In this document: positions 1-64,000 of the stretch, piece by piece
How the letters are laid out: each line of letters begins with the position of its first letter
How positions within the stretch are numbered: position 1 is the first letter of the stretch
Assembly (NCBI GenBank): GCA_963801355.1
Contig: CAWDEM010000008.1
Span: 1,152,001-1,216,000, forward strand
DNA length: 64,000 nucleotides
DNA from: Ignavibacteriota bacterium
GTDB lineage: Bacteria; Bacteroidota; Ignavibacteria; UBA10030; UBA6906
Direction of reading: 5' to 3'
The notes under the pieces: generated by a model
Told to the model about the DNA's origin: nothing
Databases searched by the model: none
What the model saw: the letters and a program-made list of their open reading frames with translations, nothing else
Made by a program: the position numbers and the translations under genes

Positions 1-2
1 TT

Positions 3-1331
3 CAGGATTACTTCGGCACTCACTTCGTGATGTTCCGAGCCGACAGGACACAGAAAGTTGGCGAGGAAATCTTCAAGAAGTTCAACATCATGGGCACCCC
101 AACCGTGATGATCCTCGATTCAGACGGATCCGAGGTTGATTGGCACGTTGGGTATGGTCCCCCGCCCGAGAAATTCCACGAGCGCATCGACAAGTCTTAC
201 AGAGGAATTGAGACGTTCAAATTTTACGCGGATCAGTATGCCAAAGATCCAAAGAATCTTGACGTCGTCTTCCGCCTGGCTCAAAAGCACGGCGACCGGT
301 ACGATCAGGGCAAGGCCACCCCGTTGTACAGAGAAGTGCTCGCGATTGATCCCGATGGGAAGAAAGGAAGCACAAATTATAACAAGACACAGGTGTCGTA
401 CACTCAGTATGCCGAGTTCCAGATAGCTTCGTTGGCTCTCTACGCGGCAAACGGAGGCCCCGCGGGATTCAAATCATTTATCGCGAAGTATCGGGGCGGC
501 GAACTGGCTAAGTCGGCGTACCAGCGTCTTGCGTCCTTCTATTTGAGTTCAACCGCCAATGACACAGTGACACAATTCTATGAGGAAGCGATCAAGGAGT
601 ACCCGAACGACGCAAGTCTCCTCGGTACTTATGTCGAGTATGTCAACAACAGCAAGCAGAATGTCGATAGGGGCATCGAGGTCGCTGAGAAGATTATGGA
701 GCTCATGACGTACAGGAAGGATCCAAGGTACGTCGGGGCCCTTGCCAAACTCTACGTCCTCAAAGGAGACAAAGCAAAGGCCGACAGCGTGTATGGCAAA
801 GAATTCATCGACAATCAGGTATCTTCCCTTTCTTACAGTCTCATCGACTATGCCAACTTCTGGGCCGGGCAGAACATGAATGCTGGGAGCGCACTTGCAA
901 TGGCCGAGATGTCTCTCAAGCTGAACCCGGATAATTCCTATCTGCTTCGGCGGGCCGCTGAGGTCTGCAGCAAACTCAACAAGCTGGATAGCGCGCTTGA
1001 GTTCTTCGGGCCGGAGTTTGCCGAGAAGAACATCGACGACGCCAATAGACTCTACAGCTACGCGAGTTTCTGGGCGGGCGAGGGGAAGAACCTCAAGAGT
1101 GCACTTGCAGCCGCCAAGAAAGTGGTAGAGCTCTCACCGACTACTCCATCCTACTGGGGGGTTCTTGCTACAGCTCACCAGAAGATGAAGAACTACGATG
1201 AGGCAATCAAAGCGGCAGGGAAAGCAGTCGAATTGGCGGATGACAACCGGAAGGCGTACTACAAAAGCAGGCTCGATGCCATCACGCAGGCCCGCCAGAC
1301 AGACGGTGGGCAGCCGATAGAGGGGAAATAG
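3..1331 (+). CDS. Thioredoxin-like fold + TPR-repeat protein (5' truncated by window edge)
   Basis: Frame is open from position 3. N-terminus 'KKFNIMGTPTVMILDSDGSEVDWHVGY' resembles the cis-Pro half of a thioredoxin fold, followed by several TPR-like helical repeats. Any CxxC site would lie upstream of the window. Confidence 0.75.
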   Translation, partial: QDYFGTHFVMFRADRTQKVGEEIFKKFNIMGTPTVMILDSDGSEVDWHVGYGPPPEKFHERIDKSYRGIETFKFYADQYAKDPKNLDVVFRLAQKHGDRYDQGKATPLYREVLAIDPDGKKGSTNYNKTQVSYTQYAEFQIASLALYAANGGPAGFKSFIAKYRGGELAKSAYQRLASFYLSSTANDTVTQFYEEAIKEYPNDASLLGTYVEYVNNSKQNVDRGIEVAEKIMELMTYRKDPRYVGALAKLYVLKGDKAKADSVYGKEFIDNQVSSLSYSLIDYANFWAGQNMNAGSALAMAEMSLKLNPDNSYLLRRAAEVCSKLNKLDSALEFFGPEFAEKNIDDANRLYSYASFWAGEGKNLKSALAAAKKVVELSPTTPSYWGVLATAHQKMKNYDEAIKAAGKAVELADDNRKAYYKSRLDAITQARQTDGGQPIEGK

Positions 1332-1344
1332 AAGTAGAACCGGA

Positions 1345-1911
1345 TTGCTTGGAGCACCCGTGGCGATCAAAAGAAGTGGTCTGGGGATACTGGTATGGTT
1401 TCTTGTTGGCATGCGTGTTGTGATTGCGCAACCACCATCGAGTGTGGTTTCGGTGACTCTCGACAAGAACAATGTGCACGTGACTGCCGGAGCAGAATTC
1501 ACAGTCGTATTGAATGCAACGATCGCAGCCGGCTGGCACATCAATTCCAGCAAGCCGAGTGAGGAGTCACTCATTCCTACCTGCATCGACGCAAAAGGCA
1601 AGTCAATCACACTCGTCAGTGTCGAGTATCCGAAGGCTGAAGATATCAAGCTCGGGATTTCCGATAGCCCTCTTTCAGTATTTGAAGGTAACTGTCAGTT
1701 TACGCTCACCCTCAAAATCGGTGACGCACTGCAGAGTGGCAGAGAAGCGACGGCGGTCATCTTGTACTACCAGGCGTGCAATGATCAGATCTGCATGCCT
1801 CCGACGAGTGTCAGAGCGACGCTCCTCGTTGATGTCGAAGCGAACGCGAAGAAAAAGCCCTCATTGGATGGCACGGCCACACCAGGAACCGGCCGGTCCG
1901 GCTCTCCGTAG
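1345..1911 (+). CDS. Protein-disulfide reductase DsbD N-terminal domain protein (exported)
   Basis: Hydrophobic N-terminus; 'IAAGWHINS' and 'YYQACNDQICMPP' (C-x4-C) motifs typical of the DsbD alpha domain; start codon uncertain. Confidence 0.8.
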   Translation: MLGAPVAIKRSGLGILVWFLVGMRVVIAQPPSSVVSVTLDKNNVHVTAGAEFTVVLNATIAAGWHINSSKPSEESLIPTCIDAKGKSITLVSVEYPKAEDIKLGISDSPLSVFEGNCQFTLTLKIGDALQSGREATAVILYYQACNDQICMPPTSVRATLLVDVEANAKKKPSLDGTATPGTGRSGSP

Positions 1912-2053
1912 GCAAAGGACAGAGTTCGCAACAACTCACAACTCCATTCATTGCACGTTTGCAGTTCCAGGCTCAGGGACCAATCGTCACAACTGCTTTG
2001 GAAGGGCTGGCTCAGATCTTCTTAGACTCAGGTAAAACGCCATCTCCGGGACG

Positions 2054-3115
2054 CTATTTCTTTCCGATCTGTTTCTTTGAAGTCTTGATCATTCGGCCAA
2101 ACTGCCTGTCTTTCTTGCGCCTCTCCAGGCGCGACAACTGATGAAACTCAGACTCCTTCCTCAACTTGATGTAACTCTGGTACCGCTGCTCACTCAACCC
2201 ACCGCTTTCAAGTGCCATCAGTATTGCGCAACCGACTTCGCTCGTATGTGTGCAATCACTGAAACGGCAATCCTTAGAGAGTCCATGAATATCGGAAAAG
2301 CTATCATCGATGCTTTCGCCGACGGCGATCAAGCCCAGTTCCCTCATCCCGGGTGTATCAATAAGTAGAGCGCCGCTATCCAGGGCAATCAATTGCCGGC
2401 TTGCTGTAGTATGTCTCCCTCTGCCGTCTTTCTCGCGTATAGGATTTGTCTCAAACAGCTCCTGACCCATGAGATGATTCACGAGCGTCGTCTTGCCAAC
2501 CCCGGAGGGTCCCAGCAGGCAATACGTTCTTCCTCCCTCAAGCAACCCTTTCAGTGCATCCAGTCCGCTTGGGGCAAGGCTGCTGATTGGGATGACTTTG
2601 GCGCCAATATGCGCGGATCTGATCTCTGAAATCCTCTTCTCCAGATCTGCTGCACTAACGATGTCACTTTTGCTGAGGAGGACTACTGGCTCGATATGAC
2701 CCTCGATCACCATGACGAGGTATCGTTCCAAGCTGCGCAGGTTCAGGTTGTCACAGGACTGGACTATCAGGCCTTTGTCGATATTTGATGCAATCATCTG
2801 AAAGTCAATGTTTTTACCGGCAGACTTCCGGCGCAGAAAGGATCTTCTGGGGAGCAGGGCATGAATGATTGCGAGGGTGCCGTCATTGTGATACTGCACC
2901 AGGACCCAGTCACCGACGCACGGGAGGTCTTGACTCGAGTCAGCAGAGAACAACAGTCTCCCGGTCAGCTCGGCCAGGACTTCGTTCTCTTCATTCCTGA
3001 CAAGATATCTGTCCCGGTCGACCCTGGCGATGCGTGCAACGCTGCAGTCCGGCCTCTGCAGCTCCTCTCGCTTCTGTTGAAACCAATGATCAAATCCAAG
3101 ATCTGCTAGTTCCAT
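2054..3115 (-). CDS. rsgA: Ribosome small subunit-dependent GTPase A
   Basis: Circularly permuted GTPase motifs SKSD, GPSGVGKTT, GRHTT, DTPG and zinc finger CRFSDCTHTSEVGC. Start moved to the ATG at 3115 (MELADLG). Confidence 0.95.
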   Translation of the reverse strand: MELADLGFDHWFQQKREELQRPDCSVARIARVDRDRYLVRNEENEVLAELTGRLLFSADSSQDLPCVGDWVLVQYHNDGTLAIIHALLPRRSFLRRKSAGKNIDFQMIASNIDKGLIVQSCDNLNLRSLERYLVMVIEGHIEPVVLLSKSDIVSAADLEKRISEIRSAHIGAKVIPISSLAPSGLDALKGLLEGGRTYCLLGPSGVGKTTLVNHLMGQELFETNPIREKDGRGRHTTASRQLIALDSGALLIDTPGMRELGLIAVGESIDDSFSDIHGLSKDCRFSDCTHTSEVGCAILMALESGGLSEQRYQSYIKLRKESEFHQLSRLERRKKDRQFGRMIKTSKKQIGKK

Positions 3116-3243
3116 CGTTTTTCTCAAATTGGAAAGCACCCATACCAATCAGGGGTGAGATTGGTCACGCCATATCTGAACTATGCACGCTTCGGTGGTG
3201 GGAGTGTCACAGCCTTTCATGTATTTTGTGCGCCATCCCCGCC

Positions 3244-4092
3244 TCATCTGATTCTGACTATACCCTCTGCAATTGATGGGAACCCGGCGAGCACGAGTGG
3301 ATCATGCCCGGGGATAATCAAAGTGGTATCGGAGACAAGCGTCTTCATTCGTCGCAGTTGCCGGATGTACGCTGCGGGGTCCTGGACCAATACTACGGAG
3401 ATCAGTTCGTGCAGGTTGTGGTAGAACCAGCAATCGTCAGATGCAAGAAGCACCTTGTCCGTTTGGGTGTCTACGAGAAGGTGCTGGCTTTCGTACGTGT
3501 GTTTTGAGCCGATAAATGTCCGGATGCCCGGGATGATTTCCAGGCTGTCGCCGTTCACGAGTGTGAGTCTTCCGTCCAGGTTGGCCTGCACGATCATCAG
3601 AACGTCTTGCTTGTCAAACCCACCATGCGATCCCCCTTTCTGCCAAGCAGCACCGACGAAGGCATCGTAGTCATTCTTCTGCATCCAGACATTCGCCTTC
3701 TGGAAGAGACTGAGCCCGCCGATGTGATCATAGTGGGGGTGCGTGATGATGACATCGGTGATCTCGTTCGGTTCGACGCCCATGCGTCGAAGTGCGAGGT
3801 CTGGGCGCACATAGTATGCGTATGACTTCCGGATCATCGCAGTATCTCCGACAAAACCCACGTCCACGAGAATGCGACGATCGTTGTGACCTCGCAGATA
3901 CCAGATGTAGTATACGAAGGCAACACTGTCTTTCGACTGCGTGTTGAGCGCGACCTTGGAGACAGCCGCGTACCCGTTCCCTCGAGCATACTCGATTGCA
4001 TACACGTCATACACATTCTGGGTTTGCGACAGTCCCGAAGTGGCACCAAAGCAACAGAAGAAAAGCGTTGCCACGAAAAGCTTCAGCCTCAT
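3244..4092 (-). CDS. Exported metallo-beta-lactamase-fold hydrolase, N-acyl homoserine lactonase-like
   Basis: THPHYDHIGG (HxHxDH) and C-terminal PGHD motifs; signal peptide after the ATG at 4092, which has an AGGAGG RBS. Confidence 0.85.
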   Translation of the reverse strand: MRLKLFVATLFFCCFGATSGLSQTQNVYDVYAIEYARGNGYAAVSKVALNTQSKDSVAFVYYIWYLRGHNDRRILVDVGFVGDTAMIRKSYAYYVRPDLALRRMGVEPNEITDVIITHPHYDHIGGLSLFQKANVWMQKNDYDAFVGAAWQKGGSHGGFDKQDVLMIVQANLDGRLTLVNGDSLEIIPGIRTFIGSKHTYESQHLLVDTQTDKVLLASDDCWFYHNLHELISVVLVQDPAAYIRQLRRMKTLVSDTTLIIPGHDPLVLAGFPSIAEGIVRIR

Positions 4093-4278
4093 GCCAGCCT
4101 CCTGGTTGTGCCAAAAGGTACGCGGAAACCACGGGATAGTCAATTCACTGAACGAAACCAGAGTCTCAAAAGAACAAAGCCTCTATCAATGGTGACGCTG
4201 GAGTTCTGGCCCGGATGGAATTTGGGAGAGGGATACTCTCCAGAGCAGAATGTCGGCACTTCAAGGTCAGATGTTGCC

Positions 4279-4307
4279 TTGACATTGTGTACATAATGTG
4301 ATTTACT
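4279..4307 (+). promoter_or_regulatory. Sigma70-type promoter with overlapping palindromic operator
   Basis: TTGACA (4279-4284) - 17 bp - TTTACT (4302-4307). The near-perfect palindrome ACATTGTGTACATAATGT (4282-4299) covers the spacer. Confidence 0.7.
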
Positions 4308-4310
4308 GCA

Positions 4311-4378
4311 ATGTCGTTTTGAAGACCGCATTCCCGAGTCGGAAGTTCCAGAAGAGATGGGGAGGCCAGCAACCATGA
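4311..4378 (+). pseudogene. Remnant of a BrnT-like toxin gene (only the C-terminal 19 codons remain)
   Basis: 4319-4378 reads LKTAFPSRKFQKRWGGQQP*, resembling the 'LKTxxPSRK' end of this toxin family. Its TGA overlaps the antitoxin ATG (ATGA). Confidence 0.6.
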
Positions 4379-4674
4379 GTGTGAAGCTCGACAAATATGA
4401 ACGAGAGATTGAACGCGAAGCTGATGCATATCGGTCAGTCTCGAAAAAGGAACGGGACAAGCTTGAGGGAATGCTTGACAAGATACGCAAGACACGCAAC
4501 GTGAATATCCGTATCTCGGAGTCTGTTCTAGAGCAGTTGAAACGTCGATCGCAAGAAGAAGGGATTCCTTATCAGACTCTGATTTCGAGCATTCTGCACA
4601 AGTATGTGACGGATCGGCTCGTTGATGAGAAGGCAATTCGTCGATCGATGCATCTGCTTTCCTCTTCACGCTAG
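4375..4674 (+). CDS. CopG/BrnA-like antitoxin (ribbon-helix-helix)
   Basis: 'VNIRISESVLEQLKRRSQEEGIPYQTLISSILHKYV' matches the family pattern. Confidence 0.85.
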   Translation: MSVKLDKYEREIEREADAYRSVSKKERDKLEGMLDKIRKTRNVNIRISESVLEQLKRRSQEEGIPYQTLISSILHKYVTDRLVDEKAIRRSMHLLSSSR

Positions 4675-4811
4675 CACTTCGTACTCGTAGGGGGACGTAT
4701 TCCATCCCCTACGCCGCCTGTCTTTTCCGATTCACCCGGCTTCGGAATCTGGTGCTGAATCCCCTGATGCGGTCGCTGACCGTCATAGAACGCGACATAT
4801 TCATCCACAAT
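4671..4811 (-). mobile_element. Integrase-core (rve) transposase C-terminal remnant
   Basis: Minus strand translates as IVDEYVAFYDGQRPHQGIQHQIP, resembling the 'YN..RPHQG' tail of integrase-core transposases. Confidence 0.6.
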
Positions 4812-4965
4812 ACTACATCCTCGCCGACGACAAAGCCCCTCTTCGGACTGAATCTGTGCGCGTTCCCCTCTCCTTCACTCAATGACTCTTGTCCACTGAC
4901 CTTCCCATCGCACAGAACAATACATTCAACTCATGATCCGTGGTGGCGTTTTGCTACGCATGGAA

Positions 4966-5280
4966 TTATAGCAGCAGACTTTCGCGGGAGACATTCTGGT
5001 AGAATGGTGTCGCAACCGATTGCTCACTACGTCAGTCGTCGATGCTTCGGACAACTACCGAAATCACCTCACCGCTCATCCACTCAATTTCATAGAGTGC
5101 CCGGCGAAGCCTGTGTACTAGATCATCGGAAACAGGGCTTTGCAGCAATACGAGGAGATCCCAATCAGATTCGGGCCGTGCTGTGTCCTGCGCTCTGGAA
5201 CCATACAGGTACAGTTGTGCCGTAGGCGCAATAATGCGCACCGCCCCTCCCATCCGCTCTATGAGTTCGCTCCGTTTCAT
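4966..5280 (-). pseudogene. Minimal nucleotidyltransferase (MNT-type antitoxin) with an internal TGA
   Basis: LYGSRA..D....SDWD motif. After the TGA at 5034-5032 the frame continues RSEQSVATPFYQNVSRESLLL*, a typical MNT C-terminus. No HEPN partner visible. Confidence 0.75.
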
Positions 5281-5406
5281 CGAGGCCGAATAGTCTCGTA
5301 GTTCAGACGAAAGCTAATAAAGGAAGTGACGAAACGCATCCGCGAGCAAGACAGCGAATCCGAACCCAAATTCTTCTTCAGTGGCATGACCGATGCATTC
5401 AACTCT

Positions 5407-5498
5407 ACAAAAGAGACAGTTCTCGTCCTCAAGCCCGAAACAGTCATCCGGTGGCACCCCGATAAGGATTCAGATTGTACTGGAGGTGGAAGAGCTGA
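5407..5498 (+). mobile_element. Integrase-core transposase N-terminal remnant (frameshifted)
   Basis: VLVLKPETVIRWH followed in another frame by GFRLYWRWKS*, a characteristic segment of this transposase family. Confidence 0.65.
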
Positions 5499-5653
5499 TC
5501 ACCTTCGCTCACTTGGGCAGTCTATACTTGGTCGAGGCGGCGAAACAAAAAGCCCGGACATCTCTGCCCGGGCCATTGCTGAACTCAGAGACTGCTGACC
5601 CTCATGCCCTCCCATCGGCCTTGGAGGGATAAGGAACATTCACCAGGCCAGGT

Positions 5654-6253
5654 TCAATGTTCTTTGATGATACCGGTGCCGGTGGCCTGCCAGCCGGTGG
5701 GCAGTGGGTAATGATTGTTGTCAGTGGTCACCCTGAGGACGGCATTTGTAAAGATTTGCATTCCATCAATAGTCCCCCCTCTTCCGTGTCCCACCATCTT
5801 CAGAGGCAACGTGAAGACAAACGGATCAGCTGTTCTGGACCTGTATCCCTCGTAAGTACCTTCCCACGTTCCACCGCCAGCGCCTGCAGGTTTTGATGTC
5901 CACGACCCGTGGCAAGGACCCTCGCCGGTTGCAAGGTCGAGCTTAAGACTTAGCAGGTGCTCCATTCTTCCTGATACACGCGCGTCGGATGCGGTAACCA
6001 AGTCCACTATGGGTACATCCTTCATGTGCACGGTGTTTCCCGCAATCTTCAGGTATGGTGTGGGATCAACCGGAACAACTATGGGGACACTGAGGATAAG
6101 GTCGAAAGGTACATTGGTGCTCTTCTCCAGTGAAGCCGGTGTTTGTGCCGACTGGTCTGTCGGCGATACCGGCACAGCCGAGTTGTCCGAACACCCCACC
6201 ACCACAAACGCCAAGGTCGCCATCAGCAGCAAAACAAAAGAGACGGTTTTCAT
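5654..6253 (-). CDS. Hypothetical lipoprotein
   Basis: MKTVSFVLLLMATLAFVVVG-C lipobox-type signal, Ser/Pro-rich linker, beta-rich mature domain. Confidence 0.75.
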   Translation of the reverse strand: MKTVSFVLLLMATLAFVVVGCSDNSAVPVSPTDQSAQTPASLEKSTNVPFDLILSVPIVVPVDPTPYLKIAGNTVHMKDVPIVDLVTASDARVSGRMEHLLSLKLDLATGEGPCHGSWTSKPAGAGGGTWEGTYEGYRSRTADPFVFTLPLKMVGHGRGGTIDGMQIFTNAVLRVTTDNNHYPLPTGWQATGTGIIKEH

Positions 6254-6346
6254 GACTTTGCCCTTTCTGGAATGTTGTGTAATATTAGGATTGTCGCTGC
6301 CGCACATCGTCCTCCCGGTCCAGGCGAGAGGACGCGTGCGGTCGAC

Positions 6347-8512
6347 TCATTTCATGAGCACCAGTCGCTTCGTGTGTACCTCGTCCCCCGCCACCAGGCG
6401 GTAGAAATAGACCCCGCTGGAAAGTCTGAACCCATCGAACTTAGCCTCGTGATAACCTGCGCCTTGTTCCCCATTGATGAGTTCAGCGACCCGCTGACCA
6501 AGAATGTTGAAGACGGTCAAGCATACTCGTGTCCGCACTGGCAAGCCGTAGCGGATTGTCGTTGAGGGATTGAATGGGTTCGGGTAGTTCTGATGGAGCA
6601 CACAATCCCGTGGCAACTGCTGCTCGCTCTCAGCACCCGTATTCGTTTCTGACAACGACCGTCTCCAGACACCATTGCCAGCCCCGGCAAAGATGTCTGC
6701 ACCCGAGATGGCAAAGGACCTGATTGTAGTGTTCGTCAAGCCGGCATTGATACCGCTCCAGTGTGTGCCGTTGTCGGTGGAAAGGAAGACGCCCAGATTG
6801 TCAGGCGCAACGAATACCCGTGTACCGTGAGCCGTAATGGCTACAATGGACTCAGGTTGATTGCGATTCAAATTGTCCGATGGAAGTCCATTGCTCACGG
6901 CTGTCCAGCTTGTGCCGTTGTTCGTGGAGAGAAACACGCCATTGCTCCATGTCCCGGCGAAGAGATTTGTATCTGAGACCGCTAGCGAATAGATGCCTCC
7001 CGGCAGACCGGCATTGACTGCCGTCCAATGAGAGCCGTTGTCGGTGGTACGAAAGACGCTGCCGGAAATCCCGGCGAAGAGATACTGGCCTGAGACCGCA
7101 AGCGCGGAGGTAGTCGCGTTGTCCGGCAGGCCGGAATTCACTGCTGTCCAGCTCGCACCCTTGTTGGTGGAAAGACAGACACCGGCATATGTGCCGGCAA
7201 AGAGATTCGTGTCCAAGACGGCAAGAGCGAGGACAGTGGTATCCATCAGGCCGGAATTTGCGGGGGTCCAGCTCGCACCGCTGTCGGTGGAACGATAGAT
7301 CCCCGAGCCGAAAGCCATCGAACTCCTCGTGCCTGCAAAGAGATGTGACCCGATGGCAGCAAAACAACTGACATGCACAGTCTCCTCGAAATCGAGAGGA
7401 AGCCGTACCCAGGTCGAGCCATTGTCGGTCGAACGAAACATGTTTCCCTCATATGCTCCCGCCAACATCTCTGTACCGAAGAGTCCAAGGGCATAGACGG
7501 GAATGTTGAGCATCCCCGTGTTGACCTCTGCCCAACTTCCCCCGTTGTCAGTCGAGCGATAGACTCCTCGCTCGCGTGTGCCTGCGAAGATGCTCGTGCC
7601 GGAAACGGCAAGCCCCCCCACGCTGGCATTTGACGGCACACCGTCACGGAGCGCAGTCCAGCTCGTGCCATGGTCTGTCGAGAGATAGATGCCGCTGCGA
7701 TAGGTCCCTGCAAACAGATGCACACCAGCTGTCCCGCCACTTGCGGGAGAAACAGCGAGAGACCAGATATTGGTGGTCGTGAGGCCGCCATTGACCGCCG
7801 TCCAATGCGCACCGCTGTCGGTGGAGAGAAAGACCCCTGCCTGATTTGTCCCGGCAAAGAGCAACATGCCCCCTGAGCCGGCTTCACCGGGGCACACAGC
7901 AAGGCAATGGACAGAGGGATAGAAGCCGTACGGGGATCTTGGTATGCCCTCATTGACCGCAACCCAATTTGTCCCGTTGTTCGTGGAGAGGAAGACGCCG
8001 CTGGAAGTCCCGGCAAAAAGGTTGGTTCCACATTGGATCATCTGTGAGAATTCTGAGAAGGGTGTATTCGCCGGCATCCAGCCGGCGCCGTTGTCGATGG
8101 AAAGGAAGACGCCACTTCCATAGGTCGAGGCATAGAGACGGCTGCCGACGGTGGCGAGGGCACTGAGACCGGAAGCGGTAAATCCGGAAGCTACCTCCGT
8201 CCAACTTGCGCCGTTGTCGGTGGAGCGGAAGATGCTATTGAAGTAAGTTGCAGCATAGAGATTCGTGCCCGACACGGCAAGAGCGTTAACAGAGGTATTC
8301 GTTAATCCGGTATTGACCGGCGTCCAGCTTGCGCCGTTGTCGACTGCATGGAAAACACCGCCACACCGCCCCCCGGCAAAAACATCGGTTCCAATCACCG
8401 CGAAGCACGTCACCTCTCCCCCGTAGGGGCCATTCGTGGGAACCCACTGAGCACCGGAGTACGAATGACAGAGGACAGCCGCCAGTGTGAGACAGATGAA
8501 TAGAGTCTTCAT
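6347..8512 (-). CDS. BNR/Asp-box beta-propeller protein with T9SS CTD
   Basis: Signal peptide; many S-T-D/N-x-G-x-x-W repeats; QNYPNPFNP...YFYRLVAG...KRLVLMK CTD. Confidence 0.9.
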   Translation of the reverse strand: MKTLFICLTLAAVLCHSYSGAQWVPTNGPYGGEVTCFAVIGTDVFAGGRCGGVFHAVDNGASWTPVNTGLTNTSVNALAVSGTNLYAATYFNSIFRSTDNGASWTEVASGFTASGLSALATVGSRLYASTYGSGVFLSIDNGAGWMPANTPFSEFSQMIQCGTNLFAGTSSGVFLSTNNGTNWVAVNEGIPRSPYGFYPSVHCLAVCPGEAGSGGMLLFAGTNQAGVFLSTDSGAHWTAVNGGLTTTNIWSLAVSPASGGTAGVHLFAGTYRSGIYLSTDHGTSWTALRDGVPSNASVGGLAVSGTSIFAGTRERGVYRSTDNGGSWAEVNTGMLNIPVYALGLFGTEMLAGAYEGNMFRSTDNGSTWVRLPLDFEETVHVSCFAAIGSHLFAGTRSSMAFGSGIYRSTDSGASWTPANSGLMDTTVLALAVLDTNLFAGTYAGVCLSTNKGASWTAVNSGLPDNATTSALAVSGQYLFAGISGSVFRTTDNGSHWTAVNAGLPGGIYSLAVSDTNLFAGTWSNGVFLSTNNGTSWTAVSNGLPSDNLNRNQPESIVAITAHGTRVFVAPDNLGVFLSTDNGTHWSGINAGLTNTTIRSFAISGADIFAGAGNGVWRRSLSETNTGAESEQQLPRDCVLHQNYPNPFNPSTTIRYGLPVRTRVCLTVFNILGQRVAELINGEQGAGYHEAKFDGFRLSSGVYFYRLVAGDEVHTKRLVLMK

Positions 8513-8536
8513 CGTATCCTCCAGAGAATGCGCCCG

Positions 8537-10636
8537 CTATTTTAAAACCAGCATCCGTCTCGTTGACACGAAATCCCCAGCGCTGAGCCGGTAGAGGTAC
8601 ACACCGCTCGCGAGATTCGCCCCGTCAAACTGCACCTCGTGAACCCCTGCATCCCGTCTGTCGTTCACCAGCACGGTTACCTCCCGGCCCAGAACATCAT
8701 ACACCGCCAGCGTCACAGAGGCTGACACAGGCAACTGATACCTGATGATCGTGGTCGGGTTGAAGGGATTGGGGTAATTCTGCTCAAGAGCGAAGTGCTC
8801 TGGCAATTCGGATGATGTTTCCACAGCATCAAATGGCGATTTCGGGGGAGTAAATTCCCAGATGTCTCCTGTTCCGGAGTAGCCTCCATCCGGAGTTCCT
8901 GAAATCACATAGATCTTGTTATTATGGACAGCACCCCCAAACCAGGCGAGGGCCACTGGCATAGGATCCAGTGTCTTCCACGTATCGCTCACAGGATTAT
9001 ATACTTCTACGGTAGTCAGAGCGACGTTTTGGGTTCCGCCTATGGCATAGATCGCATCGCCAACCAGATACGTCTGAAAGCCTTGTCTTGCAGTCGGCAT
9101 ATCGGCCTTCTTCGTCCAGTTATCGGTTTGGGGATCATATGCGTAGACATTCTTCTGTGCAGTCCCGGTAGACCCGCCGCCAAATGTATAGACCAGTCCG
9201 TTGTAGACGGTCACAGCCAGCCAGCCTCCGGACTCAGGTCTTTCCTTTTTGGGTGTCCATGTATTGGTGACTGGATTATAGGCCTCACAGTTTCGTTCGG
9301 TCTCATTGCCGCCTATGTTATAGATTATTCCGTTAACCACACCGGCTTGCGCAGCCCTCCTCGGACTAAGCATATTCGCTTTTTCTGTCCAGGTATTTGT
9401 CACAGGGTTATATGCTTCCACTTTGCTTGTAGCGGTGGGGTAACCGCCGCCAATGGCATAGATGGTATCGTTCACAACAGCCGAGGAAAGAAATCCTCTG
9501 GCAGTTGGCATAGGCAATTTCACCGCCCAGGGGTTCAAATCGTACACTTCATTGGCTGCCAAATCAGTCAAGGGATAGACGGTGGTTCCCCCAATGGCGT
9601 AGATCTTCTGACCTATGACACATGCTGAAAGCGCTCCCCTCAGTGTGGGTAATGTCGTCTTCTTAGTCCATCCTCCACCTGTCAACGCCGGATCATATTC
9701 CCAGATGTCTCCCGTGCCTGTGTAGCCACCATCCGATGATCCTGAAATCACATAGATCTTGTTGTTACTGACAGCCCCTGCAAACCAGGCGAGGGCCACT
9801 GGCATAGGATCCAATGTTTGCCAGGTATCGCTCACCGGATCATACACTTCCACATTCTTCAGACTGATGCTCATTGTCTGGGTTCCACCGATGGCATAGA
9901 TCTTTCCGCCAACCAGATACGTCTGAAAGCCAAACCTTGCAGTCGGCATATCGGCCTTCTTTGACCAGTTATCGGTTTGCGGGTCATACGCATACACATT
10001 CTTCTGTGCAGTCCCAGTATACCCGCCGCCAAATGTATAGACCAGTCCGTTGTAGACGGTCACAGCCAGGTCCCCTCCGGACTCGGGTCTTTCCTTTTTG
10101 GGTGTCCATGTATTGGTACCTGGATTATATGCCTCACAGTTTCGTTCGCTCTGATTGCCGCCTATGTTATAGATTATTCCGTTAACCACACCGGCTTGCG
10201 CAGCCCTCCTCGGACTAAGCATATTCGCTTTTTCTGTCCAGGTATTTGTCACAGGGTCATATGCTTCCACTTTGCGTGTAGCGGTGGGGTAGCCGCCGCC
10301 AATGGCATAAATGGTATCGTTCACAACGGCGGAGGAAAGCCACCCTCTCGGGGTTGGCAGAGGCAATTTCACCGCCCAGGGGTTCAAATCGTACACTTCA
10401 TTGGCTGCCAAATCAGTCCAGGGATAGACGGTGCTCCCCCCAACGGTGTAGATCTTCTGACCTATGACACATGCCGAAAGCGCTCCCCTCGGTGTGGGTT
10501 GTGTCGTCTTCTTTACCCAGCGCCCATCTTGTGCCCGGGCATCAGTGTGGATCAGCACTGAGGACGCGAGAATTAGACAGCATGTCACGAGCCCCGACAA
10601 TCGTCCCGGATGACGAAACCTCGATACACGTTGCAT
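8537..10636 (-). CDS. Double Kelch beta-propeller protein with T9SS CTD
   Basis: Signal peptide; 12 Kelch repeats (IYAIGG...YDP.T..W) arranged as two near-identical six-blade units; CTD. Confidence 0.9.
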   Translation of the reverse strand: MQRVSRFRHPGRLSGLVTCCLILASSVLIHTDARAQDGRWVKKTTQPTPRGALSACVIGQKIYTVGGSTVYPWTDLAANEVYDLNPWAVKLPLPTPRGWLSSAVVNDTIYAIGGGYPTATRKVEAYDPVTNTWTEKANMLSPRRAAQAGVVNGIIYNIGGNQSERNCEAYNPGTNTWTPKKERPESGGDLAVTVYNGLVYTFGGGYTGTAQKNVYAYDPQTDNWSKKADMPTARFGFQTYLVGGKIYAIGGTQTMSISLKNVEVYDPVSDTWQTLDPMPVALAWFAGAVSNNKIYVISGSSDGGYTGTGDIWEYDPALTGGGWTKKTTLPTLRGALSACVIGQKIYAIGGTTVYPLTDLAANEVYDLNPWAVKLPMPTARGFLSSAVVNDTIYAIGGGYPTATSKVEAYNPVTNTWTEKANMLSPRRAAQAGVVNGIIYNIGGNETERNCEAYNPVTNTWTPKKERPESGGWLAVTVYNGLVYTFGGGSTGTAQKNVYAYDPQTDNWTKKADMPTARQGFQTYLVGDAIYAIGGTQNVALTTVEVYNPVSDTWKTLDPMPVALAWFGGAVHNNKIYVISGTPDGGYSGTGDIWEFTPPKSPFDAVETSSELPEHFALEQNYPNPFNPTTIIRYQLPVSASVTLAVYDVLGREVTVLVNDRRDAGVHEVQFDGANLASGVYLYRLSAGDFVSTRRMLVLK
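8850..10525 (-). repeat. Intragenic tandem duplication (2 x about 0.84 kb)
   Basis: About 8850-9672 and about 9693-10525 align with long identical DNA stretches. Confidence 0.9.
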
Positions 10637-10697
10637 AAGCCCTCCTGCGTTTTGAGTGGGGGAATTTCAGTGTTGCGCTGGCTCTGCATTCGTGCGC

Positions 10698-10832
10698 ACC
10701 CAAAAAGAGTGCCAACGAACATTTGCAGGGTTGCTTTGGCAACAAGCCTTTACTCAATGCGCACTTACGGCTTAAACGAGGTTGAGCGAATCAGGTGTGC
10801 GAATGCCCTCCTGAGCTCGTCAATCTTGACGA
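10698..10832 (-). promoter_or_regulatory. Candidate sigma54 promoter plus palindromic upstream activator site
   Basis: Minus strand TTGGCAC-TCTTT-TTGG (about 10715-10700; -12 element deviates from TTGC). Palindrome TCGTCAA-TC-TTGACGA at 10817-10832 lies about 105-120 bp upstream. Confidence 0.45.
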
Positions 10833-11019
10833 ATTACAGGAAAACTACTGAGGGAGATTACGGAGGTGCCTGGTAGGGGGCAGGTCAGGCATCAGGCAGA
10901 TGATGGGACAAGGGCCCGCTTGGCGGAGGAAGCCGAAGAGACGACTCGTGGCTCTCTTGCCTGGCAAACCGTGTTATAATGGCACTGAACTGAAGCAGCG
11001 AGCGCGGCATCGGCCATGG

Positions 11020-13245
11020 CTACCACCCTGCCGCCTTGAGGTACTCCTGGAAGCGCGGATCTTCACGAACATTTCGCCATTCCGGATCCACGTTGAGGAA
11101 GTGCAATTTGGGATCGCGTTCCTGAACCGATGTGCCCACCCAGGCCAGGGCCTCTTCCTGTTTTCCCGCATGGGCAAACAGAATGGCAATATCATAGGGA
11201 GAAACGTACTGGTGCCTGTAGATTTCAGCCATCGTGGAGGCAGCCGCTCCAAAGGCATGGTCAACCCCAGCCTTCTCCATTGCCTCTGCAACGATCTTTG
11301 CACCTGCCGCAGCAAAGACTTTCTTGCACACCTCTACAGCCTCTGCCGTTCTTCGTACGAAGGCATACGTCCGCCACAGGAACCACAGCCCCCAAAGGAA
11401 GGGAGGGTTCGCCTCCGAGTACCTGGAAATCCTCTCGAGCACCCGGTCATACTTGGCGCTGTAGAAATCAGGAAAGGCAACGCACAGTCCGATATAATCG
11501 GACAACGGATCAAGCGTTTGGGCTCTCCCGGCAAGTTTTCTCGCGTACTCAAATTCTCCCATGGACACTCGATTAATACTATAGTTGCGCAGCGCGATCG
11601 TATCATTGGGATCCAGTTCCAGACTTCGCTCGTATGCCGCTTCTGCCTCAGCATGCTTCCATTCCATACAAGCTGTGAACAAGCCCAAAACGTGATGTGC
11701 TAGTGAGATATTTGGATCTAATTCAAGCGCCTTTTGAACGTACTTTTTCATAAGAGGCTTCACTTCCGCACTTCTCTTCAAACCAAAGTATGTGAGGCCA
11801 AAATAGCAGCCCACAAGCCCCGCGTAGGCCGGCGCAAAGTTGGGGTCCTTCTCGATAGCCTGATGGAAGTACGCGATCGATTTGTCAACAATGCCGAGAT
11901 CGATCTGATTGAAAAAGTAGTATCCTTGTTGATAGTAGTTATAGGCTTCCAGGTTGTCGGTATACCTCTTGAACAGCTTTTGACGCTCATCTTCAAGAAG
12001 CTTGACTTTCAAAGCAGCCGCTATTGCGAGCGAGATTTGTTCCTGTAGATCGAACATGTCCTCGAGCCGACGGTCGTAGCAGTCGGACCAGAGGTGATAG
12101 CCATCCATGACGTTGATGAGCTGAGCCGTGATGCGGAGCAGGTCGCCGGATTTCCTCACGCTTCCTTCGAGCACCGTTCTCACATCCAGCTTCCTTCCAA
12201 CCTTCCGCACATCATGCCCTCCTCCCTTGAAGGCAAACGCAGATGTGCGGGCGACAACCTTCAAATCGCTTATCCTGGAGAGCGTAGTGATCAGCTCTTC
12301 CGTCAAGCCATCGCAGAACAACTCCTGTTCAGGAGCCGCGCTCAGATTGACAAACGGGAGCACAGCAATGGATTGGGATGGCACCGGCGCAGGCAGCTCA
12401 AACCGTTCCGTCCGCTTCTCATGCAGATCTGCAATGCTCCTTATGTCCTGGAGCAGAGACGCCATGTCGTCATACCGGTCTTCCCTCTCCTTTGCCATGG
12501 ATTTTTCCACGATCGCGAGCAAAGTTTCTGGAATGTCTTCCCGCAGTTTCCGCAGATTCTCAGGTTCCTGATTCAGAATCAGATACACCATTCCCTGTTC
12601 GTAATCTGCCTGAAACGGAGGTTTCCCTGCTACCATCTCGTACAGGGTCACGCCCAACGACCAGATGTCGGTCCTCTGGTCTACCCGTTCTCCTTTTATC
12701 TGTTCGGGCGACATATAGTCTACGGTCCCGAATTTCGTACGCTCCTTCGTGAACTGTGTCCGATCCTTTCGCTTGGCAAGTCCGAAGTCCAGGAGCTTCA
12801 CGCTGCCGTCCTCCGTGATGAAGATATTGGCAGGTTTGACGTCCCTGTGCACGATCCCGTTCTCGTGTGCCTTCTTCAATCCTTCGGCGGTCTGTCTCGC
12901 AATATCGAGGATCTCCTTCACTTCGAGCGTGCCACGACGTATCCTCTGCTTCAGCGTTTCTCCTGTGTAGTAGTCCATCGCGATGAACAGCTGCCCGTCG
13001 GGAGTCTCGTCAATCTCGTGAATCGTGCAGATGTTGTTGTGCTGGAGCGATGAGGCACTTTGGGCTTCAAGGATGAAACGCCGCTTGGATTCCTCGTCTT
13101 GCGTGAAGGATTCCGTCAAGACCTTGAGAGCAACAGTGCGTTTGAGTTTCAGATCCTCGGCGCGGTAGATGACTCCCATGCCGCCTTCCCCGAGCTTCTC
13201 GAGGATCTTGTAGTGGGAAAGTGTCTTGTCGACGAGGGATGCCAT
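11020..13245 (-). CDS. Soluble Hanks-type Ser/Thr kinase with TolB-like and TPR domains
   Basis: GEGGMG, VALK, HRDVKPAN, DFGLAK, GTVDYMSPEQ; SIAVLPFVN TolB-like domain; TPRs; no TM helix. Start moved to MASLVDK. Confidence 0.92.
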   Translation of the reverse strand: MASLVDKTLSHYKILEKLGEGGMGVIYRAEDLKLKRTVALKVLTESFTQDEESKRRFILEAQSASSLQHNNICTIHEIDETPDGQLFIAMDYYTGETLKQRIRRGTLEVKEILDIARQTAEGLKKAHENGIVHRDVKPANIFITEDGSVKLLDFGLAKRKDRTQFTKERTKFGTVDYMSPEQIKGERVDQRTDIWSLGVTLYEMVAGKPPFQADYEQGMVYLILNQEPENLRKLREDIPETLLAIVEKSMAKEREDRYDDMASLLQDIRSIADLHEKRTERFELPAPVPSQSIAVLPFVNLSAAPEQELFCDGLTEELITTLSRISDLKVVARTSAFAFKGGGHDVRKVGRKLDVRTVLEGSVRKSGDLLRITAQLINVMDGYHLWSDCYDRRLEDMFDLQEQISLAIAAALKVKLLEDERQKLFKRYTDNLEAYNYYQQGYYFFNQIDLGIVDKSIAYFHQAIEKDPNFAPAYAGLVGCYFGLTYFGLKRSAEVKPLMKKYVQKALELDPNISLAHHVLGLFTACMEWKHAEAEAAYERSLELDPNDTIALRNYSINRVSMGEFEYARKLAGRAQTLDPLSDYIGLCVAFPDFYSAKYDRVLERISRYSEANPPFLWGLWFLWRTYAFVRRTAEAVEVCKKVFAAAGAKIVAEAMEKAGVDHAFGAAASTMAEIYRHQYVSPYDIAILFAHAGKQEEALAWVGTSVQERDPKLHFLNVDPEWRNVREDPRFQEYLKAAGW

Positions 13246-13285
13246 CGCCGTTCCTCTTCTCAAGGTAATACGGTCGGCGGAGTTG

Positions 13286-14812
13286 TTATGCCGGTCTGTC
13301 GATTCCCAGTTTCTTCATTTTATACCGTAAAGCGTGTTCCGACAGATGCAGCGTTCGTGCGGCGCTTGATTGATTCCAATCACAGCTTTCCAAAGCTTTT
13401 CGAATCAACTGCTCCTCATAATCCGCCAAGCTGTCAGCGAGAGACTTCGTTGACGGGATTCCCTGATGAATCCTTTTCCTCTTTGTGAGTTCCTTCTGTA
13501 GATCAGGTGGGAGAGTCTTTCTGTCTATGATAGCCGTCTTCGCGGCAGCCAATGTAACCAATCTCTCGACGAAATTTGAGAGCTCTCGCACGTTGCCGGT
13601 CCAGCGGCGCTGCTTCATGAAGTCCAGGACTTCTTCATGAAATCCCGCTATCTCCTTTTTCTGTTCGAGTGAGAACTTTCTGAGAAAGTGATCAGCTAGT
13701 TGAGGAATATCTTCAACTCTTTCATCGAGCGAGGGAACATAGATGGGGTACACATTCAGTCGATAGTAGAGATCTTCCCTGAAGCTCTTCTCCACCAGCA
13801 GTTTCCGAAGAGAAGAACTGGAAGCAGATATGATGCGGACATCTACTTTGCGCGTCAGGTTGCTTCCCACAGGCCGGACTTCCTGATCCTGGAGGACCCT
13901 GAGCAACTTCGACTGCATTTCGAAAGGAAGATTGTTTATCTCATCCATGAAGAGCGTCCCGCCGTTTGCTTCTTCAAGGAGTCCTTTCCGGTCAGTGATC
14001 GCCCCTGTGAACGCGCCCCGGGTATGGCCGAACAGCTCGCTCTCCACCAGATGCGGCTGAATCGCTCCACAATCGATGGCAACGAAGCGGTTCTGACTCC
14101 TCCGGCCGAGCGTATGCACGGCTCGCGCGACAAGTTCCTTGCCCGTCCCGCTTTCTCCTTCCAGGAGTGTTGTCACATCACAACGAGCCGCTGCTTCGAT
14201 AGCCGTCAAGAGGTCGAGGAACCTCTCGCTTTTCCCGAGCAACCCCAGTGCTGCATACTTGTTCAGTAGGGCACGCTTTGGCAGTGGTGCCGCGAAATAC
14301 TCGGCTATGCTCTGGGTGCAGTGCAAGAAGGGCGCAGCAATTGCCGAGAGGCTCTCAATGAGAGAAAGATCCTGCTCCGCAAAAGGACCTTTGGCTTCCG
14401 CATTGAGAAGCAGCATGGTGCCTATGATGATGTTTTCCACTGTGAACGGGACACAGATGGCCGATTTGGCCCGCACCCTGTCAAAAAGCTTCTTTCGAAA
14501 CCTGCTATCAGATTGTATCTCCTGACTGAAGAACGAGGAGTGGTTGAGAATCACCCATCCGCTGATATTAGCATGCACAAAATGATTCTGTTCATCATCC
14601 GCATTCCTCTCCGCATACACTGTCTTGACAGTATCCCGCGTTTTGGGATTGATCAGCATCACGAACGCCGAGTCGGACCGTACCAGATCAGAAGCTTTCT
14701 GCGCGACCAACCGGAGCACCTCTTCATAGTCATTCTGCTGGCCCAGTATGTGCGCCAGGTCGATTAACGATTCGAGGTGCGTGAGGCTGATTCCTCGCGT
14801 GGCTTCATTCAT
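13286..14812 (-). CDS. GAF-domain sigma54-dependent enhancer-binding protein (Fis-type HTH)
   Basis: N-terminal GAF-like domain; GESGTGKE, ESELFGH, GAFTGA, LFMDEI, FREDLYYRLNV, WTGNVREL; C-terminal NQSSAARTL HTH. ATGA overlap with the upstream kinase. Confidence 0.93.
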   Translation of the reverse strand: MNEATRGISLTHLESLIDLAHILGQQNDYEEVLRLVAQKASDLVRSDSAFVMLINPKTRDTVKTVYAERNADDEQNHFVHANISGWVILNHSSFFSQEIQSDSRFRKKLFDRVRAKSAICVPFTVENIIIGTMLLLNAEAKGPFAEQDLSLIESLSAIAAPFLHCTQSIAEYFAAPLPKRALLNKYAALGLLGKSERFLDLLTAIEAAARCDVTTLLEGESGTGKELVARAVHTLGRRSQNRFVAIDCGAIQPHLVESELFGHTRGAFTGAITDRKGLLEEANGGTLFMDEINNLPFEMQSKLLRVLQDQEVRPVGSNLTRKVDVRIISASSSSLRKLLVEKSFREDLYYRLNVYPIYVPSLDERVEDIPQLADHFLRKFSLEQKKEIAGFHEEVLDFMKQRRWTGNVRELSNFVERLVTLAAAKTAIIDRKTLPPDLQKELTKRKRIHQGIPSTKSLADSLADYEEQLIRKALESCDWNQSSAARTLHLSEHALRYKMKKLGIDRPA

Positions 14813-17040
14813 GGCTTTAGCCGGACTGCCCGAAGGAATTCCTGAAAATAGGGTTCTTCACGAACGCTTTGCCATTCCGGATCCACGTTGAGGATATGGA
14901 GTTTGGGGTCTTCGTCCTCGATGGCCTTGACTACCCACTCCAGCGCCTTTTCCTGTAGTCCCGCATGGGCATACAGAATGGCAATATCATAGGGCGACAC
15001 GTGCCGGTGATTGAAAACCCCGGCCATTGCAGAGGCGGCTGCTCCAAACGCAGCGTCAATGCCCGCCTTCTCCATTACCTGGGCAAGGATGGGTTGGCCT
15101 GCTGCAACGAACATCTTCTTGCACACTCCCACAGCTTCTCCCTTCCGATGGAGCAAGGAATACGTCCGCCACAGGAACCACATCCCCCAGAGGAAGGGGG
15201 GAGACACCTCGGCAAATTTGGCAAGTCTCTCAAGAACCAGGTCATACCTGGCAGTATAGAAGTCCGGAAAGGCAACGCACAGTTCAACGAAATCGGCCAG
15301 CGGGTCAATCGTTTTGGCCCTCCTGGCGAGTTTCCTGGCATACTCGAAATCTCCTAAGGAGATATGATTGATGCTGCAATTTCGAAGCCCCATTGTTTCG
15401 TTCGGGTTCAATTCCAGGCATCGTTGGTATGCAGCTTCTCCTTTCACATAATCCCGCTCCATGCATGCAGTGGACACGCCCAACACGTCATATGCTTCTG
15501 CGCAATTCGGATCCAATTCCAGCGATTTCTGTAAGTACTTCTTGACAAAAGGTCTTGCATCGCTGCATTTTTCCCCGCCGAAGTAGGACTTGACAAAATA
15601 GCAGCCTGCAATTCCCGCATAGGCCGCCGCAAAGTTGGGATCCTTTTCAAGCGCTCGATGGAAATATTCCTTTGACTCGTCAACGATAGTAAGATCGATT
15701 CGATTGAACACGTACATGCCCTGTTGCAGGAGATTGTAGGCCTCCACATTGTCGGTGTAGTGTCTGAAGAGTTTGTCTCTTTCAGCGTCAAGAAGTTTGA
15801 CCTTCAAGGCGTTTACGATGGCCAGCGAGATTTCTTCCTGCACGTCGAACATGTCTTCCAGCCGACGGTCGTAGCTCTCGGACCAGAGGTGGTAGCCATC
15901 CATCACACTGATGAGCTGAGTGGTGATGCGGAGGCGGTCGCCGGACTTCCTCACGCTACCTTCGAGTACTGTCCTCACATCCAGCTTCCTTCCGACTTTC
16001 CGTACATCATGCCCTCCTCCCTTGAAGGCAAACGCTGAGGTGCGGGCAACTACCCTCAAGTCGGTTATCCTGGACAGTGTCGCGATCAACTCCTCCGTCA
16101 ATCCATCGCAGAACAATTCCTGTTCAGGATCTGCGGTCAAATTGACGAACGGCAGTACTGCGATGGACCGGGATGGAATCGGTTCAGGCATGTCAAGCCA
16201 GTCAGGCCGATTCCCACTCCGGCTTGTGATGGTCCGTAGTGCTCCAAGCACAGCCGCCATATCGTCGTACCTGTCTTCTCTCTCCTTTGCCATCGATTTC
16301 TCTACAATGGCGAGGAGTTCCTGCGGAATATCCTGGCGGAGTGTCCTCAGATCCTCAGGGTCCTGATTCAGAATGAGATACACCATTGCCTGTTCGTGGT
16401 CTGCTTTGAATGGAGGCCGACCGGCGAGCATTTCGTACAGGACAATTCCCAGCGACCAGATGTCCGTCCTCTGATCGGCTTCTTCTCCTTTGATTTGTTC
16501 CGGCGACATGTAGTCTGTGGTACCAAATGTCGTGCGCCCTCTCGTGAGCCGGGTCTGATCTCTTCTCTTGGCCAGTCCGAAGTCCAGTATCTTTACGGTG
16601 CCGTCATTCGTGATGAAGATATTGGCTGGTTTGATATCCCTGTGCACAATCCCGTTCTCATGTGCCTTCTTCAATCCTTCGGCGATCTGCCGGGTTATGT
16701 CTGTAATCTCTTGCACACCGAGCGTGCCGCGACGTATCCGTTGCTTCAGCGTTTCTCCTATGTAGCAGTCCATGGCAATGAACAGCTGTCCGTCGGGAGT
16801 TTCGTCAATCTCGTGTATTGTGCAGATGTTGTTGTGCTGAAGCGACGAGGCACTTTGGGCTTCAAGGATGAAACGCCGTTTGGATTCCTCGTCTTGCGTG
16901 AAGGATTCCGTCAAGACCTTGAGAGCGACAGTGCGTTTGAGTTTCAGATCCTCGGCACGGTAGATGACTCCCATGCCGCCTTCGCCGAGCTTTGCGAGGA
17001 TCTTGTAGTGGGAAAGTGTATTGCCAATGAGGGATGCCAA
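14809..17040 (-). CDS. Soluble Hanks-type Ser/Thr kinase with TolB-like and TPR domains (paralogue of 11020-13245)
   Basis: Same architecture with intact HRDIKPAN / DFG / SPE motifs; TTG start with GGAGGAG RBS. Confidence 0.92.
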   Translation of the reverse strand: MASLIGNTLSHYKILAKLGEGGMGVIYRAEDLKLKRTVALKVLTESFTQDEESKRRFILEAQSASSLQHNNICTIHEIDETPDGQLFIAMDCYIGETLKQRIRRGTLGVQEITDITRQIAEGLKKAHENGIVHRDIKPANIFITNDGTVKILDFGLAKRRDQTRLTRGRTTFGTTDYMSPEQIKGEEADQRTDIWSLGIVLYEMLAGRPPFKADHEQAMVYLILNQDPEDLRTLRQDIPQELLAIVEKSMAKEREDRYDDMAAVLGALRTITSRSGNRPDWLDMPEPIPSRSIAVLPFVNLTADPEQELFCDGLTEELIATLSRITDLRVVARTSAFAFKGGGHDVRKVGRKLDVRTVLEGSVRKSGDRLRITTQLISVMDGYHLWSESYDRRLEDMFDVQEEISLAIVNALKVKLLDAERDKLFRHYTDNVEAYNLLQQGMYVFNRIDLTIVDESKEYFHRALEKDPNFAAAYAGIAGCYFVKSYFGGEKCSDARPFVKKYLQKSLELDPNCAEAYDVLGVSTACMERDYVKGEAAYQRCLELNPNETMGLRNCSINHISLGDFEYARKLARRAKTIDPLADFVELCVAFPDFYTARYDLVLERLAKFAEVSPPFLWGMWFLWRTYSLLHRKGEAVGVCKKMFVAAGQPILAQVMEKAGIDAAFGAAASAMAGVFNHRHVSPYDIAILYAHAGLQEKALEWVVKAIEDEDPKLHILNVDPEWQSVREEPYFQEFLRAVRLKP

Positions 17041-17060
17041 GGCAGCTCCTCCCCTCCGGG

Positions 17061-17173
17061 TAAGGTTGGGACCTTATTGAGCCCTTGGGGGTCGTCGAAA
17101 TGGGCTCTAGTGCGGAGGTACTGGAACAGGGTCCAGAACGGCAGCCCTCAGGCTGCAGAAGCAATCAGGCACC
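17061..17173 (-). other. Dispersed leader element, copy 1 (candidate cis-regulatory RNA or small insertion)
   Basis: Shares GTCGTCG..TGGGCTCTA..TGGAACAGGGTCCAGA..GAAGC.ATC blocks with 56837-56925; absent from the otherwise homologous leader at 37431-37496. Confidence 0.55.
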
Positions 17174-17188
17174 GATGTGTGTGTCAGC

Positions 17189-17217
17189 AACATACGTCGG
17201 AGAAGGGGAAAATGCAA
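17189..17217 (-). promoter_or_regulatory. Sigma70-type promoter (copy also at about 37465-37493)
   Basis: TTGCAT-17 bp-TATGTT on the minus strand; nearly identical sequence upstream of the 34422-37430 kinase. Confidence 0.65.
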
Positions 17218-17261
17218 GGGTTTTGGGAAGGAAAGACGCACTCAGTGTTTTGTTTGTGCCC

Positions 17262-20200
17262 TTATCCCCGCTTCAACCTGGCCAGTCTCGCCCGCGCATC
17301 CGCCGGCTCCGTGTACACCGGATCGGCCTTCCCCCAGACCTTGAGGAATTGCGTGTAGTTCTCGATCGCTTTATCTCTCATCCCTTTCTGTTCATAGAGT
17401 TGTGCGACGCGGTAATAGTAACGGGGAATGATCGGGCCTAGCAAGTGAGGTGGCTTCTTGAGCGCGAGCTCGTAGGAGGTAATCGCGCTGTCAATCATGC
17501 CGCGCTCGACGTAGGCGCGTGGGAGAATGTCAAAGGGTATTGGAATCCAGTCAATCCAGGTGGGCTCGCCGTTCCACGGGGTGCAGAGTGGCCAACTGGC
17601 AGCTGTGAGCGAATCTGGCAAGTGGGTGAGCCAGCTTCTCCTCGGTGTCCAATTCGGCTGGACTTCCGCAGGACGACCCGCCGCAAGGAGGCGAAAGCCC
17701 TTCAACGCGTTCATGAAACAGCGCCCGGTTTCTTCATTCTGCTCCAAATTCGCGGTGTCGCGTTGAGAGAATGCCAGGAGGGTATCCTTTATCCGCTCCA
17801 GTCGCATGTCGATAGAGTCCCTCTTCCCTTCCTGTAAATCCACAAGCCCGAGACAGAATTGGGACAACCACGGCCCGTCCCCTAGCTCTGGTGAGTATGA
17901 AAAATGCAAGCGAGCCTTCTTCCAGTCGCCTCTTTCATACGCACACCATGCTCTCAGCCAATTTATTCCCCCGAGATTGCCATTATTATCGGAATCAGTG
18001 ATATTTTTCTTCTGGAACTCACGCGACATTTTCTGCTCACTCGCTCGGAGGGCTTCTTCAGCCTCCCACAACCGGCCAGACCATACCAAATACCATGCAC
18101 GATACCAGAGGCAATAGCCCCAAAGTAGTGGAGCAGGAGCCATTTCGGATGCGCGAGCAGACCATTTGATTGCTTCCTCGTAATCCTCTTTCAGGAAGTG
18201 CAACTTTGCCAGCGTCATTCCGGCATACCACGCGTCAGGTTTGACCTTAAGAGCTTCCTCGCATTTAGCGATACCTTCGTCGTATCTTCCCAGGATCAGG
18301 AGACACTCTGCCGCAGAGTGGAGGGGGTTTGGATCTCCGGGTTGCAGTTCGGCATATCGTTCAAGCATCTGCATCCCTTTTTCACCCTGTCCATCAAGTA
18401 CGTAACTATACGCAAGTTCATTGTACGCCGGCAGAAAGGCCGGGTCCAGCTGCAGCGCCTTTTCATATTCTGCAATCGCCTGAGTCAATTTTCCCGACCT
18501 TTTCAGCCTCTGCGCATAAACCCGCCTGAACTCGGCATCGAACGAGAAAATCTCGGCGCGCGCCTTAACCCATGACATCAAATCACCTCCCGCTTCCTCG
18601 CGCCCGCGACTTTTCAACAGAGAGGCCTTGAGGCTCGGATCAATAGAGGCTATCACGAACTTTTCTCTTTCGGTCGCTCTGGACGCGTTCTTCACTGCCT
18701 GCTCACGCGCAAACTTTTCGGCTGGCCTGTCTCCAAGGATTGCACAGGGCCCGCTTAGCCAGAGCCACGCGATGGCAAATGTTGAATCTTCCTTCACAGC
18801 AAGTTCGAGGAAGCGGCGAGCATCCTCCCAATTGTACTTGTCGATCTCCCGTTTGCCCCTCTGGAAATACCTCTGCGCCTCGATGGAACTGCTGCTCACC
18901 TCGGCAACAGGCTTGACTGCGGCCTGAGAGCCCAGCTGCGAAACTCCCATTCCGTGCGATACCTGCCTGGCAAGATCATCCACAATCCCGTCTTCCGTAA
19001 GAAAACTCTCGACTTCACGTCCCCGGGCCTTCATTGGGCTTCCCAGTTTCTCACCCGATTGCACATCAATCAGCTCGAGTTCCGCGAGGAAGAGCGGTCC
19101 TGCCTTTGTGTAACTGCCGACACACATGACGTCGATCCCCGCTCTCCGGCACAACAGCAATCCTGTCTCCCTGTCGATAAACTCCACGGAATCTTTGCCG
19201 ACCTGTTTCATCAGCTCGCGCATCCGGTCGGACCGCGTCACGCGGACATACTTCGAGTCCCCCAGTGTCGTGGCGAGAACATCAGGGAGCACGTTCCGAA
19301 GATACTTCAAAGAGTCTTCGCCGGTCTTGTTTTCCATGCTGATAAATGCAATGCCCCTGGGATGAGATGCAAGAGCCTGATCCTGGAGCAACGGGGTGAC
19401 AACAAACAGGCCGACTGCCAGGATCGCCGCTGCCAGTCCTGCCGCGATGAGTCTTCGCCTCAGTTTCCTCTTCTGCTTTGTCTTTGCCGCCCCTGCTGCC
19501 GCAATTGTCCCGCCCGGTTCTTCTTTGCCCCGGGCGATCTTCAGATCTGACAATAGCTCTTCAGCCGTCTGGTACCGCTCCTCCCGATTCTTTGCAAGTG
19601 CCTTGCCAAGAATCTGTTCTATCACCTCCGGTACCTCAGGTCGGACCGATCTGATCGGTTTCGGATCTTCATTCAAGATCGCATAGACAAGTGCCTGTTC
19701 ATAGTCGCTCTTGAATGGCAATTGTCCTGTGAGCATCTCGTACACCACGACTCCCAACGACCAGATGTCACTCCTCTGATCTACCGGTTCTCCGCGCGCC
19801 TGCTCGGGCGACATGTACGCCGCCGTCCCCAGCGTACTTCCCGTCTTCGTCAGCATCGACTGCCCGATGAGTTTCGCCAGCCCGAAGTCCAGTATCTTCA
19901 CTTCACTGTGGTCTGTGAGGAAGATGTTCGCGGGTTTGATGTCACGGTGGACGATCCCGGCCTCGTGTGCCCGTGAGAGTCCCTCTGCTATCTGTATGGC
20001 GATGTCCAGGGCGCGATCGAAGTCCAGGGGGCCCTGATCGATTGTTTTCTTGAGTGTCTGGCCCTCATAGCATGCCATGACGATGAACATCTGCCCATCG
20101 TCAGTATTACCAAAGTCGTGGATGGTGCAGATGTTGGAGTGGTCCAGGGCCGAGGCCGCGCGGGCTTCGTGGATGAAGCGTTCCTGGGCTTCGGGGTCAA

Positions 20201-20336
20201 GGGTGAGAGTTGGAGGGAGGAACTTTAGTGCAACGGTACGATTGAGGCGAGTGTCCTGGGCCTTATAGACGACTCCCATCCCTCCGCCGCCGAGTTTTTC
20301 GAGGATCTTGTAGTGGGAAACAACTTCGCCGACCAT
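17262..20336 (-). CDS. Receptor-like Ser/Thr kinase (kinase-TM-TolB-like-TPR)
   Basis: Intact kinase motifs; basic patch KRKLRRR then TM helix LIAAGLAAAILAVGLFVVT; TPR repeats; conserved tail WGKADP...PADARARLARLK. Start moved to MVGEVVSH. Confidence 0.92.
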   Translation of the reverse strand: MVGEVVSHYKILEKLGGGGMGVVYKAQDTRLNRTVALKFLPPTLTLDPEAQERFIHEARAASALDHSNICTIHDFGNTDDGQMFIVMACYEGQTLKKTIDQGPLDFDRALDIAIQIAEGLSRAHEAGIVHRDIKPANIFLTDHSEVKILDFGLAKLIGQSMLTKTGSTLGTAAYMSPEQARGEPVDQRSDIWSLGVVVYEMLTGQLPFKSDYEQALVYAILNEDPKPIRSVRPEVPEVIEQILGKALAKNREERYQTAEELLSDLKIARGKEEPGGTIAAAGAAKTKQKRKLRRRLIAAGLAAAILAVGLFVVTPLLQDQALASHPRGIAFISMENKTGEDSLKYLRNVLPDVLATTLGDSKYVRVTRSDRMRELMKQVGKDSVEFIDRETGLLLCRRAGIDVMCVGSYTKAGPLFLAELELIDVQSGEKLGSPMKARGREVESFLTEDGIVDDLARQVSHGMGVSQLGSQAAVKPVAEVSSSSIEAQRYFQRGKREIDKYNWEDARRFLELAVKEDSTFAIAWLWLSGPCAILGDRPAEKFAREQAVKNASRATEREKFVIASIDPSLKASLLKSRGREEAGGDLMSWVKARAEIFSFDAEFRRVYAQRLKRSGKLTQAIAEYEKALQLDPAFLPAYNELAYSYVLDGQGEKGMQMLERYAELQPGDPNPLHSAAECLLILGRYDEGIAKCEEALKVKPDAWYAGMTLAKLHFLKEDYEEAIKWSARASEMAPAPLLWGYCLWYRAWYLVWSGRLWEAEEALRASEQKMSREFQKKNITDSDNNGNLGGINWLRAWCAYERGDWKKARLHFSYSPELGDGPWLSQFCLGLVDLQEGKRDSIDMRLERIKDTLLAFSQRDTANLEQNEETGRCFMNALKGFRLLAAGRPAEVQPNWTPRRSWLTHLPDSLTAASWPLCTPWNGEPTWIDWIPIPFDILPRAYVERGMIDSAITSYELALKKPPHLLGPIIPRYYYRVAQLYEQKGMRDKAIENYTQFLKVWGKADPVYTEPADARARLARLKRG

Positions 20337-20421
20337 GGATCGGCCTCGGAAATCATCCATTGTCTACGGCTTCCTGTGCTTAGGTCCAGCCGGAGGCGGG
20401 ACGAGACTCTTTCTCAGTCCC

Positions 20422-21444
20422 CTACAGTCCTATTTTCACCGACAATACCTGGTTGCCATCAAAGAATTTCACGGACCGGTACGCGTAGTCAAACGTCACA
20501 TCCATGTTCCCGACGGTTGCATGGATTCCTACGCCAAGTGAGGGACCATAGATGTTCTCGCGCTCGTCCATCGTCGGTGGTGAATAGTCGTACCCGCCAC
20601 GCGTGAACAGAAGATTCTGGAATCCGTATTCAAAGCCGAAACGGTACGCATCGTCGGTGAAATTGTTGTTCTGAAAAGCAGCTCCCAGGATGAGTGTATT
20701 CTCATCGTCGAAGGTCGTGCGGTAACCGACACCGAGTTCAATGGTAGAGGGCAACTCGAAGGAGGCCGCTTCCACACTGTAGTAGAATTCAGAACGCTCC
20801 AGTCCCGATGCCGTTGCGGCGATGTTAAGCCCCGGACCCTCAAACCTCATCTGGGGCCCTATGTTCTTCACGACGACGCCAAAGCTCAGGCCGTTCAGGT
20901 TGGCGAGGTCGGTGTAGATAACCCCCATGTCAAAAGCAATGCCGGCTGCACTGACTTCAGCCATGCGCTCCGAGATGAGACTGACCGTCCCGCCCACGCG
21001 GATTCTGTCCGTGAGCTGTCTTCCATAAGTCAATCCCAGCGTAAAGAACTGGGGCGAGAATGTCTGGCCTGATCCGTCGGGTGTGTTGGCGGTGGTAAGA
21101 GGGATTTCGCCGATGGAGAGCGCCTTCAGCTGAAGCGCCATCACACCGAAATCGGTGAAATCCACGGCCACAGAGGCACATTCCACACCGATGTCAGCAA
21201 TGTAGTTCATGTGGGAGGCGAAGAGGGTGACGGCACGCTGGGGCCCGGCGATCCCTGCCGGATTCCAGAAGAGAGCTTCCGGCCCGGATGTGAGTGCCAC
21301 GGTTGATCCTCCCATGGCGATATCACGGGTCCCGATGGGAATCAGCAGTTCCGAAGCGCCGTTCGTGCCCGTGCGGTTGCCCGAACCTGCGATCAATGTC
21401 GCAGCGGGCAGCAGACAGGCAAGCATGAGCATGGCGAGTTTCAT
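20422..21444 (-). CDS. PorV/PorQ-family outer-membrane protein (T9SS shuttle-like)
   Basis: Signal peptide; 'L.IPIGTRDIAMGG' and 'ALFWNPAGIA' motifs; amphipathic beta-strands. Confidence 0.85.
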   Translation of the reverse strand: MKLAMLMLACLLPAATLIAGSGNRTGTNGASELLIPIGTRDIAMGGSTVALTSGPEALFWNPAGIAGPQRAVTLFASHMNYIADIGVECASVAVDFTDFGVMALQLKALSIGEIPLTTANTPDGSGQTFSPQFFTLGLTYGRQLTDRIRVGGTVSLISERMAEVSAAGIAFDMGVIYTDLANLNGLSFGVVVKNIGPQMRFEGPGLNIAATASGLERSEFYYSVEAASFELPSTIELGVGYRTTFDDENTLILGAAFQNNNFTDDAYRFGFEYGFQNLLFTRGGYDYSPPTMDERENIYGPSLGVGIHATVGNMDVTFDYAYRSVKFFDGNQVLSVKIGL

Positions 21445-21466
21445 TGGATCACCTTTGCGAGGTTGA

Positions 21467-24400
21467 TCAATACCTGTCGAGGATCTGTTGCTCCTGCACG
21501 ATCGCGATCTTCACAATCTTCGTTGCGTTCACATCGGGCATATCGATATACGCTATGTACAGGCCACTGCCGACCGGAAGTCCCGAATCGTTCTTGAGAT
21601 CCCACCGCTCGAATTGCGAATCATTCTCCCGGTTGATGGTTCGTACCTGAACTCCTGCCAGGTTGAAAATGCGGATTGTCGCTTTTTTCGGAAGGTGGTT
21701 AAACGTCACGAACCGTTGATATTTGTTCAGCTCCTGTGGATTGACGCCATAGTAGGGATTGGGGAAGACATTGATCTGACTCACATCATTCTGCGCAAGC
21801 GTCATGTCGCCGGTTACGTTCTTCGGTGATGTAAACGAGAACGTGTTCCCGGGGAAGTTCATGTGATTGGCAACGATCAGAAATTGATCGTCCGTCCCCC
21901 AATCCACCGCGGCACGGCGGTTTGCGAGCGATATCCACATGAAGGGGAGGCTCGGATCCGTCAGGGCATTTGTCTGAAACGCCGGGTCGGGCGTTTGGCT
22001 GGTATAGGGCGCCGACATGATCCAGAACCACTCGCGCGGACTTGAAGAGCTGCAGTTGTCCACGTAGGCAATGTCCGGCCACCATTTGCCGTCGACACGG
22101 CCTCCGGAAACATTGTTTTCAAGAAATGCCACGGCCAGCCGCCGTGGCGGGTTTGCATCAACGTCCCAGGCCGAGAATGGAATACCCTGGACATAGTCCT
22201 GGAACGCGTAAGTTGCGGTGGCGTCTACGATGAATGGGGCGAACTCTGGTTTTGCCGGCGCGTTCTGAGCACCCCGGAGGAACCGGTAGGCGTAGGATAC
22301 ATTCTCATCGCCGGCTGGGAAAGTGCCGTCGGCCTTTGCCGGAGCCAGCTTGAGCAGGACACTCTTGAGGCCTGAGAATGGCACACCGAATCCGGAGCTC
22401 CCAAGAAGAACATATGCGTAGAAGTCAGTCGAATTCCCCATGGCACCGCTGAAACCTTCCAAGCCGTAAGCATCGGCACCAGACCACGTGAACCTGCGGG
22501 TCCCGCTTGGAATTTGCCATTCCTTCCAACCCGGAGTTGGTCCGGTGACAATGACCTGCACCCCGTCGACCGCCTTGTACTGTTGATCCCCGCTCTGGTT
22601 TTGTTGATCTGCAAGCTTCACCTGGCCGCTTGTGATGTCTCTCAGCTTCCAGGATACCACCCCACCGGCTGTGTCGAAGGCGACTTCATATTGATGTCCG
22701 GTGAGCGTCGCTGGATTCACGATGAGCGGCAGAACCGTGCCGTCGCAAGGGGTGAGTCCAGGAAGCGTTGTGTGGATCACCGGTGCGATTGTATCGCCGT
22801 AGACCGCGGCGTAACGGGTGCCCGGGTCGGGAGAATGAGGGATAACCGTCTTGACGATACTTTGCGTCTCGAGAGTTGCCGGAACCGCGCCCGGGGTCGG
22901 ATTGTAGTTGTACGCCGTAACAGCAAAGTAGTAGGGGTTGCCATTGATCAGCGGTCGTTCATTGTTGAACACGTCTTTCGTGATTCGTAACCATCTCTGG
23001 ACGCCGCTGTCGGCACCATATTGCTTCACTGTTGGTAGGACGGTTCCTTTGGCGGCATCAAACTCGTTGTCTATGATCTTCCCAACACCATCGATGACAT
23101 CGAATGTTGCGATGCGTTTGCCGTCAGCCAGCGATGCCGACGCTGAAGGGAGCTGATACACATTGTACCCTTCGAACGCATATCCCAGCGGACTCGGCAC
23201 CTCGGTGGCCGCCACGGCTGCCGAATCGCCACCCCAGTCAAGTATGATTTCATAGTTGAGCGCCGACGCCGTCGCTTGGGGTTGCGAAGGAGCGCGTGGA
23301 ACAGCGAAGAAATTGTTGTACGCTGCCTGCGCCTGATCATCGTAGAACTTCATGAGGCCGATCGCAGAGAGTCTGTCACATCCGGAAAATGCTCCGGCGC
23401 AAATCTCCGCAATGACAACCTCCTGCGTATCGCCACGCATCATGGTAAACGGTCCCGACGAGATTCCCATCCTCCGATCACCGAATGTCAGCCCGTGTGT
23501 CCCGTCAAGCCAGCCAGTTCGCTTTTCAGGATCGCCCGCGAAGGGAAACTTTGTAGGAGAACCACTGTTTGGATCGACATAGGGTTCACCGGAAACTGCA
23601 AGAAGACCCTGGAGTGCCCTGTACGTTCTGGTGACACCCAGAGCGCCAGCTGCCGCGAGCGGATCCAGGAGCACGGGATCGAGGGCCCCACCTGTGTTGG
23701 CGAAAAATGCCGTCATGGGAAGGTTACGTTTCCCATATACCCGTTTCCCGTTGAAGATAGCAGAGTCGGTGGGCAAGCCCGCGACGATCGGTCCCTGGAA
23801 GAAATCAAATCCCACTGCCGGAGGCGGGAGCGGGGAATACACTTTGTCTGTCTCCTCGCCGTTGTAGACGAATCCAAGACTCCGAGAAGTATCGCACCCG
23901 GCCAGATCATCGCCTGCGTTGCCGTCATCCGGATCCGACCACATCGCCACGAACATACTGTCGAACGGAATGGAGTTACGGTTTATCAGTGCATACCGTC
24001 TGAAGAACATGTAGCCCAGGGCACCTTCACTCCGATATCCCCAGATGGTCGTGTGCATTTCGATTCCCAGCGGAGGAGAGTCAAAGGCCCAGTCGGTATT
24101 GGGAACGTCGCGCGCAACACCCCAGATAGTCTGATCTGCTCCGGGAACACCCGGGATGTCGATTGAGGGTTCATAGGTACCATTCTGATTCTTGTCCTCG
24201 AAGGGAGCTCCTTCCTGCCAAGGCCATTCAGTCCAGTCCTTGTCGTACTGGGAATAGATCTCCGCTGCGCTCCCCTCTCCGTCACCCAATTCCGAGCTGA
24301 TGTCGGCCGTCTGGTTACCCGGGGGGATGTCGGGACGGACGCGATAGATGCGATTCTTAGGCAGGTCCGCTGATTCGGGCTGCATATTGTCCAATATCCT

Positions 24401-24745
24401 GCCCGGCTCAAGAGTTGTTCCCCACGTCACACCTCCGATCCGGATTTCTCCACCCAAACCAGCGTGAGCACCCCACAGGAGACCAGATGCACAGACAGGA
24501 CCTTTGCCACTCCCTTTGGGATAAAAAAGCCCCGGGAGAGCAGCCCAGCTCACCAGACTCCCATCACTGCAACCGTTCACATTGACACTAGTGGAGAGGT
24601 GGTTGATGTTGAATCTAGTCCACGTGGGGGAACCCGTAACTTTCGCGACGGAATTCGCCGGCCGCCGGCCGGTTTCTTTCGCCCGGGCTTCGGGAACCGC
24701 CGAAAGGATCGAGAGCGCAGTCAGAAAACAACAGAGTCGCTTCAT
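21467..24745 (-). CDS. Large secreted protein with variant T9SS CTD, TBDR-associated
   Basis: Signal peptide; Asp-rich Ca-binding-like motifs (DKNQNG, WSDPDDG); FN3-like segment (YYFAVTAY); C-terminal VFPNPYYG...IRIFNLAG...WDLKN...SGLYIAY. Confidence 0.8.
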   Translation of the reverse strand: MKRLCCFLTALSILSAVPEARAKETGRRPANSVAKVTGSPTWTRFNINHLSTSVNVNGCSDGSLVSWAALPGLFYPKGSGKGPVCASGLLWGAHAGLGGEIRIGGVTWGTTLEPGRILDNMQPESADLPKNRIYRVRPDIPPGNQTADISSELGDGEGSAAEIYSQYDKDWTEWPWQEGAPFEDKNQNGTYEPSIDIPGVPGADQTIWGVARDVPNTDWAFDSPPLGIEMHTTIWGYRSEGALGYMFFRRYALINRNSIPFDSMFVAMWSDPDDGNAGDDLAGCDTSRSLGFVYNGEETDKVYSPLPPPAVGFDFFQGPIVAGLPTDSAIFNGKRVYGKRNLPMTAFFANTGGALDPVLLDPLAAAGALGVTRTYRALQGLLAVSGEPYVDPNSGSPTKFPFAGDPEKRTGWLDGTHGLTFGDRRMGISSGPFTMMRGDTQEVVIAEICAGAFSGCDRLSAIGLMKFYDDQAQAAYNNFFAVPRAPSQPQATASALNYEIILDWGGDSAAVAATEVPSPLGYAFEGYNVYQLPSASASLADGKRIATFDVIDGVGKIIDNEFDAAKGTVLPTVKQYGADSGVQRWLRITKDVFNNERPLINGNPYYFAVTAYNYNPTPGAVPATLETQSIVKTVIPHSPDPGTRYAAVYGDTIAPVIHTTLPGLTPCDGTVLPLIVNPATLTGHQYEVAFDTAGGVVSWKLRDITSGQVKLADQQNQSGDQQYKAVDGVQVIVTGPTPGWKEWQIPSGTRRFTWSGADAYGLEGFSGAMGNSTDFYAYVLLGSSGFGVPFSGLKSVLLKLAPAKADGTFPAGDENVSYAYRFLRGAQNAPAKPEFAPFIVDATATYAFQDYVQGIPFSAWDVDANPPRRLAVAFLENNVSGGRVDGKWWPDIAYVDNCSSSSPREWFWIMSAPYTSQTPDPAFQTNALTDPSLPFMWISLANRRAAVDWGTDDQFLIVANHMNFPGNTFSFTSPKNVTGDMTLAQNDVSQINVFPNPYYGVNPQELNKYQRFVTFNHLPKKATIRIFNLAGVQVRTINRENDSQFERWDLKNDSGLPVGSGLYIAYIDMPDVNATKIVKIAIVQEQQILDRY

Positions 24746-24760
24746 GTGTGTCCGCTCCTT

Positions 24761-27715
24761 TCAGTACTCGAGCCTCAAACCGAGGCGAATTTGGCGGGGT
24801 GGGCCGAAGAGATAGGGGTCGTTGAAGTATCCAGAAGGCCGGACGTACGACAGATTCACCAGCCGATAGACGTCCGCATACTGCGGACCATATTTTTGGA
24901 GCAATGCTGAGCTCAGGTCAGGGTTACTCAGGTAACCGTCATCGTCGGCGCTTCCAGTTCGCGACCATACATTGAGCACGTTCCGGTTGTCGAAGAGATT
25001 GATGACGTACAGGGAGATTGTCCAGGCCAGATGGTCTGTGAACCGGATCGTTTTATCCAGACGCAAATCGAATTGGAAGACCCATGGAGTGGTCGATGAG
25101 TTCAACGCCTCGATCGGCCTGCGGTCGCGGGCATAGAATTCATCTGAGTTTGCCGATGAGCGGGTATAGGGATGCCCGCTGTTGAACGTAAAGAGGAGCG
25201 ACGCACCCAGTTCGCTGAGGATGGGACCTCCATCGTCTTTTGCGAATCTGTAATCAACGGATAAATTTCCCCGCACGGCGTTCATGTAGCTGAGGGGGGA
25301 TATGTAGTATGGGGTGAAGGCAGTGTCGGTGCCTGCACCGATGATTCCCCAGTTCGAATTCGGAAATGAACCGGAGCCCCGCGCATCCTGCAAGGAGAGC
25401 GAACCGTTTACCATAAGCCGTTTGTATCTCCGCATAGCGAACATCAACTCGAGCCCTTTTGTCGTCGCGAAGTCCCCGTTGGCATAGGCACCATAGGTGA
25501 TGTACTGGGAAGTGCGGTCGGTTTCTATCACTCTCATCATTATCTGATCCTTGATGTCCTTGTAGTAGCCGGTCACGTCAACCGAGGCGAAATCACCAAT
25601 CTGCTGTGTGAAACCGATCTCGTACTGTGTCGTTCGTTCCGGACGGAGGTCAAACCCAATTGGCGTGGCCGAGTTCGTGAAGATGGAGTAACTGTAAAGG
25701 CCGACATTGATATCCCTCAATCCGGACTGCTGTACGAGCTTGGAATACTGGACGTGAAACACTGTGAGATCTGAAACAGGATAGGCGATGCCGAGACGCG
25801 GAGTGACACTGTGGAACGGAGTGGATTTTCGAAGGCCGTCGGGCTTGATGGCATTGGTATAGAAATCCCGTGTGAGCTCGGGACGGCTGGGGTCGACCGG
25901 CACATACGCTGCTGTGTTTATGTAGTCGTAGCGCAGGCCAATATTCAGAACGAGATCGTTGAACTCCATCCTGTCCTGAATGTACCCCGAGGCAAACACG
26001 GGATGCCTGGGTCCCTGGAAATCATCGCCTTCATACAGGTTTCCGAGAACGTCATAGCCGTAGTTGTTCACCATGAAGTTCCAGATCATGATCTGTTCCA
26101 AAGTCCTCTTCGAGGGATCTCCATCAGCGAGGGCGGCGTTCTGTGCTACGATCCGGCCCAGTACCCGGAGGCCGCCAATCGAGTATGTGCGGATGGTGTA
26201 CCGTTGGAAGTCGCCTCCGAGTTTGACCGTGTGGTAGTCACCAAGGATCGCCGACAACGCAGCATTGAGTGAGATATTCGATCGTCGAAGTTGTATGTAG
26301 TCTGAGATGGGCTGCGTGGGCGCGGCGAAGTAGTAGCCGTAGACAGTTCTAAAGTAGGGAGGCACATAGCGTCCCGTTTGCTGGTCCCCGGGACGACGGT
26401 ACCATGTCACGCCGGCCTCCGCGTTGGCAACGCTGTCTCCGTACCCCCAGAAATTATCCCGCAGTATGGGATCGTACGTTTTGGAGGAATAACCGAACCA
26501 TCCTCCGCTGATCTCTCCGAAGATTTTTGGTGTGAAGAAACAGGTTGCCTTCAACGATCCGAATCCGTCGAGATCAGTCTTCTCCGGAATCCGGGACCGA
26601 TCATCGCCAGGCCAAAAGTCCCGGCCTTCAAGGGAAACATTTCTTGTGTACGACCCGGAGAACCGGAGGAGCAGCGGGTGGAAATCCAGGGCGAGTGTGC
26701 CGGTCCCGTTGTAGGTCTCCTCCGAAAATGCCAGTCGTATCCCTGCCGGATAGTTGAAATTGACGCTGTCTCCTGTACCCGGATCGATCACGGCGCCGAT
26801 GGTAGAACCCGGATACGGCTGGGGGTGTTTGTCGGCCATGTAGTTGTGATTGAATAGGCCGAACAGCTTGACCTTCTCCGACAGCACAGGAGTGCTGATC
26901 ACCGCGTTGAAGTCACTGTACCCATACCAGGTTGTGCCGAGACGCCGTTTCCCTTCCCCCCAGGATTTCTTACTGGCGAATGTGATATTGTCGGTGACAA
27001 ACTCCACCGAAGCCTTGAACTCGCTTCCGCCGGTTCTCAACTGATGCTGCACGATCCCCGCATTGGCACGGCCGTATTCAGCTTCGTACCCGGCAGACTG
27101 GACGGAGATTTCTTCAAGTGCCTGCGACGCGATCGAAATACCGCGCCCTCCGTACTGCGGGTCGGTCACGGAGACCCCTTCGAGGTAGTAGCCTGCCTCG
27201 TCGACTCTCCCGCCCCGAATATAGATGTTCCCGTCCTGGAAGTTGACACCCGGCATGAGGGAGAGGATCTCGTCGACGGACCGGACGGGGAGTGCAAGGA
27301 TCTGATCGGCTGTTGCGATCCGCACGGCGTTCGTCGCGCTCTTGTTCACCAGCGGCCGCTCGGCCACCACGGTGATCGCCTGAATGTTCACGCCTTCGCT
27401 CGGCAACGCGAACTCAGCGTCCGTGGTGAGATCGTTGAGGATACGAATGTCGGCGATTGTCACGGCAGCGTAGCCGATGTAACTTGCCTTCACCGCGTAG
27501 ACGCCGGCGGGGAGATTGATGATGCTGAATTCGCCTTGCTCATCGGCAACTGCGCCGTACTTTGACCCGAGAACAATGACACTCGCGCCGACCAGCGGGT
27601 CTTCGGTGACCCTGTCGATGACCCTGCCTTTTATCTTTCCTGCAGCGACTCCTTCTACCGTCACTGCAACTACGAGAATCAGCCCAAGGAGTATTACTGC
27701 CACGGTTCGTCGCAT
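24761..27715 (-). CDS. TonB-dependent receptor with N-terminal carboxypeptidase-regulatory-like domain
   Basis: GKIKGRVID..PLVGASV; plug motifs IYIRGGR, AEYGRA; barrel motifs GLRYDY, PRLG, LRPERT; C-terminal aromatic residue (LRLEY). Confidence 0.92.
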   Translation of the reverse strand: MRRTVAVILLGLILVVAVTVEGVAAGKIKGRVIDRVTEDPLVGASVIVLGSKYGAVADEQGEFSIINLPAGVYAVKASYIGYAAVTIADIRILNDLTTDAEFALPSEGVNIQAITVVAERPLVNKSATNAVRIATADQILALPVRSVDEILSLMPGVNFQDGNIYIRGGRVDEAGYYLEGVSVTDPQYGGRGISIASQALEEISVQSAGYEAEYGRANAGIVQHQLRTGGSEFKASVEFVTDNITFASKKSWGEGKRRLGTTWYGYSDFNAVISTPVLSEKVKLFGLFNHNYMADKHPQPYPGSTIGAVIDPGTGDSVNFNYPAGIRLAFSEETYNGTGTLALDFHPLLLRFSGSYTRNVSLEGRDFWPGDDRSRIPEKTDLDGFGSLKATCFFTPKIFGEISGGWFGYSSKTYDPILRDNFWGYGDSVANAEAGVTWYRRPGDQQTGRYVPPYFRTVYGYYFAAPTQPISDYIQLRRSNISLNAALSAILGDYHTVKLGGDFQRYTIRTYSIGGLRVLGRIVAQNAALADGDPSKRTLEQIMIWNFMVNNYGYDVLGNLYEGDDFQGPRHPVFASGYIQDRMEFNDLVLNIGLRYDYINTAAYVPVDPSRPELTRDFYTNAIKPDGLRKSTPFHSVTPRLGIAYPVSDLTVFHVQYSKLVQQSGLRDINVGLYSYSIFTNSATPIGFDLRPERTTQYEIGFTQQIGDFASVDVTGYYKDIKDQIMMRVIETDRTSQYITYGAYANGDFATTKGLELMFAMRRYKRLMVNGSLSLQDARGSGSFPNSNWGIIGAGTDTAFTPYYISPLSYMNAVRGNLSVDYRFAKDDGGPILSELGASLLFTFNSGHPYTRSSANSDEFYARDRRPIEALNSSTTPWVFQFDLRLDKTIRFTDHLAWTISLYVINLFDNRNVLNVWSRTGSADDDGYLSNPDLSSALLQKYGPQYADVYRLVNLSYVRPSGYFNDPYLFGPPRQIRLGLRLEY

Positions 27716-27764
27716 GGTGATATCCTCCCGGATGAACGTGTGTCAACAAGACTCATCGACCGGC

Positions 27765-30700
27765 CTAACCGCGTTTTAGTTTCACCAATCTTGCCCTTGC
27801 GTCCGCCGGCTCCTTGTAGATCGGGTCGGCTTTCCCCCAGATTTTGAGAAACTTTTCGTGCTCGGTGACAGCTTTCTCCTTCATCCCCGCCTGTTCGTAG
27901 ACCAGTGCCAGCCGGTAGTGGTAGCGCGGGATGATCGGGAAGAAGGGTTCGACTTCATGGGAGACTGCTCTCTCGTATGCGGCGATGGCACTATCCAGGT
28001 TCCCCAGCGCGACATAGGCCCGGGGATAGGGATCCTGAGGGAGCGGAAGTACCCGAAACTGGACCGCGACCCCGCTTTTCAAGACGTCTGGTCGACTCGC
28101 CCCGTAATGCATCTGGCGTACTGCGGGCATAGCTTCCAACGCTTCAGCAGGACGACCACGTTTCAGGAGCAACTCTCCGCGTAGCAACCCTCCCAGCTCG
28201 GTGTAGTTTGCCTTCACGAAACCTACGCTACCCAGCGTTGAATCAGCAGACTTGTACGGAGAAGCCAGTTTGTCGATCAGCGACAGTCTCGACTCCACCG
28301 AATCGAGCTGCCCTGCCTTCATATCCATGAATCCAAGGAAGAAGTTGAGTTTGATTTGTCTTGCCGCAGTTAGCGCGGTATCAAGAGTAAAGGAGCGGCT
28401 TCTGGTCCACCATGAACGAAGAAGATCACGCGCTTCTTTCACTTTGTCCCGATCGCACAGAATCCACGGTTCGATAGGATCCACGGTTTGTTCGACTTTG
28501 TGATGTTCGTCTCTCAATCCCGCGCTGACCATCAGCTTTTGGGCAGCCCGCAGTTCTCCCTCCGCATCCTTGACTCTTCCCAACCAGAAGAGGTAATACG
28601 CCTTCGCACTCATCTGGTTGGCGCGAATCGCGGGTGCGGGAGAGATCACGATTGAACTGTCGACCCATCGGAGGGCTTCGCTGTAGTCTTCTCTATTGAA
28701 GCTGATCCTGGCGATGCTCATGGCTGACGAAACGAAATCCGGCTTCACCGCGAGCGATTGCTTGTACGCATCGATCGCCTCTGCTTCCTTACCGTTGTAC
28801 GTATATATATCTCCCATACTGTCATACGGATTGGCGTTGCCCGGGTGCGCAGACATGTATCTCTTCAGTGTCTCGATGGCCTTTGCGAGCTCGCCTTTGG
28901 CGTTGTATTCATACGCGAGCATGTTCAGGGCGCCCGCCGATCTGGGATCGAGCTCCAGTGTCTTCGTGTAGGCTGCGATTGCTTCGTCAGTGAGGCCTCG
29001 AGCCGAAAGTGAGAAACCGAGGACCTCCCAAAACTCCTTTTCTCTCGGAAACCGTTCCGTGGCATATCTGCTAAACTCCAGGTCGTCGATGGATCTTCCT
29101 CCCATCACCTCTCTCCTGGCAACCGTATCGTACATGGCGATCAAAAGTCTTTCCTTCTCTGTGGCTTTCAGGGCCAGTGATCTCACTTTCTTCCTGCATA
29201 ACTCTATTGCACTTTCGTCCCCCATTACCTCGCATGCCGTCTTCAGCCAGATCCACGCCATGACGAAATTAGAATCGTGCTTCACTGCCAGCTCGAGGCT
29301 TGGTCTGCCATGCACCCAGTCGGCATCGTCGGTTTTTTCCCGTGCGGCCAGGTAGATCTGGTAGGCCTCGGGCGAGCTTGTGGTCACATCCGCGATCGGT
29401 CGCAGCGTCTCTTCCGTAGTCTTGCGTCTGATCCCGAATCCATTTGAGATGTCTTTGCTCAGCTTATCGATCTGCGTGAGGAGGTAGCTCTCTACACCCT
29501 GACCATTTGCGGTGCACGTATTCAACGGTTGAAGCGTTGCAGTATTCACGAGCCTCGCCGTTGTTGCAAACAGGTCCCCTGCTTTCGTGTAACTCCCTTC
29601 CACAATCACCTCGGCTCCCTCCCTCCGGCACAACTCCAGCCCCAGCGAGTGATCTACCCGTTCTGTCCCCTGCTTCCCCATCTGTTTCAGAAGATCCGTG
29701 ATCCTCTGCCGGGTCACCACCCGGAAGTACTTCGACTGCTCAAGACTCGTGATCAGTTGATCCTGAATCGAGATCTGCAAGTTGTCAAGGTCACTACTCC
29801 CCGTCTGGTTTTCGAATGGGAGAATGAGGATCGTCTTAGGGTTCGAGGCAAGAGCACTCTCCTGCAGAACGGGGGAGAGGAGGAGATACGCGACAGCGGC
29901 AATCACCACAATAGCGGCTCCTATGCCGACCCTCACCAGTGTTCTTCGTCGCGCAGCCTTCTTCGCCAGTTGTCCAGCAAGCGTCACCCCGCCAGTCTCT
30001 TCGCCCCCCTTGACAGCTTCCAGATCTGCAAGCAACTCATCAGCCGTTTGGTACCTTGCCTCCGGCTCCTTTGCCAGAGCCTTCTGGACAATCTGCTCGA
30101 GTGATAGAGAGATACCGGGCCTGACCTGACCCGGTGGAGGTGGTTCCTGATTCAGAATGGCGTACAGGAGGGCTTGTTCATTTTCGAATTTGAATGGAGC
30201 GCGGCCGGTGAGCATCTCGTAGAGCACCACGCCCACAGACCAGAGGTCAGATCTCTGATCAACGGCCTCACTCCTGGCCTGCTCCGGTGACATATAGGCA
30301 GCCGTTCCCAGTGTGGTGCCAGTCCTTGTGAGGCGTGTCTGTCCGGCAAGCTTTGCCAGTCCGAAGTCAAGAACCTTCACCTCGCCCCGTTTGGTGAGCA
30401 TGATATTGGCCGGTTTGATATCCCGGTGAATGATGCCGGCCTCGTGGGCACGCGAAAGCCCTCGACAGATCTGCACTGCAATATCGATGGCACGGTCGAC
30501 GCTCAGAGGGCCATGCTCGAGCGCATCCTTGAGCGTTTCACCCTCATAGAAATCCATGCAAATGAACAACTGGTCGTCGGTAGTCTCGCCAATGTCGTGG
30601 ATGGTGCAGAGATTGGCGTGCTGCAGTGCGGAGGCAGCCTGTGCTTCGTGCAGGAGCCGTTGCTTCGCCTCAGGGTCCAGTGTAAACTCTGGAGGGAGAA

Positions 30701-30824
30701 ACTTGAGGGCGACAGTACGCTTGAGTGCGGTGTCCTCGGCCTTATAGACCACGCCCATTCCGCCACCGCCCAACCTCTCGATGATCCTGTAATGCGAGAT
30801 CACCTGGCCGATTCTGACACTCAT
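27765..30824 (-). CDS. Receptor-like Ser/Thr kinase (kinase-TM-TolB-like-TPR)
   Basis: HRDIKPAN, DFGLAK, YMSPEQ; TM helix VGIGAAIVVIAAVAYLLL; ILILPFENQTG; TPRs; conserved tail. Confidence 0.92.
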   Translation of the reverse strand: MSVRIGQVISHYRIIERLGGGGMGVVYKAEDTALKRTVALKFLPPEFTLDPEAKQRLLHEAQAASALQHANLCTIHDIGETTDDQLFICMDFYEGETLKDALEHGPLSVDRAIDIAVQICRGLSRAHEAGIIHRDIKPANIMLTKRGEVKVLDFGLAKLAGQTRLTRTGTTLGTAAYMSPEQARSEAVDQRSDLWSVGVVLYEMLTGRAPFKFENEQALLYAILNQEPPPPGQVRPGISLSLEQIVQKALAKEPEARYQTADELLADLEAVKGGEETGGVTLAGQLAKKAARRRTLVRVGIGAAIVVIAAVAYLLLSPVLQESALASNPKTILILPFENQTGSSDLDNLQISIQDQLITSLEQSKYFRVVTRQRITDLLKQMGKQGTERVDHSLGLELCRREGAEVIVEGSYTKAGDLFATTARLVNTATLQPLNTCTANGQGVESYLLTQIDKLSKDISNGFGIRRKTTEETLRPIADVTTSSPEAYQIYLAAREKTDDADWVHGRPSLELAVKHDSNFVMAWIWLKTACEVMGDESAIELCRKKVRSLALKATEKERLLIAMYDTVARREVMGGRSIDDLEFSRYATERFPREKEFWEVLGFSLSARGLTDEAIAAYTKTLELDPRSAGALNMLAYEYNAKGELAKAIETLKRYMSAHPGNANPYDSMGDIYTYNGKEAEAIDAYKQSLAVKPDFVSSAMSIARISFNREDYSEALRWVDSSIVISPAPAIRANQMSAKAYYLFWLGRVKDAEGELRAAQKLMVSAGLRDEHHKVEQTVDPIEPWILCDRDKVKEARDLLRSWWTRSRSFTLDTALTAARQIKLNFFLGFMDMKAGQLDSVESRLSLIDKLASPYKSADSTLGSVGFVKANYTELGGLLRGELLLKRGRPAEALEAMPAVRQMHYGASRPDVLKSGVAVQFRVLPLPQDPYPRAYVALGNLDSAIAAYERAVSHEVEPFFPIIPRYHYRLALVYEQAGMKEKAVTEHEKFLKIWGKADPIYKEPADARARLVKLKRG

Positions 30825-30868
30825 CAGGGGATCCTCTCAGGCTGATTCGATCCACAGTAATCGATCAA

Positions 30869-30888
30869 CGATCCACAATTGTGGATCG
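30869..30888. repeat. Perfect 20-bp palindrome upstream of a kinase gene
   Basis: CGATCCACAATTGTGGATCG, with an extra half-site CGATCCACA at 30848-30856. Confidence 0.7.
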
Positions 30889-30987
30889 CTTCGTGCAGGA
30901 TTGTTGAGCCCATCGTGGTTAGTCTTTTTCCCATCGTCGAAGCTGCCATACTTCTCCCGCTATCCGACGTGAGTCTTTTCTTGCTCT

Positions 30988-33900
30988 CTATAAGCGCCTC
31001 AATCTGGCCAGCCTTGCCCTCGCATCCGCCGGCTCCTTGTAGATTGGGTCGGCCTTCCTCCAGATCTTCAGGAACTTCTCATATTCGGCGATGGCTTTTG
31101 TGTTCAACCCTTTCCGTTCGTACACCTGGGCCAGTCGGTAGTGGTAACGGGGGAAGATCGGCCAGTCACAGAGCGAATGGTCGACCGCCCTTTCGTACGC
31201 TGCCACAGAGCTGTCGAGCTGACCCAGGGCAAGGTATGCCCGGGGCAATTGGTCGACCATGATAGGCATGAAGAACCCATGTGGGCGGACCTCTTGAACG
31301 CCGGGGAAGAACGCCCATCCCAACGCCCAGACAGGCCCGCTCGCGAGGTCGCGAGGATCATCTCTTGGTCTAGCGGCCACTGCTTCCTGGATGCGACCAG
31401 CTGTCATGAGCCATTCACTCCGCAACCGGAGGCTGTACTTTTGGTAGTACGAAATGATGAGCCTGGCTGGATTCGTCGTGTCGGCCGGGGGGATCTGTGC
31501 ACGTATGCTATCCATTCCTGCAAGATGGGTGGCGGCGGAATCCATCCTCCCTTCTCCGATATCAATGAAGCCGCGGCATATCTGAACAAACAACTCCCGG
31601 GTACGACGATTTCCTCTACGACCCCGTTGTTCATAATAGGCTGCCCACGAATCGAGTGCGCGCCGGCTCTGGGCGAATTGTCGCCGTTCGTAGGCAATCC
31701 AAATGTCGAGGAAGTTGAGCCCATATTCGACGTGCTGACCGGCTCTGACCAGTATCGCATCGTGCTTCGCGAGCAATCTCTCCGCTTCGTTCAGCCTCCC
31801 CCGCCAGAAGGCGACGAGGGCGCGTTCCCACATCTGGCCTGCCTGATTTCCGGGACCCGTGCCCCTGGCGGCGGAGGTGTCCACCCACTGAAGTGCGGTA
31901 TCGTACTCTTCCTTTGTGAAATGGTACCACATGATCTTCTCCGCTGACACAAACCAGTTGGGTTTCACCGCCAGAGCTTGTTTGTAACTCGATATTGCCT
32001 CATCATACATTCGTCTTTCCGCATAAATATCACCCATCGAGTCATACACGTTCGCTTCACCCGGTGAGGCGATTGCATAGCGCTTGAGCATCTCGATCGA
32101 CTTGTCCCACTCCCCCTTGTCCGCATACATGTATGGAAGGTTGGCCAATGCCAGTCCGTACGTGGGATCAAGCTCCAGAGCATTTTTGAGGATAGCAATT
32201 GCCTCGTCGATGTCGATTTTCCAGAGGAGCATTGCCAGACGCCAGAGGAATTCTTTGTCCTGCGGAAATCGTCGCACGCAAAGCCTGGCAAACTCCAGGT
32301 CAGTAAGGCCGGGCAATCCCAGCAGTCTAGCGCGCACCGAGCTGTCGGCATACTCGGCTATGTGGTATCTTTCCGTCTCGCTCGCCCTCCCTGCCAGAGA
32401 TATAGCCCTATTGGAAGCCTCCTTGGCAGCCCTCGGGTCTTCGCTGAGCACCCCCACCGCCCACCAAGCTATGGCAAAGAGGGAGTCCTTTTGCACTGCC
32501 ATCTCCATGAAATGACGCGTGTCAGCGATGTGGAACTTCTCCCACTCCTGCATACCGCGCAAGTAGAGTTGATACGCTTCCATGGAGGTCGTGGTGATCT
32601 CTGCCACCGGCCGGATCGTCTCTTCAGTCCGCCGTTCTGATACACCGATTCCCCGGGAGACTTCCCGGCTGAGATCATCGATCTGGTTCTCCAGAAGGCT
32701 CTCCACACCTTTCCCGCTGGTAGCATACGTCTTCGCCGTCTCCAGCGTGTTGACATCCACGAGCTTGAGAGTTGTCCGGTACAACTCCCCGGCACTGGCA
32801 AATGTCCCCACCGCCATCAGCTGGGCACCTTCCCTCCGACAGATTTCCAGACCAAGCTCGTTGTCCACGTACTCCACATCCTTCTTCCCCATCTGCTTCA
32901 ATATGTCTCTCATCCGCTGCCGTGTTGTGACACGGATGTACTTCGACTGCTCCAGGCTGGTAATGATGGCATCCTGAAGAACATTCCGGATATGATCCTG
33001 GGATTTGTCTCCTGTCTGGTTCTCGAAGCTTATGACGGCGATCGTCTTGGGATTGGAGGCCAGGAGTTGATCCTGCACGATGGGCCAGATGACAAACAGA
33101 GCCAGGAGAATCAAAGCCACGGCTGCAAGCGAGATGATGCACTGTTTGATGAATCGTCTTCGCTTCTTTTTCTGTACGGCCTCCGCGGCGGCAATCGTCC
33201 CCCCGGTCTCATCCACTCCCCGTGCCACACGAAGATCGGAGAGGAGTTGTTGCGCGGACTGATACCGCTCTTGCGGGTTCTTTGCCAGGGCCTTCCCGAC
33301 AATCTGCTCCAACGACTCGGGCGCTTCTGTGCGCAGCTCCCGCAGCGGCTTAGGCTCCTCGTTGAGGATCGAATAGACCAGCGCTTGTTCGTAGTCGCTC
33401 TCAAATGGTCTCTTGCCCGTGAGCATCTCGTAGAGTGTCACGCCAAGCGACCAGATGTCGGTGCGGCTATCCAATGCCTCGCTCCGCGCCTGCTCCGGCG
33501 ACATGTAGGCCGCAGTCCCCATCGTTGTCCCGGTCTTGGTCAGCAGTGTCCGACCGGAAAGCTTGGCCAGACCGAAGTCCAGGATCTTCACCTCGTCGTG
33601 TGCCGTGAGTATGATGTTGGCGGGTTTGATGTCACGGTGGACAATCCCCGCCTCATGGGCACGGGAAAGTCCCGAGGCAACCTGGATGGCAATGTCCATC
33701 GCCTGATCGATCTCCAGGGGTCCCCGCTCGATCTTCCTCTTCAGAGTCTCCCCATCATAGCAGGCCATTGCAATGAAGAGCTGCCCATCGGCCGTTTCAC
33801 CGATCTCATGAATGTTGCAGATATTGGGGTGGTCAAGTGCCGAAGCGGCTTGGGCTTCGTGGCCGAACCGTTCTTTGGCGTCGGGATCGGTGTTGAGGGA

Positions 33901-34032
33901 AGGAGGGAGGAACTTCAGGGCGACAGGGCGGTCGAGCGTGAGGTCCTGGGCCTTGTAGACCACGCCCATTCCGCCGCCGCCGAGGCGCTCGATGATCTTG
34001 TAGTGGGAGATCGTCTGACCGATGAGCATCAT
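30988..34032 (-). CDS. Receptor-like Ser/Thr kinase (kinase-TM-TolB-like-TPR)
   Basis: Intact kinase motifs; KKKRRR then TM helix; IAVISFENQTG; TPRs; conserved tail. Confidence 0.92.
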   Translation of the reverse strand: MMLIGQTISHYKIIERLGGGGMGVVYKAQDLTLDRPVALKFLPPSLNTDPDAKERFGHEAQAASALDHPNICNIHEIGETADGQLFIAMACYDGETLKRKIERGPLEIDQAMDIAIQVASGLSRAHEAGIVHRDIKPANIILTAHDEVKILDFGLAKLSGRTLLTKTGTTMGTAAYMSPEQARSEALDSRTDIWSLGVTLYEMLTGKRPFESDYEQALVYSILNEEPKPLRELRTEAPESLEQIVGKALAKNPQERYQSAQQLLSDLRVARGVDETGGTIAAAEAVQKKKRRRFIKQCIISLAAVALILLALFVIWPIVQDQLLASNPKTIAVISFENQTGDKSQDHIRNVLQDAIITSLEQSKYIRVTTRQRMRDILKQMGKKDVEYVDNELGLEICRREGAQLMAVGTFASAGELYRTTLKLVDVNTLETAKTYATSGKGVESLLENQIDDLSREVSRGIGVSERRTEETIRPVAEITTTSMEAYQLYLRGMQEWEKFHIADTRHFMEMAVQKDSLFAIAWWAVGVLSEDPRAAKEASNRAISLAGRASETERYHIAEYADSSVRARLLGLPGLTDLEFARLCVRRFPQDKEFLWRLAMLLWKIDIDEAIAILKNALELDPTYGLALANLPYMYADKGEWDKSIEMLKRYAIASPGEANVYDSMGDIYAERRMYDEAISSYKQALAVKPNWFVSAEKIMWYHFTKEEYDTALQWVDTSAARGTGPGNQAGQMWERALVAFWRGRLNEAERLLAKHDAILVRAGQHVEYGLNFLDIWIAYERRQFAQSRRALDSWAAYYEQRGRRGNRRTRELFVQICRGFIDIGEGRMDSAATHLAGMDSIRAQIPPADTTNPARLIISYYQKYSLRLRSEWLMTAGRIQEAVAARPRDDPRDLASGPVWALGWAFFPGVQEVRPHGFFMPIMVDQLPRAYLALGQLDSSVAAYERAVDHSLCDWPIFPRYHYRLAQVYERKGLNTKAIAEYEKFLKIWRKADPIYKEPADARARLARLRRL

Positions 34033-34183
34033 TTGTGGAAGTGTCAGACTGTTCCGAAAGACTCTCTGACAGAATGCGGAACATGACAGCCCACGTTCGA
34101 GGAGGGAGTGCAGATGGAGTCAAGGATCAGGTGCGCTTCCAGGTCTGACGCGGGAAGCCCCGCATTCGACCCTCTTTAAGGTT

Positions 34184-34260
34184 GGCGGAAATATACGCTA
34201 AAGAATGTCAAATGTATGTAGACAAATGCTGAAAGTTCGTGTAGGAATTTTCCTACACGA
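34184..34260 (-). promoter_or_regulatory. Promoter module with TGTAGG-N6-CCTACA palindrome
   Basis: TCGTGTAGGAA-TT-TTCCTACACGA (34237-34260), a second half-site 23 bp away, and TATATT -10 on the minus strand. Homologous to 51546-51665. Confidence 0.7.
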
Positions 34261-34270
34261 TTTCACCTCA

Positions 34271-34297
34271 TAGAAAGGTCGTTTGAAGCCCTTTCTA
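34271..34297. terminator. Hairpin, possible terminator after the 34422 kinase
   Basis: TAGAAAGG...CCTTTCTA inverted repeat; no clear U tract. Confidence 0.4.
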
Positions 34298-34338
34298 CCT
34301 CATTTCCCCTCCTTTTTCACTCCCCCAGAAACCCAACA

Positions 34339-34412
34339 TCAAATCGTTTCCTGTTCTCCATCCTGGAGAAGGCCAACTCGCTGACCGAGCGTGTTGAGAA
34401 CTGACAACTGAC
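34339..34412 (-). pseudogene. Orphan fragment of a T9SS CTD coding sequence
   Basis: Translates as QLSVLNTLGQRVGLLQDGEQETI*, matching 'TVFNTLGQQVALLQDGGQEAG' in intact CTDs of this window. Confidence 0.7.
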
Positions 34413-34421
34413 CGCCGACTT

Positions 34422-37400
34422 CTATCCTCGTTTCAACTTGGCCAATCTCGCCCTTGCATCCGCCGGCTCCTTGTAGATCGGGTCGGCCTTTCCCCAGATC
34501 TTCAGAAATTTCGTGTACTTCTCGATCGCCTTCTCCTTCATCCCTTTCTGTTCGTACAGGTTGGCGAGACAATAGTAGTATCGGGGGATGATGGGACACA
34601 GGTAATCGATCTTCTTGTCCACAGCCCATTCGTACGCGATGATGGCGCTGTCGAGCATCCTACGCTGCAGAAAGGCCTGCGGCACAATGTCGGAGGGTGC
34701 GGGCACCCAGAACGCCTGCATGTTAAGCGGCCTTGGACCGTCCCAGGGGTGGCCAGGTCTGCTCGCCAAGCCGTGCGACCGTTCGAGTTCTGTCGGCCAG
34801 CTCAGGCATCCCTCACCCCAGTTTGCATCGATCTCTCCAGGTCGTCCTGCAGCAAGAAGGTATCCCGCTCTCAATGCCTTCCCGTAGAAGTTGAACTGCA
34901 GTGGAATCTCGATGGAATCAGTAAAACCTCTGGCCAGCTTGGCCGTCGATCCCATTTCTGCAAGGCGGGCTTCGACAGAATCCATCTTCCCCTGCTTCAG
35001 ATCGACAAGTCCCAAGCAGTACTCCACGAACATTCTGTTCATCGGGGCTTCTTCCGTGGGGGGATACTTTTGCGCCCATCTCTGCAACAGGGTCCGGGCT
35101 TTGTCCCAAGCCCCGCGCTCGTATGCAATCCAGGCCTCCAGCCAATGCACGTCTGGGGACTTTTCCAAGCCGCGAAGTTCCCTTTCAGCTTCGTTCATCC
35201 GTCCCAGCCACACAAGGGTGTAGGCTCGCCACCAGGGATCTCGGACCCGATCAAACCAGGCAATCGCCTCATCGTACTCTTCCTTCAGGAAATGGAGTTG
35301 ACCGATCGTTGCATCTACGCCACGGATGCGTTTGGGATCCACCTCGGACGCTCTCTCAAACTGAGCAATGGATTCATCAAACCTTCCTGCGTACCAGAGA
35401 CATTCTCCCATGGTGTCGAAAGGTTCTGCTTCTCCCGGGGCGTAAAGGGAGTACTGCCTGCATGCTTCGATCGCCTTCTCGATCTGGTTGGACCACAGAT
35501 ACGCATACGCCAGCAAATTCCAGGACTGAAGGATCACGGGAGCTGCTGCAGTGAAATGTTCGGCGGCTTCGGTGAAGCGCCGCCGGAACAGCAACAAAAA
35601 GCCTAGGTTTTGGTGAGCCCATGCATCGTCGGGGAATCTCTGCAAGCATGTCTGCCAATACGCAATCCAGTTCGTCTTCACAGGTTCTCCTATGAGCTTC
35701 GCCTGAAGTATCGGATCGTACGGGGCAATATGCCATTGCTCCCGTTCCGATGCTCGAGATGCGTACTGGACCGCTCGCTGGATCGCCGGTTGTATGCCGC
35801 TCGTGTCTCCTGAGTCAAACTTTGCGACATAGTGGCGTGCCCAGGAGAGGAAGCGCCATCCAGAGGCGAACGTTGAATCGTATTTGACGGCCAGCGCGAA
35901 ATTGCGTTCTGCTTCTCTATAGTGCAGCCTCGCATACTCGTACTCTCCGCGCACATAAAAATTGTAGGCGTCTGTCGAACTCGTTGTCACCTGCTGGACA
36001 GGCTTCAATGACGCCCCCGTGCTCCACCGGGATACGCCAAGACCTCGGGAGATCTGCTTTGCGAGTTCATCGACTTGCGTCATCAGGATACTTTCCACAC
36101 CGTGACCATTTGCGCGGAGCGATTGCATCAACGGCGCTCCGTTATTCACATCGACGACCTGGACGTTGGTCAGAAACAAATTTCCCGCCTTCGTAAACGT
36201 TCCCACGCCGAGCGCGTGAACGCCAGCCCTGCGACAGAGCTCAAGGCCGGTCTCCTTGTCGATGAAATCGAGATTTCCTTTCCCCATCCCTGTCAAGAGC
36301 CCGCGAATCCGGTCCCATGTCATCACCCGGAAGAATTTCGATTCGTCCAGACTTGCGGTCAGGAGACTGGGGATTGAGGTCTGCAGATTGTCATATGACC
36401 TGTCACCTGTCTGGTTCTCAAAGCTCATGAAGGCGATCGTCACCGGGTTCGATGCGATGGCTTGATCCTGAAAAAGCGGCGCCAGGATGAATGCGCCTGC
36501 GACGAGCACGAGAATTACAGCTCCGGCGACGGCGAATCCGCGGACGTGCCTCTTCCTTCTCTTTCTTTCCATCGCCTCCGCGACTGCAATCGTGCCGCCT
36601 GTGTCCGCTGTACCGCGGGTGATTTTCAGATCCGACAACAGCTCATTGACCTTTTGATAGCGTTCCTCTGGGTTCCTGGCGAGGGCTTTGGTAACGATCT
36701 GATCAACGACTTCGGGGATTTCGCTTCTCAACGACCTGGCCGGCTTTAGCTCTTCATTCAATATCGAATACACAAGGGCTTGCTCGTAGTCGCTCTTGAA
36801 GGGGAGTTGCCCGGTGAGCATCTCATACAGCACAACCCCCAGCGACCAGATGTCCGTCCTGTGATCGACGGGCTCGCCCCGTGCCTGCTCGGGGGACATG
36901 TAGGCCGCTGTGCCCATAGTACTCCCGGTCTTTGTCAGCATCGACTGCCCGGAAAGCTTGGCCAGACCAAAATCGAGTATCTTGACCTCGCTATGGTTCG
37001 TGATGAAGATGTTCGCCGGTTTGATGTCGCGGTGAACGATGCCCGCCTCATGGGCTCGCGCCAATCCCTCAGCGATCTGGATCGCGATATCCAGTGCGAG
37101 ATCAATGTCCAGAAAACCCTGTTCTATGGTCTTCTTCAGTGTCTGGCCTTCATAGCAGGCCATGACGATGAACATCTGACCGTCGTCGGTGTCGCCGATT
37201 TCGTGGATGGTGCAGATGTTGGAGTGGTCCAGGGCCGAGGCAGCGCGGGCTTCGTGGATGAAGCGTTCTTGCGCTCCGGGGTCAAGGGTGAGAGTAGGAG
37301 GGAGGAACTTTAGTGCGACGGTTCGTTTGAGTGTGGTATCCTCGGCCTTGTAGACGACTCCCATGCCGCCTTCGCCGAGCTTTTCGAGGATCTTGTAGTG

Positions 37401-37430
37401 GGATAGTGTATTGCCGATGAGGGATGCCAC
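34422..37430 (-). CDS. Receptor-like Ser/Thr kinase (kinase-TM-TolB-like-TPR)
   Basis: GTG start with GGAGGAG RBS; intact kinase motifs; RKRRKR then TM helix; TPRs; conserved tail. Confidence 0.92.
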   Translation of the reverse strand: MASLIGNTLSHYKILEKLGEGGMGVVYKAEDTTLKRTVALKFLPPTLTLDPGAQERFIHEARAASALDHSNICTIHEIGDTDDGQMFIVMACYEGQTLKKTIEQGFLDIDLALDIAIQIAEGLARAHEAGIVHRDIKPANIFITNHSEVKILDFGLAKLSGQSMLTKTGSTMGTAAYMSPEQARGEPVDHRTDIWSLGVVLYEMLTGQLPFKSDYEQALVYSILNEELKPARSLRSEIPEVVDQIVTKALARNPEERYQKVNELLSDLKITRGTADTGGTIAVAEAMERKRRKRHVRGFAVAGAVILVLVAGAFILAPLFQDQAIASNPVTIAFMSFENQTGDRSYDNLQTSIPSLLTASLDESKFFRVMTWDRIRGLLTGMGKGNLDFIDKETGLELCRRAGVHALGVGTFTKAGNLFLTNVQVVDVNNGAPLMQSLRANGHGVESILMTQVDELAKQISRGLGVSRWSTGASLKPVQQVTTSSTDAYNFYVRGEYEYARLHYREAERNFALAVKYDSTFASGWRFLSWARHYVAKFDSGDTSGIQPAIQRAVQYASRASEREQWHIAPYDPILQAKLIGEPVKTNWIAYWQTCLQRFPDDAWAHQNLGFLLLFRRRFTEAAEHFTAAAPVILQSWNLLAYAYLWSNQIEKAIEACRQYSLYAPGEAEPFDTMGECLWYAGRFDESIAQFERASEVDPKRIRGVDATIGQLHFLKEEYDEAIAWFDRVRDPWWRAYTLVWLGRMNEAERELRGLEKSPDVHWLEAWIAYERGAWDKARTLLQRWAQKYPPTEEAPMNRMFVEYCLGLVDLKQGKMDSVEARLAEMGSTAKLARGFTDSIEIPLQFNFYGKALRAGYLLAAGRPGEIDANWGEGCLSWPTELERSHGLASRPGHPWDGPRPLNMQAFWVPAPSDIVPQAFLQRRMLDSAIIAYEWAVDKKIDYLCPIIPRYYYCLANLYEQKGMKEKAIEKYTKFLKIWGKADPIYKEPADARARLAKLKRG

Positions 37431-37576
37431 GGCAGCTCCTCCCCTCCGGGATGTGTGTGCCGGCAACATACGCCGGAGAAGGGGAAAATGCAAGGGTGTC
37501 TGATTTGTAGATTACGCGATTGTACCTCATCCGAAAATCACACAACTGCTTCGTAAATTTCGAGAACAACTCGCCG

Positions 37577-40500
37577 TTATCGGAGCAAGACAAGCTTGCG
37601 AGTCAGTACGAACGACCCTGCTCCGCTTTTGGAGTCACGCCCGACGGCGGAGTCCAGAGGGCGGGCCTGAATCCTGTAGAAATAGACTCCGCTCGATAGC
37701 CCGTTCCCCTCGAACCTGACCTCATGATACCCTGCTTCCTGTCCCCCATCCTGAAGAAGGGCAACCTGCTGGCCCAGTGTGTTGAATACTGTCAAACTCA
37801 CATGCGAGCGACTAGGCAGACCGTAGCGGATTGTCGTCGAGGGGTTGAATGGGTTGGGGTAGTTCTGCATCATCCCAAAGGCTATCGGTTGCAGGGTTTC
37901 CCCTACTTCTGTCGTGCCTGTATTGCTTCCCCTCGGCGTTGGAGAACTGAAAGTGCTCCAGGTTCCAGCTCCATCAGGAGATCGACCATACGACCTATTG
38001 GTTGATTGAGCGGAGAATGTCAGTGAGTCAATGAAGACCACGCCCGCATCCAACGACTGCGCCATCCCGATCTGTTCTGCGGTGCGATCCAGTTTAAACG
38101 CAAGGTGAAGCACTCCTTGCGTCACCTGATCGTCCGCCCAGAGAACGAGATATCCCTTCGCGGGGATTGTGGTCAGCTGAGGATCGGTGCGTGGAATGAG
38201 ATGCTTGGTCGGCTTGCTGAAATTGTCGGTGAAGTACAATCCTCCAATGTTGATGGGAAACGTATTGCGGTTGTAGATCTCAATCCAGTCGTCGTACTCC
38301 CCCGATTCATCAGCAAGCACAGCATCATTGTCTGCCATGAATTCGTTGACGAAAAGACCCGAGATCGGAACTGAATTCCCGGATCGTCCGGGTGTTCCAC
38401 CTTGTGCATAGCTCGGGCGCCAACTGCTGGATACCATGTTTTCCAACGAAGGAAGGTCTAATTCAAGAGAAGGTCCCGTGCCATCCGGCTCGGTGGGCCA
38501 GAACTCCCTGTTGTGGTAGTTCACGAAATCAATCAGCGTGCCGGCGCCATCGCTGAGAGAAATAGAACCTGTTCGTTGTGGCAGGGTGCCTGCACTCCAC
38601 TGAACGACCGGAAATCCTCTCCCCTCGTACATCGAACTGTTCCTGGCAATGACAATGAACCCGCCGCCGGGCACAGTAACGTTGCCAAACGTGTGCTCAA
38701 TGCTCCCCGTGAGCCGGTACCCGGCGAGATTGAGTCCTGACGGACTGATATTCTTCATTTCGACGAATTGAAAACTCTCTCCCTCAACCGGGTGGTAGTG
38801 GATTTCGTCGATGATCAATGCGTTGGTCTTTTGTGCATCATAGGGATAGGCCCCGAGATCAGGTAATGAACCATCCGGGTCGGCCGGCAACAACGGGTTT
38901 CCGCTATTGATTGCGGGGGAGGTGGGAGAAAGATACAGGTCGTTCAGAAACAGTGGCTCAGCTTTCTGATTGTACAGTCCGGGCAGGATATCCGTATTGC
39001 TGAGGCAATAGGAGAGGGTAATGCTCGAAAGGCCATCAACCAGAATTGGCGATTCAACACTGCTGGCGATGATAGAGTTCACGACGTCCGCCCGGCCTCC
39101 ACCATGGCCAAGAATCTTCTCATAGCACGCGACACCGACGTGATTGGCATAAAATGTATTCTGCTCAATCTGTGCATGAGAATCGAAATCCTTGACTGCA
39201 ACACCCATCCCGCAATTCGCAATGACATTTCGTCTGATCAACGCTGTCGAGCCCTGCCCCACCGACACTCCTTTGTCTAGAATATTGAAAATGACGTTCT
39301 GCTCGATAAGGATATCCCTGGCGCCTTCACCCAAATCGATGGCATCGCTGTTGAATCCGTAGATCCCGTAGATCCGATTGTTCCGGATGGCTCCGCTGTG
39401 TACGCTGTCATAGTCGATACCGTCGGAATCGAATCCCTCATCCCCCATCAAATCGCAATTCTCCGTAAGTGCAAAGTCAGCCTGCTTGATATTGATCAGA
39501 TCTCCCGCGGAGGTTGAATGAAGACGGCAATGGTCAAGTGTCACAGAGCCATATCGGATGAAGACGGGCATCAGAACATTGTCCACATTAAGGTTCCGTA
39601 CGGAGAAGCGGGAGTTGTATCCCGACACCGCAGCACGGTCCCGAGCAAAGTCAGGGCCCTTCGTGGCCCCGATGATTGTCAGATCAGACACCACAGATGA
39701 ATCCGTCGCGTTCACAAAACAGAGTGCTCCCCAGCTCGGCGCATGTTCGTTTGGCGAAATGACGACCGGGTTTGCCTGCGTGCCTTCCACCAGAAGCCTC
39801 CCCTGAATCATAAGGCTTGCCCCCTCGGGCATGAGCAAGCGGACCCCTTCCGTGATGCGGAGCGTCACTCCGGAGTCGACAACGACATCGGTTTTCGCAT
39901 AATAGGGTGCATGCGCTTGCGTCAACACAGTGTCTCGCGAAATTCGCCCTGGGATGCCGGTAACTGTAGCTTCTTCAAAGACGGCGGAGATGGAAAGGGT
40001 GTCCTGCAAGGTGACAACATCCACCGAGTTCTCAGTCGTTTGCGGGATCCCTTCCCATCGTACAAAGCGATAACCGATCTCCGGTATGGCTTCCAGCTTT
40101 GTTGGAACACCTTTGAAGTAGACGTGGCCGGACTGTTGCATGATATTTTCTGTGTTGTTCACCCGCAGGCGCCCCATTCCGGGGCCGACAATCGTGAAGT
40201 TTAGGATGCACGTGCCACCAAGCTGGAAGTATTCGCTGATGTGCTGACGCTGATAGAAAGGTCGATTACGGGCAAACGTCCTCAACACATTGACATTGGC
40301 ACGCCAGGCGGAATAGTCCGGAATGGGGTTGCCGAAGTATGGTTCGCCGTCTTTCCAGCGCTCAATGTGCCGGGGCATTTCAGTGCTGAGCCGATTCTCG
40401 AATTGATCAATGAGCGAAACAACCGTATCCGGATGGAACACGGTGTTCAGGTAGCTGACACATCGTTGGATGAATCTCGTTTTGAATTCATCATTTTGCA

Positions 40501-42232
40501 GTAGCTTTCTGAAGAGAAGAGTGGACCAGAGGGGTGGAACATACCGGTCACTGAAATTGGACGAAGTAGCAAACCGAAGCGTGTTGTTGGAATATCCTCT
40601 TGAACGAATATTGGGCATCCCGAAGCCATAGTCGGTGTCTTGCAGAATCCACCGCCAGCGCCCGCCCGGTCTTCGCTCCCGCCACATGCGAACGTTTTCG
40701 TCCGCCCAGAATACATTGTCGCAATAGATCTCGGTAATCTGATAATTGAGGTATTCATCCACATCCATCCAGGTTTCCAGGTGTCGATAGTTGGCCGTCA
40801 CGGACAGGTCAGTACCCGAAATGTATTCAAAGAAAGCATCGTAGTTGTCCCCGTGGCCTTCCATGACGGTAGGCGTGATCTCCGTCTCATACTCGAGCAT
40901 ATCCACGTCATCAGGATTGACGTTATGGAGAGTACCAACATAGAATCGATCGGTCTTATCCCGGATATTGTAGATACCCCAGTATTGCGCATTCAGGAAC
41001 ACGACAGTCGGTCGATATGCCTGACAATCGATATCGATCTTGTTCAATACGAGAGAGTGTATCAGCGCATCGCGAAAGAAGGTGCTTCTGTTGTCCGGCA
41101 CTCCTGCATTGCGGAGATACAGAGACCTATATGTGTCCACCTTCCACTGGGGGAACACCTGATACGTGATGGCCTCGGTACCGAATCTGTCGTCGGCAGC
41201 CACCGTAAACGATTTCTGGGGATACAGAAGCGAAGCCTGACCGCTGAGCGCGAGTGAGGCATCGAGACCGAATCCTGCTGTTTTCCCCTCGGTAAAGAAA
41301 TCAACATGAACGGGTATTTCCCGACTCTTAAAATTATGCTCGTAGATTCCGATCTGCTGATCCCAGAGAAGCTCCGGAGGCGTCGACAACGACATGACAG
41401 GAAGTGTGGAGCCGTCATTGATGACGAACGTCCTGGTCACGATCACACTTGGGATCGTATTCTGCTGGAATGCCCTGGCTTTGAGAATGGTTGTCGTGCC
41501 GATACTCAGCGGAGTTGAGTAGAGGGGGGATGCACTGGTCGGTTTTGAACCATCCAGAGTGTATCGAATCTCTCCTGTTCCGGATGCCGTGTGCATTGTT
41601 ACGGTCTGGTTTCCCACGAAGAGCCCACTTTCGAGAGAAACTGTGGGGGGATCAGCATACACAATACTTAATATCCCTTCAGATGTATTGGAAACTGCGG
41701 GAGTTGGTTCTCCAAAGTAGAACCAGTTTGTCGATCCATCGGGTTTGCGCCCGACAGAGATGTCTCGTTCCTGCACGCCAAAGCTCAGGGAGTCGATGAA
41801 GACGCTATCAGGACCTACAAGCCCTATAAACTCTCCTGCTTTATCCAATTTGAAGTTCAAATGACAGTAGCGTGTAGTAAAGGTATCATAGGGATAGTAC
41901 GATCGCTGGAGTTCCTTACCTGGCACCTCATCGTAGTCGTCCGTCCAGATGAGCAAAAATCCTTTCGCGCGAATGATCGTTGGAGCAGGAAATTCCCATT
42001 TGTGTCGATTACCGGGATTATCCGTGACGAAGTATCCTCCAATGTCGACATCCACGTCACCGGCATTGTAGAGCTCAATCCAGTCAGAGAAATCGTCAAA
42101 GTCTACAATATCAGCGTTGGTCGTGACATTGGAGGCCAGGAATTCATTGATGAACAGTTTGGGGGATTCCTGTGCTCCGACAGGTGAAGCCCAAAGAAAC
42201 ATCAGAACCAAAAAGAATGCTTGAATTCTCAT
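37577..42232 (-). CDS. Secreted CotH-kinase-family protein with lamin-tail domains, FN3-like domain, beta-helix repeats and T9SS CTD
   Basis: LTD motifs (INEFLASN, DWIELYN, three copies); IRYTLDGSKP; CotH motifs QKSF, LNAQYWGIYNIRDK, WRWILQDTDYGFG; D(G/A)ID beta-helix repeats; CTD. Confidence 0.88.
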   Translation of the reverse strand: MRIQAFFLVLMFLWASPVGAQESPKLFINEFLASNVTTNADIVDFDDFSDWIELYNAGDVDVDIGGYFVTDNPGNRHKWEFPAPTIIRAKGFLLIWTDDYDEVPGKELQRSYYPYDTFTTRYCHLNFKLDKAGEFIGLVGPDSVFIDSLSFGVQERDISVGRKPDGSTNWFYFGEPTPAVSNTSEGILSIVYADPPTVSLESGLFVGNQTVTMHTASGTGEIRYTLDGSKPTSASPLYSTPLSIGTTTILKARAFQQNTIPSVIVTRTFVINDGSTLPVMSLSTPPELLWDQQIGIYEHNFKSREIPVHVDFFTEGKTAGFGLDASLALSGQASLLYPQKSFTVAADDRFGTEAITYQVFPQWKVDTYRSLYLRNAGVPDNRSTFFRDALIHSLVLNKIDIDCQAYRPTVVFLNAQYWGIYNIRDKTDRFYVGTLHNVNPDDVDMLEYETEITPTVMEGHGDNYDAFFEYISGTDLSVTANYRHLETWMDVDEYLNYQITEIYCDNVFWADENVRMWRERRPGGRWRWILQDTDYGFGMPNIRSRGYSNNTLRFATSSNFSDRYVPPLWSTLLFRKLLQNDEFKTRFIQRCVSYLNTVFHPDTVVSLIDQFENRLSTEMPRHIERWKDGEPYFGNPIPDYSAWRANVNVLRTFARNRPFYQRQHISEYFQLGGTCILNFTIVGPGMGRLRVNNTENIMQQSGHVYFKGVPTKLEAIPEIGYRFVRWEGIPQTTENSVDVVTLQDTLSISAVFEEATVTGIPGRISRDTVLTQAHAPYYAKTDVVVDSGVTLRITEGVRLLMPEGASLMIQGRLLVEGTQANPVVISPNEHAPSWGALCFVNATDSSVVSDLTIIGATKGPDFARDRAAVSGYNSRFSVRNLNVDNVLMPVFIRYGSVTLDHCRLHSTSAGDLINIKQADFALTENCDLMGDEGFDSDGIDYDSVHSGAIRNNRIYGIYGFNSDAIDLGEGARDILIEQNVIFNILDKGVSVGQGSTALIRRNVIANCGMGVAVKDFDSHAQIEQNTFYANHVGVACYEKILGHGGGRADVVNSIIASSVESPILVDGLSSITLSYCLSNTDILPGLYNQKAEPLFLNDLYLSPTSPAINSGNPLLPADPDGSLPDLGAYPYDAQKTNALIIDEIHYHPVEGESFQFVEMKNISPSGLNLAGYRLTGSIEHTFGNVTVPGGGFIVIARNSSMYEGRGFPVVQWSAGTLPQRTGSISLSDGAGTLIDFVNYHNREFWPTEPDGTGPSLELDLPSLENMVSSSWRPSYAQGGTPGRSGNSVPISGLFVNEFMADNDAVLADESGEYDDWIEIYNRNTFPINIGGLYFTDNFSKPTKHLIPRTDPQLTTIPAKGYLVLWADDQVTQGVLHLAFKLDRTAEQIGMAQSLDAGVVFIDSLTFSAQSTNRSYGRSPDGAGTWSTFSSPTPRGSNTGTTEVGETLQPIAFGMMQNYPNPFNPSTTIRYGLPSRSHVSLTVFNTLGQQVALLQDGGQEAGYHEVRFEGNGLSSGVYFYRIQARPLDSAVGRDSKSGAGSFVLTRKLVLLR

Positions 42233-42308
42233 CAGTCTTCTCCTGGATGGCAGTAGCTCTCGTTCCCCTCGGTGGAGGCTTTACTATCGAGTCTCCTCCA
42301 TGGAGGCT

Positions 42309-44474
42309 CTACCTGACCAAAATCATTTTTTTCACATCATGGAACTCTCCCGCGGTGAGACGATAGAAGTAAATGCCGCTTGAAAGTCCGGGCAGACGGG
42401 TATTGAACCTCTCCTCATATGCACCGGGTTCTTTGCTTTCATTTACAAGCACAGCTACTTCCCGCCCGAGGAGGTCAAACACGACGAGCCGTACGCTGGT
42501 CGTAACCGGCAACTCGTAACTGATGACTGTCGTTGGGTTAAACGGATTCGGGTAGTTCTGTGCCAGCGCAAACCGATCTGGCGTACCGGAACAACCCGTT
42601 CGCTCCTCGTTCACCCATGTGACTCCGCCATTGGTCGTGCGCAGGATTATCCCACGATCACCCACAACCGTCCCGACGTTGGAATCGGTAAAGGACACGG
42701 CGTGAAGTTCAAAACCCTGCTGGCTGGATTGAGTCGTCCACCTCACACCGCCGTCAGTTGTGCGAAGGATCGTCATCCGACTCTCATCGTGGAAGGTGTA
42801 GCCTCCAACCACAATTCCTGTGTTGGCATCAGTGAAGCAAACTCCTTGAAGATCGGTGTTTGTCCCACTGGCCTGACTGTTCCATGTTGCACCGCCGTCC
42901 GTCGTGCGAAGAATTGTGCCTTTCCCACCCACCACTGTCCCGGTGCTGGCATCGGTGAAGCTAACTCCTATGAGCTGGTTCGTTGTTCCGCTGATCTGCA
43001 CTACCCACGTCGCTCCTCCGTTGGTGGTGCGGAGAATTGTACCATCACTTCCCACCACGGTCCCCGTGTTGGCATCGGTGAACCAGACTCCATTAAGCCA
43101 GCCCTTCGTTCCGCTGGTCTGACTCGTCCATGTCGCACCGCCATTGGTCGTGCGAAGAATTGTGCCCGCACCTCCTACCGCTGTCCCGGTGCTGGCATCG
43201 GTGAAGCAAACTCCAAAAAGAGAGGACGATATTCCGGTGGATTGGCTGGTCCACGTTGTACCGCCGTTGGTCGTGCGGAGGATTATCCCACGATCCGTGC
43301 TGTCTGTTCCCACCACTGTACCAGTCTCGTTATCGGTGAAGCAGACTCCAGAAAGCCAGCCCGTTGTTCCGCTTGACTGACCGGCCCAAGTTGATCCTGC
43401 ATCCTTAGTGCGCAGGATCGTGCCGTTCATTCCAACCGCCGTTCCCGTATTGGCATCGGTGAAGCGGACTCCAGCGAGCGGAACGGTCGGACCTTTTGTC
43501 TGACTCGTCCACATTGCACCGCCATCGGTCGTGCGGAGAATGACGCCGGGGCCGCCCACCGCCGTCCCGGTCTTGGCATCAGTGAAGCAAACCTCGGCAA
43601 GACTTGCCGTTGTTGAGCTGGTCTGCGTGGTCCATGTAACACCCCCATTGGTTGTACGGAGAATTGCGCCATCACTTCCCACCACGGTCCCCGTGTTGGC
43701 ATCGGTGAACCAGACTCCATTAAGCCAGCCCTTCGTTCCGCTGGCCTGACTTACCCACATCGCTCCTCCGTCGGTGGTGCGAAGAATTGTGCCCCGCTCT
43801 CCCACCACCGTTCCTGTGCATGCATCAGTGAAGAAGACTCCGTTCAACCACTTGGTTGGGTCGCTGGACTGAGCCGCCCACGTCATCCCGCCATTGGTCG
43901 TGTGGAGAATCGTGCCATCACCTCCCACAACAGTCCCTGTGCTTGCATCGGTGAAGAAAACTGCGCTCAACCACCTGGTTGTCCAGCTGGACTGAGCCGC
44001 CCAAGTTGATCCTGCGTCGGTAGTGTGCAGGATCGTGCCGTCCATTCCAACCGCCGTTCCCGTATTGGCATCGGTGAAGCAAACTCCGTTCAACACCTTG
44101 GTTGTCCCACTGGACTGAGCTATCCAAGTCGCCCCCCCATTGGTAGTGCGGAGAATTGTGCAAGCGCTGCCGCCGACTCCGGTCCACCCGACTACCACTC
44201 CGGTGTTAGCGTCGGTGAAGGACGCGCCAGAGAGACCGGCGGTCGTTCCGCTAGACTGGTTCGTCCATGTCGTGCCGCCATTTGTCGTGTGCAGAATTGT
44301 GCCTGCCTCACCCACCGCTGTTCCTGTGTTCGCATCCGTGAAGCATACTGCATTAAGGAACATTGGGGTCGGCAATGGATTCTGCAGGTACCAGTCCGAC
44401 TGGGATCGGGTGGTTGTGTGGCAAAGGAGTACACAAACGGATAGTATTAATGCATCTGGTGCGAGTCTTTTCAT
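42309..44474 (-). CDS. YCF48-like beta-propeller protein with T9SS CTD
   Basis: 14 repeats of L.GV.FTDANTGTVVG..GTILRTTNGG.TW; signal peptide from MKRLAPD; CTD. Confidence 0.9.
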   Translation of the reverse strand: MKRLAPDALILSVCVLLCHTTTRSQSDWYLQNPLPTPMFLNAVCFTDANTGTAVGEAGTILHTTNGGTTWTNQSSGTTAGLSGASFTDANTGVVVGWTGVGGSACTILRTTNGGATWIAQSSGTTKVLNGVCFTDANTGTAVGMDGTILHTTDAGSTWAAQSSWTTRWLSAVFFTDASTGTVVGGDGTILHTTNGGMTWAAQSSDPTKWLNGVFFTDACTGTVVGERGTILRTTDGGAMWVSQASGTKGWLNGVWFTDANTGTVVGSDGAILRTTNGGVTWTTQTSSTTASLAEVCFTDAKTGTAVGGPGVILRTTDGGAMWTSQTKGPTVPLAGVRFTDANTGTAVGMNGTILRTKDAGSTWAGQSSGTTGWLSGVCFTDNETGTVVGTDSTDRGIILRTTNGGTTWTSQSTGISSSLFGVCFTDASTGTAVGGAGTILRTTNGGATWTSQTSGTKGWLNGVWFTDANTGTVVGSDGTILRTTNGGATWVVQISGTTNQLIGVSFTDASTGTVVGGKGTILRTTDGGATWNSQASGTNTDLQGVCFTDANTGIVVGGYTFHDESRMTILRTTDGGVRWTTQSSQQGFELHAVSFTDSNVGTVVGDRGIILRTTNGGVTWVNEERTGCSGTPDRFALAQNYPNPFNPTTVISYELPVTTSVRLVVFDLLGREVAVLVNESKEPGAYEERFNTRLPGLSSGIYFYRLTAGEFHDVKKMILVR

Positions 44475-44528
44475 CAACACTCCCGGAGTGTCAGCGCCTC
44501 GGCACACTGATCAAGACTGCATGCACGA

Positions 44529-46703
44529 TTATCGCAATAACAAGAGCATACGTGTCTGGACAAAGCTCCTTGACTGCAAACTGCAGAAATACACCCCACT
44601 TGAAAGCCAGGATCCGTCAAACGTTACCGTGTAGGATCCGGGTTCTTTTTTTTCGCTCACCAGTGTTGCCACTTGTCGCCCGAGAAGGTCAAACACGGCG
44701 AGCCGCACATGACTGGCAACCGGCACCTGGTAACTGATGACTGTCGTCGGGTTGAACGGATTTGGATAATTCTGCCCCAGCTCAAACCGGTCCGAACTTC
44801 CAGAATGACTGCTTCGTCCGCCGTTCACCCATGTGACTCCGCCATTGGTCGTGCGCAGGATTATTCCACTTTCGCCTACTGCCGTACCGGTGTTTGCGTC
44901 GCTGAAGGAGACAGCAAGAAGGAGAGGCCCAGGTTTGCTATATTGAACTGTCCAGGTGACGCCGCCGTCAATTGTGCGAAGGATGGTCGCAATTGGATAG
45001 TGCAAGAAACCGCAATCCCAAACCGAAGTCCATGTGTTGGCATCGATAAAGGAAACTCCATAGAGATAGCGTTTTGTCCCGCTGGGCAGACTCATCCATG
45101 TCGCACCGCCATCGGTCGTGCGGAAAATCGTGCCACCATTTCCCAACACCGTACCTGTGCTGGCATCCGAGAAAAACACTCCACGCAGCTCGTCTGTCTT
45201 TCCACTGGGCTGACTTGCCCACGTCATTCCGCCATTGGTTGTGCGAAGAATTGTGCCCTCACCGCCCACCACCGTTCCTGTGCTTGCATCAGTGAAGAAA
45301 ACTCCGTTCAACCACTTGGTTGTCCCGCTGGACTGAGCTGCCCACGTCATCCCGCCGTTGGTTGTGCGGAGAATTGTGCCCTCACCTCCCACCACCGTTC
45401 CTGTGTTTGCATCGGTGAAGAAGACTCCTCTAAGTTCGTTCCTATTTCCGGCTGACTTTTTGGTCCAGGTTGTGCCGCCGTCAGTCGTTTTGAGTATTAT
45501 CCCATTTGATTCGTCGGATCCCACCACCGTCCCCGTCTTGGCATCGGTGAACCAGACTCCAGTAAGCCAGCCCTTCGTTCCGCTGACCTGATTTATCCAA
45601 TTCGCTCCACCATCGATCGTGCGCAGGATTGTGCCTTCGGCTCCCACTGCCGTCCCCGTGTTGACATCGGTGAAGAAGACTCCGTCAAGCGGAACCGTGC
45701 TCCCCTTTGACTGACTCGCCCACGTTGAACCCCCATTTGTTGTGCGAAGAATCGTACCCAGATTTCCCACCGTCGTCCCGATGTTAGCATCGGTAAAGTG
45801 CACTCCACTAAGACCAAGATAGGCCGCTATCCCACTGGACTGACGTGTCCATGTTGCACCACCATTGGTCGTGTGAAGTATTGTCTCTCCCCCAACCACT
45901 GTTCCTGTGTTTGCATCGGTGAAGCTGATACTCTCGAACCATACAGTGGTATCGCTCGACTGATTCGTCCAGTTAGATCCACCGTTGGTGGTACGGAGAA
46001 TTCTGCCCTCACCGCCCACCGCCGTGCCGGTGTTGGCATCGGTGAAGCAAACTCCACGCAGATCCTTAGTTGTTCCACTAGGCTGACTTACCCACGTTGC
46101 ACCACCGTTGGTTGTGCGGAGAATCGTGCCCTCACCGCCCACCACCGTCCCCGTGTTGTCATCGGTGAAGAAAATTCCGCGTAACAACTTGGTTGTCCCG
46201 CTGGACTGAGCCGCCCAGGTCATCCCTCCATTGGTTGTGCGGAGAATCGCGCCGTCCACGCCAACCACTGTGCCCGTGTTGGCATCGGTGAAGCAGACTC
46301 CCTGGGGACGGTGAATCATCTCGATGGACTGGCTCGTCCATGTAGCGCCGCCATCGGTCGTGCGGAGGATCTTCGTTGTGTCTGGTGAAACACCCCCACG
46401 AAAGGCCCCAATTGACCCCACTACTGTTCCAACGTTTGCATCAGTGAACCAGAGTCCGGCAAGCCACGCCGCCGTTCCGCTGGACTGACCAATCCAGGTT
46501 GCACCGCCGTCGGTCGTGCGGATAATTGTGCCTCCTTCTCCCACTGCTGTCCCTATATTGGTATCGGTGAAGTAGACAGCAGAAAGGGACATCGGGGTCG
46601 GCAATGGATTCTGCAGGTACCACTCCGACTGGGATCTCGTGCTTGTGTGGCACATGAGAAGGGATGCAATCAGGAGAACTGTATGCCGAATGAGTCTTCT
46701 CAT
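44529..46703 (-). CDS. YCF48-like beta-propeller protein with T9SS CTD
   Basis: Same repeat architecture; start at MRRLIRH; CTD. Confidence 0.9.
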   Translation of the reverse strand: MRRLIRHTVLLIASLLMCHTSTRSQSEWYLQNPLPTPMSLSAVYFTDTNIGTAVGEGGTIIRTTDGGATWIGQSSGTAAWLAGLWFTDANVGTVVGSIGAFRGGVSPDTTKILRTTDGGATWTSQSIEMIHRPQGVCFTDANTGTVVGVDGAILRTTNGGMTWAAQSSGTTKLLRGIFFTDDNTGTVVGGEGTILRTTNGGATWVSQPSGTTKDLRGVCFTDANTGTAVGGEGRILRTTNGGSNWTNQSSDTTVWFESISFTDANTGTVVGGETILHTTNGGATWTRQSSGIAAYLGLSGVHFTDANIGTTVGNLGTILRTTNGGSTWASQSKGSTVPLDGVFFTDVNTGTAVGAEGTILRTIDGGANWINQVSGTKGWLTGVWFTDAKTGTVVGSDESNGIILKTTDGGTTWTKKSAGNRNELRGVFFTDANTGTVVGGEGTILRTTNGGMTWAAQSSGTTKWLNGVFFTDASTGTVVGGEGTILRTTNGGMTWASQPSGKTDELRGVFFSDASTGTVLGNGGTIFRTTDGGATWMSLPSGTKRYLYGVSFIDANTWTSVWDCGFLHYPIATILRTIDGGVTWTVQYSKPGPLLLAVSFSDANTGTAVGESGIILRTTNGGVTWVNGGRSSHSGSSDRFELGQNYPNPFNPTTVISYQVPVASHVRLAVFDLLGRQVATLVSEKKEPGSYTVTFDGSWLSSGVYFCSLQSRSFVQTRMLLLLR

Positions 46704-46716
46704 GTGAACAATGCTT

Positions 46717-47382
46717 TCACATTTCGTCAAAGTACAGGCGAATGTTGCTGATTGACTGAATCTCATTCAATTGCCGCATCAGATCGCTCTTTTCGCATTT
46801 GTTCTTGAGCTCGACATAGAATGTCATTTCAAACAGACCGCCCGTCCCGAGCGATCGCATATTCGCCAGCTTCGCCTTGGTGCTCAACTGTCGGAAGACT
46901 AGGAGATACGGCGGCTCACCTTCAGGGAGAACGCACTGAAATTGAACGACGAACTGATGATCCGAGTGTTGGGCATAGTGGATGCGTTGGAGGAGAATCA
47001 GGACGGCGCAGATCAGAAACGTCCCCAGGATTGCGGTTCCCCGGAGACCGATTCCTGCGGCCATTCCTGCAGCCAGTGCAAAGAAGATATAGACGATATC
47101 CTGAACATCTTTTACTGCTGTTCTGAAGCGGATAATGGACATCGCGCCGACCAGCCCGAAGGCCCTTGCAAGATTATTTCCGATCACCATAATCACCAGG
47201 GCGGTAATCATTGACAGGATCACCATTGAACGTACAAATGTAGGCGAGAAGTTCAGACTGTCTGATGTCAGTCGGTAGGTCAAGGAAATCGTGAACCCGC
47301 ACACGAATGCCATCACAAGGTTGGCCACCATCTGCCCTGGTTCCAGGGACAGGGCGAAGATTGTTTCAAAGCCGGTATCCAT
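46717..47382 (-). CDS. DUF4956 family membrane protein
   Basis: 'VIGNNLARAFGLVGAMSIIRFRTAVKD' signature; several TM helices. Confidence 0.9.
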   Translation of the reverse strand: MDTGFETIFALSLEPGQMVANLVMAFVCGFTISLTYRLTSDSLNFSPTFVRSMVILSMITALVIMVIGNNLARAFGLVGAMSIIRFRTAVKDVQDIVYIFFALAAGMAAGIGLRGTAILGTFLICAVLILLQRIHYAQHSDHQFVVQFQCVLPEGEPPYLLVFRQLSTKAKLANMRSLGTGGLFEMTFYVELKNKCEKSDLMRQLNEIQSISNIRLYFDEM

Positions 47383-47388
47383 CGGAGT

Positions 47389-48177
47389 CTATTCTGGCGT
47401 TTTGATTTGTGTGAACCCGCTGTGCACAGCTCGTGGATAGTTCATATCAAGCGGATCGCCGATCGCTGCGAGCGAATCGATGCAAAAGGTATATTTGGAC
47501 GTCGGCTCCGGCTTCAATGCCATCCGCCGGAGAACCATTCTCAGCCAGAATGGAATGCCAAAATCTGTTTTGACTTCAAGAATCACAAGGTGCGGCGCAG
47601 CGATGTAATCCTCCATGCTACGATCCAACGAAACCAGTCCCCCCGCATTGTGACAGCGCAGGCCCTTGTCCAGGGTAATGCGCAATCCCGGATCATTCTT
47701 TGACAAATAAGCTTCTCGCTCATAAGCAACAGAAATGACCGGACGAAGGCTTCGAGAATGCAGATGAAACAGGAATTGTCGTGCATTCTCTTCCGATCCT
47801 TCCTGCGGGATGAGCATATGAACGCATCCGGCGACATCACTCGTCTCAAGAAAGGAAGAGAGATCTTGATATCGGACGGATGACCGTCGCTTCGCGACTG
47901 TTGCTCCCGTCTTTCTCTTGATCTCAAGATACACAGGGGCAACCGGAGAGATCTCGTTGTAGCTCCGAATTCGTATCTTCAGACGGTCTCTGAGTCCTGC
48001 CAGTTTCTCCTGATAGAAATCTAGGTTCTTCGTATCGAAGTAAAGACTCCGGACGGTGTATTCCTGTCCCGGTCTCGATGCAGCGCGGGGATCCACCTCA
48101 ACGTGCGGCAGGAGCAATGTGCGCAGCGTCGTCAGCTGCGTCGTGTGAAGGCGGAACTTATATTCCCGTCGCGCCAC
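47389..48177 (-). CDS. VTC domain (polyphosphate polymerase domain) protein
   Basis: RREYKF, YTVRSLYFDT, KIRIRSY, LEIKRK, YEREAY, LRITLD, ILEVK, SKY motifs of the VTC/TTM fold. Confidence 0.9.
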   Translation of the reverse strand: MARREYKFRLHTTQLTTLRTLLLPHVEVDPRAASRPGQEYTVRSLYFDTKNLDFYQEKLAGLRDRLKIRIRSYNEISPVAPVYLEIKRKTGATVAKRRSSVRYQDLSSFLETSDVAGCVHMLIPQEGSEENARQFLFHLHSRSLRPVISVAYEREAYLSKNDPGLRITLDKGLRCHNAGGLVSLDRSMEDYIAAPHLVILEVKTDFGIPFWLRMVLRRMALKPEPTSKYTFCIDSLAAIGDPLDMNYPRAVHSGFTQIKTPE

Positions 48178-49279
48178 CTATGACCTCGTTTACAAAGTCT
48201 GAAATCCAGTATTGAACATAGCGGGCCGGCGATACACGATCGGTCTCGATCCAACCAGCAACGACCAGGCGCGAGGGCAGAGCCATCGCGGTTTGGTTCA
48301 GAGTGGCCGTGGCCATGACGACCTGCCTTCCCGCGATGGTGCGTATTCGTGGATCAACTCTCACCACGATGCCGCTGCAGATGTCTGCGTGACGCACCAT
48401 GTGCATTGTCACGAGTTGTCCCGGTGCAACCCGGGTTAAGTATTCAACGGGAACCGGTAAAAGGACCACGCGTGCGGTGTCCTCGACGGTGCAGAGGGTA
48501 TCTGTGCCTGCCGATGAGAATAGAACCCCTGCGAAAGGGGAAACGATTGTGAATGACCCCATATGGTCTGTGAGCGCCCGTAGCTCCTTTTCGAGACCGG
48601 CGATCCGAGACTCAATCATACTGATTTGTTCAGGTTTCGATCCGGTCGTAACCGTGAGCAGGCGTGCTTCCGCTACGGCAACTTCGACGTCCGACAGGCG
48701 TGCTGCACTTCGGGCCAGCTCGTACGATTCAACGGCAATGAGATTCCTCTTATACAGAGAGTCCTGGCGCTTGAATAGCGAGGCCTGTATTTCCGACCGC
48801 TCCCTCGCAAGAGCAAGGCTCCTCTCAGCCTCCCGGGCAATTGGTGCTTTCTCCCCGGACCGTACAATTGCCAGAGTGCACTCGGCTACCTCAAGCTCGC
48901 CGGAAAGACGGTACAACTCACGGTCAAGTTCATGAGAAGTGATCCTGCCGAGGGTGTCGCCCTCGGTCACTAGATCATGATGTGTGAGAGACGGATGCCA
49001 AGCAAACTGGAAAGCGTCGCCCCGGATGATGCTGACAACGGAGTAACTCTCCACTCTTCCGTGGAGGTAATCGCCGAACACTGTCACCACTCCTCCCTCT
49101 TGGTCTTTCACCAGCAGCCATTCGCGGGCAGGAAGTATTTTGCCTGCAATCTCAATTGTGCGGCTCATCGAGATCGGGAGAACGAGAAACACGACAAACA
49201 ATACGACGGCCACCAGAGCTGCCAGCACGCCGCTTCTCGAAATTCCTCTATCGCGCAGATCCAACATGGGCTGAGTCAT
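48158..49279 (-). CDS. HlyD-like membrane fusion / periplasmic adaptor protein
   Basis: N-terminal TM helix, 'VTEGDTL' lipoyl half-motif, long coiled coil, 'IVSPFAG'. Confidence 0.7.
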   Translation of the reverse strand: MTQPMLDLRDRGISRSGVLAALVAVVLFVVFLVLPISMSRTIEIAGKILPAREWLLVKDQEGGVVTVFGDYLHGRVESYSVVSIIRGDAFQFAWHPSLTHHDLVTEGDTLGRITSHELDRELYRLSGELEVAECTLAIVRSGEKAPIAREAERSLALARERSEIQASLFKRQDSLYKRNLIAVESYELARSAARLSDVEVAVAEARLLTVTTGSKPEQISMIESRIAGLEKELRALTDHMGSFTIVSPFAGVLFSSAGTDTLCTVEDTARVVLLPVPVEYLTRVAPGQLVTMHMVRHADICSGIVVRVDPRIRTIAGRQVVMATATLNQTAMALPSRLVVAGWIETDRVSPARYVQYWISDFVNEVIGGATGI

Positions 49280-49320
49280 ACGTTGATCCCGTCACCTCAA
49301 CAACAATGATCTCTACACGC

Positions 49321-51490
49321 TTATCGCAACAACAAGAGCACGCGTGTCTGGATGTAGCTCCCTGACTGAAGACTGCAGAAATACATCCCACTTGAAAGCC
49401 CGGATCCGTCAAACGTTACTCTGTAGGATCCGGGTTCCTTCTTTTCGCTCACCAGTGTTGCCACTTTTCGCCCGAGAAGGTCAAACACGGCGAGCCGGAC
49501 GTCACCGGCAACCGGCAATTGGTAACTGATGACTGTCGTCGGATTGAACGGATTTGGGTAATTCTGCCCCAGCTCAAACCGATCTGGCTTTCCAGAAGGA
49601 CGGATTTGTACCGCCGTTCACCCATGTGACCCCCCCATTGGTCGTGCGCAGGATCATTCCACTTTCGCCCACCGCCGTTCCGGTGTTTGCGTCGCTGAAG
49701 GAGACAGCAAGAAGGAGAGGCCCAGGTTTGCTATATTGAACTGTCCAGGTGACGCCGCCGTCAATTGTGCGAAGGATGGTCGCAATTGGATAGTGCAAGA
49801 AACCGGAATCCCAAACCGAAGTCCATGTGTTGGCATCGATAAAGGAAACTCCATAGAGATAGCGTTTTGTCCCGCTGGACTGACTCGTCCATGTTGCACC
49901 GCCATCGGTCGTGCGGAAAATCGTGCCACCAGATCCCAGCACCGTTCCTGTGCTGGCATCTGAGAAAAACACTCCATGAAGCTCGTCTGTCTTTCCACTG
50001 GGCTGACTTACCCACGTCATTCCACCATTGGTTGTGCGAAGAATTGTGCCCCAACCTCCCACCACCGTTCCTGTGCTTGCATCAGTGAAGAAAACATCGT
50101 TCAACCACCTAGTTGTCCCGCTGGACTGGGGCGCCCACGTCATCCCGCCATTGGTCGTGCGGAGAATTGTGCCATCACCTCCCACCACCGTTCCTGTGTT
50201 TGCATCGGTGAAGAAGACTCCTTTGAGTTCGTTCCCTGTTCCGGCGATTTTTTTGGTCCAGGTTGCACCACCGTCAGTCGTGTGGAGGATTATGCCATTC
50301 GTCCAGTCTGATCCCACCACCGTCCCCGTCTTGGCGTCGGTGAACCAGACTCCAGTAAGCGGGCCCTTCGTTCCGCTGGCCTGCTCTATCCAATTCGCTC
50401 CACCATCGGTCGTGCGCAGAATCGTGCCTTCGTATCCCACTGCCGTCCCCGTGTTGACATCGGTGAAGAAGACTCCGCCAAGCAGAACCGTACTCCCCTT
50501 TGACTGACTCGCCCATGTTGAACCGCCATTTGTTGTGCGAAGAATCGCACCATTCCTGCCAACCACCGTCCCCGTATTGACATCTGTGAAGTGCACCCCA
50601 TTAAGACCAGGATAACCCGCCATCCCACTGGACTGACGTGTCCATGTTGCACCACCATTGGTCGTGTGAAGTATCGTCTCTCCCCCAACCACTGTTCCTG
50701 TGTTTGCATCGGTGAAGCTGATACTCTCGAACCATACAGTGGTATCGCTCGACTGATTCGTCCAGTTAGATCCACCGTTGGTGGTACGGAGAATTCTGCC
50801 CTCACCGCCCACCGCCGTGCCGGTGTTGGCATCGGTGAAGCAAACTCCACGCAGATCCTTAGTTGTTCCACTAGGCTGACTTACCCACGTTGCACCACCG
50901 TTGGTTGTGCGGAGAATCGTGCCCTCACCGCCCACCACCGTGCCCGTGTTGGCATCGGTGAAAAAAACTCCGCGTAACAACTTGGCTGTCCGGCTTAACT
51001 GAGTAGCCCACGTCATCCCGCCATTGGTTGTGCGGAGAATCATGCCGTCCGCGCCAACCACTGTGCCCGTGTTGGCATCAGTGAAGCAGACTCCCGGGGG
51101 AGATTGAATCATCTCGATGGACTGGCTGGTCCATGTTGCACCGCCATCGGTCGTGCGGAGAATCTTCGTTGTGTCTCGTAACCCGCGACCGGCCCTAATT
51201 GACCCCACTACTGTTCCAACGTTTGCATCAGTGAACCAGATTCCGACAAGCCACGCGGCAGTTCCGCTGGCCTGACTGATCCAGGTTGCACCGCCATCGG
51301 TCGTGCGGATAATTGTGCCTCCTTCTCCCACCGCTGTTCCGGTATTGGCATCAGTGAAGTAGACAGCAGAAAGGGACATTGGGGTCGGCAATGGATTCTG
51401 GATGTACCAGTCCGACTGGGATCTCGTGCTTGTGTGGCACATGAGAAGGGATGCACACAGGATGACTGTGTAAGGAGCGCCTCTTTTCAT
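49321..51490 (-). pseudogene. YCF48-like propeller with T9SS CTD, frameshifted (paralogue of 44529-46703)
   Basis: One extra base near 49610 relative to the paralogue gives a stop at 49574. The intact CTD follows in another frame to 49321. May be a sequencing error. Confidence 0.8.
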
Positions 51491-51545
51491 TGCGGTCTCA
51501 GGATGTTTGCACCCCGATACACCTATTGTGAAGATCCATCCTATC

Positions 51546-51665
51546 TGGCGGGAATATACACTTTAGCCCCTTAAATGTCTGTAGGAAAATGCTGAAAATC
51601 GTGTAGGAAAAGCGGCAATTGTCGTGTAGGAAAAACGGCAATTGGCGTGTAGGAATTGTCCTACA
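51546..51665. promoter_or_regulatory. Phased array of TGTAGGAA sites in a divergent intergenic region
   Basis: TGTAGGAA starts at 51580, 51602, 51625 and 51648 (22/23/23 bp spacing). The last is a full TGTAGG-N6-CCTACA palindrome. Confidence 0.75.
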
Positions 51666-51823
51666 GCACACCTGCGCCCAATGTGCTGGAGCCTATGGGC
51701 AAATAGGGGTATTTGTCAGTGACGAGTCGATTGTTTCCCCTCCAGGGCGCCTTGTTTCTCCCGGAATTCTTTCTATATTGGCCAGTTACTCCCATCGACA
51801 CCCACACGAGACCGCAAAAGACA

Positions 51824-52990
51824 ATGCGAGGTACAAAAACGAAGGCTTTGCTGCGGTACCTGGTCACCATGACCGGCATCTGCTTGAGCCTGTTTTTACT
51901 TGTTGAGTTGACAGGCTGGCTGCTTGTGCCCGATCGGTACAGGAACCCGCCGGCAGTGACGGCCGACGCCTGGATTCACTCCGATGCCCTGTCCGGGGCG
52001 GATACCGTCTGGCTTAAGCAGTTCGTCAACGAATTCTGCCGCTCTTACACCGCTCGCTGGACCTCTTATCTCTATTTCAGGAGAGAACCCTTCTCCGGAT
52101 TGCACATCAACGTTGATAGCAGCGGGCAGCGAATCACTCCTCAATATGCCGAGGAAAAGGGCGCCGGGCGGCATACGACAACGGTGGTGCTCCTGGGCGG
52201 CTCGACTATGTGGGGGACGGCCGCCCGCGACAGCGGAACGATCCCGGCAGCTCTCGCGCGCTTGATTGCCACAAAATCAGGCCGGCCACCAATGCGCGTT
52301 GTGAACATGGGCGAGTCGGGCTACGTAAACACACAGTCACTCCTCGCTCTCGAACTGGAACTGCGCAGAGGAAATGTCCCGGAAAATGTGATCTTCTATG
52401 ACGGCGTCAACGACATCTTCTCCGCATACCAGAACAATATGGCAGGCCTCCCACAAAATGAGCAACACCGGGAACTGGAGTTCAATCTGCTGCTGGACGG
52501 GGGGCGGATGCGGGAACTGGGACTCAACGATTTCTTGAAGAGAACGGTCACGGCGGGAGTTGTCGCTTCACTTCGCAATATGATCTCCAAACCACCGCCT
52601 GCGCCACCCTTGCATGATCATTTGGCTGCCGAAGTGATCCGGGTCTACCGGGGGAACCTTGAGATTCTTGAGGCGCTGAGTAGGCACTATGGATTTCACT
52701 ACCGGGTCTACTGGCAGCCTGTCGTGTTCTCGAGGCGCGACCCGTCACCCTACGAGCAGACTCAAATCGCAAAAATGGATTATGTCCGCTCGCTCTACGA
52801 CGAAGTGTACCGACTCGTGGAAGCGGATTCCGCGCTGCGTGCGAACCCGCACTTCCACAATCTCAGCGACATCTTTGACGGGGTGGGACCGATCTATCTG
52901 GACTTCTGCCACATCAGCGAGCGGGGGAACGAGATCATTGCCAAACAGATGTACGAAGATCTTTTCAAACCAGCGGCACCCGTGCATTGA
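51824..52990 (+). CDS. Membrane-anchored SGNH/GDSL hydrolase family protein
   Basis: N-terminal TM helix; GGSTMWG, NMGESGY, YDGVND, DFCH motifs; start codon uncertain. Confidence 0.85.
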   Translation: MRGTKTKALLRYLVTMTGICLSLFLLVELTGWLLVPDRYRNPPAVTADAWIHSDALSGADTVWLKQFVNEFCRSYTARWTSYLYFRREPFSGLHINVDSSGQRITPQYAEEKGAGRHTTTVVLLGGSTMWGTAARDSGTIPAALARLIATKSGRPPMRVVNMGESGYVNTQSLLALELELRRGNVPENVIFYDGVNDIFSAYQNNMAGLPQNEQHRELEFNLLLDGGRMRELGLNDFLKRTVTAGVVASLRNMISKPPPAPPLHDHLAAEVIRVYRGNLEILEALSRHYGFHYRVYWQPVVFSRRDPSPYEQTQIAKMDYVRSLYDEVYRLVEADSALRANPHFHNLSDIFDGVGPIYLDFCHISERGNEIIAKQMYEDLFKPAAPVH

Positions 52991-53085
52991 AGTCAAGGCC
53001 CGGCGATGATTGCCGGGCCGTTTGTTCAGTTGATGAATGAGATGACCTGTTGATGAGAGGAATGCTCTGTTGATGAGGGGAAAGC

Positions 53086-55252
53086 TCATCTCACGAGCAG
53101 AGAGCTTTTTGGTCTGCACATACGACCCCGCTCCGCTCCTGGAGTCTCGCCCGACGCCGGAGTCCAGAGGGCGGACCTCTATCCGATACAAGTACACGCC
53201 GCTCGCGAGCCCGGAAGCGTCGAACATGAGATCGTGATAGCCTGCCTCCTGCTCCCCATTCTGGAGAAGGCCGATCTGTTGACCGAGCATGTTGAATACC
53301 GTCATGGTCACGTGCGAACGATACGGCAAACCGTAGCGGATCGTGGTCGAGGGGTTGAAGGGGTTGGGGTAGTTCTGATCGAGTGAAAACTCGTCAGGCA
53401 CGATTGACGCGACATCATGAACGCCGACGGTCGCTTCCGTGCTCCGCCAGACACCTCCAGCCCGCACGCCAGCCAGAAGGTATCCCGAGGAATCGATGGC
53501 AAGACTGAGGATATTCAGGATATCAAGTCCCGAGTTGTAGTCGGTCCACTTCGCACCATTGTCGGTCGATTGGAACACACCGCCCCCAGTGCCGGCATAG
53601 AGGGTTCCAGCATTGTTGACAACCAGTGCCCGGACGAACGGATTGGTGAGGCCGGTGTTCACTGCTGTCCAGGATAGTCCATTGTTCGTGGTTCGCATAA
53701 TGCCGTCTGTCGTTCCTGCAAACCATGAACCTTTCGGGCCCACGGCAAGAGCACGGATGTCAGCATTGACACCGGGATGCCTGGGCACCCACGAGCCGCC
53801 TTGATTAGTCGAATAGAAGACACCGCCACCTTTCGTGCCCGCGATGATATCTCCCGCCTTGTTCGTTGCGACAGCGAAGACTATTGAGTCGAACCGACTC
53901 AACGTCCAGGAGGTTCCGTCCTTGCCTGAGTAGTGCACACCTCCTTTTTGCTTGTCGTTTTCTTCGGTCCCCGCAACGATTTCGCCTTCCGCCACCGCAG
54001 TGAGGGAGTATACGGTCAGCGCCTGGCTAAGACCACATGGAGGCCACGTATGACCGAGGTTCGTTGACCGGAATAGACCATTGTCGACGAGGACGCCATA
54101 GTAAGAAGTCCCTATGAACACGTGATCAGCGCTACTGACACCAATCGAGTTCACGGTCCTCCCGACAACATCAGTGCTCACGCACTCCCAGGTTTCTCCC
54201 CCGTGCGTCGATCTGAACACGCCGTCTGTTGTGCCCGCGAAATATAAGTTGCCCGAAGTCACCCCGAGTGAGTACACGGAGTGTTTCTGGCCAATCGGAA
54301 AGTCTATTGCTTCCCATGTTTTGCCGGTGTCCAGTGACCGGAGTACTCCACTCCCTCCCCCTGCGAAAGCGACGCCTCTTGACAACATGACAATACTGGA
54401 CATCGATCCGGCCGATTCCCAGACCGGTAACCAACTCACTCCGTCGTTGGTTGAACGGAAGATTCCCCCCGGGATGGGTGGCATATCATAGGTGAAGGCC
54501 GTCGTGGAAAAGGTATAATTGGACACGGCATCAATCATTGTCGGTGTGGCCGCCGGAACCATCACCTCATCGGTCCAGGTGAGGCCATTGTCGGTGGATC
54601 TCAGGAACACTTCATGATACGGACTTGCGTTCAGATCGGCGATGACCAGCAGATCCCCGTGAGCGGCTCTGGCCAGACCTTCGACGGTCTGCCCCGCGCC
54701 AAGCGCAAAGACGCTCGTCCAGCTCACGCCATTGTTTGTGGATCTGAAGATGCCGTGCCGAGTGGTGGCAACGACTCTGAAGCTCGGCAGAATTATGAGC
54801 GAATTGAAACTCCCGAAGCTGAGGCTGTCCCAGCTGCTTCCGGCATCGGTGGAACGATAGCCCATCGATGAAGTGCTGATGAAAAGCACGCTCGGGTTTA
54901 GGGTTACTGCCCTCACGGCTGCAGTCGGAAGACTCTTAATCTTGGACCATTCGCTCCCGTCATCTGTCGACTGGTACAATCCGTCGGCTGTGCCGGCATA
55001 GATTGGGAGAAACACCCCACCGCTGAGTGCATAGGTGGGGTACGGCAAAACCTCCTTCCACACGTCGCCGTTGTCTGCGGTCTTGTAGCAGCCCGTCATG
55101 GTCCCGGCGACAATCGTCCCCGCTGAGGTCGAATTCACCATCGCGTAGAAATCTCCCGAGTACGGACCGTCGGTCTGCATCCATTGAGCAACGGTGCTCG
55201 TGCTACCGAGCGAGAGGATTGCACAACAGACAACAAGTCTCATCCGTCCCAT
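53086..55252 (-). CDS. BNR/Asp-box beta-propeller protein with T9SS CTD; +1 frameshift in the last codons
   Basis: RSTxxGxSW repeats; CTD. Removing one base near 53101 restores TKKLLLVR* (TGA at 53088-53086). As sequenced it reads through to 52745. Confidence 0.8.
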
Positions 55253-55316
55253 AGGATGTGTCCTCCTGGATGGTGAACAGAGACGAATTATGGATTGCGA
55301 CGGAAGTATGACAGCA

Positions 55317-55345
55317 TACTTAGCACGGTCACTCGGGATTGTCAA
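55317..55345 (-). promoter_or_regulatory. Candidate sigma70 promoter
   Basis: TTGACA-17 bp-TAAGTA upstream of the AGGAGG RBS and ATG at 55252. Confidence 0.45.
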
Positions 55346-55400
55346 GGCGAAGACGCTGGAAATTGCATTTGTACGGTTAGACTTCCCGTCAGATTCTATA

Positions 55401-56666
55401 TTATTTCAGGAGTAACATCCTCTTCGTGGTCACATAGCCTCCGGCCCGCAACCGATAGAGATACACTCCACTCACAAAATCAGAACCGTCAAACGCGACT
55501 TCGTGGACTCCTGCGTCCCTTCTGTCACTGACCAACACGGATACCTCACGACCGAGGACGTCGTACACCTTCACAGTGGTGAATTGTGGATCCACAATTG
55601 AGAATCGTATGGTCGTGCTCGGGTTGAAGGGATTGGGGTAGTTTTGTTCGAGACGGCACGCCGACGGGATCTCAGGGTGCATCGGGTCGATGCCGGCGGC
55701 ACCACCGTTCGTGGTCTTCAAGACAAGCCCGTGGTTTCCCGCCACAAACCCTACAGACTGGTCCACGAAGCACACGCTCGACAAATATTCATTTGTCGTC
55801 GATTGTTGGGGTTCCCAGCTCACACCGCGGTTTGTTGTCTTCATTATTGTGCCGCTGTCACCGACCACGAACCCGGTTGTCGTGCTGGTGAACCAGAGCG
55901 AAGTCAACCGTCGCGTGAACGAGGGATTGTTGTACACAGCAGTCCAGGTCTCTCCCGCATCAGTCGATTTGTAGAGGTAGCCGTGATCACCTGCTGCGAA
56001 GGCGGCTGCCGAATCGGCAATGCACACGGAGTAGAAATCATACAGCGGAGCATCCGGCAGCTGGTATTTCCACACCCAGGAACTGCCCGCGTTTGTGGTT
56101 TTGTAGATGACACCTCCCTGCCCCACTGCAAGACCGGTCGTCGCATTGCCAAAGTGAATGGACCGGACATAGGCGGTTGCGCTGTAGGGACTCCAGGTCT
56201 GACCGGCATCTGTGGTCTTCAGAATGTTCCCGTTTGTCCCCACATTCATTCCAATGTACCCGGTGCTGGAATCAGTAAAGCAGAGCGTGATATAGCTCGT
56301 GTTGCTTTCTCCAGTCTTGAGGAGGCCCCAGGTCGATCCGCTATTCGTCGTTCTGTAGAGTTCTGCTTTGAGCGTCCGGCTATTGGAGCCGCTGACATAG
56401 CCGGTCCCGCCGCGTGTGAACAGTATGTCGGAGAAGTAGCTTGAACTATCCACAACAGAGGTTGACCAGTCGTCACCGCCGGTCGTTGTTTTCACGATTA
56501 TGCCGCCGGAACCACAGGCATACGCAGTGGACTGACTGATGCAGAAGAGAGCCCGGAGGTTGCCCGGAGTGCCTGTTGCCACGGGAGACCAGCCGGATTG
56601 GGCGGTCGTTTCTGCAATTGCGAGAGCAGACATCAGAACCAGCGAGACAACCCAACTCGGCTTCAT
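55401..56666 (-). CDS. YCF48-like single beta-propeller protein with T9SS CTD
   Basis: Signal peptide MKPSWVV...; seven G..G.I.KTT.GG..W repeats; CTD. Confidence 0.9.
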   Translation of the reverse strand: MKPSWVVSLVLMSALAIAETTAQSGWSPVATGTPGNLRALFCISQSTAYACGSGGIIVKTTTGGDDWSTSVVDSSSYFSDILFTRGGTGYVSGSNSRTLKAELYRTTNSGSTWGLLKTGESNTSYITLCFTDSSTGYIGMNVGTNGNILKTTDAGQTWSPYSATAYVRSIHFGNATTGLAVGQGGVIYKTTNAGSSWVWKYQLPDAPLYDFYSVCIADSAAAFAAGDHGYLYKSTDAGETWTAVYNNPSFTRRLTSLWFTSTTTGFVVGDSGTIMKTTNRGVSWEPQQSTTNEYLSSVCFVDQSVGFVAGNHGLVLKTTNGGAAGIDPMHPEIPSACRLEQNYPNPFNPSTTIRFSIVDPQFTTVKVYDVLGREVSVLVSDRRDAGVHEVAFDGSDFVSGVYLYRLRAGGYVTTKRMLLLK

Positions 56667-56836
56667 GTTGCACCTTTGCCTTCCCGGAACGAGTAGTGAG
56701 CTCACTGCGATCAATGTTGACTCACGAATCAATGCACTTCCAAGCGCACCAAAATGCGCTGAGCGTCAAGTCTGGGTGTTTATCGCAACTCATGCTTGCT
56801 TGCATCGGCAGAATGGGTATACCTTGGTGGCTTGCG

Positions 56837-56966
56837 CCATTGAGTCGTCGGGTGGGCTCTACAACGAGGGCATATGGAACAGGGTCCAGACTGGCGGCTC
56901 GATGGCCGGGGAAGCCATCGTGCTCTTCTCTGCTGCAAATATATCCCGCTGTGCATGCAAAGTCAA
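56837..56966 (-). other. Dispersed leader element, copy 2, with preceding sigma70 promoter
   Basis: TTGACT-17 bp-TATATT (56966-56938), followed by the motif shared with 17061-17173. Confidence 0.55.
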
Positions 56967-56998
56967 ATCTGGAACAGACTTGTTGATACTTGTCAATA

Positions 56999-58213
56999 CT
57001 AGCGCACAACCACGAGTTTCTTCGTCGCTGTGAAGGTCCCCGCGCCGCTCTTGGAATCAAGCCCGGTGGCGGACTCCAGAGGTCGGACCTGCATGCGGTA
57101 GAAGTATACTCCGCTCGATAATCCCGATGCATCGAACTTCACTTCCTTAAACCCCGCTTCCTGCTCTCCATCCCGGAGCAGAGCGACCTGCTGGCCGAGG
57201 GTGTTGTGGACCGTCAGGGTTACGTGTGAACCATTGGGCAGGCCAAAGCGGATTGTTGTCGAGGGGTTGAAGGGATTGGGGTAGTTCTGTTCAAGTGAAA
57301 AATCCTCGGGCATAGTGCTCTCGCGTGCGAGGGTGAGCTTTCCTGCGACGATCGGGTCTGACAGATGCTCGCTCCCATCAAGATCAATCTGTTTCAAACG
57401 GTAGAGAGCGCCTTCGGCAAGAGGATGCTGATCGACAAAGGTGTACTCCTGCGGGACCACAGTGGTTCCATGTCCCGGAACGAATCCGCCTGGAAGCCGT
57501 TCAAAAAGGCCGGCACTGCTGTCCTTCCTCTGCACCTCAAAACCGAAGTTGTTTGTTTCTGACAGAGTCGTCCACTGCAGCCTCACGCTGGAACTGCTTG
57601 CCCAGCTGGCCAGGAACGAGGCAATCTGCACAGGAAGCGAGGTTGTCAAAACATTCGTGTGAGTCCACGTATGGCTGCTCCCGGAGACTACCCAGGCGTA
57701 GTCGGCCATCTTCGCGCCTTCTCCGAACCAGGGATTCATGTAGTACAATGTGGACCCCACGACGCCATATCCGACGACAAAGTGCCCTCCGCCGCTATCC
57801 CATCCCCACCGGATGACGAACGGTCTGTTCGCATTGATCTCGCTCTCCACCGTACTCAACGTCAGGGCGGCGCCAATGCCGTAATTGTTGATCCCCCAAT
57901 GACTCAAGATGTCTTGAATGCTGCCGTTTGCTCCCCAAGCGTAGTTCCAGTAGTTGCATCCTTGCGAAGGATCCTCGCAACAATCGACCGAACCGAAGTC
58001 GTGCCATGTGGCCCGGACGCGTGCATATTCGGCAATTGTGCATTGTTCGATTGGCGTGCCCTTTGCCCGGATGACAGCCGCGCTGACTCCCGCCCAACAC
58101 CACTGGCTCTGTTCCTGAATGACCACGGGGACGTCCAGTATTGTGGATAGGGCAATCGCAGGTCCGCAGAGAAGAAGGACCGCCGTCCGCCGTACACAGA
58201 ACTTCTGTTTCAT
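56999..58213 (-). CDS. Papain-like cysteine peptidase (C39/C70-like) with T9SS CTD
   Basis: QEQSQWCWAG (catalytic Cys), GGHFVVGYG (His), YMNPW; LPVQIASF Ig-like linker; CTD. Confidence 0.85.
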   Translation of the reverse strand: MKQKFCVRRTAVLLLCGPAIALSTILDVPVVIQEQSQWCWAGVSAAVIRAKGTPIEQCTIAEYARVRATWHDFGSVDCCEDPSQGCNYWNYAWGANGSIQDILSHWGINNYGIGAALTLSTVESEINANRPFVIRWGWDSGGGHFVVGYGVVGSTLYYMNPWFGEGAKMADYAWVVSGSSHTWTHTNVLTTSLPVQIASFLASWASSSSVRLQWTTLSETNNFGFEVQRKDSSAGLFERLPGGFVPGHGTTVVPQEYTFVDQHPLAEGALYRLKQIDLDGSEHLSDPIVAGKLTLARESTMPEDFSLEQNYPNPFNPSTTIRFGLPNGSHVTLTVHNTLGQQVALLRDGEQEAGFKEVKFDASGLSSGVYFYRMQVRPLESATGLDSKSGAGTFTATKKLVVVR

Positions 58214-58226
58214 GATATCATTCCCT

Positions 58227-58886
58227 TCACTTTCGATGTGGGCCGGAAGGTTCTGTGAGTTTCCCGAGCAGCGGGAGACACTCCCGCATGGACTGCTCAT
58301 CGATGACGGACATGCCTATTGTTTCAAGGGCTCGCCGTGCCGATTCGAGAGGGATAACATTCGTCTCGTCAGCTGAAGCACTCTGATCGCACATCAATAG
58401 AAAATCACAGGAGCTTTCGAAGATCCTGAGAATGCCACGGTGCATAGCGCGTGGAGAGCGGGCATGTCGTTGTTCACATTCATCAAGTTCCCTGGCGAGA
58501 ACTGACGCCCCGAAGTCCACGGTACGCCATTGATCATCCGTCCTGGTCACCGTGAGCAGTGCCCGGCACTCGCCCCGCACGCGCACAGGAACTCTCCATT
58601 CGTTGAGAGGCTTCCATGCATAGTTGCACCCGGATGCATCGTCACGAGATTCCAGGGTGAACATCTGATACGGCTCCCCCACACCGGCCTCCAGAAATTC
58701 ATTGCGGGAACGAAATCCATACGCGGCTTCCTGCCCGGCAGGGATGCGATTGAGGAACTCCAGAAGTCGGGCCCCTGCTGCACTGCGGACCTGCACAACA
58801 GCGGCTGCTTCCACTTGTCCAGGCGCGATTGGCGGTACAAGAACCTGGAATGCTCCCAAAATGAAGAGAACCAGAATCGGGCGCAT
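58227..58886 (-). CDS. Hypothetical exported protein co-transcribed with the peptidase
   Basis: Signal peptide; 13-bp gap to the peptidase start; GGAG RBS. Confidence 0.7.
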   Translation of the reverse strand: MRPILVLFILGAFQVLVPPIAPGQVEAAAVVQVRSAAGARLLEFLNRIPAGQEAAYGFRSRNEFLEAGVGEPYQMFTLESRDDASGCNYAWKPLNEWRVPVRVRGECRALLTVTRTDDQWRTVDFGASVLARELDECEQRHARSPRAMHRGILRIFESSCDFLLMCDQSASADETNVIPLESARRALETIGMSVIDEQSMRECLPLLGKLTEPSGPHRK

Positions 58887-59033
58887 GATATCTCCTTTCA
58901 AATCTCATGGGTCTGAGCTCCACGGGCAATGTATCGGTTCCTTACCTAGATTTGTCACAATAGTGTCACGGAACCGTAGAGAATTTCAGTTCGTGAGATC
59001 CAATCCTCTGGACTTGTCGTGTTGAGGCGCGCA

Positions 59034-59384
59034 TTACTGCGTTGGTTTCCGGCTCTCCCTCAGCCCCTTCACACCCGCCGTCACCAGTACCACACCCGCC
59101 GCCAAGAAAAGGGCCGCGATATACTGCCCTCCCATCGGCATGCCGATGGATTCGAGTAGCCGGAGCTCGCAAAGCACTATTCCGCCGGAGGCCAGAAAAC
59201 CCGCTCCCAGGATTATGTCGATTATCGCTACGGATCTCTGCATTCCCTGCTTCACTTTCACTGGCGGCATCTCCCTTCCGACCAGTTCGTACTCCCACTC
59301 CTTTTCTAGTCGATGCCTTCGCTCTTGCCGGGTGAGCGCCAGCGATACCACCACTGCTGCGATGAACGCCAGAATGGCCATCAT
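59034..59384 (-). CDS. Small membrane protein (paralogue of 60060-60413)
   Basis: Three hydrophobic helices; shared ESIGMPMGGQYIAA motif. Confidence 0.75.
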   Translation of the reverse strand: MMAILAFIAAVVVSLALTRQERRHRLEKEWEYELVGREMPPVKVKQGMQRSVAIIDIILGAGFLASGGIVLCELRLLESIGMPMGGQYIAALFLAAGVVLVTAGVKGLRESRKPTQ

Positions 59385-59581
59385 GGCTTCACCTCCTGTC
59401 CCGAGCGCCGAGATTCCCTGTACTTCTTAAGATCCCGGACGAACATTTGCGTGCGTTCAGGAGGGTCCACGCCCCGCCTGATGTATGAGAGTGCCTCTTT
59501 GTGGAGGCGCCTCCGGCGCTGATACGTGAGCACGCCATAAGCAATGATCACGACGGTTAATATGAGTCCTGGATAGTCCAT
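59381..59581 (-). CDS. Small membrane protein, internally shortened paralogue of 60410-60775
   Basis: MDY.GL...YGVL.Y...RRG..PPERT joined directly to F.RDLKKYR. Confidence 0.7.
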   Translation of the reverse strand: MDYPGLILTVVIIAYGVLTYQRRRRLHKEALSYIRRGVDPPERTQMFVRDLKKYRESRRSGQEVKP

Positions 59582-59623
59582 TCTTCACATCTCCGAAATG
59601 GTAATACACCCCTCCTATACATA

Positions 59624-59683
59624 TAGACCTTCCGAAAAACTATTTTCTTTCATTTGAAAGAAATGAATTTTTCGAAGAGTCTT
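59624..59683. promoter_or_regulatory. Back-to-back ECF-type promoters (TGAAAG-N17-xGTCTx)
   Basis: Minus strand: TGAAAG (59652-59647)-17-GGTCTA. Plus strand: TGAAAG (59655-59660)-17-AGTCTT. Confidence 0.65.
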
Positions 59684-59730
59684 ATATATTGGGGGGGATA
59701 GGCATCAGGAAAACATTTCCAAGCGCCCAA

Positions 59731-59965
59731 GTGCAAAGCAAGCACGCTAGATTTGACGAGATTCGCAGGGAATTCAAGGGGCCGGTCTTCGACCAGGCCC
59801 TGCGAATCCTCGGCAATGAGGCGGAAGCCAAGGATGTGACGCACGAAGTCCTTATCAGAGTCTACCACCATCTTGAGAAGGTGCGTGATGAAGCCCATAT
59901 TGCCGGCTGGATCTCCAGGATCACGGTCAATGCCTGCGGCTCTCATCGAAGCCGAGACGGCGGAA
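59731..59965 (+). pseudogene. Truncated ECF sigma factor (region 2 only)
   Basis: FKGPVFDQALRILGNEAEAKDVTHEVLIRVY...IAGWISRITVNAC aligns with the sigma at 61034; region 4 is absent. Confidence 0.8.
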
Positions 59966-60059
59966 GTCCCTTCAGTACCGAGTATTGTCTACCCCACGCT
60001 CGCGTTCACTTTCCGCCGTCCTGTCATCACATCATTACTGATCCGTCGATCACGGAGAA

Positions 60060-60413
60060 TCAGGCTTCGTTCTTCCGATTCAGCCCATTCTTCCGTAGCC
60101 CCTTCACTCCCACAGTAATCAGCGTGATCCCCAGCGCGAGAAATGCCGCCGCGATGTACTGCCCTCCCATTGGCATGCCGATGGATTCGACCACCCAGAG
60201 CGCATAAGCCGCTATTCCACCGAAGACAAACAAGCCGGTCCCCATCACCAGATTGAGAATTGCCTCGGATTTTGGAACCCTCCGCTTCGCATGCGGCATT
60301 TCCCAACCGAGGTGTTCATACTCCAGGCTCAGATGAAACCGGTGCCGCCGCTCCTGACGATCCAGCACAACCGATACCAGCACCGCCACGACGAGCACTC
60401 CTAAAGTCATCAT
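60060..60413 (-). CDS. Small membrane protein
   Basis: Three TM helices; ATGA overlap with the upstream gene. Confidence 0.75.
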   Translation of the reverse strand: MMTLGVLVVAVLVSVVLDRQERRHRFHLSLEYEHLGWEMPHAKRRVPKSEAILNLVMGTGLFVFGGIAAYALWVVESIGMPMGGQYIAAAFLALGITLITVGVKGLRKNGLNRKNEA

Positions 60414-60775
60414 GACTTCACCCCCCGGGCTGGTCTTTTGAATCCCCGGTACTTCTTGAGATCACGCATGAATATCAACGTAAGCAACACAAAGAGCCCT
60501 GCCAAGACCAGTGCGATTGAGAGCATGGCTGTGTCGAGCCGGCCGGCCTTGTGAAAACCCGAAATCACTAGTACTACCACCGTCGCCAAAGCTGCAAGTC
60601 CGATCACCCCCGTTGTTTCCAGTTTCCAGACTTCCATTCTGGGGGTCCGCTCCGGAGGCTTCTTACCTCGACGCAGGTATGTCATCGTCTCCCAATATAC
60701 CCGTTCCCGGTGTCGGTACGCCAATACGCCGTAGACGACGATCGCGACCGCTATCACCAATCCTGTGTAGTCCAT
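60410..60775 (-). CDS. Small membrane protein
   Basis: Three TM helices; GGAG RBS. Confidence 0.75.
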   Translation of the reverse strand: MDYTGLVIAVAIVVYGVLAYRHRERVYWETMTYLRRGKKPPERTPRMEVWKLETTGVIGLAALATVVVLVISGFHKAGRLDTAMLSIALVLAGLFVLLTLIFMRDLKKYRGFKRPARGVKS

Positions 60776-60814
60776 GGTTTTGACTCCCTGGCCGTTACAT
60801 ACCCCTCTATATGA

Positions 60815-60987
60815 TAGACGCTGCCTAAGCCCAAAATATTACAGGGTTCAGAATATCTATTTTTTCTCGAATCGAAGTAGTCCAAAAACGGCGAATCCGA
60901 CGAGAAAACGAAAGAACTTCGAGTTGGTCAGACGCATGAAAATATTTTTTTCCTCATGTGTAATATTATCACCTTAACTTGCGACTA
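60815..60987. promoter_or_regulatory. Divergent ECF-type promoters (TGTAATATT-N13-GCGWCTATCA)
   Basis: Minus strand: TGTAAT (60843-60838)-17-CGTCTA. Plus strand: TGTAAT (60959-60964)-17-CGACTA. Confidence 0.7.
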
Positions 60988-61033
60988 TCAGTATAGGAGG
61001 GGGTGCGTCGGTTTCACAATCGAAGCAGACCAG

Positions 61034-61564
61034 GTGCCCGGAAAAGACGCAATATTAAACGAGATCATCAAGAAGTACGAGGGACCGGTTTTCAAGCACG
61101 CCGTCCGGCTTCTTGGCAATGTGAGCCTAGCTCAGGAAGTGACGCAGGACGTTTTTCTCGGAGTGTATAATGGGCTTCACGGTCTCAGGGAGGAAGACCG
61201 CCTGGCTGCATGGATCCACAGGATCACCGACAACAAATGCTACTCCTTGCGCAGAAAGGCTTCCCCAAATTTCGTTTCATTTGATGAAACGGAACGCGGC
61301 GAAGAAATCGTCGACGAATCCTCCAACCCGGAAGAGATGCACATCCAACGCGACACGCGAAGGGAGCTGGCTGGTTTCATTTCACAACTTCCTCAGAAAG
61401 AGGCAGTTGCAACAACACTTTATTTCTATGAAGGAAAATCCCTACAGGAAATCGCAGACATCATGGAGCTTCTGCCCGGCACAGTTGCGGTGGTGCTGCA
61501 CCGGGGGAGAACTCATCTTCACAAGCTGATCCTGGGCCACGCAGACAAGGAGGAGAGAAAATGA
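61034..61564 (+). CDS. ECF sigma factor
   Basis: AQEVTQDVF, AWIHRIT.N (region 2); LP.KE...EGKSLQEIADIM...GTV...LHRGR (region 4). Start placed at the GTG conserved in the paralogue, because the ORF-track start overlaps the promoter. Confidence 0.9.
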   Translation: MPGKDAILNEIIKKYEGPVFKHAVRLLGNVSLAQEVTQDVFLGVYNGLHGLREEDRLAAWIHRITDNKCYSLRRKASPNFVSFDETERGEEIVDESSNPEEMHIQRDTRRELAGFISQLPQKEAVATTLYFYEGKSLQEIADIMELLPGTVAVVLHRGRTHLHKLILGHADKEERK

Positions 61565-61977
61565 CCTGCCGGAAGTTCCGCAAGGAGTTGCACCACCTGC
61601 TTGACATCAGAGAGGCTGAACATTTGACCAACGACATGACCGAGCACCTTAAGTCGTGCGAAAGTTGCCGGACGTTTGCTCAGGCAATGAAGAAGCTCGA
61701 TTTCGATCTGCGGCATCTTCCTGATATTGAGGTCCCGGCGGACCTGGAAGCCACACTGCAGGCCATCCCACGAGTCTGCGAGAAAGAGAACCTGCTCCAC
61801 CCGGTGCGTGATGACCTGCGGCGCATGGCCACCTATCTCGTCCCTGGAGCCGCCCTGGCAATTGTCGCTTTCACTTTGCTGCCGGAAGCCCATGTCATTT
61901 TCTCTTCAGCCATCGCAGCATTGGCATTCGTCGCCATTGTATTGCAGTACAAACGTTGGTCATCCAGAACCTCCTGA
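61561..61977 (+). CDS. Zinc-binding (ZAS, zf-HC2) transmembrane anti-sigma factor
   Basis: MTC...EHLKSCESC (HxxxCxxC); two C-terminal TM helices; ATGA overlap with the sigma gene. Confidence 0.88.
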   Translation: MTCRKFRKELHHLLDIREAEHLTNDMTEHLKSCESCRTFAQAMKKLDFDLRHLPDIEVPADLEATLQAIPRVCEKENLLHPVRDDLRRMATYLVPGAALAIVAFTLLPEAHVIFSSAIAALAFVAIVLQYKRWSSRTS

Positions 61978-61998
61978 ACCTACATCCCGCAGACCACC

Positions 61999-62199
61999 AT
62001 GCCCGCACCCACAGTTGATTTGTGCACTCTGACCGACTTCGCGCTAGGCCACCTTTCCACCGAAGAATCCCTCAGGATTATCGACGAGCTGGAACGGAAC
62101 CCGAAAGCATCCAGAGACCTTGAGTTCATTCTCAAGCTGATTGCCCATCTCGAAAACGAGGAGAAGGAATCCGCCTCGGCCCGCGAACCGGAGGAGTAA
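61999..62199 (+). CDS. Small protein resembling an anti-sigma N-terminal domain without zinc ligands
   Basis: 'LTDFALGHLSTEESLRIIDELERNPKASRDLE' follows the zf-HC2 spacing but has ELERNPKA in place of HxxxCxxC. Confidence 0.5.
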   Translation: MPAPTVDLCTLTDFALGHLSTEESLRIIDELERNPKASRDLEFILKLIAHLENEEKESASAREPEE

Positions 62200-62214
62200 G
62201 ACCCGCCCCGGATC

Positions 62215-63147
62215 ATGCCAACAGCACTCAAACTCATCGGCACACATCCGGCCATTCGAGCGATCCGTCGAACCTTGCCCGCGCTGGCCAACTCCGACAC
62301 CCACCTCCTGATCATTGGCGAGCCCGGAGTCGGCAGGACTCTCGTCGGCCGTATCCTGCACTCTCTCGGTCCGCAGCGGAACCAACAACTCCGTTCTCTG
62401 AACCTCGCTCTCCTTACCGAACGCGAGCAGCGGATCGCACTCTTTGGTCTGGAGCCTCCGGAGGCAAGCATCGGACTTCAGGGCATCATCGAACTCCCAA
62501 CGACCTGTCTTCTGAGGAACATCGAACATGCACTTGCCGCATATCCAAGGCGACTCGCTGAGAGTGCTGGCGCAGAGGGAGTTCCGGCGCACTCCGCATG
62601 GTCCTCTTCGGACCTGAGGGCCGGATAATCTTTACCGTTTCTGTATCCGACTTCCGGCGGCCTCACGACTCCCGGCTTGGCATTTCCCGTTCCGCCACTT
62701 CCTCCGTCGGCTCCCGAAGTTCACCATACCCCCTCTCCGGGAGACGAACGCGAGGATATCCCGCTCCTGGCCGCCTACTATCGCAAGCACACGCTGCGCA
62801 TGTCTCACCCCGCACTTCCGAAGGATGACACGTTGCTTGCGACGGACTTCATCAGTGCATACTCGTGGCCCGGAAACGTCACCGAGTTGAAGGCCTGCCT
62901 CCGCGCCGCGATCCCGCATTCGCACACGGATATCCTCTTCCAGAAAGAACGCATGCAGTTTGAAACAATGATGATGATGCTCGATGAGGATGGGGATTTC
63001 TCCCTCCGCCACTCCATCGCACTGATTGAGAGGCATATTTTGCGACGGGTTCTCTCAAAGTGCGATAACAATCAGCGCAGTGCTGCCCGCGTACTGGGGC
63101 TTTCCGATACGGCCCTGCGCTACCGGATTCCGGCGGTTTCCCCATGA
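62215..63147 (+). pseudogene. Degenerate sigma54-activator-like AAA+/Fis-HTH gene with multiple frameshifts
   Basis: LIG.HPAI, GEPGVGRT, then across shifting frames LPHIQGDSLRVLAQREFRR, RIIFT, FTIPPLRE, REDIPLL, YSWPGNVTELK, NQRSAARVLG. No GAFTGA and no input domain. Confidence 0.75.
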
Positions 63148-63185
63148 ACGAAATCGGGACAGCGTCTAATGTCCTGTTTTCCGTG

Positions 63186-64000
63186 TCATCTCAGCAACAA
63201 AAACGTGCGCGTCTGAACGTAATCTCGTGCTCCGTTCCCGGTGTCACGCCCAGCGGCGGAGTCCAGAGGGCGGGCCTGCATTCTGTAGAAGTAAACGCCG
63301 CTCGACAATTGTGATGCATCGAACCTCACTTCGTGAGATCCGGCATTTCTCCTCTCGTTCACCAACACCGACACTTCGCGACCCAGTACGTCGTACACAC
63401 TCAGTCTTACTTCCGACAACGTTGGTAGCTCGTATCTGATGGTCGTGCCGGGGTTGAAGGGGTTGGGGTAATTCTGCGCGAGGCAAAACTTCCGGGGAGA
63501 TTCAGCCGGCCGCATGCCGACGGAGGTCACCATCTCCGATAGCGGCCGCATCCATACTCCGTGGCCATATGTTCCCGCTAAGAGATTCTTCCCTGAGGGG
63601 CTTGACCCGCCCGGACTCACCGCAAGGGATTTGATGCTCACGCCAGTCAGCCCCGAACTGACGTTGGTCCAGTTGCTCCCGTTGTTCGTGGAGAGAAACA
63701 CGCCGCTGCCGGTGCCGGCGACGACACTCGTGTCTCCTGGCCCTTTCGGGCTCGCAAGAATGCAATTGACATTCGGATTGGTCAAGCCTTCGTTGATTTG
63801 AAACCAATGCGATCCGTTGTCGGTGGAACGGAAGACGCCCGAACCGGCAGTGGCCACGAATATGTTAGAACCACCGGCACCATTCGATCCAATGGCCAGA
63901 CCACGTACTCGCGTGTTGTACAGACCTTCGTTGACCTCGGTCCAGAGTGCACCGTTGTTCGTGGAGCGGAAGACCCCTCCACCATAGGTGCCCGTAAAGA
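63186..64000 (-). CDS. BNR/Asp-box beta-propeller protein with T9SS CTD (5' truncated by window edge)
   Basis: GVFRST.NG..W repeats continue to the window end; CTD. Confidence 0.88.
   Translation of the reverse strand, partial: FTGTYGGGVFRSTNNGALWTEVNEGLYNTRVRGLAIGSNGAGGSNIFVATAGSGVFRSTDNGSHWFQINEGLTNPNVNCILASPKGPGDTSVVAGTGSGVFLSTNNGSNWTNVSSGLTGVSIKSLAVSPGGSSPSGKNLLAGTYGHGVWMRPLSEMVTSVGMRPAESPRKFCLAQNYPNPFNPGTTIRYELPTLSEVRLSVYDVLGREVSVLVNERRNAGSHEVRFDASQLSSGVYFYRMQARPLDSAAGRDTGNGARDYVQTRTFLLLR

Follow-up and report, generated by a model that had tools for sequence, protein, structure and literature searches.

Among the closest described counterparts of the locus analysed here are the polysaccharide utilisation loci (PULs) of the Bacteroidota, in which SusC/SusD is combined with a hybrid two-component sensor (HTCS). 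HTCS sensors bind imported oligosaccharides and are not known to contact the transporter; both they and the Reg_prop histidine kinases are nutrient sensors. In the trans-envelope signalling by FecA-FecR-FecI the TonB receptor is encoded by the side of a regulator that spans the inner membrane once and extends a domain into the periplasm, and FecA contacts FecR. The PASTA kinases monitor wall precursors. For the T9SS attachment complex, with its pairs PorQ-PorZ and PorV-PorU, published work describes the PorQ-Z complex and a PorP-like anchoring of type B cargo. Finally, in Myxococcus xanthus Pkn8 phosphorylates Pkn14, which in turn phosphorylates MrpC (PMC6213207).

The window, a stretch of 64,000 nucleotides from an Ignavibacteriota bacterium, carries a cluster of 13 genes, all on the minus strand (5654-37493; Table 1). 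A TonB-dependent receptor (TBDR), a 1092-aa protein and a PorV/PorQ-family barrel (PorV for short) form a triad, which is separated by 49 nt from the preceding kinase K1019 and by 61 nt from the following kinase K1032. The gene of the soluble kinase K743 overlaps that of the sigma-54 activator by 4 nt and K747 lies 22 nt away from the latter. The initial annotation was therefore right in placing membrane kinases within 100 bp on either side of the triad and soluble kinases on either side of the activator. T9SS cargo genes (CotH-like, BNR and Kelch) surround the island and a strong terminator-like hairpin (5574-5551) is found 3' of the gene for the 217-aa lipoprotein. Domain searches revealed neither an FHA nor a PP2C-type domain within the window, as had been noted before; the nearest SpoIIE-type phosphatase is encoded about 6.5 kb to the left of it. 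Literature searches likewise yielded no description of an uptake triad combined with receptor kinases, in line with the novelty initially claimed. We consider the locus to be a SusD-less, PUL-like uptake cassette with Hanks-type kinases in the sensor/regulator position, a reading that has in our estimate about an even chance of being correct.

Table 1. Features of the gene cluster (positions in the window)
Feature	Position	Strand	Basis
Membrane Ser/Thr kinase K1023	34422..37493	-	Pfam Pkinase 5e-53, TPR families, TM, catalytic motifs, alignment
Membrane Ser/Thr kinase K1014, architecture as K1023	30988..34032	-	Pfam, TM, motifs, alignment
Membrane Ser/Thr kinase K1019	27765..30824	-	Pfam, TM, motifs, tree, metagenome contig
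SusC-like TonB-dependent receptor (TBDR)	24761..27715	-	Pfam, NCBIfam, paralogues and orthologues
1092-aa secreted multi-beta-sandwich protein with T9SS-type C-terminal domain	21467..24745	-	NCBIfam tail matches, AF2, Foldseek, C-terminal sequence
PorV/PorQ-family outer-membrane barrel	20422..21444	-	NF033709, adjacency to 1092-aa homologue
Membrane Ser/Thr kinase K1032, conserved 'regulator slot' gene	17262..20360	-	Pfam, TM, motifs, G013 orthologue, ectodomain model
Soluble Ser/Thr kinase K743	14809..17040	-	Pfam, hydropathy, motifs, alignment
GAF/AAA+ (GAFTGA)/HTH_8 sigma-54 enhancer-binding protein (activator)	13286..14812	-	Pfam, NCBIfam, motif, orthologues
Soluble Ser/Thr kinase K747	11020..13263	-	Pfam, motifs, alignment, tree
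Imperfect sigma-54-like site TGGCAC-N5-TTGG	10699..10714	-	Site scan
Kelch-repeat T9SS cargo	8537..10636	-	Pfam Kelch_1 7e-94, Por_Secre_tail
BNR/sortilin-type T9SS cargo, F510_1955-family glycosylhydrolase	6347..8512	-	NF045728 177.9 bits (cut-off 175)
217-aa predicted lipoprotein, no known family	5654..6307	-	Family search, hydropathy, sequence

The TBDR has a signal peptide, a CarboxypepD_reg-like periplasmic N-terminal domain, a Plug and a beta-barrel (Pfam CarbopepD_reg_2, Plug and OMP_b-brl_3), and a Pfam search revealed no STN signalling domain. Its score against the NCBIfam family SusC/RagA was 54 bits, at a cut-off of 368. The barrel belongs to the PorV/PorQ family (NF033709, 174 bits, cut-off 90) and remains below the equivalog cut-offs of both PorV and PorQ. 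The 1092-aa protein did not match any Pfam family, but its tail aligns to the C-terminus of PorZ (E 5.5e-10) and scored 21.2 bits against TIGR04183, just below the cut-off of 23, so that on sequence grounds the protein is likely a T9SS cargo. Thus, of the cassette of TBDR, T9SS cargo and PorV as first annotated, receptor and barrel were recovered, whereas the cargo is a likely one. The top Foldseek match of its AF2 model (pLDDT 77) was PorZ (5m11), and Ig/FN3-type and GH94/dextrinase sandwich domains were matched as well; its Atlas neighbours are all annotated as 'hypothetical protein'. We propose that it is a surface capture protein and that the barrel is its dedicated anchor. Adjacency of the three genes, and hence of the barrel and the 1092-aa homologue, was seen in 17 of 18 related loci, and the own genome has two more copies of the triad. 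A barrel gene beside a protein with a PorZ-alignable C-terminus and a PorZ-like predicted fold is reminiscent of the PorQ-PorZ and PorV-PorU pairs. Unlike these, the putative pair of the island is not secretion machinery; it has about a dozen paralogous counterparts, itself included, each of them tied to a TonB receptor.

All six kinases have a Pkinase domain (Pfam, E 1e-51 to 1e-56) in which the VALK lysine and the HRD(I/V)KPAN, DFG and SPE motifs are intact, and the alignment also shows the glycine loop. The four kinases of about 1020 aa contain a single strongly hydrophobic stretch (residues ~295-345, Kyte-Doolittle 19-mer 2.5-3.0), whereas the 743-aa and 747-aa proteins contain none of TM strength (19-mer maxima 1.1). 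The initial count of six co-oriented, catalytically intact kinases, four of the receptor type and two soluble, was thereby confirmed. K1023, whose TTG start is probably set some 20 codons too far upstream, is built from a kinase domain, one TM (~320-338), a periplasmic alpha/beta domain and TPR. K743 lacks exactly the TM segment; its alpha/beta domain is retained and its TPR region is shorter. An alpha/beta domain followed by a TPR superhelix was also predicted for the ectodomain of K1032 (model pLDDT 79.5). The best NCBIfam match of all six kinase domains was PknB-type, at 313-346 bits and thus below the family cut-off of 450. The topology of cytoplasmic kinase, one TM and extracytoplasmic sensor is that of the PknB-type PASTA kinases as well, but the island kinases have the alpha/beta domain and TPR superhelix for an ectodomain and no PASTA repeats. 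The membrane kinases share 43-52% identity pairwise and the two soluble ones 74%. In a FastTree tree of 36 rows, printed without support values, the triad-linked kinases of relatives and the four membrane kinases of the window constitute one clade. Within it K1019 pairs with the first kinase of genome G013 (70-82% identity, fragmented, and located after PorV instead) and K1032 with the second (60%). The sister branch of K743 and K747 is a soluble kinase at C8:703-708k that lies beside a membrane kinase of the same clade; a paralogous membrane-plus-soluble pair thus recurs elsewhere in the own genome.

The position after PorV was compared among relatives. The window clusters with G002, G005 and G012 in a PorV tree of 22 rows (IQ-TREE, support 100/99), and G067 and G068 enter this clade in a tree of 31 rows (FastTree); G013, with a fragmented PorV, was left out of both trees and has a TBDR that is 72% identical. 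In six of these seven genomes, representing five genera, a membrane TPR kinase is found directly after PorV (the window, G005, G012, G013, G067 and G068; start after 15-220 nt, 35-60% protein identity), where the count includes G068, whose contig stops 180 codons into the kinase and short of the TM position. The seventh genome is the congener G002. Its DNA is 92% identical to the window over 5.8 kb, up to 10 nt past the PorV stop codon (window ~20412), where synteny ends, and 32 nt further a 1431-aa HTCS (Reg_prop, Y_Y_Y, HisKA, HATPase_c, Response_reg, HTH_18) takes the position of the kinase. A metagenome contig departs from the window sequence at 20424, and a related metagenome contig joins the start of the TBDR gene to the 3' end of K1019. 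In G013 the order is TBDR, 1092-aa homologue, PorV, kinase, kinase, GAF activator and kinase, with a Reg_prop/Y_Y_Y histidine kinase upstream of the TBDR. In all sister-clade triads with enough flank (own C4:1278k, G003 and G004), the genes immediately upstream encode a Reg_prop/Y_Y_Y/His_kinase sensor and a LytTR regulator. No kinase was seen in the flanks covered for the 28 triads outside the window clade, which for 12 of them amounted to 1.5 kb per side.

As judged from these gene orders, the conserved unit consists of the triad and a single membrane kinase that immediately follows PorV, and related genera retain part of this pairing of import cassette and kinase. The initial annotation had named unlinked homologues in relatives as the mark of a chance accretion. 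The comparison supports that the linkage between triad and membrane kinase is not of that kind, although, the genomes being kin, the six of seven may represent one ancestral event; among the genome records examined, on the other hand, only the window's own has the three upstream kinases ahead of the TBDR. Moreover, in four congeneric genomes (93-97% complete) neither a K1032 orthologue of more than 60% identity nor a full-length activator orthologue was found. Together with the HTCS in the closest relative this implies that the kinases are dispensable for the triad itself.

Twelve further regions of the own genome contain 10-12 distant cassettes of TBDR, large protein and PorV-family barrel, the count varying with partial ones. 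Their neighbours are LacI or RpiR regulators, alpha-amylase with CBM20, GH94 with glucoamylase, GH28, and alginate lyase with KDPG aldolase. Considering these regulators and CAZymes, and the exchange of the kinase for an HTCS or for a histidine kinase and LytTR in relatives, the triad appears to be an uptake locus without SusD in which the kinases take the sensor/regulator position; the six kinases are probably the sensors of the import gene set. As in a PUL, the gene of a SusC-like receptor with a CarboxypepD_reg-like domain adjoins those of a surface protein and of an inner-membrane sensor whose periplasmic part is large, a canonical HTCS stands in the very same position in the congener, and the paralogous cassettes combine CAZymes with LacI or RpiR regulators. 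It differs in that a T9SS-tailed beta-sandwich protein and a PorV/PorQ-family barrel are found instead of the SusD lipoprotein, in that the place of the sensor is taken by a Hanks-type kinase whose ectodomain is of the TPR type, and in that the TBDR is far under the SusC/RagA cut-off. Apart from the BNR protein, which narrowly exceeds one NCBIfam cut-off, no clear CAZyme is encoded at the locus.

In such an uptake locus the TBDR would import a substrate that is probably captured at the surface by the T9SS-exported 1092-aa protein, which the barrel would hold there via its C-terminal domain. The small alpha/beta domain and long TPR superhelix of the kinase would sense a periplasmic signal, the putative ligand being most simply the imported product, and thereby activate the cytoplasmic kinase domain. 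The likeliest outputs in the own genome, reached by presumed phosphotransfer, would be the two soluble paralogous kinases and the activator encoded between them, with its putative target genes. For the array of six kinases the best reading is a lineage-specific expansion that grew around an ancestral unit of triad plus one kinase, and not one obligatory cascade.

The activator has GAF_2, Sigma54_activat, AAA_lid_14 and HTH_8 domains and the GAFTGA motif, and orthologues of 46-53% identity were found in G013, G010 (two) and L067. A kinase directly precedes it in three of the five loci (the window, G013 and G010:C261), as against a kinase anywhere in the flanks of 3 of 80 mostly generic activator loci. 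The association of kinase and activator reported initially thus returns in part: it is lacking in the other two loci, G010:C18 and L067 (upstream flank 1.9 kb only), and in the four congeners mentioned above. In G067 and G012 the kinase is present and the activator absent within the flanks seen. The GAF domain suggests small-molecule control without need of a kinase. The genome encodes rpoN, and the sole sigma-54-like candidate in the intergenic regions of the island, some 60 nt before the start of the Kelch gene, has GG in place of the expected -12 GC. No such site precedes the triad or any kinase, and no convincing sigma-54 promoter was found in the island; window-wide, 35 matches versus 31 expected is not above chance. 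The Kelch gene may belong to a downstream target operon.

The alternative that survives best, though we consider it improbable, is a paralogue hotspot, in which independent kinase sensors piled up by tandem duplication, at most one of them concerns the triad, nothing but its GAF ligand controls the activator, and the T9SS cargo genes nearby play no part. Indeed, the genome contains 31 Pkinase matches in 4.8 Mb, mostly in arrays of two or three. This corresponds to about 0.17 per 26.5 kb and, by our own arithmetic, to a Poisson probability of ~3e-8 for six, an excess explained by the tandem paralogy, since local duplication is evident from the identities of 43-74%. Synteny of the three upstream kinases does not extend to G013, G067 or G012, and the kinase/activator block is missing from the congeners. 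The adjacency to T9SS-tail genes means little, since these are very common (~201 loci; 45% of random 18.8-kb windows contain one). However, the kinase kept directly after PorV across five genera, the HTCS that fills this position in the seventh genome and the recurrence of kinase-activator adjacency in two further genera, where the kinase subfamilies differ, speak against it.

Alternatively, the TPR ectodomains could watch the envelope or T9SS traffic (unanchored cargo, peptidoglycan, outer-membrane biogenesis) and tune surface-protein output rather than sense nutrients. The surrounding cargo genes, the T9SS-tail gene within ~9 kb of 16 of the 24 kinases outside the window and the common occurrence of protein binding among TPR domains are in line with this. 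Such a role is nevertheless quite unlikely, because the excess above the 45% background is slight and its cases are not independent, because what is specifically conserved as a partner is the TBDR triad, and because the other occupants of the kinase position are nutrient sensors.

Very unlikely is a direct relay, a stronger form of the one initially put forward, in which the occupied TBDR touches the periplasmic TPR via its N-terminal domain and the signal runs by phosphorylation from membrane to soluble kinases and the activator, and then to Kelch and BNR: the short gaps on both sides of the triad, that N-terminal domain, the predicted TPR scaffold of protein-binding type, the duplication of membrane and soluble kinases as a pair, the sigma-54-like site and the Myxococcus precedent (PMC6213207) agree with it, but the TBDR lacks STN, the versions in G067, G012 and G013 have no soluble kinases, the site lacks the -12 GC and an HTCS can replace the kinase. 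The uptake-locus reading is more economical and a better fit than a single relay of six kinases, which found no support as stated. In the Myxococcus case, too, a membrane and a soluble Hanks kinase are combined with a transcription factor. The island, with its presumed phosphotransfer, differs in having a GAF/sigma-54 activator instead of a Crp/Fnr protein as the factor, in that its soluble kinases are paralogues of its membrane kinases minus the TM, and in its linkage to an uptake cassette. With FecA-FecR-FecI the island shares a TonB receptor gene that adjoins the gene of a regulator with one pass through the inner membrane and a domain in the periplasm, but its receptor has no STN and no adjacent anti-sigma or ECF sigma pair is encoded in the window. 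In G012, an ECF-type sigma factor is encoded 270 nt after the kinase.

The segment 5654-37493 of the window holds 13 genes, all on the minus strand, which form one co-oriented run (see the table; kinases are named by their length in amino acids). The TonB-dependent receptor (TBDR), the 1092-aa protein and the PorV/PorQ-family barrel (PorV for short) constitute a triad that is flanked by gaps of 49 nt and 61 nt, both below 100 nt as stated in the initial annotation; kinase K743 and the activator overlap by 4 nt. As gene calling simply took the longest ORF, start codons are uncertain, notably the TTG starts of K1023 and K747.

Features of the island, in order of transcription, and positions of the related cassettes on contigs C8 and C4 of the source genome
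Feature	Position	Strand	Remark
Membrane kinase, ~1020 aa (K1023)	34422-37493	-	First of run
Membrane kinase, ~1020 aa (K1014)	30988-34032	-	Second of run
Membrane kinase, ~1020 aa (K1019)	27765-30824	-	Third of run
TonB-dependent receptor	24761-27715	-	Fourth of run
1092-aa protein	21467-24745	-	Fifth of run
PorV/PorQ-family barrel	20422-21444	-	Sixth of run
Membrane kinase, ~1030 aa (K1032)	17262-20360	-	Seventh of run, 3' of PorV
743-aa kinase (K743)	14809-17040	-	Eighth of run
GAF/sigma-54 activator	13286-14812	-	Ninth of run
747-aa kinase (K747)	11020-13263	-	Tenth of run
Kelch-repeat T9SS cargo, BNR/sortilin-type T9SS cargo, small lipoprotein		-	3' of K747 across a 383-nt gap
Strong terminator-like hairpin	5574-5551		Closes the run after the small lipoprotein
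Cassettes on C8	189-207k, 1005-1022k, 1602-1619k, 1963-1982k, 2101-2118k, 2495-2512k, 2700-2735k, 2866-2881k		With the C4 set, loci L024, L026 and L055-L066
Cassettes on C4	1056-1076k, 1209-1223k, 1268-1288k		With the C8 set, loci L024, L026 and L055-L066

What has been conserved of this run is a core of four genes. In a tree of PorV (IQ-TREE, 22 rows) the window triad groups with those of the congener G002 and of two further relatives, G005 and G012, with a support of 100/99, and with a wider sampling of the family (68 genomes searched; FastTree, 31 rows) the genomes G067 and G068 join this clade. The PorV of a further relative, G013, is fragmented and was excluded from both trees; its TBDR is 72% identical to that of the window. 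A TM kinase of the same subfamily is found directly 3' of PorV in six of the seven genomes and in five genera, most of the relatives being fragmented MAGs and related genomes not being independent samples. The six are the window, G005, G012, G013, G067 and G068, where the contig of G068 stops inside the kinase, short of the TM position. Outside the clade no kinase was present in the available flank of any of 28 triads (16 with several kb on each side, 12 with 1.5 kb, of which one, G041, was followed downstream over 12 kb). Moreover, in a kinase tree (FastTree, 36 rows, without printed support) the triad-linked kinases of the relatives and the four membrane kinases of the window form one clade, with two clear window-G013 orthologue pairs. 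The kinase behind PorV and the single kinase clade thus identify the triad plus one receptor kinase as the ancestral unit, which the window and G013 have expanded. The proposed relay of six kinases is not the conserved system. The neighbourhood comparison that had been suggested as a check on chance accretion gives a divided answer, as the triad and the post-PorV kinase are linked in the relatives but the whole set of six kinases is not what is kept. In G013 (L019:14992-19291; L019:19542 to L020:2644) several frames are needed to cover each of three genes, those for the homologue of the 1092-aa protein, for PorV and for the first kinase, while the TBDR, the second kinase and the activator next to them are intact; the frame breaks may stem from partial decay of the island or from indel errors in the assembly.

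The position behind PorV is also where the type of regulator changes. The DNA of G002, which belongs to the same genus, is 92% identical to that of the window over 5.8 kb of the triad, and this similarity breaks off 10 nt past the stop codon of PorV. At 32 nt further on, in the position of the post-PorV kinase, starts a gene for a protein of 1431 aa (L001:5848-10140) with the domains Reg_prop, Y_Y_Y, HisKA, HATPase_c, Response_reg and HTH_18 (AraC-type HTH). These make it a hybrid two-component sensor (HTCS) of the type that is canonical for the polysaccharide utilisation loci (PULs) of Bacteroidota, whereas no HTCS was found among the Pfam matches of the window island. The junction of the G002 type appears in a second assembly, in which a 5-kb contig from a freshwater-sediment run, perhaps not independent of the MAG, departs from the window sequence at 20424; another metagenome contig joins the start of the TBDR to the 3' end of the upstream kinase. 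A relative of the G002 HTCS (about 70% DNA identity) is encoded in the source genome itself, at C8:5421-9557.

In the sister clade, the triads with enough flank (own C4:1278k, G003 and G004) all have a Reg_prop/Y_Y_Y/His_kinase gene and a LytTR regulator directly upstream of the TBDR, and G013 likewise has a Reg_prop/Y_Y_Y histidine kinase upstream of its TBDR. Considering the HTCS of G002 and the histidine kinases of the sister clade, the flanks of the cassette are seats of periplasm-sensing regulators, and in the window clade this seat is taken by a Hanks-type kinase. That the kinases indeed fill the regulator slot of an uptake locus is a reading for which we consider the chances evenly balanced. 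In G012 (L015:4765-5400) a gene for an ECF-type sigma factor (Sigma70_r2, r4_2) follows at 270 nt after the triad-linked kinase, and then a gene for a Metal_resist-domain protein. ECF sigma factors under the control of Ser/Thr phosphorylation are known, and this one could be a different output of the same kind of kinase.

The TBDR has a SusC-like architecture (CarboxypepD_reg-like domain, Plug and barrel) but falls outside the SusC/RagA family, as it scores 54 bits with TIGR04056 against a cut-off of 368, and over the N-terminal 135 residues only. A SusD-like family was absent from all window ORFs scanned. The barrel, annotated initially as PorV, is a member of the PorV/PorQ family (NF033709, 174.3 bits versus a cut-off of 90) but not PorV proper (68 versus 250), PorQ (84 versus 220) or PorV2 (66.5 versus 325). 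The 1092-aa protein had been taken for T9SS cargo. An alignment with the C-terminus of PorZ (E 5.5e-10) agrees with this, but the score with TIGR04183 stays just below the cut-off (21.2 versus 23 bits) and Pfam gave no match; the Por_Secre_tail (TIGR04183/PF18962) is clear in the Kelch, BNR and CotH-like neighbours. With these two qualifications, on the tail and on the barrel, the description of the island stands. In its structure model (pLDDT 77) the 1092-aa protein consists of successive beta-sandwich domains. A Foldseek search with the whole model placed PorZ first, next to multi-domain matches of the Ig/FN3 type with low TM-score, and found no enzyme fold; sandwich domains of GH94 and of dextran dextrinase are among the confident partial matches. 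The relatives in the ESM Atlas are all labelled 'hypothetical protein'. By likeness to PorQ-PorZ, the barrel would hold the 1092-aa protein at the cell surface.

The triad is one member of a larger family of cassettes. A tblastn search of the triad proteins against the own genome yielded two triads on contig C4 that are close paralogues (38-54% identity) and a dozen more distant, co-located matches of TBDR and PorV family. Relatives of the 1092-aa protein served to retrieve 18 loci, and in 17 of these the triad genes are adjacent and keep their order. The order TBDR, 700-1230-aa protein and PorV-family barrel recurs in ten to twelve of the twelve distant own-genome regions, depending on the count of partial ones, and the middle protein often carries the same kind of divergent T9SS-type tail. 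The neighbours of the distant cassettes include a LacI regulator with an alpha-amylase and a CBM20 T9SS protein; a LacI regulator with a GH94 phosphorylase and a glucoamylase-like T9SS protein; a GH28 with an esterase; an alginate lyase with KDPG aldolase, a dehydrogenase and an MFS transporter; and an RpiR regulator with S9 and S51 peptidases. The cassette family follows PUL logic. More specifically, the cassette looks like a SusD-less PUL design in which a SusC-like receptor is partnered by a T9SS-tailed protein and its own PorV/PorQ-like barrel, a design of which no description was found in the literature searched. Own-genome cassettes adjoin CAZymes and regulators of the LacI, RpiR or histidine-kinase type.

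The six kinases are of the Hanks Ser/Thr type (Pfam PF00069, E 1e-51 to 1e-56) and their catalytic motifs are intact, as had been noted: all six have VALK, HRD(I/V)KPAN, DFG and SPE, and the glycine loop GxGGMGV(V/I) is visible in the alignment. Four of them have the topology of receptor kinases, with one hydrophobic helix after the kinase domain (residues ~298-338; Kyte-Doolittle 19-mer maxima 2.5-3.0, on hydropathy only). K743 and K747 do not (maxima 1.1); in the alignment they lack exactly the ~37-residue TM segment and retain the domain beyond it. The AlphaFold model of the K1032 ectodomain (pLDDT 79.5, pTM 0.72) comprises an alpha/beta domain of ~120 residues and then a long TPR superhelix, with TPR scaffolds such as the TPR domain of O-GlcNAc transferase as Foldseek neighbours. 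Searches of the PDB (phmmer) with the ectodomain and with the C-terminal part of K743 returned generic TPR proteins only. An identity as anti-phage kinases was rejected (MADS6 167-184 bits versus a cut-off of 460; BREX PglW 74-92 versus 990).

The genome of 4.8 Mb contains 31 Pkinase matches, which corresponds to an expectation of 0.17 per 26.5 kb where six are observed (Poisson P near 3e-8). The kinases of this genome usually occur in arrays of two or three, and those of the island are paralogues, the membrane forms sharing 43-52% of their residues with one another and K743 sharing 74% with K747; the latter two are a recent duplicate pair. The clustering alone thus reflects duplication and is uninformative on function. 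On that footing the kinases could be a hotspot of paralogues independent of the uptake genes; with the triad and one kinase kept together across five genera, we consider this unlikely. The nearest paralogue of K743 and K747, a TM-less kinase of 745 aa, is separated by 49 nt from the preceding gene, a 1011-aa membrane TPR kinase that belongs to the triad-linked clade (C8:703090-708406, L028); a membrane-plus-soluble kinase pair has thus been duplicated as a pair. Near the C8 pair, which has neither triad nor activator in its vicinity, lie a third kinase at 711724 and, about 9 kb downstream, a SpoIIE-type phosphatase (C8:717153-717728). The cascade from Pkn8 via Pkn14 to MrpC, cited in the initial annotation, constitutes a precedent for signalling from a membrane kinase via a soluble kinase to a transcription factor (PMC6213207). 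The island shows co-location and paralogy of a membrane/soluble pair, and the duplication as a pair fits the precedent without proving it.

The activator has the features of a sigma-54 enhancer-binding protein (PF00158, 1e-65; PF02954, 2e-11; GAFTGA at residue 266), and rpoN is present (one Sigma54_DBD match in the genome). The search for full-length orthologues turned up those of G013, of G010 (two copies) and of the metagenome contig L067, with identities of 46-53%, and no others; the four congeners yielded none. In G013 the activator lies directly 3' of the K1032 orthologue, and at G010:C261 the end of a TM kinase from another subfamily (803 aa) runs into it; no kinase was seen near it at G010:C18 or on L067, where the upstream flank is only 1.9 kb. 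Adjacency to a kinase is therefore recurrent, in three of five orthologue loci, versus three of 80 loci with a kinase domain anywhere in the flanks in a metagenome scan that consisted of 79 generic activators (generic AAA+ patterns) and L067 as the only orthologue. On L067 (1926-6077) the closest metagenomic orthologue (53%) is situated between T9SS cargo and another TBDR (CarboxypepD_reg/Plug/OMP_b-brl_3), which hints at a tie of the activator family to TBDR genes even without a visible kinase. An obligatory link between kinase and activator is weakened on three counts. No activator is in view next to the triad-linked kinase of G067 or G012; the GAF domain could allow the activator to act independently of the kinase; and the intergenic DNA of the island contains a single, imperfect sigma-54-like site (TGGCAC-N5-TTGG, some 60 nt in front of the Kelch gene, with GG instead of the -12 GC). 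Upstream of the triad or of any kinase there were no such sites, and window-wide the matches are at chance level. A 156-aa ORF at 62677-63147 (+) of the window has AAA-lid and HTH_8 domains only, is 32% identical to residues 358-499 of the activator and probably represents either what remains of a gene or an ORF whose start was called wrongly.

As occupants of the regulator slot, the kinases could work as follows. The 1092-aa surface protein, held by the barrel, would capture a substrate that the TBDR would import. The TPR ectodomain would then sense an imported product, and the kinase signal might pass to the soluble kinases and the activator, which would drive the triad or the downstream Kelch/BNR operon. 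In general terms, TPR-ectodomain Hanks receptor kinases may be a further cognate sensor class for Ignavibacteria-like uptake loci, swappable with HTCS over a short evolutionary distance and here feeding a relay of membrane kinase, soluble kinase and GAF activator, in loci that are SusD-less and use a T9SS-delivered binding protein on its own PorV/PorQ-like barrel; as a whole this is a tentative proposal and somewhat doubtful. Monitoring of the envelope or of secretion by the kinases would suit the T9SS cargo in the same run, and with an HTCS in the same position in the congener we hold it to be improbable. A direct contact relay as in FecA is more improbable still, as FecA-type receptors are defined by an STN domain and no STN/secretin-TonB N-terminal signalling domain is among the Pfam matches of the TBDR. 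When the K1032 ectodomain (335-1032, 9-row alignment) and the N-terminal domain of the TBDR (24-130, 14-row alignment) were co-folded, the score was 0.00 versus a mark of 0.32, without controls, which has no bearing either way.

Functionally, the closest known system is the Bacteroidota PUL with its HTCS. The island differs from a PUL sensu stricto in its low SusC/RagA score, its lack of SusD and the different enzyme class of its sensor, from PknB-type kinases in that no PASTA repeats were found in its kinases, and from common Ser/Thr signalling clusters in that it lacks FHA or phosphatase partners. The regulators known from uptake loci of the Bacteroidota type are HTCS, SusR-like, LacI-type or ECF/anti-sigma. 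In this role a Ser/Thr receptor kinase would, if true, represent a new regulatory logic and would provide bacterial TPR-ectodomain kinases with a concrete, testable input, for which the swap between two congeners is a ready natural comparison. The cassette of TBDR, T9SS-tailed protein and PorV-family barrel would explain substrate capture in the SusD-lacking bacteria of this group, and would carry the principle of a cargo with its own anchoring barrel past the secretion machinery. What gives the island its significance is the exchange of kinase for HTCS, together with the family of SusD-less cassettes, and not a relay of six kinases. The arrangement of kinases and triad is not described in the full-text literature searched, which leaves most subscription journals outside its scope and does not in itself prove novelty.

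The initial remark that the window contains no FHA protein or phosphatase was borne out by profile searches (FHA, PP2C, SpoIIE). Neither a PP2C-type phosphatase nor an FHA gene is present in the window; PP2C and PP2C_2 have no matches in the genome, and none of its 11 SpoIIE matches falls in the window. The only two FHA-domain proteins of the genome are both encoded on contig C4. One is a fusion with an SLT transglycosylase (L025:4938-6395, own C4:1289937-1291394), which was set aside as a regulator, being a transglycosylase located 5 kb downstream of a paralogous, histidine-kinase-governed triad.

T9SS-tail loci number about 201 in the genome, i.e. one per 24 kb, and an enrichment of T9SS cargo around kinases was discarded as too weak over background. 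At 83 nt upstream of K1023 a T9SS cargo of 1551 aa is encoded (37577-42232, -), with three lamin-tail domains, a CotH kinase-like, a chitobiase C-terminal-like and a beta-helix domain, and with one paralogue (34% identical, C4:856-859k). Five further genes for BNR/Ycf48-like propellers, four of them with a T9SS tail, are found at 42309-46766, 49574-51490 and 52745-56732 (-), and between propeller cargo genes lies a polyphosphate-related pair of VTC-domain and DUF4956 genes (46717-48177, -).
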